Shown here: positions 1 to 64,000 of the stretch, piece by piece | Position numbering within the stretch: position 1 is the stretch's first letter | How the letters are laid out: every line of letters begins with the position of its first letter | Source of the DNA: Azolla caroliniana | Lineage: Eukaryota; Plantae; Polypodiophyta | Direction: 5' to 3' | Length of the DNA: 64,000 nucleotides | Assembly: GCA_043228905.1 (NCBI GenBank) | Contig: JBHGNT010000008.1 | Location: forward strand, 1,488,001-1,552,000 | Notes under the pieces: model-generated | Databases searched by the model: none | What the model saw: the letters and a program-made list of their open reading frames with translations, nothing else | Told to the model about the DNA's origin: nothing | Position numbers and translations under genes: made by a program

Positions 1-525
1 AAAGAATAAAATCCGTTTTGATAAAACTCATAGAATTCGACCTAAGAAAATAGAAGAAGGAGATTGGGTGCTCGTGTATGATAGCAGTTTAGATAATCAA
101 CATAGCACCGTCCGCAAGTTTGCTGAAAGATGGTTTGGGCCTTATATAGTAAGAAAAGTATATGATAACTTTACTTATAAGCTTAGTGAATTGGATGGGA
201 CACTAATCCTAAACGTGGTAGCTGGAAAGAGGATAAAAGTATTTAAGAAAAGGTTTGAGCTTGAACCTCCTCCAATAGATCAACATGAAGATGAAAGATA
301 GTGGCACATGCCGGAGGATGTGCAGGTCTAGAGGGGGTGGATGTCGTGAAGTACGAAAGCTTCACATTAAAAGTCTACAATAAGATAAATACGTAATGAA
401 AATAACATTTGATAATGTTTTATATATAAAGATAATATTAACAACACATATGATAATATTATATATATGTAAAGAAAAATAATATATATATATAGATAAA
501 TATATTATATTACACGAATAAGAGA

Positions 526-579
526 GGACTTGAACCAATAACCCCACCCTATGACTCTCAAATCTTACCATTTACTCTA
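526..579 (-). promoter_or_regulatory. tRNA-like Pol III A/B-box module in LTR U3 (copy a)
   Basis: Minus strand reads TAGAGTAAATGGTAAG ... GGTTCAAGTCC, span 54 nt. Confidence 0.6.
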
Positions 580-690
580 TACTAGTAATATACATAAAAT
601 AAAGCATACTTTATATATACTTTATATTACATAAAGGATTTGCTTCATGATATAAAAATAAAGTTCTATGTTGTATTCAATAGCATTTTG

Positions 691-744
691 AGACTCGAAC
701 CCACAACCTCATACACCAAAGTTGACACACCTACCATTAGGATA
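691..744 (-). promoter_or_regulatory. tRNA-like Pol III A/B-box module in LTR U3 (copy b)
   Basis: Minus strand reads TATCCTAATGGTAGG ... GAGGTTGTGGGTTCGAGTCT, span 54 nt. Confidence 0.6.
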
Positions 745-2543
745 GGCCCTTTCTCTTTAAGATTATGTTTTCATGTTTATTGTTATTGCATATATTGTTT
801 CATACATAAAAGCTCAAATGAGCGAGATGTTTATCATGCATCACATGTAATGCATGAACGCCAAATGGCGATCATGCATCACATGCATTTCATGCACTAC
901 ATGCATGATTTGTACCCTCCAATGCATCATATGCATGGGGGCACCTATTTAAATGGTGAAAGAGAAGATCAAAGGGGGATATGTATGAGATATCAATCAA
1001 ATTATGTATTACATAAGAGATACCATAAAATAGAGAAAGAAAGGAAGAAGTTCAAGAGAAAGGTGGAGCTCTAGCTTGGCGGTCGTGGTGGTCAACTCTC
1101 AACAAGAGGGAGGCGGTTCGAGCCTTATCTTCATCAAAATATTGAAGCGAAGATTGTAGTGGTCTACGATCAAGAAAGAGAAGAGCGATTACCTTGCAAG
1201 ACAAAGTTCGGAGGTTCAATGACGTGAACAACTACTTTTGTAACTCTTTCATCAAATAATTATAAATCTCTTTTATTGCTTCAAATATCATTCTATATCC
1301 TATCTTGTCATATCTTGTTGATCACTATTTATCTATCTCTACTCTTTCCTCTCTTCCGTCCATAATCCCAGTGATTCCTTCCTCACTTTCACGATATCTT
1401 TTGTCTACGCAACGCTACGCTTCTAGGCGAGCCACGCCACGCCCACTTCCCATTGCTCATCCAACAAGGTCTTCCAAGATCTGGTACGCCCCCGGAGGAA
1501 TTGATCATGGATATATGGTTAACGATTATTAGCTGCCTACGAGGGCAATTGGACAAGGTTTGCAGCCACTCTAACGACGTGATCACTGCTCATTTGCGCT
1601 TCTAGCAGAAATGACGAAACATGCCGATAGTGACACAAGGGGGAAACAACCCGAGGTGGAACTACCAGCCCCCACATTGGTTGTTTCCTATTCACCTCCC
1701 ACCCTCCCTTCGTTGTAGGCCACAGGATCCAGCTCATACTAGCCGGTGATGAAGGGCATTAGTTTATAGCTATAGGTACCTACTTACATTAAGTAGTCAG
1801 TTTGAAAGGATATGTACGTAGTCTCATATTCTTGAAATTGATCGAAGGGTAATTCCTCGATTTATGTATAAGACACCTTGTATATAGTCTTTTTGTAATA
1901 ATCTCTCCTCACAAATGGGAAAGTAAATTTTTTTTGAAAAAAAAACTTTCCTTCCTACTTAGTGTTTACGATATTTAAATTTTGCCTAGATTTTCTATAA
2001 TATTTATTTATTTCATTATTATTGTGATTGTTGGATGGAAGGTAATTGAACAATGTGGTTGACCTTACACAAAAATGCACACACAAATTGTATATAGTAA
2101 ACAAAACCTTGAAGCGCCTTTCGTGAGTAAGTACCTCCTCAACTTGGACAAGGTCATGATTCAAATCCTCACTTCCATACATTTTGTATTACACCACAAA
2201 TCATTTCTCCTAAACTACATGCCACATCGGGGAGTATCATCTCACAATCTCGTAATATTTGAGAAAGCAATCTCAATTATGGCATGATTTGTCTCTCTCC
2301 CTCTCTCTCCATCAAAGTCATAAAATTGAGAGAATTGTAGCTCGATCCTTGGCATGGGCTAGGCCCCACCTCATAGATCACAATTGGTTTCCAATGGACA
2401 TTAAAATGATATCTATATCTATCTCTCTATCTCTCCTCCCCCCATAGTGAATAATAAACTTTACATATGGTACACGAAAATGTTTCACTTTCGTACCATA
2501 GACCATATTTGACCTTCGAAGATTATAATAAATAACCTATTCA

Positions 2544-2778
2544 TCTCTCTCGCGCTCTCGTTCTCTCTCTCTCTCTCTAGTCTTATAAACCATTTGACCT
2601 CTTATAAGACAATAATATATCTTTCTCTCTCTTATTTTTGGTGAAAACACTCTTTTATATTGATAAATGTGTGTAAAAAACACTACAATGAGTGTAGTTA
2701 CCACAAGGGTAGTGAATCTCTCTCTCTCTCTCTCTCTTTATGGACCCCCCCATTCTCTTTATGGACTCCAACCTCTCT

Positions 2779-2813
<35 letters not shown>

Positions 2814-2827
2814 CCCCCCCCCCCCCC
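2544..2827. repeat. (CT)n microsatellites and poly-C tract
   Basis: Several CT runs and a C run at about 2811-2827 are directly visible. Confidence 0.9.
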
Positions 2828-3251
2828 ATCTTGTTCACCGAATAAGCACATATAATTGTTCTTTTGTTAGTTCACCCAGGGCAGTTGGAAGAATGATGAA
2901 GATATAAGTAAGGGCACTTTCTTTTTTGGAGGGTTGAGGGGCTTTGGAAAAATAACACAAAAAGATGAGCACTTAGAGAAGTGAAGAGAAACAAAACTAA
3001 CGAAAGCATTAAAACAACACGGTCGGGGAAGTGCAACAAAAATACGTAAAAAAGTGAGGGGCAGTCCGCGGAAAATAAAGAGAAACTCAAGAGGTGCATT
3101 TTCTAGTAGACTAGGGGCAGAGGTTTTTAAATAAAGAAACTGAAGAGCATCTATAAATACATAATACACAAAGGGCTGAGCTCCGATCTCTGTCAAGCTT
3201 CTCTCCATTTCAGCCCAATCATCCATAACATATTCAGACGTCAATGAAGAG

Positions 3252-3458
3252 ATGGTCGATGAATTAAACCATCATCATCATCATCATCATGGTGGTGGTG
3301 GTGATCATGACTCGTGGCTACATCTAGTGATCTCTTCTGCTGCACCTCCTCACAATGTATACTATGATAATGATCATATGTCCTTCATCAATTATTACCA
3401 CTCTTCCTTATCTTCTTCTTTGCCATCGCCTCTCACTACCTCTCAATCCTCCTCACAG
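3252..3458 (+). CDS. Putative first coding exon of a host gene (His/Gly/Ser-rich N-terminus); downstream exons not found
   Basis: CTATAAATA at about 3152, ATG 3252, 69 codons (MVDELNHHHHHHHGGGG...), strong donor CAG|GTAAC at 3459. Confidence 0.4.
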
Positions 3459-3476
3459 GTAACAATACATTTGTAA

Positions 3477-3568
3477 ATACATACATACATACATACATAC
3501 ATACATACATACATACATACATACATACATACATACATACATACATACATACATACATACATACATAC
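3477..3568. repeat. (TACA)n microsatellite
   Basis: Long perfect TACA run. Confidence 0.95.
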
Positions 3569-6500
3569 ACACACATATACATACCTACATACTCACACAT
3601 GCATGCATGCATATGTATAGTTAACTATATACTCATGTTTGGACATACACATAGTATGCAATATGGCATTACCCTATCCATATATGTATATTGTTGGCGG
3701 TATATTGGGAATGGGTATATTGGCTATGGGTATGGGTATGGGTATGTCCATGTCCTTGATTATAGGTATGTGTATGCATATAGGTCTATGTGTATCTACG
3801 CATGTGTAGGCCTATGATTATATCCATGTGTCTACATATGTGTAGGCTTATGATTATGTATCTGTACATTGTGCGGTGTATTTGTATATATGTGTGTGTG
3901 TCGTCCGCTACATATGCGATCATTCAGTTTGAATCCTCCCTTAATGCTGCTTGTATCAATCATCATCACCTAATTGTAACTTGCATTATTCAATGCTTTG
4001 TATTTATACAATGCGAAAAATTTGAGTATAATTGCACTTGACCTTTTTATTTAGTTATAATATTGTCTTGCAATTGTCATCTAGCCATGTTTGTCTAGTA
4101 TTAGGAATAATAATCATCCTTGTTGGTTTTGAATCAACTACCACTATTTCGTATTAGTCCATGATAGCATTCATCGCCCTCATCAACACATTGGTATTCA
4201 TCATCCTCATCTTATTGTGCTCGATATTATTGAATCAAAAGTTGATTGCATAAAGAAGTGGCATTCATCAATAACACATTAATTCAATAAAAAATCGAGC
4301 ATAAACAAGGTTGTATGAGGACTCATGAGTATCATAGAACTCATGATTCCAAGTACTAACACTAAAAGTTGTGAACTTGTCATTCAAGTTTGTACATGGC
4401 TCACATTTTCATACAATCTATGTCTAGTAAAGATGCATTAACCATAAAAGTGGCAGAAGTGTCACAATTTTTGTTTCCTTTCCATTAAAAGTGGTACTCT
4501 CGATTTGTGTTGTCATCTTTTTGTCATGTAGAATGCATTAGTCACTTCACTTTTTGGTCATTTATCTCTATCTTGAATAGTTCCAAGCACACTAATGTCC
4601 AAATGTGGGTATAAAGAGGTCATCCGTTATGTTACAATACTAGACTATATTTCTAGGACCATATAGAGCAATATTGACTCTCTGCATATTTTTAATGGTA
4701 TTGTAGTCTTCGAGGTCCTTCTTTCTCGAAAAAAGCATTACATTGGGCAACCTTATTGGTATAAGATCAAAATCCAGAATTGAGCAAACATGTGAATTTG
4801 ATGTGCGCGACCCATTTCAATTAGAGAAAACTGAAAGGGTCACCAATATACAAGAAGGTCGGCAATGTTGTCCATTCTTGGTTTGTGGAGGAGGATCTAT
4901 GTGGAAAAATAAAGTGACCAATAGGGTGATACCTCTTGGTTATCTTTTGAAAAAGGAAAGAAAGGTATCAACACCACATTGTGAGAGACTGAGAAAAAGT
5001 CACTCAAAACAACTTGAAACAAAAATACCTACCATTCATCGAAATGCTCCACTCAATTTTGCAAAGAGGTTTCCAACAAGTCCCCCCTCAAGGTCGCATT
5101 CAGAACAAGCTAGCCCAATTTTAGTTGAGTTCTCTAGCGAATGGAATGTATTTACTGGTGATCCATTTTTGCCATGGGAGAAGACAACTTTCTAGAACTT
5201 TTTTCATGATTTGATGCTTCAAGACATGTGCAATGTCATTGTAATCTCTTATTCATTGTATAGTTGAATATAGGAAAATGCATTTTCTAGTAGAAGTTTT
5301 GTTAAGAAATTGAAATTACAAATAATGCAAGGATGAATTGAAGTCTTTATTGAGAAGCATTCATTGTGCCGCAATCCCTAATTTCATGTTTTTTTTAGTT
5401 ATTCAAGATCCATTAACATGTTCTCATAATATTGTTCTGATATTTTGTAAATATCAAGCTTCCTAAATTTCGAGTAGAATACTACTATATTATTCCATCC
5501 TCAACCAATAAACAATGGAGGAGGAACCAATACTCGTTATTGATTGAAGATCGCCATACCATGCCATTTTATCTGCTCGATAAATGTTGGACATTCAGCT
5601 TGTTCTAAATATCAGAATTAACCCCCTCGATGTGTGTGATAGTCTATACTTTGTAAACCTCTTGGTCTTATAAACTAGTGAGGACAAGCCCCTCACATCT
5701 TAACATATGATGAAATTCACCTTAAGTTTTCTATTAATTTCCATTTTCAAAGCATATGGATATGGTTTTCTAATGGGAGAAATGTAAAGACAATGTGGGG
5801 TCTTTTATTATAGATGATTCGGGGAGAAACATCAACTTAGTGTGCCAACATTTATTGCTCATGATCCTATATCCATGATTTGGTTTTGTGAGAGTACTTA
5901 TAATTTTATACAAGCAATACAATGAATACTAAGATTCCTAGTTATATCTTTCATTATTTGTAACTTTATGCGAATAAACATATGATAAGCATTCAATTAT
6001 ATTGATAATCCATACATGCATTATATGCAAAGTCGTTTATACCAAACAAGTTGCCAACAAAAACATTAGAAGAAGCTAAGCATAAATATGTTAAATCTTA
6101 GTAGCAGCCCTATTGGGAAATGAAACAACTTGGAGTGGACACGCCATTCCCCAGTAATGTTGAAGAGGTATAACACACTGGACACTAGGATATGCTTGGT
6201 TAGTCTTTTCCTCAAAAGATTAGGTTTGAACTGTAGTATTAACTCCCCTTTATTGAATAAAACATTCACTCTATTGTGACAAAGTAGCATTTTTTTACAT
6301 TTGCATTATGCTACAAACATCATTTATAAATGTGTTTCTCCATAATTCCAATGCACTTGTGGAAATTTGTGTTGGAAAATCTACTGTTATAACGTGGAAT
6401 GGAGGACTATGTTCAATGCTAATTAATTAGTTGTTATTGCTTATGAGTCATGACCAAGCATTCTAGTAAACAAATAGTAAATAGAAGAGGGAACATGTTG

Positions 6501-9209
6501 GAATGTGGATCATGAGTGTCTTTCTATGTATGGACAACAATCCATATCTAAAAGCTTTCACCATTGATGATGCTTCAATGCATAAAAGTTCGTAACATCG
6601 TATGAAGATTTGAGAAAGCAAATCTCCCAACATACTAATGGTCCACATTCCAACAAAACATCTCATGGCATTCACAATTGTCATTGGGAAAGCTTTTCTA
6701 CATATAACTTGTTCTTCCAAGAAAATATCATGTCAACGATTATGTTCATTAATTCACAATTTGTGTTGTCTCGAAGAATTGAGGATTACATTTTTGAATA
6801 TGTTGACTAATGTAAAGAAAGTAAAAAAAATCGTAGGGACTTATTTTACTACTTTCTCTATGTAGATGTCCATTAACTTACAATATCTCATTTCTTACAT
6901 CCTTTTCCATAATGAGAAAATGTGTATCTTAACAATGTAGTTGATCTTTTGTGCAATAGTTTTGGGTTCGAATCATGTAGATGTTGATAGCATTGACACA
7001 TTGCACTCGTGACAATGTCTCGATTTGATCTCAATAGTTAGGATCTTCCTTGGATATTTTTTTTTTCCTTTCTTTTTACAAACCGTCTTCTTATCGTTGT
7101 CATATCATATGTTATTACATGATTCCAACCTTATTCATAAGTGAAAAAGAGTTGTACATATAACCCATTCACATCATGAGAACCTTTTTCCTAACCTAAT
7201 GTATCTTTATTTCATGAAGCTAAACATGTCACAATGAGGTCGATGAAATGGTTATCAATTTATTTGATAGGACATAATTGTGGGACATATTATACTCCAT
7301 ACATCATGTGGGTGTTATAGATGAAAATAGTGCTATCTTTTATGTCCCAAGTTATTGAGCTTGTACACCATGAGGAAATAAAGCTATCAAATTATCTAAT
7401 GAACAAAAATGCGTTGTCATATGTTTCATTTTCTAGGGCACATGTGTGGGACTTCTATGTCATCCACGATGTGATTGTTGTTGGCGTTATTATTTTTCTT
7501 TTTATCCTCCCCATATACGAGCAAGGATGCATTGAGTTGCCGTCCATACCCATGTGACTAGAACATAGTCGAGTGAGTTGAATTAAAAGTTTCTTCCAAC
7601 TCTTTTCAAATAAAGTGGCCTTAAGATGTTACATTTGGGTAACCTTTGGAGTTGCTTTTTAGAGGAAGGCCATAACTTCCACATGGAAACTCAATTTGAG
7701 GGATTCCCTCCCTAAGATCCATCCAATCACAACCTTGTGTATAGGGTTTTGATAACATTTATGCAAACCTTTTGCCATGTCAATCATAACATTTTTTACA
7801 TGGCAAAAAAAAATGGAGTCCAAAATTATCTTGATAGTTTTTTGTGTTTTGCATTTAATCTTTGTACAAAAATGATCAGTTGATTTTATTAGAAGGACAT
7901 CAATTGTTAATCATGCCATAATACCATAACAAATTCTATTTGGAATACTTTTTATCACAATGTTATTATGTGGTTTATAATGAATTTTAGTGCAACCGAG
8001 TCATGATTTTATTTTATTTATATAATTTTATAATGATCGGAGGTGCGAGATATGTGGAGTATGGCTCGAAGTTATATGTACATGGACAAGAAACCATAAC
8101 CAATGTTGTAACTTGTAACCATTGTATTGATGAGCATTTAACGTTACACAGTTTTTTGAAGTTTCGGTTATTGTCATTGTCAAAACCAAGCTACATTCTC
8201 TGTATTTGCTTTCATTCATAAGGATGCTTTTGAGGCACATGATTGCTTAAGATAATATATTTTCAACTAGCTTCTTTGACAAATTTGTCTCCCTCCCCAA
8301 CTCTAGCATTTAGTAAAGTCACAAACCTCTAGCAATAGGTGGTGTTGCAACTAAAACCGAACCATGAAACAATTGTTAAAATTATGGTGTAATAGACATA
8401 TAGTTTTATTTGGGTTCGGTTTGACTTGGGGAGTGGTGGGGGTTAACACTTGAGGTTCCTTTGGTTTGAAAGTGTATTTTGTTTGACGGTTTACGGCTCA
8501 TCAAGTCTAAAACCGTGGCTTAAATGGCTTGGAGGGTCATCTGACTTTATAAATTGACGTATTTCCTTAATGTTGATTTTATTATTTTTCTTAATTTTTT
8601 ATTGTTAGAAATATAAGTCGTAAGTTGTTTTCTAGTTTTCAAGTTTTTATTGAAAATCAAATTTACGAATTTCCCCTCAATACAATGTCCCCAATCCTAT
8701 ATATTTCTTCAAGGTTTGATGATATAATTGAAGGCTTCCTCGCCTATGGGTTCAACTTGTTGAAGCTTGGTGAGAACTCAAATGTTGTGTTGTTTTGAAT
8801 AATCTTTGTTATTGTTTACATGTTGATAAGATCTTGTTGCTTGACTACTTTCTTGAGCTTACTTCAAATGTAATGAAATCATTAGATGTAATTACAATTT
8901 AATTAATGATATTATTACTTCTAAGTAAGCTTTAATTCATCTATACATCCTCATTGAGCTTTTTATTTCTCGTAAAGTAAATTAATGGGATAATTCATAA
9001 ATTAATTGATTGTTATGAGTTAATTAATGGGATGTATGTGTTTTTGGTTAATTAATGGCATGGCAATTGAATACATATACCCAACCAATCTGGCATTGAG
9101 CTAATTGGGTGACTACTCATTAAGCAACATTACTAATCAAGTTCACTCTATTCAAATATATCATAAACCTAAGAACCTCTCTTATCTCACCGTTTTTGCA
9201 GCATGCAGG

Positions 9210-9373
9210 TCTAAAAGAAGTCATGCCAAGAGATGATAGTTAAAAGGTATGAATACATGTGCTTTTCCTAAATTGTTTTGATTAGAATGCATGCTCTAAA
9301 AGAAGTCATGCCAAGAGATGATAGTTAGAAGGTATGAATACATGTGTTTTTCCTAAATTGTTTTGATTAGAAT
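9210..9373 (+). repeat. ~80-bp tandem duplication upstream of the hAT ORF, containing a splice-donor-like AAG|GTATG
   Basis: TCTAAAAGAAGTCATGCCAAGAG...TTGATTAGAAT occurs twice. Confidence 0.85.
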
Positions 9374-9430
9374 TGGGAATTTGCCATTTATATTGAATTC
9401 ATCTTTTGCAATACAGAAATATCATATAAC

Positions 9431-11611
9431 ATGGAGTCAAGCATAGAAGTCCATATACCTAGCCCCATATCCTCACCCAATTCAATGGCATCAACTTCTA
9501 CGAAAAGCGCATCTAAAGCTCAACCCAAAAAGAGACAACGAACTTCATGGACCGAGCAACACATCATCTCTATCATGGAGAAAGGTGTGTCTCGTCGCCG
9601 ATGCTCATATTGTAATATTACATGGTCAAGTAGCACATCCACAGGCACAATTGCTAAACATTTATCAGATAAACATTGTATTCATAGCACATCTCAACCG
9701 CACTATTCTAATATTATGACCCGACCTCCTCGAGACACATCTAAGTTGTTCTCATCTCGCACATTAGACAAAAAAAGTGATAGCTCTATTGCAAAATACA
9801 TAATCCCAGACATCTTACCCCATGTGCACGATAAGTCCTTAGGTTTCAAACCATTCATCCATGATGTCTTGCCAAGTTATGAACTTACGCCAATTTATAC
9901 ATGGAAACAATCATTATTACACATGTATGTCGTTCTTCGCCAAACAATGATTAGGTTTTTGTCTAGACAAGAATCTCGCTTTGCCATAACATTTGATGGG
10001 TGGTCAAATAGTAGCAATTCAAAAGGATTTTATCCAATGACTTTACATTGGGTTTGTATAGAGTTAGCTAAGCCAATGTCTATGCTCTTTGACTTTTTAA
10101 ATGTATTTCCTGGTGATGGAGTAGGGAAACATTACGGTCAAGCTTTATTTACGCGTTTAAAATCATTTGGCATTTCTTCTCGTCTTTTTTGTACAACATC
10201 TGATGGTGCTAGTGATGCCCATGTGGCTTCAAAGGAGTTGGGTAGATTGCTCTTCGATTTGCATGGAATTGACATTTTGCCTTTATCTCATATGTTAAGA
10301 TGTATGGTTCATACATTTCAACTTGGTGTTAAGTCCGCATTAGAGGTCATCTCACCTTCTACTACGAAGTTAAGATCTACCTTGGTATTTATACGTTCTA
10401 GTAAAGTTTGTAGAGCTATATTTAGAAAATATTCTAGATCAATATATGAGCAATGCGAACAAGAGCCACCTCGTGTTGATGTCATTACCGAATGGAAATC
10501 CACCTTAATGATGTACCAAGAAGCAATAAAACTACGAGATGTCTTGAACTGCACCATAACCGACTCTGCTATTGTTGAGGAATTTGTTGATGGTTTGCTT
10601 ACCATAGAGGATTGGAATCACATACAAGCTATGGAACAATGGTTACTTTTGCCCACTAGAATATATAATTATTTAAGTGGGCCAAAGCACCACACCCTCT
10701 CAATAGCTACCCTTGCATTCAATGGTTTATTAACACATTGTAACAAATACTTGGGAATGGATGTGGAATCAATTGAGTCAGCCTCAGCTAAGGCCACCCT
10801 TCAAGTGCAACAAGAAGCAAGTGGGAAATGTTTACAATATTTGGTCAAATACCAAGAAACTTTGAAGTCCCTACCATCTCAAATTGCAATGTTTCTTGAT
10901 CCAAGGTATGTTGCTCTTTAATATATTTTTGTGTTTTTTCTCACTTTTAGAGTTCTATTGATATTCTTCCCTTTTTATTATATATGTTTTTGCATGCATA
11001 ATGCCTTCCATTTTGATTTTGATAGAGTTCCAACACATAATAACACAATTGAGAGAAACTTGGACATTGAATTGGTTCAAAACATATTGGATACAAATTA
11101 TCATATAGATGATTGTGTGAGCGCTACAATTGATGAAACATCTCAAGGAAAGCATATAGAACATGTTGATTTTTGGGAAATGTTGGGCGTCAATGAGAAT
11201 TGTCACGAATCAACATCTTCTTCCATATCAGAAATTGAACATTTTATGAAATTTCCTCAAGCAAAGATTGATACAGATCCACTTCAATGGTGGTTTAACA
11301 ATAGGTTTGCGTTACCTCGAATGTACAAGATGGCTTGTGACTATCTAGCTTTACCAGCTTCATCTATGCGTTTGGAAGAGGCTAACTTTGAAGCAAATGA
11401 GAACTTTCAAGAAGGAGTTCGATTGCGCTCATGCACTTTCAAGGCAAAAATGTACATTAGATCTTGGATGGATGTCCTTCATCAAGCTAACATTTCACTA
11501 CCTAAAGACTTCAATGAAGCATATCAAAATTTAGATGTAGATATGGAAGATATTGCCATGGAGGATGATGTAGTGGACTATATGTTAAGTGAAACAAGAG
11601 CACAAACTTAA
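9431..11611 (+). CDS. hAT-family transposase-like protein (BED zinc finger, hAT core, C-terminal dimerisation domain), 2 exons (9431-10905, 11026-11611), 686 aa
   Basis: BED finger CSYC..KHLSDKH; TFDGW, TTSDGA, CMVH, FLDPR; DPLQWW..LPRMYKMACDYLALPASS. A GT-AG intron at 10906-11025 joins the two ORFs in frame (AG|A = Arg). Confidence 0.85.
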
Positions 11612-13234
11612 ATTACTCATGTCTTTCAATTTAAACTCTTTCGGCTTAAATAATTTCAAAGTTTGGTTTGGGTTTCCCAAACCGATTTGAGGTAAATTGA
11701 ATCATTATCAGTTTCTAACCCCTTTCCCCCAATATTTTTTAATAAGTTGTGCATGTTTTCTCCTCTTTTAGCTACCAATATGGGCTCAAATGATTGACAA
11801 ATGTTTGTTTCTATGTTGACTTTTTCCTCCAACATCATGATACTAATATGATGAGCATTGAGCAACCCTTCAATATAATATAGAGAGTACTAGTTTTCTG
11901 CGCTATTGTCTTCGTGTTCTTTTGCACAAAAACCTTGACATTTTTAACATTTTAGCTCTCACCCCTTCAATTCAATCATCGTATTGAAATTCCCTCCATA
12001 GAGGGAAAAATGATATTGGTTTTGGCAATATTTTTATATAGTTTTTCTTAATAATTCCCTTACTCTTTCCACCCGAGTCCCTACAATGATCTAAAACACT
12101 AGAACGTGATATGACATATGGAGTCCATACCTCAAAAGGTCCCAATGATTGATCATTATCTAAATTCTCTCTAAATTTAGCTACATAGGACTTGCTAGAT
12201 TGGGCATCTTGTTTATCGTTGCTACACATAATACTTATATTAAAAAGTTGCATGAAGTGTTGTTAACTAGCCATAAAGTAGTTATTTTAAAGTTTTCATT
12301 TGCAATTTGGTGGAGTTAGTAAAATAAATTTTTGTATCCTATTTGGGCATGAATATCTATACTTGGAAATGAAGTCAATTAATATAGTTAGGAAATGAAG
12401 TATAAACTAGATAATTGGAGAATGAACTTGACTCTCTATATTTTTTTTCCAATTTATGCTTAGTTTGCTTATGTTGTTTTCTATGTCTTCATGATAGCTA
12501 ATTATATTATGTAACACATAGTAAAACTAGACAATTGGAATTGTCCCTTTAAAGGTCATTGTTTTTGGGAAATAGAAGAAGTAATTAAGCTACAAAAGAG
12601 AAAAGATAAAGTAGGAACATAAGACTCGCGATCACACCAATGTTGGGTATAAGGAAGCAAAAAAGATGTTAGAACTCGTGGGGATTTACTCATGGAAGTT
12701 TATGATTGAAGAATGGCATGAGCCATGAATTGGAAACAGAGATGCATTATTCGGCACGAAAGGTGTAGGGAATAATAAGGATGGAGTGTGATTGCGTGAA
12801 AAGGAGGATAAGTATTGATCTATGTTTAATCAAGACAAGAGAAATATGGATTTAATTAGCATTAACATATGCTTAATTATTGTGCATTTATGTCATTTAT
12901 TGCCAAACATCTCTTTCTTGAGCATCCATCAAATTGTGTTTGAAGAATACATATGGAATGTATACTTCTATTAACCCATGGACCGAATTTCAATTCTCTC
13001 TTTTTTGAGACAAATGTAGAGTATTTTGAGGATCTCGGAAAACAAAGAGAACCTTTCAAATGAAAAATTAGGGTAATTAGATAGACATATGCAAATATAT
13101 TATTAATATGAATAAGAGACCAATACGATCAATGGGAGTGTGAATATTGCTAAAATATGGGGTATTTATTTTGAAAAAAAGTCTTTTTCAATTTACTTGC
13201 CCTAGTGGGAAGCTATTACGCTATGAACAATAAC

Positions 13235-13688
13235 TGTTATGGGCATGCCATATAATATCCCGTGGTGAGAATTTACTATAGTATTCTATACACGTGGATA
13301 AGTGTGAGGGTTAAACAAGAGTGTAAAGAAGGGGATGATTACTTTTAATCCTCGGGATTGAGACAACCCATTAGGCCAAGTGTGAACTTGCCTGGGGGCC
13401 TTGGGTATCACTATAAATAAGAGGCCTAGCTACCCTCATTTCATCATCTTTTGACTACGTCGAGACTCTGTTCTTGTGGTGGGTCAACTCTTGTAGCGAG
13501 CATGCCAACACCAGGTACGACTCGACGCCACGATGGTGGTATGGGACGCCGATCGAGGCTCGAGTCCGTCTTGATCCCTTCGCTCGAGGGTGGTCGGGTG
13601 GATCGACACCCTTCTTTCTCTCTTTCCTCTCTATCTAGATCTATCATTTATCGTTATCCTTTGCTTACATTAGTACATATCTCTAATA
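13235..13688 (+). repeat. 5' LTR
   Basis: Direct repeat of 19782-20232, with about 20 substitutions and 2 indels by eye; TATAAATA at about 13412. Confidence 0.95.
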
Positions 13689-13939
13689 GTTGGTATTCGA
13701 GCTCATGTTCTAATGTTTCTTTTGTTGTCTTTGGTGTTCTTGATTGATGGTGATCGATCAATGTGCGGTCGGTCGGCCTTGATCCAGAAAACGATCAACA
13801 AAGAACTTCGGTAACTCTTTGCTTCTTCTTTTTTCTATTTTTTCTTCTCCCAACTAATCATGTATATAGTCTATATGTAATTTTTTTCATTAATTCAATG
13901 ATGTTGTAGTGGTAATTAATTGGTTCTATAAAACGTTTA

Positions 13940-14200
13940 CATATGTGTATGAGGTCAATACCTCATTTGACATATATTGAATATGTGACTAATGTCGTAT
14001 GCGCACGAGGTTAATACCTCAATTGCATATTACACTCACATATATATGTTACATATGCGTACGAGGTCAATACCTCGATTTCGTTGTAAATGATATGCGT
14101 TTGGTCTCGTATGCGTAAGATGTCAATACCTCAATTGCGTATCACGATGAACCCTTATTTTTGGATGTTTCGTGTGCGTAGAGGGTATATGCCTCGATTA
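13940..14200 (+). repeat. Array of five hairpin repeats (core GAGGTCAATACCTC) with dissimilar spacers
   Basis: Cores at 13951, 14007, 14063, 14119 and about 14182; period 56, 56, 56, ~63. Confidence 0.8.
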
Positions 14201-15367
14201 CGTATCTCGATTACATCATTTCTGGCTATTTGATGTAACGATTTTTTTAATGTACGCATATGAGGTCACGTGTATCCGTATTTGATCGTATATATGTGAT
14301 AAGTAAAGATATGTGTATATTTGATAATACGTGATTTCTATCAAATGTTGTCCTTGTCGGGAAAAGGATCTTGGTGGTCGTCCTCACATTTTTGTGAGGA
14401 TGGCGTTTTCACCATCCCTTTTTCAACAAGTTTTTGTTGACATCCTCGTTGGTCACTTCGATATTTCGTTACGTAATGAAACAATCATAGTCACAATGGT
14501 GTTGAGTACGTAGGGCTTAACTCACTTCATGTGAGGTCGCGCCTATGACACACATATCCAACATCCCTCCCTCATTACATGGATACGATGCCACCATGAG
14601 ATCATTCTTACGAAACACATTCATAATGACGTAACCATGTGATGGGCCTACTACGAAAAGAGGGCTCATTTGGCTTGACCATTAGGTTGCACTTTGGTGT
14701 ATGCCATCGTAATTACGAGACTTGAGGTTAGGTAACGTACCAACAAAGTTTGTGTTAAATGAGGGGGAAATAAGGACTCTTGACATATATCTTTTAAAAA
14801 AACATATATGGGAAAATGCCTTGCATATCTCTTATACGTATGAAACATTAAACGTTAAAAAAGAGCAACCTAATTGGTTAGCTTAAGTGTTTAATGTATT
14901 TGTTCTCGAGGTCTCGAGTTCAAATATAGCCAAGACCATACAACATTGTTGATATATATGACTATAACACATGTTTAGACTTGAGTTCTAAGTGCACTTT
15001 GGGGTCCTTGTAATAGGACTTAAAGAGCCAAAACCACATATGTGGGCATCGAACATAGTTTATTGTTAACATTTTTTTCGTGTATAAACTATTCATGACG
15101 CGAACATACATGGTTGAGCCTCGGGGAGCCGCCATGAAAAAAATCGAGATCAGAGAAAGACATTTATTTGTCACCCCCATGGTTTTTAAAACACTTTTCT
15201 GTTACCATAGTAACCCGATCTTGAACCTCATCTCATACGTCTAGAGGGGTATTGACGTGAGATCATGATATCGATTAATGTTTGCCCATGATATGTTTAC
15301 ATCATGACATGATGTTATGACTATTTGTCTGACCTTATCCTATTTCTTTGCTAGAAATAACCATTCA

Positions 15368-18300
15368 ATGGCTCAAAATAATGACCCGATGTCATCCGTT
15401 CAAGCGGAAGGAACTCAAGGAAATCCTCAAGGACAAATGTCCATTGAGATGTATTTTTCACAAATAACCCAATACCTTAGTTTCATCGCTCAACAGATGG
15501 CCGAACTTCGGCAATCTCAAAGTGCTCTCGAGGCACGTGTCATTAGTTTACAACGTGAGACTAATAGACCTAATGAACGACAGGGTGAACCATCGTTTGT
15601 CGTTAAGCCATTTATGGGAGAACAAAAGGAAAGAACCGAAGAAGCAATCTGCACGTGGCTGGGCCGATGGGAGTCTCATTTTGAGCTCTATCCCACGCCA
15701 AATAGTATGAAGATTGCATATGTCGGCTGAGAACTAGGGGGTAAGGCCGCCGCCTGGTGGCGTGGGCTCCGAACTTTGCGAAAATTGTCCGATACCTGGA
15801 CAAATTTTGTTACAGTTTTCAAGGGCCAATTTCTACAACCTCCCTCTCGAACCGAGGCAGCACATGCTTTAATGAACCTCTCTAGTAGGAAGTTTTCCTC
15901 GCTAGAAGACTATGTTCACCATGCTAGAACCCAAATAAAAAAATCGGGTCTAGAAGGGGACAACTAGTTAATAGCTTGTTTTGTCAATGGCATCCCCAAT
16001 TCGGACTATCACTGGATAGTGCACGATAAGGATCCAAAATCCTTCAAAGAGGCCGTTGAAATAGTTCTTCACTATCAACGCACTTTGAAGAAGGACCACA
16101 ACAAACCCAACGAAGCGCCCGGGATTAAGCAGTCGCAATTCGCTGGGAAACGCAAGACACCCAACGAATTCATGGATTGCGATTGTAAGCGACAACATCC
16201 TTTTTGCGTATTCTGCAAAAAGAAGGGTCATACAAAAGAACAATGTCGAAAGCTCCAACGGAAAGAGCACGACAACAAAGCAAAAGTTGCAGACCATAAA
16301 GGTCAAATTCCTAATGTCCTTCAGGTCTATACACATCATTTAAGTAATTGTCAATGTTCTTTCCCTCACTATGTATTGGGTCCCAATGATTTACTACGTG
16401 CAAACGGGTATATCAATGGATCTCCCGTACAATTTTTGTTTGATTCGGGAAGCTCACACAACTTTGTGAATGATCGTTTGGTTTAGATATGGGGAATCTA
16501 ACCCACCATAAGTGATCACACCTATACGATGCACTTGGTTGATGGAAGAGCACAATACATCAATAGGGCGATTCATTCATTAGGAATTTCTATTGATACT
16601 TATATAGAGGAAGTAGACTTCCATGTAATGAATCTTTGTACCACTGATGTAATACTAGATTATCCCTGGTTCTATAATAAAAACTCTTCTTTATCTATTG
16701 ATTGGGTTCATCATTCAATAACATTTGTACTGAACGATTGTACTCATTTTATTCAAAGTGTAAAAAAACAATCCCTCTCAATTGTTTCCTCTCCATCAAT
16801 ATCCGAGTTGTCTTGTTCAACTCTATTTTATTGTGTACTTGATCCAGACATTCACGTTTACAATATCGATAATGTATCGGTTCAATTAACATATTTTGAA
16901 CAACAACTTGATAAAATCTTAAATGATTTTCGTGATGTTTTTTCGAGTGAACTACTAGATGGGTTACCTCCTAAACGTAATATAGACCATTGTATAGATA
17001 TTGTACTTGGCGTTGCACCAATAAGTATACCTCCTTATCGCTTAAGTTGATCCGAAGAGGATGAGGTATCTAAGCAACTCAAGGACTATTTATGAATGGG
17101 TTATATACGTTATAGTAAATCTCCATGGGGTGCACCAGTTCTTTGGGTTAAAAAGAAAGAGGGCACATGGCGTATGTGTATTAATTACCGACGCTTGAAT
17201 AAAGTGACGATCAAGAATTCGTATCCATTGCCCCGGGCTGATGATCTAATTGACCGTTTCCAAGGAGCTCGGTATTTTACGAAACTTGATCTCCATACTG
17301 GCTACCATCAAATTCGTATAAGTGAGGACAATGTTCCTAAAATGGCATTTCGTACGCGCTATGGCCATTATGAGTTTTTGGTTATGCCTTTTGGTTTGAC
17401 CAATGCTTCGGCTACATTTTAACAAGAAATGAATGACATTTTCCGAGAACAACTTGGAAAATTTGTCGTTATTTTCTTGGATGATATTTTAGTTTATAGT
17501 CGTACATTACAAGAACATGCTAAACATGTCCGCTTTGTTTTACAAACATTGCGTGACAAACAATTTTATGCGAAGATCTCAAAATGTGAGTTCTTCAAGA
17601 AATCAATTACTTATCTTGGACATCTCATAACCGAACGAGGAGTTGAAATTGATCCTTCTCGCATTGAGAAAATCAAGCTTTGGCCCACTCTTCGGAATAT
17701 TCGAGAAGTTCGATCATTCCTTGGTTTTGTCGGGTTTTTGCGAAAATCCCTTCGTAATTACTCCCAATTGACAACGCCGTTTACCGATCTTCTAAAAGGT
17801 CAAACGCGTAAGTCTACAAAACCTATTGTCTGGAATGCTACACTAGACCTCTCCTTTAAACAACTAAAGGACTTGGTGTGCAAGGCTCCTTCACTTCTTT
17901 TACCTGATCCTTCAAAACCTTTTGAGGTTGAAACCGATGCAAGCGATTATGCTATAAGTGTTGTCTTATATCAAGATGGTAAACCAATAGCATTCGAGAG
18001 TAAGAAACTTGATTTTGCTCAATGTCGGTATACCGTTCAAGAAAAGGAGTTATTTGCAGTTATACATGCGCTCAAAACATGACACCATTATCTTTATGGC
18101 AATCGCTTTGTGGTAACTACGGACCACGAGTCCTTGAAATATTTTTGTGACCAACAAGACCTAAAAGGTCGTAAGGCACGATGGGTTGATCTCATCCAGG
18201 ACTTTGATTTTTCCATACGATATCGTAAAGGTTCCATGAACACTGTTGTTGATGCCCTAAGTCGCATCCGTGAAGTTAACATGCTTAGCTTCACTGAAAT

Positions 18301-19756
18301 AACATCAGATCTTTATGATCACCTTCGAGGAAAGTATCCTGATGACAACTATTTTGCAAAATATTGGGCAAGAGTTGAGTTTGGAATAGACACCACCACA
18401 TCCTCGAAGGAATACTTCCACATTGCTAACAATTTGCTCTACCGTAATGGGAAGGTTTGTGTTCCAGATTTGCCTGAGGTCAAAAAGAGAATTCTTTTTG
18501 AATGCCATGATGCACCCTCAGCAGGGCACCCTGGAATACATCGTACAGTCGTTCTAATCTCCACTCAATTCTATTGGCCTAAGATGCGCCCTGACATACA
18601 TAGTTATGTGACTAAATGTCACCAATGTCAGGTTAATAATGCCGAGCGACTTAAAGCCGTAGGACTTTTACATCCCTTGGACATTCCCAATAATAAATGG
18701 GAAAGTATATCCATGGATTTTATTGTTAACCTTCCTCACACCCAAAAAGGTCATGATGTCATATTGGTTGTGGTTGATAGATTAACAAAAATTGCCAGAT
18801 TTATTGCTACTAAAACCACGGTAATAGCTCCTAAATTGACTTACCAAATCGTTGACGAGTTATTTTGTTTTTATGGGTTACCGATGGATATTGTGAGTGA
18901 TCGAGATCCAAAGTTTACTAGTGACTTCTAGACGCAAGTCTTCAAGAAGTTAGAAACTACATTGAGCATGAGCTCCACGGATCATCCTCAATCCGATGGA
19001 CAGACAGAACGAGTAAATCAAATTATTGAGGACATGCTTCGAGCATACATTGGTGCAAAACCAACCAAATGGGAACGTTATCTCCCAAATTTGGAGTTTG
19101 CTTATAATAGCTCCAAGCATACGTCGAGGGGATATAGTCCTTTTATGTTGATGTATGGTTTTCAACCACGAGCCCTGATTGATGTTAATATACATCATGA
19201 TGAGTTGCGAAGTACGCAAAACTTTCTTCGGGATATGCAAGATATGTTGCATATTGCACGAGATAATATAAAAACAGCTCAAGATAGAGCGCGTTTTTAT
19301 GCCGATCATCATAGGCAACCTCATGTATTCAACCCTGGACAGACGGTATTTTTATGTGTACCTCACAATTCTAAGACATTGTCTAAGGGTAAGTGCGCTA
19401 AGTTAGCCCCACGGTTTTGTGGACCTTTTACAGTTCTCAAACGCATTGGGTCATCAACCTATCGTCTCGCTCTTCCCGATGGTGTTGAAATTCATCCAGT
19501 TTTTCATGTGAGTCGTCTAAAAGAACTTCTAGGTTCTGGCGACAATACAGTTACAATTGAAACTCTGGTTACTTCTGAAGAATTATCTTCTAAACCACAT
19601 GTACCAGAAAGAATTCTCGATGTTAAAGCAAAACAATTGCGTACTAAAGAAATCCGAGAATTTAAAATAAAATGGATGGATAAATCAATAAAAGATGCCA
19701 CATGGGAACGCGAAAATTCTCTCAGAACTAACTTCCCTAACTTTCCATTGCAATAG
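15368..19756 (+). pseudogene. gag-pol (gag CCHC, protease, RT, RNase H, integrase, chromodomain) with several stops
   Basis: CVFCKKKGHTKEQC; LFDSGSSHNF; FLDDILVYS; VETDASDY; HDAPSAGH..CHQC; GPF motif; PERILD..FKIKW..DATWE. Confidence 0.92.
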
Positions 19757-19781
19757 TGCAGTGTTTTAAAGAGGGGGAGTA

Positions 19782-20232
19782 TGTTACGGGCATGACCATA
19801 TAATATCCCGTGGTGAGAATTTACCATAGTATTCTATACACGTGGATAAGTGTGAGGGTTAAACGAGAGTGTAAAGAAGGGGATGATTACTTTTATCGAG
19901 ATTGAGACAACCCATTAGGCCAAGTGTGAACTTGTCTGGGGGCCTTGGGTATCGCTATAAATAAGAGGCCTAACTACCCTCATTTCATCATCTTTTGACT
20001 ACGTCGAGCCTCTGTTCTTGTGGTGGGTCAACTCTTGTAGCAAGCACGCTAGCACCAGGTATGACTCGACGCCACGGCGGTGGTATGGGACGCCGATCGA
20101 GGCTCGAGTCCGTCTCGATCCCTTCGCTCGGGGGTGGTCGGGTGGATCGACACCCTTCTTTCTCTCTTTCCTCTCTCTCTAGATCTATCGTTTATCCTTG
20201 TCCTTTGCTTACATTAGTACATATCTCTAATA
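19782..20232 (+). repeat. 3' LTR
   Basis: Follows the PPT; repeat of 13235-13688. Confidence 0.95.
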
Positions 20233-20770
20233 ATAATGTTGCGGTTTCAAATCTCTTTTCCTAGTATATCTTTGGGACCCATAAGTTAGCACTTTCCACA
20301 AGTTGCATTGCCATGTCTACATATCAGATTGACGAACCCACCCACGTGTCTCGAAGGAGCATTTGAGGGGAGGGGGTTGGACAACAAAGTTTTCCGATCA
20401 AGTGTTTTCTTTTGTGTTTGGTTTCCAAATGAGCTTACCTTCTTAAGTTATTGGATGGGATCCTGGGCAAAACAATGTGGGTGTGGCATGGGACTTGGCC
20501 ATGATGGACGTCTCCCAGGACAATGTGACAACTATTAGGCTACCAACAATAACATTGCGGTTTCAAATCCTGCTAGCTAGCACTTACCACAAGTTGCATC
20601 GCCGTGTCTGCATATCAGATCGACGAACCAACACACGTGTTGAAGCAACGTTTGGACAACAAAGATTTTCGATCAAGTGTTTTCTTTTGTCCGGTTTCCA
20701 AATGAGAGTAGTACCTTGTTAAGTTATGGGCTGGGATCCCGGGCAGGACAATGTGGGCGTGGCATGGGAC
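20233..20770 (+). repeat. Diverged ~310-bp tandem duplication upstream of the helicase gene
   Basis: TTGCGGTTTCAAATC..CCACAAGTTGCAT..ATATCAGAT..TGTGGG(C/T)GTGGCATGGGAC is seen at about 20239-20495 and 20555-20770. Confidence 0.8.
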
Positions 20771-20987
20771 GCTGGCCGGCATCGGTTCTGTGGACATTGA
20801 CCGGCTCTTGTGGTCGTTTTGCTCTTGTGGACTTTAGGGGGGTAGGAGGGGAGATACATATCATGTATGTATTAAGAAGAAGAAATGGAGGGGTAGCCTG
20901 TCGGAATTTCAGGAAACCGCCTTCTGAGAACGGTAGGGGTAGCCTCGCGAAATAAAGGAAAAGTACGACTGAACAGAGAGTGCCGCC

Positions 20988-21010
20988 ATTAGGGTTTCCA
21001 TTAGGGTTTC
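20988..21010 (+). promoter_or_regulatory. Two telo-boxes (TAGGGTTT)
   Basis: ATTAGGGTTTCCATTAGGGTTTC about 60 bp upstream of the ATG; telo-boxes are typical of plant RNA-processing and translation genes. Confidence 0.65.
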
Positions 21011-21065
21011 GCATCCCTTCCTTTCGTGCCTGCACCGACGCTCTGTCGACGCGCAGGTCGCCGCC

Positions 21066-24000
21066 ATGGCCGACGACAAGAAGCTCCGCGAATGGATCTC
21101 TGACAACCTCTACTCCCTGCTCGGATACTCCCAGTCCCACCTCGTCTCCTTCATGCTCGGCATCGCCAGGAAAGCTTCTTCTCCCTCGCAGATTGTCTCC
21201 CACCTCCTCGACTACGGATTGCCTTCCTCCTCCGACACCCAGCGATTCGCAGATGACCTGTTCCGGAAGATTCCTCGGAAATCTTCTTCTGCACCGAACG
21301 TCTACAAACAGGCTGAACGAGATGCTGCGGAGCTCGTCAGGAAGCAGAAACAGTACCAGATTCTGGACGCAGATGATGATGAAGAAGAAGAAGAACAAGA
21401 AGAAGAAGAGAAAGATAATGATCAAATAGAAAAGGATGGCAGATTTCATGGAAGGCTTGCTTCCATTGAAACTCAGATCGCGAAGAAGTCTCAGAAACGT
21501 ATTCGAAAGCGAGCTCGAGATTTGGATATGGACGAAGATGAAGGGGACGGCGAACAGTTTCTCTTATCATCGCGAGGGAAGAAAGCTCAGAAATCCTCTG
21601 ATGAAGGAAGCAGTGATGAAGAAGCAGAGAGAGAGAGACAGAGAGTTGAAGATCAGAGAGAGAGAGAAGAGCTTGAAAAGAGACTGAGAGAGAAAGATGA
21701 AGCTTCGACGAAGAGAGTGATGGAACCTAAGATGAGCTTAAGGCAAGAAGAAGAAGCGAAACGAAGAGCTGAAGCTGAGGAGAGAAAGGATCTTCTTCCG
21801 ACATTAAGAGAGGTTAGTAGACAAGTCTATTTGAAATCTAGAGAGCAGAAAAAGCTTGATGAGCTAAAGGATGCTATTGAAGATGAACAATACCTCTTCG
21901 AAGGTGTGAACCTCACTGTGAAAGAGAAGGAAGAAATGAGATACAAGAGAACTGTTTATGAATTAGCTAAGCAAAGAGCAAAAGATATTGATAATATTGT
22001 GGAGTATAGGATGCCTGAGGCTTATGATAAGGAAGGAGGTGTGAAACAAGATCAGAGATTTGCTGTGGCGTTAGAGAGGTATAGAGATCCAGACGGTGAA
22101 GAAGAAAAACTTAATCCTTTTGCTGAGCAAGAAGCTTGGGAGGAGCATCAGATAGGAAAAGCATCGCTGAAGTTCGGTGCCTCAAACAAGAAAAAACAAC
22201 AGAGTGATTATGAATATGTATTCGAAGACCAGATAGAGTTTATTAAGGCCGACCTTCTGGAAGGACAGAGGTATGAAGAAGGTATGGACATGGAGGAAAA
22301 AGAAGAAGCAAAGGAAAAATCAGCAGCGAGGTCGGCGTTGATGCAATTACAAGAGGACAGGAAGCTTCTTCCTATATTCCCTTACAGAGAAGAGTTACTG
22401 AATGCCATTGAGAATCATCAGGTTCTTGTAATTGTTGGTGAAACAGGATCAGGAAAGACAACTCAAATCCCTCAGTATCTTCATGAGGCTGGGTACACTA
22501 AGAAAGGAAAGGTTGGTTGTACTCAACCGAGAAGAGTTGCAGCGATGAGTGTAGCGGCACGTGTTTCTCAGGAAATGGGAGTAAAGCTTGGTCACGAGGT
22601 AGGATATTCTATAAGGTTCGAGGATTGTACCTCTGAGAAGACGATCTTGAAGTATATGACTGATGGAATGCTTCTTCGGGAGTTCTTGGGCGAGCCAGAT
22701 CTGGCAAGTTATAGTGTTATGATGGTGGATGAAGCTCATGAAAGAACTCTTTCTACTGATGTTTTATTTGGTCTTGTCAAGGATATCACCCGTTTTCGCC
22801 CTGATATCAAGCTTCTTATATCAAGTGCTACTCTAGATGCGAACAAATTCTCTGATTATTTCGATAGCGCCCCCATTTTTAACATTCCTGGAAGGAGATA
22901 TCCTGTCGATATCATGTATACAAAAGCTCCAGAGGCAGATTACTTAGAAGCGGCCATAGTCACGGTCTTACAGATTCATGTTACACAACCACCGGGTGAT
23001 GTATTGGTGTTTTGCACTGGGCAAGAAGAAATAGAGGCTGCTGAGGAGATTCTAAAGCTCCGAACAAGAGGATTAGGGACAAAAATTGCTGAGATGATCA
23101 TATGCCCAATTTATGCAAATTTGCCATCAGACATGCAAGCTAAGATTTTTGAAGAAACTCCGGAGGGTGCACGGAAAGTAGTTCTTGCCACAAATATCGC
23201 CGAAACATCTCTCACTATTGATGGTATAAAGTATGTGATAGATCCAGGATTTTGTAAACAGAAGTCTTACAACCCGAGAACAGGTATGGAATCATTGATA
23301 GTAACTCCCATTTCAAAAGCCGCAGCTCAACAAAGAGCTGGTAGAGCTGGAAGGACATCACCTGGTAAGTGTTTCAGGTTGTATACTGCGTGGTCTTTTC
23401 AACATGAGATGGAGGATAACACTGTCCCTGAAATACAGAGGACAAACTTAGGAAACGTTGTGTTGATGCTCAAGAGCCTAGGCATCAACGACCTTGCTAA
23501 TTTCGATTTTCTGGATCCACCGCCTTCAGAAACATTGCTTCGGGCACTGGAACAATTGTATGCATTAGGTGCCCTTAATGATCGAGGGGAGCTAACAAAA
23601 CTGGGACGTCGAATGGCAGAGTTTCCTTTGGATCCCATGCTTTCTAAGATGATAGTTGCATCTGAAAAGTTCAAGTGTTCAGAAGAGATAGTGTCTATAT
23701 CTGCAATGCTCTCAGTTGGGAATTCCATCTTTTACCGCCCTAAGGATAAACAAGTACATGCAGATAACGCAAGAATGAATTTCCACACTGGTAATGTAGG
23801 TGATCAGATGGCTTTGCTTAAGGTATATGATACTTGGAAAGAGACAAACTACTCAACGCAATGGTGCTATGAGAACTATATCCAAGTAAGAAGCATGAAA
23901 CGCGCACGGGATATCAGGGATCAGCTAGCAGGGCTACTTGAACGAGTGGAAATCGAGCCTTCCAGTAGCCCCAATGATCTGGATGCGATCAAGAAGGCAA

Positions 24001-24302
24001 TAACATCTGGTTTCTTCTACCACACAGCAAAGCTACAGAATAATGGTTCATATCGCACTATAAAGAATCCTCAAACTGTGCATATCCACCCAAGCTCAGG
24101 TCTTTCTCAGGTGTTCCCACGCTGGATAGTGTATTTTGAGTTAGTGTACACGAGCAAAGAGTATATGCGTCAGGTTATTGAGATCAAGCCCGATTGGCTA
24201 GTGGAAATAGCTCCACATTATTACAAATTACAAGATGTCGAGGATAGTGGATCTCAGAAATTGCCTAAAGGAAAAGGGAGGTCCCAAATGGATGGCTCGT
24301 GA
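21066..24302 (+). CDS. DHX16: Pre-mRNA splicing DEAH-box RNA helicase (PRP2/DHX16, ESP3/DEAH1-like), intronless, 1078 aa
   Basis: PWI-like N-terminus, [42 protein letters not shown]2 and OB-fold C-terminus ([16 protein letters not shown]). Confidence 0.95.
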
Positions 24303-24695
24303 CTAAAATATTGTTTCTCCCTGGTTGTCAATACTTGGTAGGATGCATAAATTGAGTATTTTACACTACCAATGAGTATATGATTCAGGTTATTGAGATC
24401 AAGCTAATGGAAATAAGTCCCTCCACATTACTACAAATTGCAAGTTGTGGAAGGTGGTCGATCTCAGAGGCCAAAGGAAAGAGGTCTTAACTGGGTGGTC
24501 TGTGACAAAAAGTTTGTCTCTCCTGGGTTGCCAATATTTTATAGGATGCATGGATTGAGCGGCAGTCAAAACCAAACTCAAAATCAATGTTTAGAGGATT
24601 GTCGATCTCAAAAATTACCTAAAGGCAAAGAGAGGTCCTAATTGGGTGGTCCATGACGAAAATGTTGTTTCTTCCCAGTTGCCAATACTTTGTAG
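24159..24695 (+). repeat. Tandem degenerate copies of the helicase C-terminus and 3' UTR start
   Basis: 24374-24551 and 24585-24695 repeat motifs of 24159-24349 (CAGGTTATTGAGATCAAG, GATCTCA..CCTAAAGG, CAATACTT..TAGGATGCAT). Confidence 0.8.
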
Positions 24696-27600
24696 ATTGA
24701 GCAATCAAAAGCAAACTCAGATACATTCTTTTTAGGCAGAGATGATTTTATGTGGTGAAATTTCTCTCTTGACTGTTTCATCTTTATTCCTGATGTAACT
24801 GTTATTAAAAATAGAGCTCTGATAGCCGAAATACTTACGTTACATATGAAAATTTTTCCATGGTTTTGGACTTTCGGCAGGATCTCCAATACTTGAGGAA
24901 ACAAAAAAGATGATTTATCAGTGTATAAATTTATGGGGTCAACAATGAAGAGGAGCAACAATTGAATCTGTTTAAATTGCGGACAATTTTCCTTATTAAT
25001 TATTGCTCTTGGCAACATTTCTCATCTTTGGCGATGCTTTTCCACATCTTACAGCACTGCTTTTTAATACTTCGGGGGTGGTTTCATATCTTCGATCTAA
25101 TGTCTGGCTATTCTTGGCAGTGAAATTAATAATAAAATATGCATTGTAGGTAGGTAAGGTTGTTAACAAAGTGGTATTTGTTGAGTTGGCATCATGTAAA
25201 TATGATTTAAGATGGAAGCTGAAGAAAAAATCGGATAAGAGATGACGTCGGGATATAGGTATTTCAACATCAATCAAATGGTATCCTCCCCCCTCTAAAA
25301 AAATAAAAAAATATCCTTTATATCTGTAATTTAACTCACTCCATATGAAATTGCATACACATAAATAGTGATTCACTGTTTTATTTTGAGCATAACTACG
25401 GAAAGTACTAGAATGGAAAACTAGTGAGAATGATACTAGTGGTCATGTTTTTCTGAAAATGCCAGTATTTTGATGCAAGCATATGGTGACATGTGTGTTC
25501 ACCCACCTAATATCTTACTTTTACTTTATTTCAAAATAGATGGCTACTTTGTGTAAACAAGATGCTTTGCCCCTGATGTTTTTGTGAAATTTCTCAAACA
25601 AGGTCCATCATGCCATTTACTTCTTTTGACTTTGCATTTATGTCATTTCATGGGGATGGTGGTAGAGAAATCTTGAATTTTGTCCTTCAATGTGAAATGA
25701 ACTGATGTTATTCTGGTTAGCCAATTGGGAAATCTTGAATTTTGTCCTGAAGTGTGAAATGAGCTGATGTTATTCTCTATCTCTACTCTGGTCCCATAGG
25801 TCAAAATTGGCCTCTTTATGGATGATAAAAATTCTAATTCTAATTATGTTTCTTCTTTTTGTTTATGTTCTGTGCTTCTTATGTGTCATATTGTATATAC
25901 TTGTATGTGTATCGTTGTCCCCATATTTAATAAATGCCACTAATTCCATTGCTAAGCTAAAAATGGAACCATTTTTATCTTATTAGTTAAAGAATCATCA
26001 CAATACAAAAATTATTTGATAAGTGATTTTTGTAAACAACAAGATTAAAACCTAGATTAATCATACAACAATTAAACACCTCCATGAGCAAACATGCAAA
26101 TGGAGAAACATGTTTGCTAGCCATAATCAACTTGGTAAATAGTTATAGTAATATATGATTTGCATGACATACATATGATGCCAGAGTCTTTGCAATGTCC
26201 ATATGGTCTACAAAATGATATTAAGTAGTGGTTGGAACTATTGAGTTAGTATTGTAGGTGTAGAGTTTAAATATCTAGCAGAGTGGCATGAATTAAGGAG
26301 TATTTTAACATCTTTTGTACCACACTAAAACTCTTTTATCCAGTTTTATTTTCAATGATTGGGTACACATCCCATTTCCAATTGTGACATGGGCCAAATT
26401 TGGTCTTAGAAGACGTTAATATATCTTTCTTTCTTTTCTTTCTCCTCTATTGATCTATTGATTACTTAACCTCGATCAACATATAAACACAAGAAGCATA
26501 AACCAATGTATGCTCACTACCAAGGTCACACCCCAAAATATGATAATTGTGTGGACAAAAATGAAATGTAGTACATTATATTGCATGGTTGTTATTGCGT
26601 AAAAGCCTATTCTCGTGCAAATAAAACTCAAGGCATCTTTATTCCAAGATGTTTATATACAACATGCTTTAGGTGGTCTCCGCACAGTATAGGCTCGTGT
26701 TGAATTCCCAACAATTACAATGATTGAAGTGCAATAAATGTATGCTTGCTAGAAGAGAATCTTCCCAAGTTGACGGAAGTGCTATGAATCAAGCACCAAC
26801 GATAGATAGTCGATGGAAGGGCAACCACCCAATAGGGCCAACAATCACATCTGAACGTAATATAACTACACCTGAACTTGTAGCAACCCCAAGCCCATCA
26901 CATACCATAGAAGTGAAAACAACAATGGGCATCATTGTGACTTGAGTTGGATCCTATACATTCACTTAAACAAACCATGGGTACCTACACAAATCATGGG
27001 TATGTTTATTCATATGATAAACTTAATACCTCACATACATGTGTTCATTAAGAACCCCTTTGTCATACACTTTTTTTAAGAATGTAACTACCTTATGGCC
27101 ATGTTTAAGAGCATTCAATGTAAAGTGATAAGTGCATGTATTTTCAAAAACCTACAAAATGGATTTGATTCAAAACCACTCATGTGATACCCTTAGGCAT
27201 AACATTGTAACCACCCATGTCGATGTCTAAAGCAAAGGGATAGGTGCACTTTTTTCCAGACACTACAATTGATTGATATTCTTGTCTACATTTGGCTTTT
27301 CATTTACCTCATTAGGAAGAACGATTGGCATGATAAGTTATTTGTGTTTCTTTGACAAGTTTGTTTTAACATATGAGAAGCATAACATTGTCATTCTCAA
27401 AGTGTATGGTATGATATTTTCAAACGTTTATGAACCCTTTGAACCGAAATGTATGATGCCATACATTCAAAACATGAGATAAAGGACCTTGGGTAATATT
27501 TTTTAGTACTAAAGGCACAAACACAAGGCTTGTTTTTATTAATTGTTTTACTTTTACTTTTACTTTTTCTCTTTTTCCTACTAGGAAGAGAAACACTTTA

Positions 27601-27987
27601 TATCCTATGTGTTCTACCTATGTGTTCTAGATAGGTGTTGTGTGTGTGGTTTGTTCTACAAAATAGACCGTTCCTTTCCCTTGCTTTCACGTTTGATCAA
27701 TTCTAGGTTCTTTTATTGAATGCACCAATACCTACACAAATAAATCCATTTGCTCAATCCAAGTTAATCATATTCAACCCATCTGCATATAGATGCTTAA
27801 CAATGAGGCTGAATACACGGATCAAACTTGGATTGTCTTCATTTCATGGAAATAATACAGAGAAACGTAGGGCACATTCGATATGGTGTAGGAAATGTAA
27901 CCAGACAACAAAAGAAAAAACATTATATACACACACTCCTCATGGTTGTTTTTTGTCAAATATAATGTTTGCTTATTTCTTTTGGTT

Positions 27988-28500
27988 TAAGGTAGTCGAG
28001 ACTATTCATGTCATGAGTAATCTCTCATAATCAACAATAGTTGACAAAAGCGCTATATATCATTGATACTACTTAGAAGATTCATTTATACTCACACTCC
28101 TCAACAATGGTTTTCATATATGAAGTTCTTCAAATATGATTTGCTTAGTTCTTCCCGTTTTTAAGGTAGTCTAGACTATTCATGTCATGAGTTATCTCAC
28201 ATAAACAACCATAGTCGATGGAAGTGCTTAGGTGCTATAAATAATTGATACTACTTGGAGGTGCATTGGATGGGAATCAAACATGGGTCTATACCACTAG
28301 ACCACCAATGCACGCAATATATATTTTGATGCCTTGACATTGTCAATGCAAATCAACATCTGATTCATACAATCTCAAGGAAATTGTGGTGTTAAAAATG
28401 GGCATGTTTTTAGGGTTTGTAAGCTTGTCCAAACTATACATGTCTTTAGGCATCTCATGTAATCAATGACAGTCAATGGAATCGCTATATATAGTTGCGT
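27988..28500 (+). repeat. Degenerate tandem repeat, three units
   Basis: TAAGGTAGTC.AGACTATTCATGTCATGAG recurs at about 27988 and 28162, with a diverged copy at about 28420. Confidence 0.6.
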
Positions 28501-29262
28501 GATGCATTTAACAATGGATGGGTAGCCAAATTCCATACTTGCCTTTATGGGCACTCTTAAGAAGGGTTAGGGTGGTTATAGACCATCGGCCATCCCCTAG
28601 TGAAGGAGAGAAATGCATCCAAGCCTCTTTTCAATTTTCCATACCATTGAGTATGGACATGGATTGTACCTTGTGTTTGAAGGAGGAACACACGTATGCA
28701 CCTAGAGCTTTGATACACTAATAGAGTCTCCCCTTCACGAAGCTGGCTAGCCTTCTTTTCTAGGCTTAAACCCTAGGACCATGTCTATTCACACTTGACT
28801 ATATCATTGGAAGTGGTCAAGTTATGAAATACTCAAGGTACCTCTCACCATTGGATTTGAGAATAACTCAATCCTTAATTCTCATTCCTTATGAAATAGC
28901 CCACACTTAGTAATAATCTTAATGTTAGAGAACTAGAGTTCATTATACCATGTGGTTATGCTTGTAAACTTGACCCTCTTAAGTGTCAAGAAAGGATCAT
29001 TCGAGTACTTGGGGTGATTGTATAGTCATATTTAGGAACCATTATTGTCATAAAATGCATGCTTATTCGAGTATACCTGCTAGCATAATCTTGACATGGA
29101 TCATGGTTTTGTTCCACTTTATAAGTAAGAAGTCATTAGCAATAAACAAGCTTTAATATATTAAAATCAAGAATTAATTGTTGGAATACTTGACATGGAA
29201 TAGTGTTGGGATTCTAAATTGGGAACAATCAAGTGGCAGAATTTGTCGATTAACGAGGAGTT

Positions 29263-31230
29263 TTAAGCATCACCAGACTGAAATGACTCGATCGGCAAAC
29301 ATGCAAACGGAGAAAGATGCGTAGATATGCCGCCATCGACAGTGATAATAGTTCCTGTGATGTATGATGCACTTGGCATACACATGAATGCCACGACATG
29401 TGCAATCTCGGACGGATCCGCAAGACGCCGCAATGGAATGCGCTCTTGTAACGCTCCCCTAATCTCTATTGACATCTGAACATAAACAAAAAAACACAGT
29501 CTTCCAATGGGGATCTAAAGTCCCAAAAAACAAACATGATTATGATGAGGAGAAGAATAATTGATAGATTAGATAGATAGATAGATTCTATTATTGTCTT
29601 TGGAAGTCAAATAATGATGCATGAGAAGGTGAAAGTGATAATACTTTCTGATTTGCAGGCGTTATGGTGTACCCCGGAGCAATAACATTCACTCGGATGT
29701 TGTCTTTGGCCCATTCGAAGGCTAAATCTTGTCCCAGTTGATTAACTGCGCCTAAACAATTTCATCCAAATAGATACAGTGAGTCAAGCATATGTCAGTT
29801 ACAGTTATTCAGGATATGTCAGTTCAAGCATATGTCAGTTCAGGATATGTCAGTTATTCAGGATATGTCAGTGAATTAAGAAGTCTAAGAGAAAGCATGA
29901 AATAACACACAAGCCACAAGGCCTTCCATTTTTACCTTTACTGATACTGTAAGCACTGGATTGGAGACCAAGTACTGATGAGCCGGCAATGGAGGAATTA
30001 AAGACAATGGAGCCCTTCCCATTTGCTTTCATCAAAGGATGGGCAAGCTGGCTTAAATGTAGTCCAGCCTCGAGGTTCGCAGCCATTACTTCGGAGAAAC
30101 TTGTCAGTGGCAAATCCAATGCGGTCGAGATAATGCCAAAGCCCACATTATTCACCTGGTTTCAAGAAGAAAGAAGAAATTTAGACAGGTTGGTTAGAAT
30201 TTAGAGTTTAGGGTTAGGGTTAGGGTTTAGATTTATTGTTAGGGGTTAGGGTTTGAGCTACAGTTTCCCAATGATTCTCATTCACTTTAAATATATGGAA
30301 CATGGATTATGAATATATTGAGGGGTGAGGAGAGATCCACCAGGATGTCAAGCTTCGAGGAGAAGCGGAGGGCAACTTGAGCCATGAGTTGCTTCCGATC
30401 CTCTGCCACTGAGACATCGCAAACAGAGCCATGGATGCTTCCACTCCATGTAGCACTCGCATACTCGGCGAGGCATTTCTCCAAGTCTTCACTTGTGCGT
30501 GCACACACCCACACGTGTGCCCCGAGCTGTGCTAACTCTTCTGCTATCGCACGCCTGCAGGTTGCAACATACAATTTTAGTCATCAGTAGAGAAATCCAT
30601 TCATTCTCAATGGAGGAATTTTAGTTTTGCCAAATTTTGGCTAATTTGAAGGGAAAAGTGATGGCAAGGGCAGGGATCGGAGAAAATACTCAAGAGATTG
30701 GATCATAGACTTCTTGAATCCCAATTTTAAAATGGAGATACAAGTGCAGTTAGGAACTGTAATCATGTGAAGGAAACATTTGGATGAGTTCTGTGCTTTT
30801 TTTAGCTCCCATTGTGACTGAAATTATTTGTTGATCTCAGAAAATTATATGTCATGCCATGCAACAAACAAAGGAGCTAGTGTCATCAGCTAAGCTAGAT
30901 TTTGACACAGAGTTTTTGAGTGATTCATATACCATGTCAGCCATGGCTGCACCCTTTTTCATACCACAAAATAAACCCTAATCCTTGCCATTGTTCTAAT
31001 CCCAGACTGCCAAATATGTAATCACATTGGATTATTGGATATTAGGTCTTGACCTATATATGTAGTTATCTCGATGGATTTGGATCGATCTCATACATGA
31101 CCGGACATACATTTATAGATAAACACAAAGAGAGATTTTACCCGATGCCTTTGGTGGCTCCGGTCACAAGAGCTGTACAGCCCTTTAAGTTCCATGGATC
31201 TGTTGGAAAGCTCCTTCCACTTGACGACAT
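29263..31230 (-). CDS. Tropinone reductase-like short-chain dehydrogenase/reductase, 5 exons (31230-31142, 30554-30341, 30155-29936, 29751-29645, 29475-29263), 280 aa
   Basis: [40 protein letters not shown] (YxxxK), [28 protein letters not shown]. All introns are GT-AG with consistent phases; total 843 nt. Confidence 0.92.
30200..30258 (+). repeat. Short telomere-like TTAGGG/TTTAGGG tract in SDR intron 2
   Basis: TTTAGGGTTAGGGTTAGGGTTTAG...TTAGGGGTTAGGGTTT. Confidence 0.7.
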
Positions 31231-31825
31231 CTCTGTCCAAAAGAATAAAAGATGAGACCTAAAATTGGCCAAATGAGAAGCTGGAGTGGACAGGTACAAT
31301 CCTATCCCTGTTTGCTTTGCTTTATACAAGACAGGAGTGATGAGATCCTTATCACTTTACGTGGAATGCTCTTACATACGACAAATTAAAGGAGGGTAGG
31401 TTCTCCTGAAAAAGGGGGATAGGGAATTAGTGGTCCAAAAAAGACCACAATGGCAACAACATCAAGAAAATGAATTATGGTTTGACATTCGATTAATATA
31501 TACACCATTTTCTCAATGAATCAGATGTAAGGTTCAAGACATCAAAGCTATGCAAGCAACATGGCATTTATATGGAATAGTGAATTATGATTGGCATTAC
31601 ATTAATATATGACAGCAGGAAATCATTCACTCCGAGAGTGATATATGAAAGTTGTTGGGTTAGACATGGATGACCCCTCTGAAGGAAATGGATGTGACAT
31701 ATTCAAGGTCAAATCACAGGTTTTCTATTGAAATTCATATGATATGCAATGCCTTTTGGTTGAACAAACAGAGATATATAAAGATATACAATGGCTTATA
31801 TTCATATATATGAAGCATTCATTAC

Positions 31826-31914
31826 CCGATGCCTTTGGTTGCGCCAGTGACGAGAGAGGTTTGGCCCTTCAAGCTCCATGGATCTGCAAGGTTGCTCCTG
31901 TCCTTAGAAGACAT
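31826..31914 (-). CDS. Second (upstream) copy of SDR exon 1
   Basis: [30 protein letters not shown]; 89 nt, same length and phase as 31230-31142; donor GG|GTAAT. Confidence 0.75.
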
Positions 31915-32100
31915 CTGTGCAATTTCTCTTCATACCTGTCCTGTCTATGTATGTATGTATGTACATATATATAGCTCTTCCCTAAAAGAGTCCAAAGAAA
32001 CGAATGAATTTTTGCTTGTCTTTTGCTTCTTATTTAAAAGAAGGTTTTAACAATTGAAAACGCAAGGGGACTCATGGGACACCATATCGTATTGTATCGT

Positions 32101-33090
32101 TGTCATGCCTTTTGGCGCCAGATCGTTGCGTGAGTCGGGTGGGAACCGCTGGGGTTTTGGACTAGGAGGAGGAGAGTTTTTAAGGCTAATAAGAATATAA
32201 ATAGATTTTAAGAAAGTGATATAGAAACCTCGTGAATCCCACGAGTCTATTGTATTAGATTATTCAATATTAAGATAAGAATATGAATTTGGATTAAAAG
32301 AGAGATATTAAAAACTTGTGCATCCCACAAGTATAGATTATTAGATTTATTAATATTTAGAATCCTAGTAACAATTTATCATAGATTGGAAGAGATAGAT
32401 TATATAAAACTTCGTGAATCCCACAATTATATTTTATTAATTGGTGTTTTAGGAAATATATCCAATTTCCAAATATTCCACACCCCCTATTACATTGTGC
32501 TCCCCATCCTTATATAGTGATGAGAGAGTCTTAATAGTCCATGCTTTTTCTCTAACAATAGACTATATTCTTTATCTAACATGCCTTTTTCTAAAGTGAT
32601 CTTGCTTTTTCTAACTTGATGTTTTTTTATCGACTATAGTGTTCATGCATGCTAGATGTGCATGTGTAGCTTTTTCTCTTATCATGCGTTTTCTTCTAAC
32701 TAAAGTTTATCCTAGTGTGCACTTACCTTTCTATGTTAGTGTAATGGTAAGGCTTTACATTATTAACATGGAGGTATAGGGTTTGAATCCTGTCCTATGC
32801 ATGTAACAATCTTTTTTATTATTTACAAATTTGTCTCTTCATCCGGTGAGAGACTCTTACCGGCCTTCTTTATCCAGCTCTTGCCGATTCTACTTGATCT
32901 GGTTCTTACCGGGTCCTCCTTGCCAGTTCCTCATTCATCCGGTTCTCCTTACCGGGTTCTCCTTACCGGTTCCTCCTTGCCGATTCTTCCTTCATCCGGT
33001 TCTCACCAGTTCTTTTTACCGATTCCTCCTTGTCCCATCCGGAGGGACAAAAATGCAATTTTCTCATAGTGTGCGAATTACACTATGACA
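32101..33090 (-). mobile_element. Solo LTR (~990 bp) inserted in a GTAT(A/C/T) pentamer microsatellite
   Basis: Termini TGTCAT...ATGACA; flanking direct repeat TCGT; minus-strand TATATAAG at about 32510-32516; internal CCGG-rich repeats. Confidence 0.7.
32737..32790 (+). promoter_or_regulatory. tRNA-like A/B-box module inside the solo LTR
   Basis: TAGTGTAATGGTAAGG ... GGAGGTATAGGGTTTGAATCC, span 54 nt. Confidence 0.6.
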
Positions 33091-33168
33091 TCGTATCATA
33101 TTGTATAGTATAGTATCGTATCATACGCTATTGTATAGTATCATATGGTATTGTATAGTATCGTACGG

Positions 33169-36100
33169 TATTCAAAGACACAAGAGGAGCATGATTCTCA
33201 TGTACTATTAGTATTAAGACGACGACGAGAACATGGTCTTTATGCAAAGCTAGAAAAGTGTAGCTTTGATTCTACCCAAGTGGAATTTCTAGGCTATGCC
33301 ATCTCATCGGAAGGCATCTCTATGGATCCAGCTAAACACTATGTTGGAGTGGCAGACTCCACGTTCATTGCGAGATGTGCAATGCTTTTTAGGTTTCGCA
33401 AACTTCTATTGCAAGTTTATACAGGACTACTCAAAGCTTATTTTGCCGCTCACACAACTTACAAAGAAGGGGCAATCATTTGTTTGGACTAAGGAAGGAG
33501 GGACGACTTTTGAAGGTCTCAAGAAAGCATTTACATGAGCTCCTGTTTTAGCTCATGTTGATCCACAGAAACTATTTATCATTGAAGTAGAAACGTCGGA
33601 TTTCGCCCTCGGTAGTATTTTGTCACAACAAGGTAACAATGAGAAGCTACATCCCTTGGCTTTCCACTCGTGCAATTTTGACGCCGCTGAAATCAATTAC
33701 GAGATACATGACAAGGAGCTCTTAGTAATAGTGGACTCTTTTGCATAATGGAGGCAGTTTTTAGAAGGATCTCCTCATCAAGTCAATGTATTCAATGATC
33801 ACAAGAATCTTGACTACTTCCAGAATGCTCGCGTATTAAATAGACGTCAAGCTCGGTGGGCCCAATTCCTCACTTGTTTTGACTTCAAGATTACATATCA
33901 TCGGATGCATTATCATGATGATCATATCTAGCTCCTCATCCTAGTGATCTGGCCTTCGACAATCAAAAGCAAGTAATCTTGCGTCTGGCATAACTTCAAG
34001 CACGTGGGTCTTTGACACCATTGGATTTCCGCATTATCGATACCATACGTGAAGACTTGAAGACATATGTTTTCGCTCAAGTTATTCTAGATCAAATTGA
34101 TCCTTCTCGGGCATCTTGTTCATGATCACAACAACCGGGTATATATTATTAGCAATTCAAATGTCATAATGGATTACTCTTCTTTAAGAAACTTTTGTAT
34201 GTTCCCAATGGTTCGTGCCGCCTTCAAATAGTACAAAATTGTTGAGCGGCAAGCTCAATTGGAGCCGGATCAGCTGAATAAGCCTGAGCCGGCAAGCGAG
34301 ACGGATCGGTAAGTCGTGAGCAACCGAGCCGGCAAGCAACAGAGCCGGTGAGCTGGGGAGCCGGTTAGCCGGATCCAATCAATAACCGGAAGCCTAGTAT
34401 TAGTGTAGACTACTAGGCAATTATAGTCTTGTAGTAAGTGTCAGATGCTCGTGTGAGCATTGAAGTACGCGCTACTTCTGTCAGTCCCATGAGGACTTGT
34501 ATAAATAGTGCTACTAAGCATAGTTGTAAATATAGAGTAATTATATCAGTTTTTGAATATAGCTTTTACGTTCTGCTCTCTTTGTCTCTCCCGTGTACTA
34601 TGTGTATTCCCTACTTTCTCTGTTTTCTAATGCTTCCGCAAGTAATCGTTTACATGGTATGAGAGCGCGAGGGTTGAGAACCTCTGCAGCCGACAAACGC
34701 TTGAAAGCAAACCCTAACAAGTCGTAAGAACAACAGACAGAGAAGTGATGGATAGAGGAATGGCTAGCTCGCCCCCTGTGGAGAAACTCGACAGATCCAA
34801 CTTTGCATCTTGGTCGTATAAGATGCACCGGTACCTGCTTGGGCATGGCTACTGGAGTTTCGTTGAAGGAGCCAATGAAACAACACCTGATGCGGCACAT
34901 AAGTACTTCCCAGTGTGGGAACAATCGGCAAGCAGAGTGATGTATTGCTTCGCGTCCAGTGTCGGAGACCAGCTGTTGAGCCACATCCGAGACGCCAAGA
35001 CGCCGAAGGAGGATTGGGGGAACCTGAAGAAGGTTTTCGCTGTGAGCACTACAGCCTGGAAGCTGCAACTCCGATAGGAGTTGAGCAATGTCCGACAGAA
35101 GGACATGTTGGTGGCGGATTACACGACCCATATCAAAGAGATTTGTGATTCGCTTGCCTCTATCAACGTTACCGTAGAGGAAGACGAGATGGTACAGGTC
35201 TGTCTTGGGGGCCTGGCGTCTAAGTTCTGAGCATTCCGAACGGTGGTGTGTACAAGGGAGAATACGCCGTCATTTTTCGACTTACAGTCGATGCTCCTTG
35301 TAGAGGAGAACCACGCCGGTGCGTCAACTAGCGCACCCATTGACAACCGGATGTTGTACATGGAGGCGGATCGGTCCCGTGGGCGTGGTGGACGAGGCGG
35401 GTCGGCACGCAATGGAGGCGGCCGACAAGAGCAAGAACGAAGGCACAAAGAACGTGGCGACAGTAGTTCCGGGACTCCCACAGGTAGGGGGAGTCATGGT
35501 GACACCAGAAGACGGCAAGAGAAGTCAACAACGGAATGCTGGTACTGTGGCAAAAAGGGCCACAGAGAAAGCGAGTGCTAGAGAAAATGAGCCGATTCGG
35601 ACAAATCCGGATCCGGCAAAGCTCGCACTATGCGAAGGGATCGGGAGGATCCAAGAACGGTAAAGGGCCAGCCTTTGTAATGAAGCACGAGGCGAACTCG
35701 ATGAAGAAGACCACTTCCAAATCGGAGGAAGTGTGGTATGTTGATTCCAGAGCGTCGAACCACATGACGAGCCACAAAGAGTGGTTCTCCTTTTTGGAAA
35801 AACCGGATAAACCAGGAGTAGTCGAAACCGGAGACGACACTCCTCACCCAATCGTGCACGTCGGAGAAGTCCCTTTGAGCCATGTCGGACAGAAGGGGAA
35901 GCTGATGAACGTATTACATGTTCCTACAATCATGAAGAACCTGGTGTCGGTCGGACAAATCATCGACCAAGGGATGCAGGTGCGGTTTATGCACCTCGGG
36001 TGCTTCATCGAGGAAGAGGGCCAGATGATTGCGCAAGGGCGCAGAGACGGGAGGATGTTTATCCTCGACACCAATGACGTTGGCAACACTATGTTTGTAA

Positions 36101-39100
36101 AAGGACAGAAGGTCGAATTGGACATCGACCTGTGGCACAAGGGGATAGGCCACGTCAATTACCGGAGGCTTCAAGACCTGCAAACGAAACAAGTTGTTTT
36201 CGGTTTGCCGAAGTTCAGCGGCCGGAAGACCCAAGTATGTGAAGCCTGCCAACTCGGGAAGCAACACCAGCTTCCATTCCCCACCGAATGTAACCGGAGC
36301 CGTAACAAGGTCGACCTAATCCATTTGGATGTGTGGGGATTGGCACATAATGTTAGTCTTGGCGGGAGTCGATATTTCGTCTCCTTCATTGACGACTATA
36401 TGCGGCACACATGGATCTACCTCATTGAGCGGAAGAGTGAAGTCTTCGAGTGTTTCCGGAGTCTCCAAAGCATGGTGGAACGGGAATAAGAGAGGAAGAT
36501 CAAATGCCTGTGGTCGGATGGCGGGAAAGAATACTTTTCCGGCCAATTCACAGTTATCTACAACAAACGGGAATTCGGCAAGAGTTCAGCTGCAGATACA
36601 CATCGCAACAGAACGGTGTTGCCAAGAGGAAGAACCGGTTGCTTATCGATGCAGCAAGGGCAATGCTGGAGGAGAAGAGCATGCCCAAATTCTATTGGGT
36701 GGAGGCAGTCCGAACGACTGTCTACATCCAGAACCGTATCGGTGACAAGGTGTCAGCTCACGAGCTGTATTTCGGGCGGAAGCCAAATTTGAGACACCTT
36801 AAGATCTTCGGTAGCATTGCATATGTGCATGTACTGGATGAGAAGCGGAGTAAGCTGGATGCAAAATCGGAAAAATGCATCCTAGTCGGCTATGCTCAAG
36901 AGCAAAAGGGTTATAAGTGTTATAACCACCAGACAAGGCAGGTCAGAGTTAGTCGAGATGTCGAGTTTGATGAATCGGCATCGTGGTACTCCCTACCGAC
37001 TCCGACTTACGAATATGACCCGATGCTGGAGGATGAGGCTAGTGAGCCTGAACCGGCCCAAGGAGAGGATGATGAAGTGTGGACTCAGGATGAGAGTCCG
37101 GAATCGTTCCGGTTGAGCAGGCCGAACAAGAGACTGAGTCAATCTGACTAGTCCGATGAGGAACCGGCGAGTAGTGGAGACTCTGCCGTGCACTCCCCGC
37201 GCAAGGAACCGAGGAGACGGTTCATGCGCAAAGAGAAGGGGAAGAAGAAGATGCCGGAATTTGAAACCGGCAACAATGAATCAGATCGGTGTGCATCTGA
37301 CTCCAGCAAGGAGAAAGGAGGATCTTCGACAGCGAAGACCGAACCGGCCAAGAAAGGCCTTAAGCCGGGTACCAATGAGTTACGCCAGTCCACCCGCCCG
37401 AAGGATCCCGTCAAGCGGTATGGGTACAATGAGTACATGGTGCATCACTATGCGTACATGACTAAGGTGGCGGAAGTGCGTGAGTCGAAGAGCTACGCAG
37501 AAGCGGCAAAGGATGCAAATTGGCATGCCGTTATGGAGGAAGAAATGCGGGCACTTGATGCTAACGAGACATGGGACCTGGTTGATCCTCCTCGTCACTG
37601 TAAACCGATCGGATGCAAGTGGTTGTACAAAGTAAAGTACAATGCCGACGGTTCAGTTAACCGGCCCAAGGCCCGGTTAGTGGCGAAGGGATATGCGCAG
37701 ACCCACGGAATCGACTACGATGAGACCTTCGCTCCTGTAGCGAAGATGACAATGGTTCGAGTGGTGTTGGCGGTTGCTGCGGCAAGGGGGTGGCATCTTC
37801 ATCAGATGGATGTGAAGAATGCATTTCTTCAAGGAGATCTTGAAGAAGAAGTCTTTATGACTCAGCCTCCCGTTTTTCAATCGGAGATGAACAAGTCGGT
37901 AGTATGTCGGCTGAAGAAGTTGTTGTACAGCCTGAAGCAAGCCCCTCGAGCTTGGAATGCGAAGATCACGCACCGGTTGCGTAAGATGGGGTTTGTGGCC
38001 TCCAAATCGGACTCTTCATTGTTCATCCGGCATGGCTCAGCCGGTCTGGTATGTATACTGCTGTATGTTGATGATCTAGTCATCATCGGACCGGGTGTTC
38101 CAAAAATCAACCGCGTTAAGTCCATGTTGTCAGACGCATTTGAGATGAAGGATCTGGGGGACCTTCATTATTTTCTAGGGATCGAGGTGATCCGAACCCC
38201 GGATGACATATTGCTCTCACAATGACATTACGTCTTGAATATGCTGTAGAAGTTCGGCATGACAGAATGCCGACCTGTATCCACACCCTTGGACCGGAAC
38301 CAGAAGCTTCGTCCCAACTCCGGACCGGCCTGCAACGAGAAACAGTTTCGCCAAATTGTCGAAAGGCTTATTTACTTGACTATCACGTGACCCGACATCA
38401 GCTATCCGGTCGGAATGATAAGTCAGTTCATGCAGAAGCCGACCATGGAGCACCTTCAGTGCGCGCAAAGTATTTTGCGGTATGTCAGCGGCACGAAGGA
38501 CCAGGGACTATTATACCGGTGAGGTATACCCGAAGAGCTTGTTGGTTACACGGATGCCGACTAGGCTGGCGATGCATCAGATTGCCGATCAACCTCCGGT
38601 TACATGTTTTCCCTAGTAGCGCGGCTGTTGCGTGGAGCAGCAAAAAGCAGTCAACAGTTGCTCTGTCGAGCACTAAGGCTGAGTATCGTGGCGCTACCCT
38701 TGCCACCTGTGAAGCCATTTGACTTCGGCGACTGCTGCAAGACCTACGGATCGAGGTCCCGACCCCGATTCTGGTCTACTGCGACAACATCAGCAGCATA
38801 AAACTCGCCAAGAACCCCGTATTCCATGCTCGCACAAAGCACATAGAAGTGCACTATCACTTCGTGTGTGAGCGTGTCCTGAGCGGTGAGGTCGAACTTC
38901 AGTATGTTCACACGGATCGGCAGGTTGCTGACATCTTCACCAAACCGCTCGGATCGGACAAGTTGCAGCACTTCACCGAAATGCTTGGTGTTTAGCATCT
39001 CGACGTGCTACACTTGAGGGGGAGAACGAGCAAAGACACCGGAACGGGCAAAGGCAAAGAGACGGCCGATTGCGCCGGTGAGGGAAGAATAGAAGGCGTT

Positions 39101-40780
39101 AGAGTCAAGAACGACAGAGCTGACCGAAGGAAGAAGGCCAAGACCCGGACATGGTCCGATGTGGTGAAGGGCTTGGAACTAGAAGACGAATCGAGAGCAA
39201 CTGATTCGGACAAGAGCTGGAACGAATCAGAGACAGTCGATTCGGTTCAACAGACAGATTTGGAAGAACCGGATCAATTCAAGGCCAAGCAGACACGGAT
39301 GTAGCGAAAGTCGATGCCATCGCGGAGAAACCGACGGATCGATAAGCGCCAGAGTCATAGCAGCGAAGGAGGTGAGAGGGGCCTATTGAGCAGACATACT
39401 GACCGAGAAGGTTAAGGCGCGCAGAACAAGAGGGGTCACGGCAAATAGAACCGGACCGGACGAGGAGCGCAAGCAAGGCGGAGCGACGCCAGGAGAAGTC
39501 GGTTGGAGGAACCGACTGCCACAGAGACTGACACAAGGATCCAACCTCAAGTTGAGCTTGAGGGAGAGGTGTTGAGCGGCAAGCTCAACTGGAGCCGGAT
39601 CGGCTGAATAAGCTTGAGCCGGCAAGCAAGACAGATCAGTAAGTCGTGAGCAACCGAGCTGGCAAGCAATAGAGCTAGTGAGCTGGGGAGTCGGTTAGCC
39701 GGATCCAATCAATAACCGGAAGCCTAGTATTAGTGTAGACTACTAGGCAATTATAGTCTCGTAGTAAGTGTCAGATGCTCGTGTGAGCATTGAAGTACGC
39801 AGTACTTCTGTCAGTCCCATGAGGACTTGTATAAATAGTGCTATTGAGCATAGTTGTAAATATAGAGTAATTATATCAGTTTTTGAATATAGCTTTTACG
39901 TTTTGCTCTCTTTGTCTCTCCCGTGTACTTTGTGTATTCCCTACTTTCTCTGTTTTCTAACGCTTCTGCAAGTAATCGTTTACAAAAATTGTCATGACAC
40001 ATACACAACCGAACATTTTGGTAGTACTAAAACGTTGGATTTCGTACATCATCCATATGGTTTGTTGGAGCCATTACCGACCCCAAGCAAACCATGCCAA
40101 TCTATTTCTCTCAATTTTATTACACATCTTCCGGACTCGAGGGGCTTCATGCAATCTTAACATTGGTAGAGGGATATACTAAGATGGCATATTTCGTGCC
40201 ATGTACTAAAGAAATCACTAGTGAAGAAACCGCTAGAATTGTTATGCATGAAGTATTTTGGCATCATAGTCTTCCCGACAGTATCATCAGTGATCGTGAA
40301 CCACAATTTGTCTCTAAATTTTGGAAGCATCTCTTTAAAATGCTCATGGTCACCTGCAATCTCTCCTCCGACTATCATCCCCAAACAGATGGACAAGCAG
40401 AACGTACTAATCAAACGTTGGAATACTATCTTCGGTGTTTCCTAACCTATCAACAAGATGATTGGGCAAATATTCTACACTTTGCTGAATTTGCTTATAA
40501 TAATTCTATCCACTCCTCTACTAGGGTTACAACATTCTACGCTTATATCGGCTATCATTCTCACTGGTGTGTGATAGAAACTCCTGAGTTACCTACAAAT
40601 CCTAATGCAAAGGATCATTTGGAGCGATTACGACAAATTCAGGCAAAAATATCTACCCACCTACATAGAGCCCAACAAATACAGGACTATGCGAATCTTC
40701 ATCGGCTTCCATCCTCTTTTAACATTGGAGATCGAGTATGGCTATTACGATGACACATCAAGACTACTCGACTGTGTGAT
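33169..40780 (+). pseudogene. Old truncated Tcn1/Tf1-like gypsy pol fragment (RT end, RNase H, integrase), split by the copia at 34240-39984
   Basis: YSKTQEEH..YAKLEKCSF, EINYEIHDKEL, YHPQTDGQAERTNQ, GDRVWL; homologous to pol at 48365-51970; many stops. Confidence 0.85.
34240..39984 (+). mobile_element. Full-length degenerate Ty1/copia element (copia A)
   Basis: 415-bp LTRs TGTTG...TTACA at 34240-34654 and 39570-39984; TSD AAAAT; PBS TGGTATGAGAGC at 34655; PPT GAGGGAGAGG; gag CWYCGKKGHRESEC, WYVDS, QNGVAKRKNR, LHQMDVKNAFL, LLYVDD, RTKHIEVHYHF. Confidence 0.95.
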
Positions 40781-41570
40781 CCGGTGCGAACCGGATCCAA
40801 GGACATATTTGAAAATATGTTAGGATAAGCCCCCTGAGGCTATATTTGTAAATAACCCAAAAGTCATATAAGTATAAATATGACTTAGGGTAATCACATT
40901 ATCATGACAATGTTGTTGTCAATTGTTGTTGTCAATTGTTGTTGAGAATATATTGTATAGAGAGAGAGAGAGACACACACACACACACACACACACAACC
41001 ATACTCTATTGTAACCGCCGTTTGGTGAAGATACAGAGCTTGAGGTCGTTGCCTCCGAGTCTCTGATTGTACCTTTCTCATATAGTGATGGTTTGGAGTC
41101 TGTGGGCTCCCATGGTTTTTCCCTATTTAGGGTTTTCCACGTAAACATCATGTGTTCTCTATCGTTGTTTGTGTGTGGACGTGCATTCACTCCCTACTTC
41201 CCATTTCTGTGTTTGATCCTCACCGAAGTGATTCAAGACTCGGTTGTGGCCGAGCAATATTCCGCACTATTTCCTACAATCTGGTATCAGAGCATACAAG
41301 GGAATGGAAGAATCATTCAGCGGCATGTTCAAGCTCATCGGCTCCAACTACCTAGTGTGGAAGTCGAAGATGAGGGACATGCTCGTGGTCAAAGATCTCT
41401 GGCTATCGGTACAGTTCGGGGACAAGAAACCAGACAAGATCGATGCCATGACATGGGAGGTGAAGCACATGAAGACAACGACGTACATCCGATGTTTCAT
41501 CGACATGAGCCTATATAATGTCATGAAGACATACATCTTGGCTTATCATGACATTCATCTTGGCGAACCA

Positions 41571-41624
41571 GGAATCGAACCCATAACCTCTTGGTTTACA
41601 TATTGTACTTTAACCATTGTAATA
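41571..41624 (-). promoter_or_regulatory. tRNA-like A/B-box module in U3 of element A (also 52015-52068)
   Basis: Minus strand reads TATTACAATGGTTAAAG ... GAGGTTATGGGTTCGATTCC, span 54 nt. Confidence 0.65.
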
Positions 41625-41677
41625 ACATATGTGAGATGTAATCATAATAATTATATGTTTAGTTATTACGAGATATT

Positions 41678-41803
41678 TAGAACATTCTAGATTATTCTAG
41701 AATGTTCTTGAATATTTCATGATTATATTTATTATTATTATTATTCATAAATATCTAAAATATTCTAGAACATTCTAGAATACTCCATAAGGGCCTATAA
41801 ATA
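41678..41803 (+). promoter_or_regulatory. Heat-shock-element array and TATA box in LTR U3
   Basis: TTCtaGAAcaTTCtaGAA at 41763-41780, more GAAnnTTC units upstream, TATAAATA at 41796. Confidence 0.65.
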
Positions 41804-42069
41804 AGAGTCCATACACTCATCACAACTCATTCGGTTCAACACCAGTCTTTAGCCCTTAGCCTACTCCTTGTAATCTTCTTTCTCATAATATAATCTCATT
41901 CTCATTTCTTATCTCTCACTTATACTTTTCTCTCTCTCGCACTCTCTCCCTCTTTCACTCTCTTTTGCTATCACTATCGCTATCTCTACCGCTCTCGCCA
42001 TCTCTATCGTTATCGTTATCTCTATCGCCATCGCTCTCTCTCTGCTTCCTACTCAAGAGTCACGACAGT

Positions 42070-42080
42070 TTGAACCGAAT
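42070..42080 (+). other. Self-priming PBS of element A
   Basis: TTGAACCGAAT is the exact reverse complement of ATTCGGTTCAA (41829-41839), which lies 33 nt after the TATA box. Confidence 0.85.
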
Positions 42081-42152
42081 ATTTCTTTTCCCTTTCTCCA
42101 ATAACCCTAGCAAGCTTTCTTCTTTATCCTTCTTTCTTTTTCCCCCGCGGTT

Positions 42153-45100
42153 ATGGAGTCGGTCAGCAAGCAAGAGTATATGCGTGTCCTTTCGGAGCTC
42201 GATATGATCACCACTAAGTTTGTGGCATTAGAGCAAGAAAATCAAAGGCTACTCGGGGATCTTCAACAAGTCAGTACTGAGAAAGCTCATCAATATGAGG
42301 AGTTATCACAACGGGTTCATCAACTTGAGGCTACTATATTAACTTTACGAGAACAAGCGGCGGGGGTTCAAAACTCCCCAAGGGAACCAAAGATTAGCCT
42401 CCCTGCCAAGTTTGATGGTACCAGATCTCTCTTTCGAGGTTTCCTGAATCAAGTTCGTTTGGTGATTCAGTTACATCCCAATCGGTATCCAACTGATGCT
42501 GCCCGTGTGGGATTAATAGGAACCTTGCTAAGCGGTACAGCGTTAGCATGGTTTGCACCACTTCTTGAGAAGAAATCACCATTACTGGAGGATTTCGAGG
42601 AATTCGTTAAGGAGTTTCAAGCTAGTTTTGGAGATACGGATAGCACTAGGACTGCAATAAACAAGATTCGAAGACTCCGACAAGGAGATCGTCCCGCTTC
42701 AGCTTATGCCGCAGATTTCCGTCTCTTGGCATGCGACATCCCTTGGGATGAGGCAGCCTTAATGGATCAATTCCGTCAGGGTTTGCGTAACGATGTCAAA
42801 GATCTTCTTCTTACTTTCAGTGAGAGCAGCCGCGAGAGAGAGAGAGAGGGATAGAGCGTGAGAGAGGAAGAGGTCGACGCCTCTGTGTATTTCCGCCGCC
42901 TGTGGCGAGGACAGCGAGCTCAAGGTCGTCGCCTTGCAGCTCGCCATTGTATACTTCTCTGTATAGTGTTGGTTCGGAGTCTTGTACTCCCGTGGTTTTT
43001 CCCGTCTAGGGTTTTCCACGTTAATCCCTGTGTGTTCGCGTTTTGTTTCTCTTTGTGGTTCCTATTTTCTGCTGCATCGATTCGCGCTTACTCGGTTGTG
43101 GCCGAGGGAAGAAGGTTAATCGTGTGGTTGATTCCTTACAAACTGGTATCAGAGCGAACTGCTGCAGAAAATGGAAGGCGGCGGCAGCGGGCAGCCGGGG
43201 ATGATGGTGCTGAATGCGCAGAATTACGCCGACTGGAAGATCAAGATGGAGGATCTTCTGATTGTTCGGGACCTGTATGAACCGATTGACAGGTCGGAAA
43301 TACCGAAGGGGGTACTTGAGTCGGAGTGGAAGCTCCTGAACCGGAAAGCCGTAGCGACGATCCGACAATATGTCGATGTAAGCGTCCTACAACATGTGGC
43401 GAACGACACCAACGCATATGAGATGTGGAAGAAGCTGTCGGGCCTCTACGAGAGGAAGAATGCGTTGAACCGGACCTCCCTGATGAGGAAGATAGTGAAT
43501 CTCAAGTACCGGGACGGCGAGAGTATGGTGGAACACGTAAGCACGTTCATGGGATTCGTGAATCAGCTTGCGGCGATCAAGTTCCCGTTGGAGGATGCAA
43601 TGCAAGCCATCATCCTGATGTGTACATTGCCGGAAAGCTGGGAGAACTTGGTGGTGACTCTCAGCACCTCCTGCACCGAAGATAACTTGTCCTTACAAAC
43701 GGTAAAGACAAGTATTTTGAACGAAGAAGCGCGTCGGAGAGACAAAGAACCGGCCTCCGACTCAAAGGCGCTGCTCACCGAATCGGATCGGGGAAGACAA
43801 TGGAACCGGAGTCCGCAAAGACGGGAGAAGTCGGGGACCCGGTCGCAGTCAAGAGGAAGGCCCACATGCTTCCACTGTGGGAAGCCGGGGCATTTCCGAA
43901 AGAATTGTCGGCATTACCGAAAAGACAACGGAGCCGACGACACCGATTCGAAGAAGTCACCGGACAGAAACGGTGCATACCGGGGAGCCACGGACCGGAG
44001 AGGTTCGGATCGGCGAGGGCAGGACCGGAAAGGAACAACGGCACTCGCGGCAAGTGAGGAAGAAATCATGCTCATCACCGAAGAAAGTGAAGTAAACATT
44101 GCCGGCGATGAGACGACCTGGGTGGTCGATTCCGGAGCATCGTTCCACCTGACCCCGGAGAGAAGATACTTCTCATCCTACACAGCCGGTGAGCATGGCT
44201 GTGTTCGAATGGGAAATGAAGGTACGTGCCGGATTGCCGGCATCGGAGACGTGTGGTTGACAACCCCGACCGGATGCAAAATGCTGCTGAAGGATGTCCG
44301 ACACGTTCCGGAGGTTCGATTGAACCTGATTTCGGCCGGGAGGCTAGACGATGAAGGCTACACAGGTAGCATCCGGAACGGCGTAATGAAGTTCAGCAAG
44401 GGGAGCCTGATAGTGGCTCGGGCCCGGAAAGACAACACACTGTACCTGATGAATGCCCGGTTATGTCCGGAAGAGCTGAATGTGGCAGCCGACACTGCCG
44501 GTGAGCTGTGGCACAAAAGACTGTGCCACATGAGTGAGAAGGGGATGAAGAGGCTTGCAAAAGACAACCTTATTCCAGTGAAGCATGTGCACCTGGAGAA
44601 GTGCACCGATTGCCTGGCTGGTAAACAGAACCGAACCTCCTTCCACTCAAGGCCACCGACGAGACGTAGCGCACCATTGGAGTTGGTGCACACTGATGTG
44701 TGTCAGGTAGAAACGAAGTCACATGGCGGAGCCCAGTACTTCGTAACATTCATTGATGATCACAGCCGGAAGCTGTGGACGGCACCGTTGAAGACAAAGG
44801 ACCAAGTGTTGTGCGTCTTCAAAGAACTCCACGCGAGAGTGGAAAGGGAATCCGGCAAGAAGCTGAAAGCGATACGAGCGGATAACGGAGGGGAATACCG
44901 GGGGCAGTTCCAGGAGTACTGTCGCTCGAAGGGAATCCGACTCGAGTTTACTGTGCCGAAGACGCCGGAACTGAACGGGTTGGCCGAGAGGATGAACCGG
45001 ACCATAATGGAGAGGGTCCGGAGTATGCTGGCGCATGCGAAATTACCCAAGGGGTTTTGGGCTGAGGCAATGTCGACGGCGACATACGTGATAAACAGAT

Positions 45101-48100
45101 CACCCTCAGTACCTTTGGACGGAGACACGCCGCAGAGAGTGTGGACCGGTAGGGAAGTATCTTACCGGCATCTGAAGGTGTTCGGGTGTCTCGCATACGT
45201 GCATGTGGCAAAGGACCGGAGAGGAAAGCTAGATCCGAAGACCCGGCCATGCATATTCCTCAGTTACGGCGACGACGAGTTCGGCTACCGAGTATGGGAC
45301 CCGGTCGACAAGAAGATATTCAGGAGTCGAGACATCATCTTCATGGAGGACAAGACACTTACCGACTGAGAGTCGGAGAAGAAGATGAAGAGCTCCAAGT
45401 CGACCGGTGAGGATCAACTCTACGAGGAGCAGTCCCGACCGGCAAGAGACCGGTTAGCACTCGAGGATCCGGCCGAAGACGGTGAAGAAACAGAACCGGC
45501 CGAAGAAGATGAAAATGATACCGGAACCGGCCCCGATCCCGAAATGGATTCGGATGAAGAAGAATCGGAAGAACCGGTTACCGAAGCTCCGGAACGGAGA
45601 TATCCTCTAAGAGAGAGAAGGGCCCCCCGGAGATTTCCGGAACCAGAGCACGTGCTGCTAACCGACGAAGGGGAGCCGGAGAGCTTTGAAGAAGCAAAGC
45701 ATGACACCCAGAGCCGCAGGTGGTTGAGTGCCATGCAGGACGAGATGGATTCCCTGCATGAGAACCACACATATGAACTTGTGGAGTTGCCGAAAGGAAA
45801 GCGGGCACTTCGAAACAAGTGGGTGTTCAAGCTGAAACCGGGAGATGCCGGAAACCCCCCGAGATACAAAGCCAGGATCGTGGTGAAGGGGTTTCAGCAG
45901 AAGAAGGGCGTCGACTTCGACGAGATATTTGCCCCGGTAGTGAAGATGACCTCCATCCGGACGGTACTGAGCATAGCGGCAAGCATGGACCTCGAGGTAG
46001 AACAGATGGACGTGAAGACGGCATTCCTTCACGGTGACCTCGATGAAGAGATCTACATGCAGCAACCGGAAGGATTCGAGAAGAAAGGGAAGGAGCACCT
46101 GGTATGCCGGTTGAAGAAGAGCCTTTACGGACTGAAGCAGGCTCCCCGGCAATGGTACCGGAAGTTCGACTCCTTCATGACCGACGAAGGGTACCTCAAA
46201 ACGCAGTCCGACCACTGCGTGTTTGTGAAGAAGCTCGAAGGAGGAGACTCTCTAATACTCCTCCTATACGTGGACGACATGTTGATCGTCGGACGGGACC
46301 AGGTCAAGATACGGATGCTGAAGAAGGCTCTTCACCGAACCTTCTCAATGAAGGACTTGGGTCCGGCGAGACAAATACTAGGGATGCACATCATCCGGGA
46401 CCGGAGCAAGAAGCAGTTGTGGCTGTCACAAGAGAAGTACGTGACAAAGGTGCTTCACCGGTTCAACATGTCGGAAGCAAGACCGGTCGGATCGACCCTC
46501 CCGGCAAACTGCAAGCTGTCCAACAAGCAAAGTCCCAAGACAAAGGCTGAAAAGGAGGATATGATGAAAGTGCCATATGCCTCAGCCGTTGGGAGCTTGA
46601 TGTACGCCATGGTGTGTACGAGACCGGACATCGGATATGCAGTCGGAGTGGTGAGCCGGTACATGAGCAATCCCGGCAAAGAGCATTGGAACGCGGCCAA
46701 GTGGATACTCCGATACCTGAAGGGCACGGCAAACGTGTGCCTCCGATTCGGCTCCGGTAAGCCCGAACTCGACGGCTTTACCGATTCGGATATGTCGGCT
46801 GATGCAGATACCAGCCGGTCCACATCAGGGTATGTGATGACGTATGCAAGGGGGGCTGTTTCATGGCAGTCAAGGCTGCAGAAGACGGTTGCGTTGTCAA
46901 CTACGGAGGCGGAGTACATGGCGGCTGTTGAAGCCGGCAAGGAAGTAATATGGATGAAGGACTTCATTAGAGAGCTCGGTATCCGGCAGGAGGAGTACCG
47001 ACTCTACTGCGACAGTCAGAGTGCAATCCACCTTGCGAAGAACGCGGCCTACCATTCCCGGACGAAACACATCCAGCGTAGATACCACTGGATCCGGGAA
47101 AGGATAGAAGACAAGGAGTTCGTGCTGACGAAGATCCACACGGACGAGAACGGGTCGGATATGCTGACCAAGGTGCTCACACCCGACAAGCTGGAAGCAT
47201 GCCGGAAGAGGATCGGATTGGAGAGACATCCCATGCCGAAGTGAAGGGGGAGTTTGTTGGGTTTACGGTCCCTTTCGGATGGGATGGTCGGATGTCGAAG
47301 ATGAATACCGACAAGCCCGGTTTCGGTTCTTTGGAACCGGATGATGAAGACCCCGGTTTCGGAACAGGATGACGAATGTACCCGGAGAGAGATCCGGATG
47401 CAGGAACATATCCGTGAATATGTTTGCTAAGGGCCCCCTGAGGCTATAGTTGTAAATAGCCCCAAAGTCATATATGTATAAATATGACTTAGGGCAAACA
47501 GTTTCTATGTTGCTGATCATTTTTCTGTTTTTCCACTCTAGAGGAGTGAAGTGAGAGCAGCCGCGAGAGAGAGAGAGAGGGATAGAGCGTGAGAGAGGAA
47601 GAGGTCGACGCCTCTGTGTATTTCCGCCGCCTGTGGCGAGGACAGCGAGCTCAAGGTCGTCGCCTTGCAGCTCGCCATTGTATACTTCTCTGTATAGTGT
47701 TGGTTCGGAGTCTTGTACTCCCGTGGTTTTTCCCGTCTAGGGTTTTCCACGTTAATCCCTGTGTGTTCGCGTTTTGTTTCTCTTTGTGGTTCTTATTTTC
47801 TGCTGCATCGATTCGCGCTTACTCGGTTGTGGCCGAGGGAAGAAGGTTAATCGTGTGGTTGATTCCTTACACTTTCCATGAAGATCCAAAGTCTCTTACT
47901 GAAGCTATTAGCCGAGCTGTGCGATGTGATAATCGCCTATTTGAGCGACGTTCTGAACGTCAACAAATGTTACGCCGCCAACCGGAACAGACATACGCTT
48001 CTATAGTCGCCACACCGCCACAAGGTTCTAGACCCGTTACGAGGGATGGTCCCACTCCGATGGAAATAGAGTCGACACAACGTCGAGGGCCCTTATCAGA

Positions 48101-48338
48101 TGCTGAGAAACAACGACGTCGGGCGCATCGCCTATGCCTCTACTGTGGTGGTCCAGGACATATAGCTGTGAATTGTCCACATAAACCCAGGCGTCAAGTT
48201 TACCAAGTAAGTGCACATGACAACCCTACATCAAGTTCTACTATCACTTCTAATAACTTAAGTACTAAGCCTAATAGCCCATGCCATGAGAATAGATTTG
48301 ATGTCTTGAGCCAATTAGAGGATGTGTTAAACGAATAA
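42153..48338 (+). CDS. gag of element A (42153-42818 + 47877-48338, 375 aa once the copia and one TSD copy are removed)
   Basis: PKISLPAKFDG capsid motif; CLYCGGPGHIAVNC knuckle; the frame is restored exactly (LLTF|HEDPKS). Confidence 0.9.
42819..47871 (+). mobile_element. Very young Tnt1/Tork-like copia (copia C) with truncated 5' LTR
   Basis: TSD CTTTC (42814-42818 and 47872-47876); 5' LTR 42819-43140; PBS TGGTATCAGAGC at 43144; PPT GAAGGGGGAG at 47243-47252; 3' LTR 47255-47871. Confidence 0.96.
43171..47244 (+). CDS. Copia gag-pol polyprotein with one in-frame nonsense codon (TGA 45367-45369)
   Basis: CFHCGKPGHFRKNC, WVVDSGAS, LWHKRLCH..CTDC, NGLAERMNRT, QMDVKTAFLHG, LYVDDML, HSRTKHI. 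Copia B has TGG at the same codon. Confidence 0.93.
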
Positions 48339-48377
48339 GTCCGGCCAAAATAGGAGCCATTTGGTTGGACCATCCTA
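48326..48377 (+). promoter_or_regulatory. -1 ribosomal frameshift signal (GTTAAAC and H-type pseudoknot)
   Basis: Slippery heptamer just before the gag stop; pol is in the -1 frame; stem GTCCGGCCAAA/TTTGGTTGGAC, loop TAGGA pairs with TCCTA. Confidence 0.8.
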
Positions 48378-51300
48378 GTTATGTAGAGTCAGTACCTAGT
48401 TGTGGTTCCATTTCATCAAATCAAGTTAGTAGAGTTTTTTCTGCACAAGTCGAGCTTAGCACATCTACAGGTCATCGCGCCCTAGCCTCTGCCCTCCTAG
48501 ATTCCGGAGCCAATTCTTGTTTCATGGATCGCGAGTTTGCATTGACTCAAAACATCATCTTGAAAAAACTCCCAAACCCAGTAGCTGTAGGAGTCATCGA
48601 TGGTCGCCCTATAGCATCAGGAGATATAGTCGAAGAGTCTGAACCAATTCGTGTAGTCCTAGGTAATTTGGCTAGTGTCATCTCATTTAACATCATTAGT
48701 AGTCCGGAGCACTCTCTAGTTCTTGGTCTTCCTTGGTTTGAGTTACATAACCCAACCATTGATTGGAGAAAAAGAACTATTGAAGAGGTCACCGTACAAT
48801 CCAAGTCTCTTGAAGCTCCAACTAAGGATCTAGGATCCCCCACAATTTCAACAATCTCTATACATCAATTACGAGAGGATGGAAGAAAGGAAGACATGAT
48901 GGTATTTGCGGTTTTAGCAACTCCCTCATCTAGCTCACAAGAATTGGGGGTCCAACTACCAAAGAAGTACATAGAATTCTCCGATGTGTTCGATAAGGTG
49001 AAGGCTAATAGACTACCAGAGCATCGACCATATGATTGCCCAATTGATTTGCAGCCAGGAAAAGAGCCTCCATGGGGACCAATTTATAATCTTTCGCCCA
49101 CGGAGTTAGAGGTTCTTCGAGAATATATCAATGAGAACTTGGCAAATGGTTTTATCCAACATTCAAAATCTCCTGCTGGTGCACCCATCTTTTTCGTTAA
49201 GAAGAAAGATGGTATGCTTCGTATGGTCGTGGATTATCGAGGCTTGAATAAAGTGACCGTTAGAAACCGATATGCTCTCCCATTGATCTCAAGCCTTCTA
49301 GAACGCCTCAGTGAAGCAAAGTATTTCACGAAGTTAGATCTTCGAGGTGCCTACAACCTTGTTCGAATTCGTCCTGGGGATGAATGGAAGACGGCGTTCC
49401 GCACTCGCTATGGTCATTTTGAGTACACAGTGATGCCTTTTGGCCTCACGAATGCACCAGCAGTCTTCCAACATATGGCGAATGATATTTTTCGAGACTT
49501 CCTCGATATCTTCATCATTGTTTACCTGGATGATATCTTGATCTACTCAAAAACTCAAGAAGAACATGATATACATGTTCGCCAAGTTTTGCAATGGCTA
49601 CGAGAGTATGGTCTCTATGCAAAATTGGAGAAGTGTAGTTTCGACCAATGTCAAGTGGAGTTTTTGGGGTACATAGTCTCTTCAAATGGCATCTCTATGG
49701 ATCCATCAAAGGTTCAAACAATTTTGGATTGGCAAACACCACAGTCCGTGCGAGATGTGCAATGTTTTTTGGGGTTCGCAAACTTTTATCGCAAGTTCAT
49801 CAAAGATTATTCAAAAATTGTGTTGCCCCTCACTCAACTGACGCACAAGAATCGACCATTTGTATGGAGTATAGATGCGAACTCTGCATTTGAGGGTTTA
49901 AAGCAAGCATTTACATCCGCACCAATCTTAATCCATGTCGATCCAATGAGGCGCTTTATACTTGAAGCTGATGCATCGGATTTCGCACTCGGAAGTGTAC
50001 TATCCCAAATTGGTGATGATGGTGAACTGCACCCGGTGGCTTTTCACTCACGAAAATTTGAAGCCGCAGAAATCAACTATGAGATTCACGACAAAGAGCT
50101 TCTTGCCATTGTGGATTCTTTTCAACAATGGCGTCATTTTCTGGAGGGTTCTTCTCAGCAGATTATTGTCTACAATGATCATAAAAATCTAACATACTTT
50201 CAAAGTGCTCGAGTCTTGAATCGACGACAAGCTCGTTGGGCGCAGTTCTTAACTCGTTTCGATTTTGTAATTCTATATCGCCCTGGGATGCAACAAGGAA
50301 AAGCAGATGCTTTATCTAGACGTTCGTATATGGAACTTCAACCTGGAGAGGCCGCATTTGAAAGCCAAAAGCAAATCCTCTTAGGTCCTGATCGTCTACG
50401 AATAATGGCAATGCATACCATCAACACACCGGGAGATTCAAGGCTTCTTGATTCCATTCGTGAGCAGATTGCGACTGATGCGTTCGCCCAAGAGGTTTTG
50501 AGCCATATTATCCCAAATCGTGCATCTAGCTCCCAAACTCAAAATCCTCGTCTAGACTACACCCAGTTTAGTTGGCATGATGGGTTACTTTTTCGACAAA
50601 CTCTCTTGTATGTGCTTGACGGTCCTTCTCGACTCAAAGTCATGCAACAATGTCATGACACACCAATGGCGGGACACTTCGGCATCCACAAGACTTTTGA
50701 GTTGATTTCTCGCCGATATTGGTGGCCACGGCTTCACCATTTTGTTACGGATTATGTTCGTAGCTGTGATACATGTTGCCGATCAAAAAAGCCTCGACAT
50801 CATCCATATGGCTTATTACAGCCAATGCCTATTCCGGAGAGCCCATGGAAATCTATTTCCTTGGACTTTATTACGGATCTTCCACCTTCCAAGGGATTTG
50901 ATTCGATTCTCACGGTTGTCGATCGTTTTACGAAGATGGCACATTTCCTTCCATGCACAAAGACCATTACTAGTCAAGAGACAGCTGATTTACTCATGCG
51001 GGAGGTGTTTCGCCATCATGGTCTTCCGGATGATATTATCAGTGATCGGGGTCCCCAATTCATCTCGAAATTTTGGCGGCACATGTTCAAACTCTTACAT
51101 ACTTCTTGTAAACTCTCTTCCGGCTACCATCCAGAGACTAATGGGCAGAGTGAGCGCACCAACCAAACAGTCGAGCAATATCTACGTTGTTTTGTCAACT
51201 ATCAACAAGATGATTGGGTGGATTTACTACCTTTGGCAGAATTTGCTTATAACAACTCCGAGCATTCTTCTACTGGATATTCCCCATTTTTTGCAAACAT

Positions 51301-51970
51301 TGGGTACCATCCTCGTTGGATGATGCTTGAACATCTTGAACTCCCAAAAAACCCAGCTGCTGAAGATCGGCTCACTCGACTCCAAGAAGTTCAGGATATG
51401 CTTTTGCATCATTTATGTGAAGCCCAAAACACTCAAAAGAAGATTGCTGACCGTCATCGGCGTGATTCATCGACTACATTTCAAGTAGGCGATCGTGTAT
51501 GGCTCTTACAAGGTAGCATTAAAACGACCCGACCTTGCTACAAATTGGATTATCAACGTTTTGGCCCATATGTCATAAGTGGTAAGATCAATGATGTGAC
51601 ATTTCGTCTTGATCTTCCTCCTCATATGCGTCTTCACCCGGTCTTCCATGTTTCACTTTTGGAGCCCTACACAACGAGCTCTATTCCGGGTCGTGTTACA
51701 CCTCCCCCACCTCCAATTGACGTTTCCAATGGCTCTGAATATGAGGTTGCCGCTATCCTCGACTCCAAGATCATTCGCAACAAACTATACTACTTGGTTG
51801 ATTGGTTAGGCTATACACCTAATGATCGAACATGGGAGCCTGCCGAACATCTTGCCAATGCCTCCGACATGGTTGTTGCATTTCACAACCAATATCCTCA
51901 TAAACCAAGTCTGAACTCTTTTCTTCCGACTCGTGCAACTCGTCATCGAAAAGGGGGGATAATGTCATGA
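48332..51970 (+). CDS. Intact pol of element A (protease, RT, RNase H, integrase, chromodomain)
   Basis: LLDSGANSCF, YLDDILIYS, EADASDF, HDTPMAGH..CDTC, GPY, EYEVAAILD..YLVDWLGY..TWEP; uninterrupted for over 1200 codons. Confidence 0.95.
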   Translation, partial: RISPAKIGAIWLDHPSYVESVPSCGSISSNQVSRVFSAQVELSTSTGHRALASALLDSGANSCFMDREFALTQNIILKKLPNPVAVGVIDGRPIASGDIVEESEPIRVVLGNLASVISFNIISSPEHSLVLGLPWFELHNPTIDWRKRTIEEVTVQSKSLEAPTKDLGSPTISTISIHQLREDGRKEDMMVFAVLATPSSSSQELGVQLPKKYIEFSDVFDKVKANRLPEHRPYDCPIDLQPGKEPPWGPIYNLSPTELEVLREYINENLANGFIQHSKSPAGAPIFFVKKKDGMLRMVVDYRGLNKVTVRNRYALPLISSLLERLSEAKYFTKLDLRGAYNLVRIRPGDEWKTAFRTRYGHFEYTVMPFGLTNAPAVFQHMANDIFRDFLDIFIIVYLDDILIYSKTQEEHDIHVRQVLQWLREYGLYAKLEKCSFDQCQVEFLGYIVSSNGISMDPSKVQTILDWQTPQSVRDVQCFLGFANFYRKFIKDYSKIVLPLTQLTHKNRPFVWSIDANSAFEGLKQAFTSAPILIHVDPMRRFILEADASDFALGSVLSQIGDDGELHPVAFHSRKFEAAEINYEIHDKELLAIVDSFQQWRHFLEGSSQQIIVYNDHKNLTYFQSARVLNRRQARWAQFLTRFDFVILYRPGMQQGKADALSRRSYMELQPGEAAFESQKQILLGPDRLRIMAMHTINTPGDSRLLDSIREQIATDAFAQEVLSHIIPNRASSSQTQNPRLDYTQFSWHDGLLFRQTLLYVLDGPSRLKVMQQCHDTPMAGHFGIHKTFELISRRYWWPRLHHFVTDYVRSCDTCCRSKKPRHHPYGLLQPMPIPESPWKSISLDFITDLPPSKGFDSILTVVDRFTKMAHFLPCTKTITSQETADLLMREVFRHHGLPDDIISDRGPQFISKFWRHMFKLLHTSCKLSSGYHPETNGQSERTNQTVEQYLRCFVNYQQDDWVDLLPLAEFAYNNSEHSSTGYSPFFANIGYHPRWMMLEHLELPKNPAAEDRLTRLQEVQDMLLHHLCEAQNTQKKIADRHRRDSSTTFQVGDRVWLLQGSIKTTRPCYKLDYQRFGPYVISGKINDVTFRLDLPPHMRLHPVFHVSLLEPYTTSSIPGRVTPPPPPIDVSNGSEYEVAAILDSKIIRNKLYYLVDWLGYTPNDRTWEPAEHLANASDMVVAFHNQYPHKPSLNSFLPTRATRHRKGGIMS

Positions 51971-54900
51971 AGACATACGTCTTGGCTTATCATGACATTC
52001 ATCTTGGCGAACCAGGAATCGAACCCATAACCTCTTGGTTTACATATTGTACTTTAACCATTGTAATAACATATGTGAGATGTAATCATAATAATTATAT
52101 GTTTAGTTATTACGAGATATTTAGAACATTCTAGATTATTCTAGAATGTTCTTGAATATTTCATGATTATATTTATTATTATTATTATTCATAAATATCT
52201 AAAATATTCTAGAACATTCTAGAATACTCCATAAGGGCCTATAAATAAGAGTCCATACACTCATCACAACTCATTCGGTTCAACACCAGTCTTTAGCCCT
52301 TAGCCTACTCCTTGTAATCTTCTTTCTCATAATATAATCTCATTCTCATTTCTTATCTCTCACTTATACTTTTCTCTCTCTCGCACTCTCTCCCTCTTTC
52401 ACTCTCTTTTGCTATCACTATCGCTATCTCTACCGCTCTCGCCATCTCTATCGTTATCGTTATCTCTATCGCCATCGCTCTCTCTCTGCTTCCTACTCAA
52501 GAGTCACAACATATAACAACTTCAATGAATAAAGCAAAGCTCATGTGCTCTGGGAGAAAATCGACACCATGCTAGAGAGTAAAAACGCCGTAAATCGGGT
52601 TTCGATATTTTGGAAGTTAGTGAGACTCCAATACTAGGACGGATCCAGCATAGTGGAGCACATGAACACATTTCAGGGGCTCATGAACCAAACAACTTCG
52701 CTTGAAGTACCTCTATTCGACGAGGTACTTGCATTGCTCCTACTTTGTTCCCTCCCGGATAGTTGGGAGACGGTAGTTGTCACTTTGGGCAACGTCGGGC
52801 CGAAAGGAAAGTAGTTGTCCCTAGCAAGGGTAAAATCAAGCTTGCTAGATGAAGAAGCTCGCCGAAAGGAGCGGGAGTCCGGAACCGATCCAAATGCCTT
52901 GGTCACAGAAGATGACCATTGCCAGGGAAGAGGCCGGTATCAGAGTCCCCAAAACCGGGACAAATCGGGGACGAGGTCGAAGTCAAGGGGACTTCCATAA
53001 GAACTGTCGGCATTTCCGGAAAGAGAAGGGAACCGACAGTGCCGATTCGAAGAAGGGTTCGGACTGGAAAGGCTCGGATCGGAAGGGAACATTGGTGATT
53101 GCGACAAGTGAAGCAGAACTGATGCTCATTACTGAGGAGAATCAGTTAAACCTTGTCAGCGATGAAACAACGTGGGTTGTCGATTCCGGAGCATCGTTCC
53201 ATTTGACACCGGACCAGAAATGTTTCTCATCCTACATAGCCGGAGATCACGGTTGTGTCTGGAAGGGGAATGAAGGTACATGCCGAATTGTCAGCATAGG
53301 AGATGTGTTGTTGATGACATCAACTGGATGCAAATTGCTGCTAAAAGATGACCGACACGTTTCGAAGGTTCGTTTAAACTTGATATCAGCCGGTCGGCTA
53401 GATGACGAAGGCTACACGGGTTGCATCCGGAACAAAGTCATGAAATTTAGCAAAGGAAGCCTGATTGTGGCTCGAGCCTAGAAGATCAACACGTTATATC
53501 TGATGCATGCCCGGATATGCCAGGAAGAAGTGAACGTAGCATCTGACACTGCTGGTGAGCCATGGCACAAGAGGTTGTGTCACATGAGCCAGAAGGGGAT
53601 GAGAAGACTTGTCGAAGATAACCTCATTCCGGAAGTGAAATGTGTGCATCTTGATAAGTGCACCGATTGCTTGGCTGGCAAGCAAAACCGAACCTCCTTT
53701 TGGTCAAGACCACGGATGAGACAGAATGCACCACTGGAGCTAGTGCATACTGATGTGTGTCAAGTGGATACGAAGTCACATGCTAGATCACAATACTTCG
53801 TGATGTTCATAGACGACCACAACCGGAAGCTGTGGGTCTCACCACTGAAGACAAAGGATTAGGTGTTGTCTGTCTTCAAGGAACTCCACGCGAGAGTGGA
53901 AAGAGAAACCGGCCAGAAGTTGAAAGCGGTTCGAGCAGACAACAGAGGAGAATGCCGGGGGAAGTTCGAGGAGTACTGCCGATCGATGGGAATCCGGCTC
54001 GAATTCACCGTGCCAAAGACGCCAGAATTGAACGGGCTGGCCGAACGGATGAACCAAACCATAATGGAGAGAGTCTGAAGCATGCTAGCACATGCAAAGT
54101 TACCCAAGACGTTTTGGGCTGAGGCGCTGATGACGATGGTGTATGTGATCAATAGATCACCCTCAGCACCCTTGGACGGAGACACTCCACAGAGACTATG
54201 GACCAGGAAAAATGTGACTTACCGGTGTTTGAAGGTGTTCGGATGTCTCGAATATGTGCATGTTGCAAAGGACAAGAGAGGAAAGCTGGATCTGAAGTCC
54301 AGGCCATGCATATTCCTCGGATACGACAACAATGAGTTCGGTTACCAGGTGTGGGATCTGGTTGACAAGAAGGTGGTCCGGAATCGGGACATAGTCTTCA
54401 TGGAAGTCAGGACCATTGTCGACTGGGAGTCGGAGAAGAAGATGATGAACTTCGGATCATCCAATGAAAAACGGCTTGAGGACACAAGGACTTACCCAGT
54501 TGAAAACTGGATGTTAGCCGGGAATCGGATGACACTTGATGAACCGACCGGATACGGACAAGAAACCGAATCGACCGAAGAAGAAGAAGACACCGGAACC
54601 GGACAAGATCCCGAATTGGATTCGGATTCTGAACAAACGGAAGAACTGGTAGTCAGAAACAAAGGACGAAGATACCCTCTCAGAGAGAGAAGAGCTCCCC
54701 AAAGATTTCCGGATGCAAAGCACGTATTGTTGATCGATGAGGAGGAGCTGGAAAGATTCGATGAAGCAAAGAAAGACACGCACAACCGCAAGTGGTTAAG
54801 TGCCATGCAGGACGAGATGGATTCCCTGCATGAGAACCACACATATGAATTGACGGAGCTGCCGAAAAGAAAGAGAGCACTCCGGAATAAGTGGGTGTAC

Positions 54901-56139
54901 AAGCTGAAACCGGGAGATGCCGGAAATCCACCGAGGTACAAGCCCCAGATCATGGTGAAGGGGTTCTAGCAGAAGAAAGGTGTGGATTTCGACGAGATCT
55001 TTGCCCCAGTAGTAAAGATGACATCCATCCGGATGGTATTGGGCCTAGCAGCAAGCATGGAACTCAAGGTAGAGCAACTGGACGTCAAGAAGACATTCCT
55101 ACATGGCAACCTCGAAGAAGAGATCTACATGCATCAACCGGAAGGATTTGAGAGTAAAGGGAAGGAGCACTTGGTGTGCCGGCTAGAGAAGAGTTTTTAC
55201 GGATTGAAGCAAGCCCCCCGACAATGGTACCAGAAGTTCGACTCCTTCATGACGGATCAAGGGTACCACAAGACGCAAGCTAATCAATGCGTGTTTGTGA
55301 AGAAATTTGATGGAGGAGATTTCTTGATATTGCTTCTGTACGTGGATGACATGTTGATCATTGAACGAGAGCAAGTCAAGATACGAATGTTGAAGAAGGC
55401 CCTAAACCTGACTTTCTCAATGAAAGACTTGGGTCCAGCAAGACAGATTTTGGGGATGCACATCATCCGGGACTGGTTGGAGAAATTGTTGGGGTTGTCA
55501 TAGGATGCTTCAGCAGTTCAACATGTCGGATGCAAAATCGGTCAGATCGACACTCCCGACAAACTGCAAGCTATCCGGAAAACAAAGCCCGAAGATGAAG
55601 GCCGAGAAGTCGGATATGACGAAGATACCATAGCCTCTGCCATCGGAAGCCTAATGTATGCAATGGTGTCCACCCAACCGGATATTGCATATGCTATCGG
55701 AGTAGTCAACCGTTTCATGAGCAATCCAGGAAGAGAGCACTGGAACGCGGTTAAGTGGATGCTCCGGTATCTGAAAGGCACCTTGAGTATATGCCTTCGG
55801 TTTGGCTCTGGTAAACCCCAACTTGACGGATTCACAGATTCGGATATGTCGGTTGATGCGGATACTAGCCGGTCTACATCCAGATATGTCATGACTTATG
55901 CAGGGGGAGCTGTATCGTGGCAGTCAAGGCTGCAAAAATCCATGGCACTGTCAACTACGGAAGCGGAGTATATGACAGTTGGAGAGGAAGTAATCTGGAT
56001 GAAGGACTTCATCAGAGAGTTAGGGGTTCGACAAAAGGAATACCAGCTCTATTGTGACAATCGAAGTGCCATCCACTTGTCATGATAACACTCACATCAT
56101 GCATCGAAAGGATCATGACACTCACATTATGCCTCAAAA

Positions 56140-56194
56140 GGATTTGAACCCACGACCTTGTTGTACACATGTCAAATCCTTAGCCATTGTATTA
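56140..56194 (-). promoter_or_regulatory. tRNA-like A/B-box module in U3 of element B
   Basis: Minus strand reads TAATACAATGGCTAAGG ... AAGGTCGTGGGTTCAAATCC, span 55 nt. Confidence 0.65.
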
Positions 56195-57613
56195 ATATTC
56201 TTGTATGTATAGTTTTTAGAATATGAAATCTAATATCATAGGAATATTCTATATTACTCTACATTCTAGAATGACCTAGAATATTCTAGAGTGTTCTATA
56301 CACTAGAACCTTCTAGAATACTCTAGAGATATTCTAGATTACTTTACACTCAAGGATAACCTAGAATATTCTAGATTGTTATAACCTAGAATATTCTAGA
56401 TTGTTATAACCTAGAATATTCTAGATTGTTCTCTATTACTTATAAATTGGGATCTACCACTCATCCCAAACCTAAATTGGTTCAACGCCATTTTGTAGTA
56501 CTCTGTTGCCTACTCTTTGTAATCCATTTACTCTTCAATATAATAATTCCTTTTCAATTATCTCTCTATCTTCTCTCTCTCTCTCTCTCTTGACAGTTTG
56601 AACCAATTTTTCTTTCATTTCTTCGTCTTCCACAAACCCTAGCAAGTTCTCTTCTTCCTTCTCCTCTCCCCTCGTAAGCTATGGAGTCCGTGAGCAAACA
56701 AGAATACATGTGTGTTCTTTCTGAGCTTGACATGCTCATGAATAAATTTGTGACATTAGAGCATGGGAATCAAAGGCTACTTGGAGACCTACAACAAATG
56801 AGCACCGAAAAAGCTCAACAGTATGAAGAGTTAGCACAACGGGTTCATCAACTCAAGACGATTATATTGTCATTACGAGAACAAGTGTCGGGGGCTCAGA
56901 AATCCCCTAGAGAGCCAAAGATCAGCCTCCCCGCCAAGTTTGATGGTACAAGGTCTTTATTTTGAGGCTTTTTGAATCAAGTTCGTTTGGGTATTCAGCT
57001 ACATCCCAATCGGTATCCAACTAACGCTGCTTGTGTGGGATGTGGGAACTTTACTATGCGATACAACGTTAGCATGGTTCGCACCACTTCTCGAGAAGAA
57101 ATCACCATTGATGGAGGATTTCATGGCATTTGTTAAAGAGTTTCAAGCTAGTTTCGGAGACACCGACAACACTAGGACAACGATAAACAAGATTCGAAGG
57201 CTCTGACAAGGAGATCATCCCGCGTCGGCTTACGCAGCTGATTTCTGTCTCTTGGCATACGATATCCCTTGGGATGAGGCGGCCTTAATGGATCAATTCC
57301 GTCAAGGTTTGCGAAATGATGTCAAAGATCTTCTTCTTACTTTCCCTGAAGATCCGAAGTCGCTTATAGAAGCGATTAGTCAAGTCGTGCGATGTGATAA
57401 TCGCCTATTTGAGTGACGTTATGAGTGCCAACAAATGTTACGCCGCCAACCTGAACAGACTTACGCTTCCATAGTCGCAACACCGCCACAAGTCTCTAGA
57501 CCCATTACAATGGATGGCCCAACTCCAATGGAAATAGAGTCAACACAACGAAGTGGGTCGTTATCAGATGCTGAGAAGCAACGACGTCGAGCGCATCGCC
57601 TCTGCCTATATTG

Positions 57614-57682
57614 TGGCGATCTGACTAGGGGTCGAACCTAGAATCTTTGGTTTCGAAGACCAATGCTTTATCCATTGGTCCA
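57614..57682 (-). pseudogene. tRNA-Arg(TCG)-derived insertion inside gag of element B
   Basis: Minus strand reads TGGACCAATGGATAAAGCATTGGTC-TTCGAA-ACCAAAGATTCTAGGTTCGACCCCTAGTCAGATCGCCA; absent at the homologous site of element A (~48145). Confidence 0.85.
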
Positions 57683-59124
57683 CGACATATAGCTGTAAAT
57701 TGTCCATATAAACCTAGGCGTCAAGTATACCAAGTAAGTGCCCATGAAAACCCTACATCGAGTTCCATTGTTACTACTAATAACATGAGTAAGCCTCATA
57801 GTCCATGCCATGAGAATAGATTCGATGTCTTGAGCCAATTAGAAAATGTGTTAAACGAGTAAGTCTGGCCAAAATAGGAGCCATTTGGCTGGACCATCCT
57901 AGCTATGTAGAGTTAGTTCCTAATCATGGTTCCATTTCATCAAATCAAGTGAGTAGAGTTTTTTTAGCACAAGTCGAGCTTACCACATCTACATGTCATC
58001 GAGTCCTAGCCTCTGCCCTCCTAGATTCTGGAGCCAACTCTTGTTTCATTGATTGTGAATTTGCCTTGTCACAAAACATCCTCTTGAATAAGCTTCCCAG
58101 CCCAGTAGCCGTAGGAGTCATTGATGGACGTACCATAGCATCAAGAGATATAGTCGAGGAGTCCGAGCCAATTAGGATAGTCCTTGGTGATTTGGCAAGC
58201 ATAGTCTCTTTCAACATTATTCGTAGTCCGGAACACCCAATAGTTCTAGGTGTCCCTTGGTTTGAACTCCATAACTCGAAGATTGATTGGATGAAAAGAA
58301 CAATTGAGGAGACTCGGGAAAAAAGCCCAAATCCCGCATCCCTCTCTCCTACATGAGATAATAGATCCCCGGATTTATCGACCATCTCTTTATGATAGTT
58401 GCGGGAGGAAGGGGGAAACGAGGTATTGTTCGTCTTCGCAATAGTAGAAACTCCATCATCCACTTCACGTGAAGCGGACATTAGACTACCAGAGAAATAC
58501 AAGGAGTTCTCAGATGTCTTTGATAAGGTGAAGGCCAATACATTGCCGGAGCATCGGCCATATGACTGCCCTATTGACATACAACCAGGGAAAGAACCTC
58601 CATGGGGCCCAATTTATAATCTCTCCCATGTAGAACTAGAGACTTTGCGGGAATATATTGATGAGAATCTGGCAAACGGATTCATTCGGCATTCTAGATC
58701 CCCTGTTGGTGCACCTATCTTCTTCGTTAAGAAGAAGAATGGGACTCTTCGGTTGGCCGTGGATTATCGAGGGCTAAACAAAGTGACTATCCGGAATAGA
58801 TATGCTCTACTGTTAATCTCGAATCTTTTGGAACGTCTCAATGGTGCAAAATATTTCACGAAGTTGGACCTTCGTGGAGCATATAATCTAGATCGGATTC
58901 GCCCAGGGGATGAATGGAAGACAACTTTTCGCACTCACTATGGACATTTTGAGTATACTGTGATGCCATTCGGTCTCACGAATGCACCTGCTATTTTCCA
59001 ACATATGGCGAACGATATTTTTCGAGATTTTCTTAATATCTCCACTATAGTTTACCTAGATGATATTTTAATCTACTCGAAGACCCAACAGGAGCATGAC
59101 AAACATGTTCATCAGGTATTGCGT

Positions 59125-62100
59125 TGTCGTGAAAATCCGTCACTATGTGCGGATCGTGAGACGGAACTGTGGGGGTTATGGACTGGAAGGAATTAGTACA
59201 CACATGCACAACACAAGCAAGATTCACATATAAGACAAGTAGATGAGAGGAAACATTTGTTTATCGCAAAAGAAATTGATCAGATTCTTTATAAACTTAG
59301 AATCATGTTACAATGGATTGTATATGAAAATGAGAGAAAAATCTTTTAAAGAAAGGAGCCAACATCCATATAAGGAGTGGTCCAATATGAATATGAGAGA
59401 TATTTTTTTTGACAAGAAAGATTGAGCAAGCCAAGCAAGCCAAAACCAGGAGTTTGATATCAATATGAGAGATAATTTGTTTTTGGAATCGGAGAGAGAA
59501 GAAGAAAGAAAGAAAAAAGTAGAGGGAAAAAATGGAACAAGTCGAGTTACCGGATGTGTGACGAGTTACCGGATGGTCGGATCCAATCGACGATAACACG
59601 AGATTTGTAGAGGTTGTGTGTGACAACTATGAAGCTCTTGTCGAAGAGAAGAGGAAAAGAACCGGTGAAGAAGATGACACATCAAAGCGTCACAATACGA
59701 AGGACAAGCCCAACCTACGCCACGAAAAGAGATAGGAGAAACAAGCATGAAGCCCGGTGGATTGAGCCAACCTTCTCGGATGGAAGTCAATGAATCTGTG
59801 AAGAAAGGAAAAGAACAAGCGGCGCCGACTTACAAGCTAAGGTCGGACATAGAACAAACAACCGACTTGCGGAAAGTCCTTGAGGAGAAGGTTTTAGACA
59901 GTCATGTCGACCTTACTTTGAGAGAGCTACTTGGGATCGCTAAGAAGCAGTTCCACGATACTATTGTGGACTTGATTAAGCGGAAGCGGCAACAAGCGGA
60001 TGAAGAGGAGGTGAAAACAAGTGCCATAACTATGGAAAGATCAAAAGAGGAGAAAGAAGAAGAAGTGATGGCGGATAGCCATTACTCTCGGCCTCATTAG
60101 GCAAGAGTGACAACGGAGACACCAGTGAAGATCAAGGAGAAGAAAGAGACCGTGGTAGCTTTGATTGACCATGGTTCGGAGATTAACCTCATGTCGACCG
60201 AGTTCTACAAAAAGGGAAGATGGCCAATTAATTCAAAACACGGATGGAAGATTCGAGCGGCAACGAAGGCCACGGAAGACTTGTACGGAGCTTGCCCCAA
60301 TGTTAAAGTCACGATTGGAGATGTGGAGATGGATCAACACTTCTTTGTGCAAGACTCGGCTTCACATCCTATCATCCTAGGACAACCTTATATCACATTG
60401 TCCCAGATGGAGACCAAGGTGTTCGATAATGGAGTAGCTTTTGCGTGAGTCAAGAGCCTTGACAACCAAAGATCTGTTCAATTCCTCACGGTGCGAGCCA
60501 ATCACGAAAGGAACCGAGATAGGCTTGGAGGCCAATCTTCGGATTTTTAGAATGGACTATTGAAGCATGGGGCACAAATAGTCTGAGCAATCATAAGTCC
60601 CCACAAGGAAGTAAAGCGTGTGGATTGCAAGGAGAAGTAACATGTGTCACACCTAGTGGCGCGTGTAAACTAACACTACTCAACAAGAAGAACAAGCGTC
60701 GGATACAAGACTTCGAGAAGGCGTTGAAAGAAGAAAGCATAATAGGAGAAGAAGAATTCGTAACTCACATATTCTAGAGGAAGCCTCATTTAACGACAAC
60801 ATCGGCAAAATTGAGGAAGTCGTGGACTTGAGCTATCCTCACGATCAACACGAGATTTCGATTACCTCTATCAACATGTACGCTATCATCGATGAATATC
60901 ATCGAGGCATCTTGATGGAGGAAGTTGAAGTCAACACAAAATATAAAACGGTGGACAGAAAGATCAAGCCAGTTGCGGTTCCGCTACCGGAAGATCGCTG
61001 GCAAAAGATGAAGGAAGTTTCTAATGATCCAAGCTTAAGGGATCCAAAGGCAATAGGTCATGTCTTCACTAAAGAGACAAAAGGGAAGCTACGAGTTGGA
61101 AAGGAGGATTTGCTCATCCCTGAAGAGGAGCGAATGTTCTGCGGAATGCTTGAGAGACATGGGAAAGCCTTCGCTTTCTCCCCACAAGAGATTGGATGTG
61201 CTGACCTGAAGATGATAGAGCTGGTGGTGATATTTACGGTGCCGCATGTACCTTGGAACCTCAAGCCGATACCGGTTCCAAGGGCTCACATTCTGAAGTT
61301 GATTGAGCTTCTAAAGGAAAAGGTTAGGATGGGAATTCTTGAGCCATCCAATGCTTCCTACTCCAATAGATGGTTTACGGTGCCGAAGAAGAACGGCCCC
61401 TTACGCTTTATTCAAGATCTCCAACCCATCAACAAGGTGACAATTCGAAATGCCAAAATTGGTCCAAGCGTGGATGAATTTGCCGAAGCCTTCGCGGGAA
61501 GATCGATATTCCATTGGTGATCTCTACTCGGGCTATGATCAGTTTCAATTGGCCATTGATAGTAGAGACATAACGACAATGACAATGCCAATTGGGTTGG
61601 TAAGGATGTGCACCTTACCCCAAGGTGCGACAAATTCCGTAGCCCACATGGTGAATGCCATGAATAAAGCTTTGAGGGATTGCATCCTTGATATCACAAT
61701 ACCCTTCTTAGATGACATTCCAATCAAAGGATGCCTGGTGGAAGAGAAAGATGAATCGAAGGATGAAGATGGTTGTCAAAGATTCGTCATCGATCATATA
61801 AAGGATAGCAAGAAGGTGTTGCAAAAGCTTGAGGATGCAAATCTCATGTTTTCGAGAGAGAAGTCTACATTCAGTCAACCAGAAATATTGGTAATAGGAC
61901 ACTTATGTGGGTCTTATGGCTGGAAGCCATCTACATCCAAGGTGAACACTATTCAAGAGATGAAAGAAGAATGTGTGTCTCAAACAGAGGTGCGAAGATT
62001 CTTGGGAGCATGTGCATTCTATCACATATGGATTCCACACTATGCTCATGTCGTTGAACCATTGTATGGATTACTAAAGAAAAGGAAGAAGTTCGAATGG

Positions 62101-64000
62101 GAAGATGAGCATACCTATGCGGTTCAAAAGCTAAAGAAACTATTATTGGAAGCTCTGGCACTACGAAAAGCCGACTACACCAAAGGTGCCCTGATATATG
62201 TGACAGTGCAAACAAACCCAACCGGAATTGGATGGGTGATAAACCAAGAAGACAAAGAAAAGAATCAGTATGCAATCCAATTCGGTGCAAAGGTGTTGAC
62301 CGAAAGACAAAGAAAGTATGCCCAAGTAAAGAGAGAGCTATGGTAGTATCTGCGGTTAAAACTGATCATGACTACCTTATTGGAATAGAGGTCATAATCG
62401 AATCTTATTGTCTACCTATTCTCGGAATGATATCCGGTTGTGCTACACCAGATATTGCTATGCTGCGATGGATTGCCTATATCAAGTCCCTCAACTCCAA
62501 GATTCGACATATAAATGGAAAGCATAATGTGGTGGCCGATATGTTGTCAAGGGAAAGGTATGAGGGTGAAGAAGATTTGCACTACAATGAAGAGGATGTT
62601 GGCCTAAACTTCTTTACGGTTTTTTGTGCTTGGGTGCTAGCAGTGTTTAAAGTAGAAGATTATGAGGGAGAGTTCATCGAAATTGGCAAGTACTTAAGCT
62701 CTCTTACAAAGGATGCATCATGGTCAAAGGAAGACTTCAACCAAATTAGGAAGAAAGCCTACAAGTTCTTCCTCAAAGAAGGACATCTATGGAAGTTTCC
62801 AAAGAAGAAGAATGGAACTCCACTTCGAGTGGTGTGCAAGAAACAAGATCAACAAACACTAATTGCTGAATTTCATGATAGTGTGTGGGCAGGTCATCGA
62901 GGTATATGGGCAACTTTTGCAAAGCTCAAGGAGAAGTATTGGTGGTCGGGTGTTTACAAAGGATGTAGCAAGCTATGTTGAAACATGTGAGCAATGCCAA
63001 TTATACTCGAATATTCAACATAGGGATGAACTTCATCCAATATATCCATTATCAATGCATTATAAGTGGTTGGTAGACATAGTGGTTATGCCGATGGGAT
63101 TGGGGCAAATGAAGTATCTCGTGCTAGCAAGAGAGGATCTCACCAACCAAGTAGAAGGACGGGCACTAAGGAATAAAACAACTTCGGCGGTTTGTAAGTT
63201 TCTCCTTGAAGATGTTATTTGTCAATACGGATGTGTCGGCAAAATAGTAGTAAATAGGGGAGAGTTAGATGCAAATGAAGCTAAAGAGTTCTTTTCAAGA
63301 ATAGGCATCAAACTATCGCCCACCATGGCATACAACCCGGACGCAAATGGGAAGGTGGAACGAGGACATAGTCTGATTGTGAAAGCTCTAGCAAAGGTTT
63401 GCGACGACAAGATGGGGAATTGGCCACGATTACTACCTTATGCATTGTGGGCTGATAGAACTACACATAGCACGACTACAAGATATATGCCGACCGAACT
63501 CATATTAGGGCCAAAACCAATAATGCCTATCGAGCAAAGTATTTTTTTCGTGGAAATCTTTGCAATGGCAAGATGAAATGAGTCGAGAAGATTTGCTAGC
63601 TATAAGGATTCAACAATCAGAACAGAGGCCTGAGGATGTCGAGTTGGCAGTAGAACGGTTGCGCCAGGCTCGATTGAAGAACAAGGAGAATTTTGATAAA
63701 AAGCATCGTCTTTGACAAAGAAAAATTGAAGAAGGAGATTGGTTTCTTGTCTATAATAGTAGTCTCAATAATCAATATAGCACTGCTTGAAATTTTGCAA
63801 AACAATGGTTTGGCCCGTATACAGTTGAGAAAATTGGAAACAATGCAACCTATTTTGTAGTGGAGTTAGATGGAACTCGACTTACCTTGCCAATTGCAGG
63901 AAAGAGGATGAAGATCTTTAAGAGAAGAGAGGCCCCAAATCTTGAGATCGAAGCTCTAGATGATGTAGCCTCGAACATCGAGGTTGAAAAAGAGTAATTA
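59125..64000 (+). mobile_element. Degenerate non-chromovirus Ty3/gypsy (gag end, protease, RT, RNase H, integrase), preceded by an LTR-like end
   Basis: TGTCGTGAAA at 59125 interrupts the RT of element B; LIDHGSEINL, RFIQDLQP, LPQGATNSV, FLDDIPIKG, HDSVWAGH..CEQC, YNPDANGKVERGH, WFGPY; same lineage as 1-301. Confidence 0.88.

What the first reader, a model, noticed from the sequence alone, without database searches (positions are those of the whole stretch)
526..56194. Four unrelated LTR families each carry an antisense tRNA-type Pol III promoter module in U3
Seen: modules at 526-579 and 691-744 (non-chromovirus gypsy LTR), 32737-32790 (solo LTR), 41571-41624 and 52015-52068 (element A), and 56140-56194 (element B). 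Each has an A-box TAnnnnA(A)TGG(T/C)(T)AAG-like motif and a B-box GGTT(C/T)RANTC(C/T). Each spans 54-55 nt from A-box start to B-box end, lies upstream of the LTR TATA box and points opposite to LTR transcription (the solo LTR orientation is inferred from its TATA). The sequence between the boxes differs and does not fold into an anticodon arm. Known: this is the geometry of tRNA positions ~8-62 bound by TFIIIC; tDNA/TFIIIC sites act as heterochromatin barriers in yeasts; Cassandra TRIMs carry a 5S Pol III promoter in their LTRs. Inference: boxes and spacing, not tRNA structure, are being maintained, so these retrotransposons may use TFIIIC/Pol III as a built-in insulator against silencing or to make an antisense RNA. 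I do not recall this being described across lineages but could not search.
Basis: partly seen in the sequence, partly recalled or inferred. Interest (0 to 1): 0.85.

Follow-up and report, generated by a model that had tools for sequence, protein, structure and literature searches.

The report
Backwards tRNA promoters in fern retrotransposons
In a probably fern genome, two distant groups of protein-coding jumping genes carry, back to front in their end-repeats, the two promoter boxes of a tRNA gene, kept at tRNA spacing while the sequence between them has drifted; the boxes likely recruit the host's tRNA-gene transcription factor and would help keep the element's own promoter from being silenced.

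Summary
The six modules are real: 8 A/B-box pairs against a mean of 0.15 in shuffles. The families are not four unrelated ones. They fall into two gypsy lineages of a fern-like host: self-priming chromoviruses (A, B) and Phygy-like non-chromoviruses.

A profile trained only on window modules found the same antisense module at the 3' LTR start of 5 of 31 related loci picked by position, including all 4 closest relatives, and never in sense. Across six chromovirus families, box identity is 0.62-0.88 and spacer identity 0.36, in line with pol synonymous sites (0.26-0.48). The cloverleaf is lost. So the boxes, not a tRNA, are being kept.

A missed 59-nt tRNA-Arg insert in B's gag suggests that reverse-transcriptase capture yields antisense copies by mechanism, so orientation alone proves nothing.

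Best reading: a TFIIIC-bound boundary about 160-250 bp upstream of the LTR TATA box; binding and insulation are untested. tRNA-like LTRs are known in TRIMs (Helenus), and this scan noted similar LTR boxes in fungal genomes. Selected antisense boxes in autonomous plant elements were not found in ten literature searches.

The parts
342..1479 (+). LTR1 of a non-chromovirus (Phygy-like) gypsy. Follows an integrase end and PPT, and is followed by a tRNA-type PBS at 1482. Probably a fusion of two related LTRs joined near 633/634.
   Evidence: contigs of runs X4 and X5 start their LTR (TGTCGTG) right before position 634
526..579 (-). A/B-box module LTR1a (B box 10/10, weak A box 6/9)
   Evidence: one X4 contig covers it with 1 difference
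691..744 (-). A/B-box module LTR1b (A 8/9, B 9/10), 203 bp upstream of the TATA-like box at 947
844..885 (.). Palindromic U3 block (RY-like and E2F-like motifs; labels recalled). 26-27 nt of it match chromovirus LTRs of L003 and L005 at 96%.
   Evidence: high contig depth in X3
32101..33090 (-). Solo LTR, Phygy-like, with 4-bp TSD TCGT (NCGN)
   Evidence: NCGN preference from PMC6317226 passage
32737..32790 (+). A/B-box module of the solo LTR (A 9/9; B box carries C56T), antisense to the LTR, 221 bp upstream of TATA
41519..42067 (+). 5' LTR of element A, a self-priming chromovirus. LTRs 99.6% identical, TSD TATAA; U3 has heat-shock-element-like repeats (label recalled) between module and TATA.
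41571..41624 (-). A/B-box module in the 5' LTR of A (A 8/9, B 10/10), 172 bp upstream of TATA
51963..52511 (+). 3' LTR of element A
52015..52068 (-). Identical module in the 3' LTR of A
48302..51970 (+). Intact pol frame of A (RT, RNase H, integrase, chromodomain)
56078..56595 (+). 5' LTR of element B, a relative of A with a self-priming PBS; this copy is broken
56140..56194 (-). A/B-box module in the LTR of B (A 8/9, B 10/10), 247 bp upstream of TATA
57617..57675 (-). Precise 59-nt insert in B's gag zinc knuckle: the 3' part of a tRNA with anticodon TCG (Arg). Its CCA end coincides with the TGG at the left junction, there is microhomology at the right junction, and no TSD. Absent from A, L004 and L005.

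Best explanation
The modules are tRNA-derived RNA polymerase III promoter boxes, conserved at tRNA spacing in the U3 of two gypsy lineages of a probably fern host, and they likely bind TFIIIC (with TFIIIB) so as to form a boundary that would keep the LTR's own polymerase II enhancer and TATA box open in silenced, repeat-rich chromatin. SHOWN: presence, antisense orientation, position on the outer side of the enhancer-like repeats 158-247 bp from TATA (8 of 9; the extra upstream module LTR1a is at 368), conservation of boxes over spacer, and loss of the cloverleaf. INFERRED: origin by capture of a tRNA (or a SINE head) during reverse transcription, which gives antisense copies; spread between lineages by U3 recombination; TFIIIB sitting on the promoter-facing, AT-rich side of the A box; barrier or nucleosome-clearing action by analogy with yeast tDNAs and ETC sites.
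For: - Enrichment: 8 hits vs mean 0.15.
- A profile built from 5 window modules scores 27.1, 36.3, 23.7, 36.3 and 19.3 antisense in the 3' LTR starts of L003, L004, L005, L019 and L008 (0 of 60 shuffles each), with sense scores below 0. The other 26 of 31 regions score <=7.5 antisense.
- In 699,663 bases of loci, scores >=19 occur only there and in two tRNA-like genes.
- Among 6 chromovirus families, pairwise identity is A-core 0.88, first 14 nt 0.62, variable loop plus T stem 0.75, B box 0.70, spacer 0.36, flanks 0.33/0.35. For the three found by position only (L003, L005, L008): B box 0.82, spacer 0.31. Four-fold degenerate pol sites: 0.26-0.48.
- Invariant in 9 of 9: A14, G19, G45, G46, T47, G53, T54, T55, A58. 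Core GTTCRANNC is intact in 7 of 9. With span free over 34-99, the best A box is at 54-55 in 7 of 9.
- All 5 families with an LTR in the A clade (SH-aLRT 100, quick tree) carry it.
- One X2 contig differs from A at 3 listed positions inside the module, none in box-consensus positions (tiny sample, table cut).
- TFIIIC sites act as barriers and insulators in yeast (PMC4228148 passages); chromodomains aid insertion into heterochromatin (PMC12477314 passages).
Against: - No binding, chromatin or expression data.
- Two modules have a broken B core (solo C56T, L003 C61T), and two have weak A boxes whose best span is off (LTR1a 53, L008 64).
- G10 of the A box is kept in only 3 of 9.
- Strict 54-55 spacing is tighter than TFIIIC is generally held to need (recalled).
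- Close kin lack it: L007, sister of L008, and L011, and the window's other chromovirus and three copia families. It is not required for LTR function in this genome.
- The Phygy-like lineage has no chromodomain, so the heterochromatin-targeting rationale does not cover it.
- Only 9 distinct modules; 6 of them were first found by a box scan, so part of the conservation figure is circular.
- The tree is the quick one, and the hosts of the related loci are unknown.
Confidence: 0.5

Rival explanations
1. The boxes are a working Pol III promoter whose product matters: a short antisense RNA from U3 that would regulate the element or act as a silencing decoy.
For: Both boxes and tRNA spacing are kept, which full Pol III transcription needs. 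The 70 nt upstream are 67-81% AT, and 6 of 9 have a TATA-like hexamer. Cassandra transcribes from an LTR Pol III promoter (PMC10886601).
Against: No conserved terminator: the first T4 lies 0-69 nt after the B box in 7 of 9 and is absent within 120 nt in A (5' copy) and L004. TATA-like positions vary from -13 to -65. No shared fold: z-scores +1.5 to -2.6 in the 8 of 9 modules folded. In chromoviruses the transcript would leave the LTR after 21-62 nt.
Confidence: 0.17
2. The module acts as RNA: in the genomic RNA, U3 is complementary to the D and T arms of a host tRNA and would anneal to it, like the 3' half of the bipartite primer site of yeast Ty3.
For: It explains the strict antisense orientation, the U3 location and the conservation of the variable-loop GGT outside the classical B box. 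Ty3 U3 pairs with the T and D arms of tRNAiMet (PMC5371799 passages), and Drosophila Gypsy has a second 3' PBS (PMC1635307 abstract).
Against: A, B, L004 and L005 self-prime (PBS matches the R start at 11 of 13 nt, with a compensatory change in L004), so they need no primer tRNA. Positions 48-52 vary between families. Only 4 of 24 departures from the tRNA consensus are G>A (wobble-tolerated), while 8 are C>T and 6 G>T, which break pairing. L004's self-priming sequence changed while its B box did not, so the module is not part of the priming hairpin.
Confidence: 0.1
3. The modules are neutral relics of captured tRNAs or SINE heads; the shared boxes only reflect what all tRNAs share.
For: A tRNA capture in antisense is seen in B's gag, so such pieces arise readily. 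Different captured tRNAs or SINE heads would share boxes and differ in spacers. Kojima notes that 'not a few' Repbase LTRs resemble part of a tRNA. An earlier scan note (e1-9852194) reports a decaying backwards relic in a fungal LTR.
Against: The young capture keeps anticodon and T stems 5/5, whereas the modules have lost pairing to chance level while boxes still match 6-9 of 9 and 7-10 of 10. The module sits at the same U3 position across a clade whose synonymous sites are 0.27-0.48 identical. No SINE body, tail or TSD is evident beside them.
Confidence: 0.1
4. The LTR-borne boxes serve as landing pads that attract other retroelements targeting Pol III start sites, or are kept as sites for an unrelated Pol II factor.
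For: Earlier scan notes (e1-10420520, e1-10420559; unchecked) report insertions upstream of LTR-borne tRNA boxes in gut fungi. The LTR1 fusion point (633/634) lies about 55 nt upstream of module LTR1a.
Against: No integrated element lies just upstream of any of the 6 window modules. The nested insertions here fall in gag, pol and RNase H regions. The LTR1 junction lacks the TG end of an integration. A single Pol II factor would not explain two boxes at tRNA spacing.
Confidence: 0.08

Closest known systems
Helenus / TRIMp3 (Kojima 2024, PMC10886601; read parts 1-4 of 6 of the text plus searched passages; supplements not seen)
   Same: [quoted passage not shown]
   Different: Helenus are non-autonomous TRIMs of 311-1263 bp, proposed to be transcribed from the Pol III promoter. 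The paper screened only TRIMs under 1000 bp and argues autonomous partners must use Pol II. Here the carriers are pol-encoding gypsy elements with their own TATA box, and the boxes point away from the element. The passages read do not state Helenus orientation; sense is inferred from its promoter model.
Cassandra TRIM (as described in PMC10886601)
   Same: Conserved Pol III promoter inside plant LTRs, maintained over long times.
   Different: 5S (type 1) promoter with terminator, makes the element's own RNA, non-autonomous.
Yeast tDNA / ETC TFIIIC boundary elements (PMC4228148, passages)
   Same: A/B boxes or tRNA pseudogenes that recruit TFIIIC (ETC9: TFIIIC and TFIIIB, not Pol III) and shape neighbouring Pol II transcription and heterochromatin spread.
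   Different: Host chromosomal sites, experimentally shown; not carried in a retrotransposon promoter. Here binding and barrier action are inferred.
Ty3 bipartite PBS (PMC5371799, passages) and Drosophila Gypsy 3' PBS (PMC1635307, abstract)
   Same: Sequence complementary to tRNA arms at the 3' end of a gypsy RNA (U3 in Ty3).
   Different: Those match one primer tRNA and serve priming. The chromoviruses here self-prime, and their modules vary at pair-breaking positions.
Tcn1 chromoviruses and Phygy elements (PMC6317226 and PMC2864245, passages)
   Same: Self-priming plus chromodomain (A, B); non-chromovirus with 4-bp NCGN target duplication (solo LTR).
   Different: The passages read place Tcn1 in mosses, club-mosses and fungi, and Phygy in Physcomitrella. 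They mention no tRNA-like boxes in the LTRs. The host here looks like a fern.
Culex cqgypsy_1 tandem tRNA copies (PMC3286476, two passages)
   Same: tRNA-like copies with terminal CCA inside a gypsy element, comparable to the insert at 57617-57675.
   Different: At the PBS region, a single case, not a conserved U3 feature.

Membership tests
Helenus/TRIMp3 | tRNA-derived sequence with boxes A and B in the LTR | tested here: met
Helenus/TRIMp3 | non-autonomous TRIM, about 0.3-1.3 kb, no coding | tested here: not met
   A has gag and an intact 1222-aa pol frame; LTR1 follows an integrase end
Helenus/TRIMp3 | Pol III promoter able to transcribe the element (sense orientation inferred from the paper's model) | tested here: not met
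   9 of 9 modules are antisense, with a separate TATA-like box downstream
tRNA gene | cloverleaf with acceptor, D, anticodon and T stems | tested here: not met
   ARAGORN 0; acceptor 1-4 of 7, anticodon at chance level; folds
tRNA-derived SINE insertion | head plus body/tail, with TSD, in single host copies | tested here: not met
   present in both LTRs of A and in other copies and families; no tail or TSD seen by eye
Type 2 Pol III promoter / TFIIIC site | B-box core GTTCRANNC and A box at tRNA spacing | tested here: met
   core intact in 7 of 9; best A box at 54-55 in 7 of 9; consensus motifs recalled
Type 2 Pol III promoter / TFIIIC site | TFIIIC/TFIIIB occupancy or Pol III transcription | not testable with these tools
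   needs ChIP, gel shift or in vitro transcription; only contigs, no raw RNA reads, were available
TFIIIC chromatin barrier | blocks spread of silencing in a B-box-dependent way | not testable with these tools
   needs a reporter assay
Ty3-type bipartite PBS | tRNA-primed element whose U3 pairs with the same primer tRNA | tested here: not met
   A, B, L004 and L005 self-prime; departures are mostly pair-breaking; not testable for the Phygy-like lineage without a host tRNA set
Tcn1 chromovirus (elements A, B) | chromodomain and self-priming PBS | tested here: met
   PF00385 in A; PBS matches R at 11 of 13 nt in A and B
Tcn1 chromovirus (elements A, B) | RT phylogeny with named Tcn1 references | not tested
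   no named reference held; named hits are fungal, fish, algal and amoebozoan proteins at about 40-55%; cluster members carry no organism names
Phygy (LTR1, solo, 59125 LTR) | non-chromovirus gypsy with 4-bp NCGN target duplication | tested here: met
   solo TSD TCGT/TCGT; GCGT left of 59125; LTR1's own TSD not visible
Phygy (LTR1, solo, 59125 LTR) | RT phylogeny with named Phygy references | not tested
   named hits of the related pol at 61.4 kb are Riccia and Adiantum proteins at about 55-61%

The most novel reading that the evidence does not exclude
Autonomous gypsy retrotransposons of ferns have domesticated a host tRNA promoter as a portable, outward-facing TFIIIC boundary placed about one nucleosome upstream of their Pol II promoter. 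They captured it through primer read-through by reverse transcriptase and passed it between distant lineages by U3 exchange. It would be a built-in anti-silencing device, and would seed fern genomes with thousands of TFIIIC sites.
Probability: 0.3. Interest if true: 0.85.

Novelty: new variant of a known kind. Interest (0 to 1): 0.62.

Why it matters
How LTR elements that land in heterochromatin stay transcribable is an open question. A cis-acting TFIIIC boundary inside U3 would be a simple answer, testable with one B-box point mutation. It would extend Pol III boxes in LTRs from non-autonomous TRIMs, where they are thought to drive the element, to autonomous plant elements, where they face outwards and cannot. 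It would give a handle on TFIIIC boundary function in plants. It also predicts that repeat-rich fern genomes hold many tRNA-like false positives and TFIIIC sites. The 59-nt insert is a clean snapshot of how such pieces likely enter an element.

Tried and rejected
- Whole genome: none held, so no genome-wide family scan or host tRNA set.
- RNA evidence: no RNA holder listed. Only contigs could be laid, so no statement on expression; uncovered stretches there were not used.
- More relatives: viral contigs gave 2 and 1 distant loci and none for the non-chromovirus integrase. A PPT + LTR start + B-box pattern gave 3 loci without gypsy pol hits, rejected as chance or tRNA. The metagenome scan covered 5 of 64 parts and kept the best 80 of 586, so only four loci at 69-74% identity were obtained. 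No related LTR of the Phygy-like lineage could be fetched.
- The 31 regions were chosen from 93 loci held. Several negatives lacked a recognised PPT and may not include the true LTR start; the whole-locus scan covers this in part.
- Sense pair at 1072-1125 (score 8.1) and a pair at 26221-26274 (13.5, not in a recognised LTR): not counted.
- LTR1a and LTR1b as a simple tandem duplication: alignment score 38 is below the shuffle maximum of 47, rejected; fusion of two families is preferred.
- Module as part of the self-priming hairpin: rejected (L004).
- Initial guess of a moss host: dropped.
- The careful tree did not finish; the quick tree is used, and no one-clade test was run.
- Earlier-finding look-ups by place and by sequence were empty.
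- Literature: ten searches found no report of conserved antisense A/B boxes in autonomous plant LTRs. The library lacks most subscription papers and Repbase entries, and the Helenus supplements were not seen.

Full report
CONTEXT. The window is a nest of LTR retrotransposons around a DEAH1 helicase frame (20973-24302). The best named hits of that helicase are fern proteins (Adiantum 62%, Ceratopteris 58%), ahead of conifer (56%) and bryophytes (52-53%), so the host is probably a fern. No whole genome is held.

OBSERVATION. All six modules are at the given coordinates. A generic scan with recalled A-box and B-box consensus motifs, span 53-56, gives 8 hits against a mean of 0.15 and a maximum of 1 in 40 locally resampled windows. 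The two extra hits are a weak sense-strand pair at 1072-1125 and a true tRNA fragment at 57628-57682, the only tRNA match in Rfam (30.1 bits). ARAGORN finds nothing.

WHICH ELEMENTS: CHROMOVIRUSES. Element A (41519-52511; LTRs 99.6% identical; TSD TATAA) is a young chromovirus with an intact pol frame and a copia nested in its gag. B (LTR 56078-56595) is a broken relative: gag 83%, pol 79%, LTR 68% nt. Both self-prime: the sequence after the LTR matches the start of R at 11 of 13 nt, as in relatives L004 and L005, with a compensatory change in L004. Passages of PMC6317226 give self-priming as the mark of Tcn1 chromoviruses; I had no named reference to test this by tree.

WHICH ELEMENTS: NON-CHROMOVIRUSES. 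LTR1 (342-1479) follows a non-chromovirus integrase end. The solo LTR (32101-33090, minus strand) has a 4-bp TSD TCGT, and a third LTR at 59125 is preceded by GCGT. Both fit the NCGN preference given for Phygy. The solo LTR shares a U5 block with the other two (0 of 300 shuffles each; LTR1 vs 59125, 15 of 300). Contigs of runs X4 and X5 start their LTR directly before position 634, so LTR1 is probably two related LTRs fused, each bringing one module. The finding therefore covers four or five families in two lineages. The chromovirus at 13235-20232, three copia families and the 59125 LTR (possibly truncated) score at most 7.4.

NON-CIRCULAR TEST. I trained a profile on the five distinct window modules (leave-one-out scores 20-38). 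I scored 300 nt at the pol end or 3' LTR start of 31 related loci, chosen by position out of 93 held. Five score 19-36 antisense with 0 of 60 shuffles reaching them: L003, L004, L005, L019 (same family as L004) and L008. None of the five scores above 0 in sense; the highest sense score among the 31 is 10.9 (L012). The other 26 score at most 7.5 antisense. Over 699,663 bases of loci, scores of 19 or more occur only at these five places and in two tRNA-like genes. In a quick RT-RNase H tree of 40 rows, A, B, L003, L004/L019 and L005 form one clade (SH-aLRT 100) in which every family with an LTR has the module. L008 lies in another clade beside L007 and L011, which lack it, so two changes are needed.

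WHAT IS CONSERVED. Among six chromovirus families, pairwise identity is 0.88 for the A-box core, 0.62 for its first 14 nt, 0.75 for tRNA positions 44-51, 0.70 for the B box, 0.36 for the spacer and 0.33/0.35 for the flanks. The three families found only by position give 0.82 for the B box and 0.31 for the spacer. Four-fold degenerate pol sites between the same families are 0.26-0.48 identical, so the spacer has drifted like synonymous sites and the boxes have not. Nine positions are invariant in 9 of 9 modules, including GGT at 45-47, outside the classical B box. The B core is intact in 7 of 9. With the span free from 34 to 99, the best A box is at 54-55 in 7 of 9, the exceptions being the weak A boxes of LTR1a and L008. 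The cloverleaf is gone: anticodon pairs average 2.78 against 2.92 in shuffles, acceptor 1-4 of 7, and there is no shared fold. The distance to the LTR edge varies from 21 to 349 nt, but the distance to TATA is 158-247 nt in 8 of 9. Between module and TATA lie heat-shock-element-like repeats (A, B, L004, L008) or an RY/E2F-like block (LTR1, L003, L005) (labels recalled).

ORIGIN. B carries a precise 59-nt insert (57617-57675) in the gag zinc knuckle, absent from A, L004 and L005. It is the 3' part of a tRNA with anticodon TCG, with intact anticodon and T stems (5/5 each). Its CCA end coincides with a TGG of the host frame, it ends in a microhomology with the D arm, and it has no TSD. I infer mispriming by a tRNA, plus-strand read-through of the primer and a template switch. 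This route always leaves the tRNA antisense to the element, so the orientation of the U3 modules is expected from their origin and is not by itself evidence of function. A SINE-head origin is not excluded. LTR1 shares a 26-27-nt U3 block at 96% with chromoviruses L003 and L005, and LTR1b shares the non-tRNA state T10 with A, L003 and L004. This suggests, but does not show, that U3 DNA including the module moved between the lineages.

MECHANISM. Shown: a DNA motif pair with type 2 Pol III geometry is maintained on the outer side of the LTR enhancer and promoter. Inferred: TFIIIC binds it and loads TFIIIB on the AT-rich side (67-81% AT) that faces the LTR promoter. It would act as a barrier or nucleosome-clearing site, as tDNAs and ETC sites do in yeast (PMC4228148 passages). 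Chromodomain elements insert into heterochromatin (PMC12477314 passages), which gives a motive for the chromoviruses but not for the Phygy-like lineage. I give this 0.5.

RIVALS. An antisense Pol III RNA (0.17) is weakened by the lack of a conserved terminator, upstream TATA position or fold. Ty3-like pairing of U3 RNA with tRNA arms (0.10; PMC5371799 passages; PMC1635307 abstract) would explain orientation and the variable-loop bases. But these chromoviruses self-prime, and only 4 of 24 departures from the tRNA consensus are wobble-tolerated. A neutral relic (0.10) conflicts with box retention alongside complete loss of pairing. A landing pad (0.08; from earlier scan notes) has no support among the six window modules.

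AGAINST MY READING. There are no binding or expression data. The set is nine modules, six of them first found by a box scan. Two B cores are broken, G10 is kept in only 3 of 9, and related elements do without the module.

WHAT IS KNOWN. Kojima 2024 (PMC10886601; parts 1-4 of 6 and passages read, supplements not seen) describes Helenus TRIMs with tRNA-derived LTR boxes in fungi, animals and Selaginella. The paper remarks that not a few Repbase LTRs resemble part of a tRNA, but analyses only TRIMs under 1 kb. This finding fails the Helenus tests of non-autonomy and sense-promoter role. Passages of PMC2864245, PMC6317226 and PMC3601003 on these LTR lineages mention no such boxes. PMC3286476 (two passages) has captured tRNA copies at a gypsy PBS. 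PMC12498455 (listing only) concerns internal type 2 Pol III promoters in a retrovirus miRNA cluster. Ten searches found no report of conserved antisense boxes in autonomous plant LTRs. Earlier unchecked notes of this scan describe tRNA boxes in fungal LTRs, one as a landing pad and one as a decaying backwards relic; none matched this DNA.

VERDICT. Real, under apparent purifying selection, lineage-wide, and a new variant of a known kind; the function is inferred. Interest 0.62.

Noticed in passing
window 57617-57675: Precise antisense capture of the 3' 59 nt of a tRNA-Arg(TCG) in the gag zinc knuckle of element B, with CCA/TGG and D-arm microhomology junctions; a likely snapshot of primer read-through and template switching.
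   Followed up: yes
window 41829/42068, 56475/56596; L004 4490/4647; L005 4305/4454: Tf1-type self-priming with a compensatory change in L004, in a chromovirus of a probably fern host; the passages read place Tcn1-like elements in mosses, Selaginella and fungi.
   Followed up: partly
window 844-885; L003 3551-3577; L005 4229-4254: A 26-27-nt U3 block with RY-like and E2F-like motifs (labels recalled) is 96% identical between a non-chromovirus LTR and chromovirus LTRs, and very deep in run X3: U3 exchange between lineages or a shared factor site.
   Followed up: partly
window 41675-41785, 56260-56435; L004, L008: Arrays of heat-shock-element-like repeats (6-9 overlapping units; label recalled) in U3 suggest heat-inducible elements.
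   Followed up: no
window 342-1500: LTR1 has a PPT before it and a PBS after it and seems to be a fusion of two related LTRs at 633/634.
   Followed up: partly
window 20973-24302: DEAH1 splicing helicase as one uninterrupted 1109-codon frame; possibly an intronless retrogene.
   Followed up: no
window 1086-1108 and 13476-13495: A similar R-region motif appears by eye in LTR1 and in the unrelated chromovirus LTR at 13235; not tested.
   Followed up: no
window 59125-64000: A minus-strand Phygy-like LTR interrupts B's pol and is followed by plus-strand Phygy-like coding sequence; the junction was not resolved.
   Followed up: partly
L082-L092: Eukaryote-type gypsy retrotransposon contigs sit inside prokaryote-labelled genome bins, likely contamination.
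   Followed up: no
window 9371-11611: hAT transposase remnant (Dimer_Tnp_hAT).
   Followed up: no
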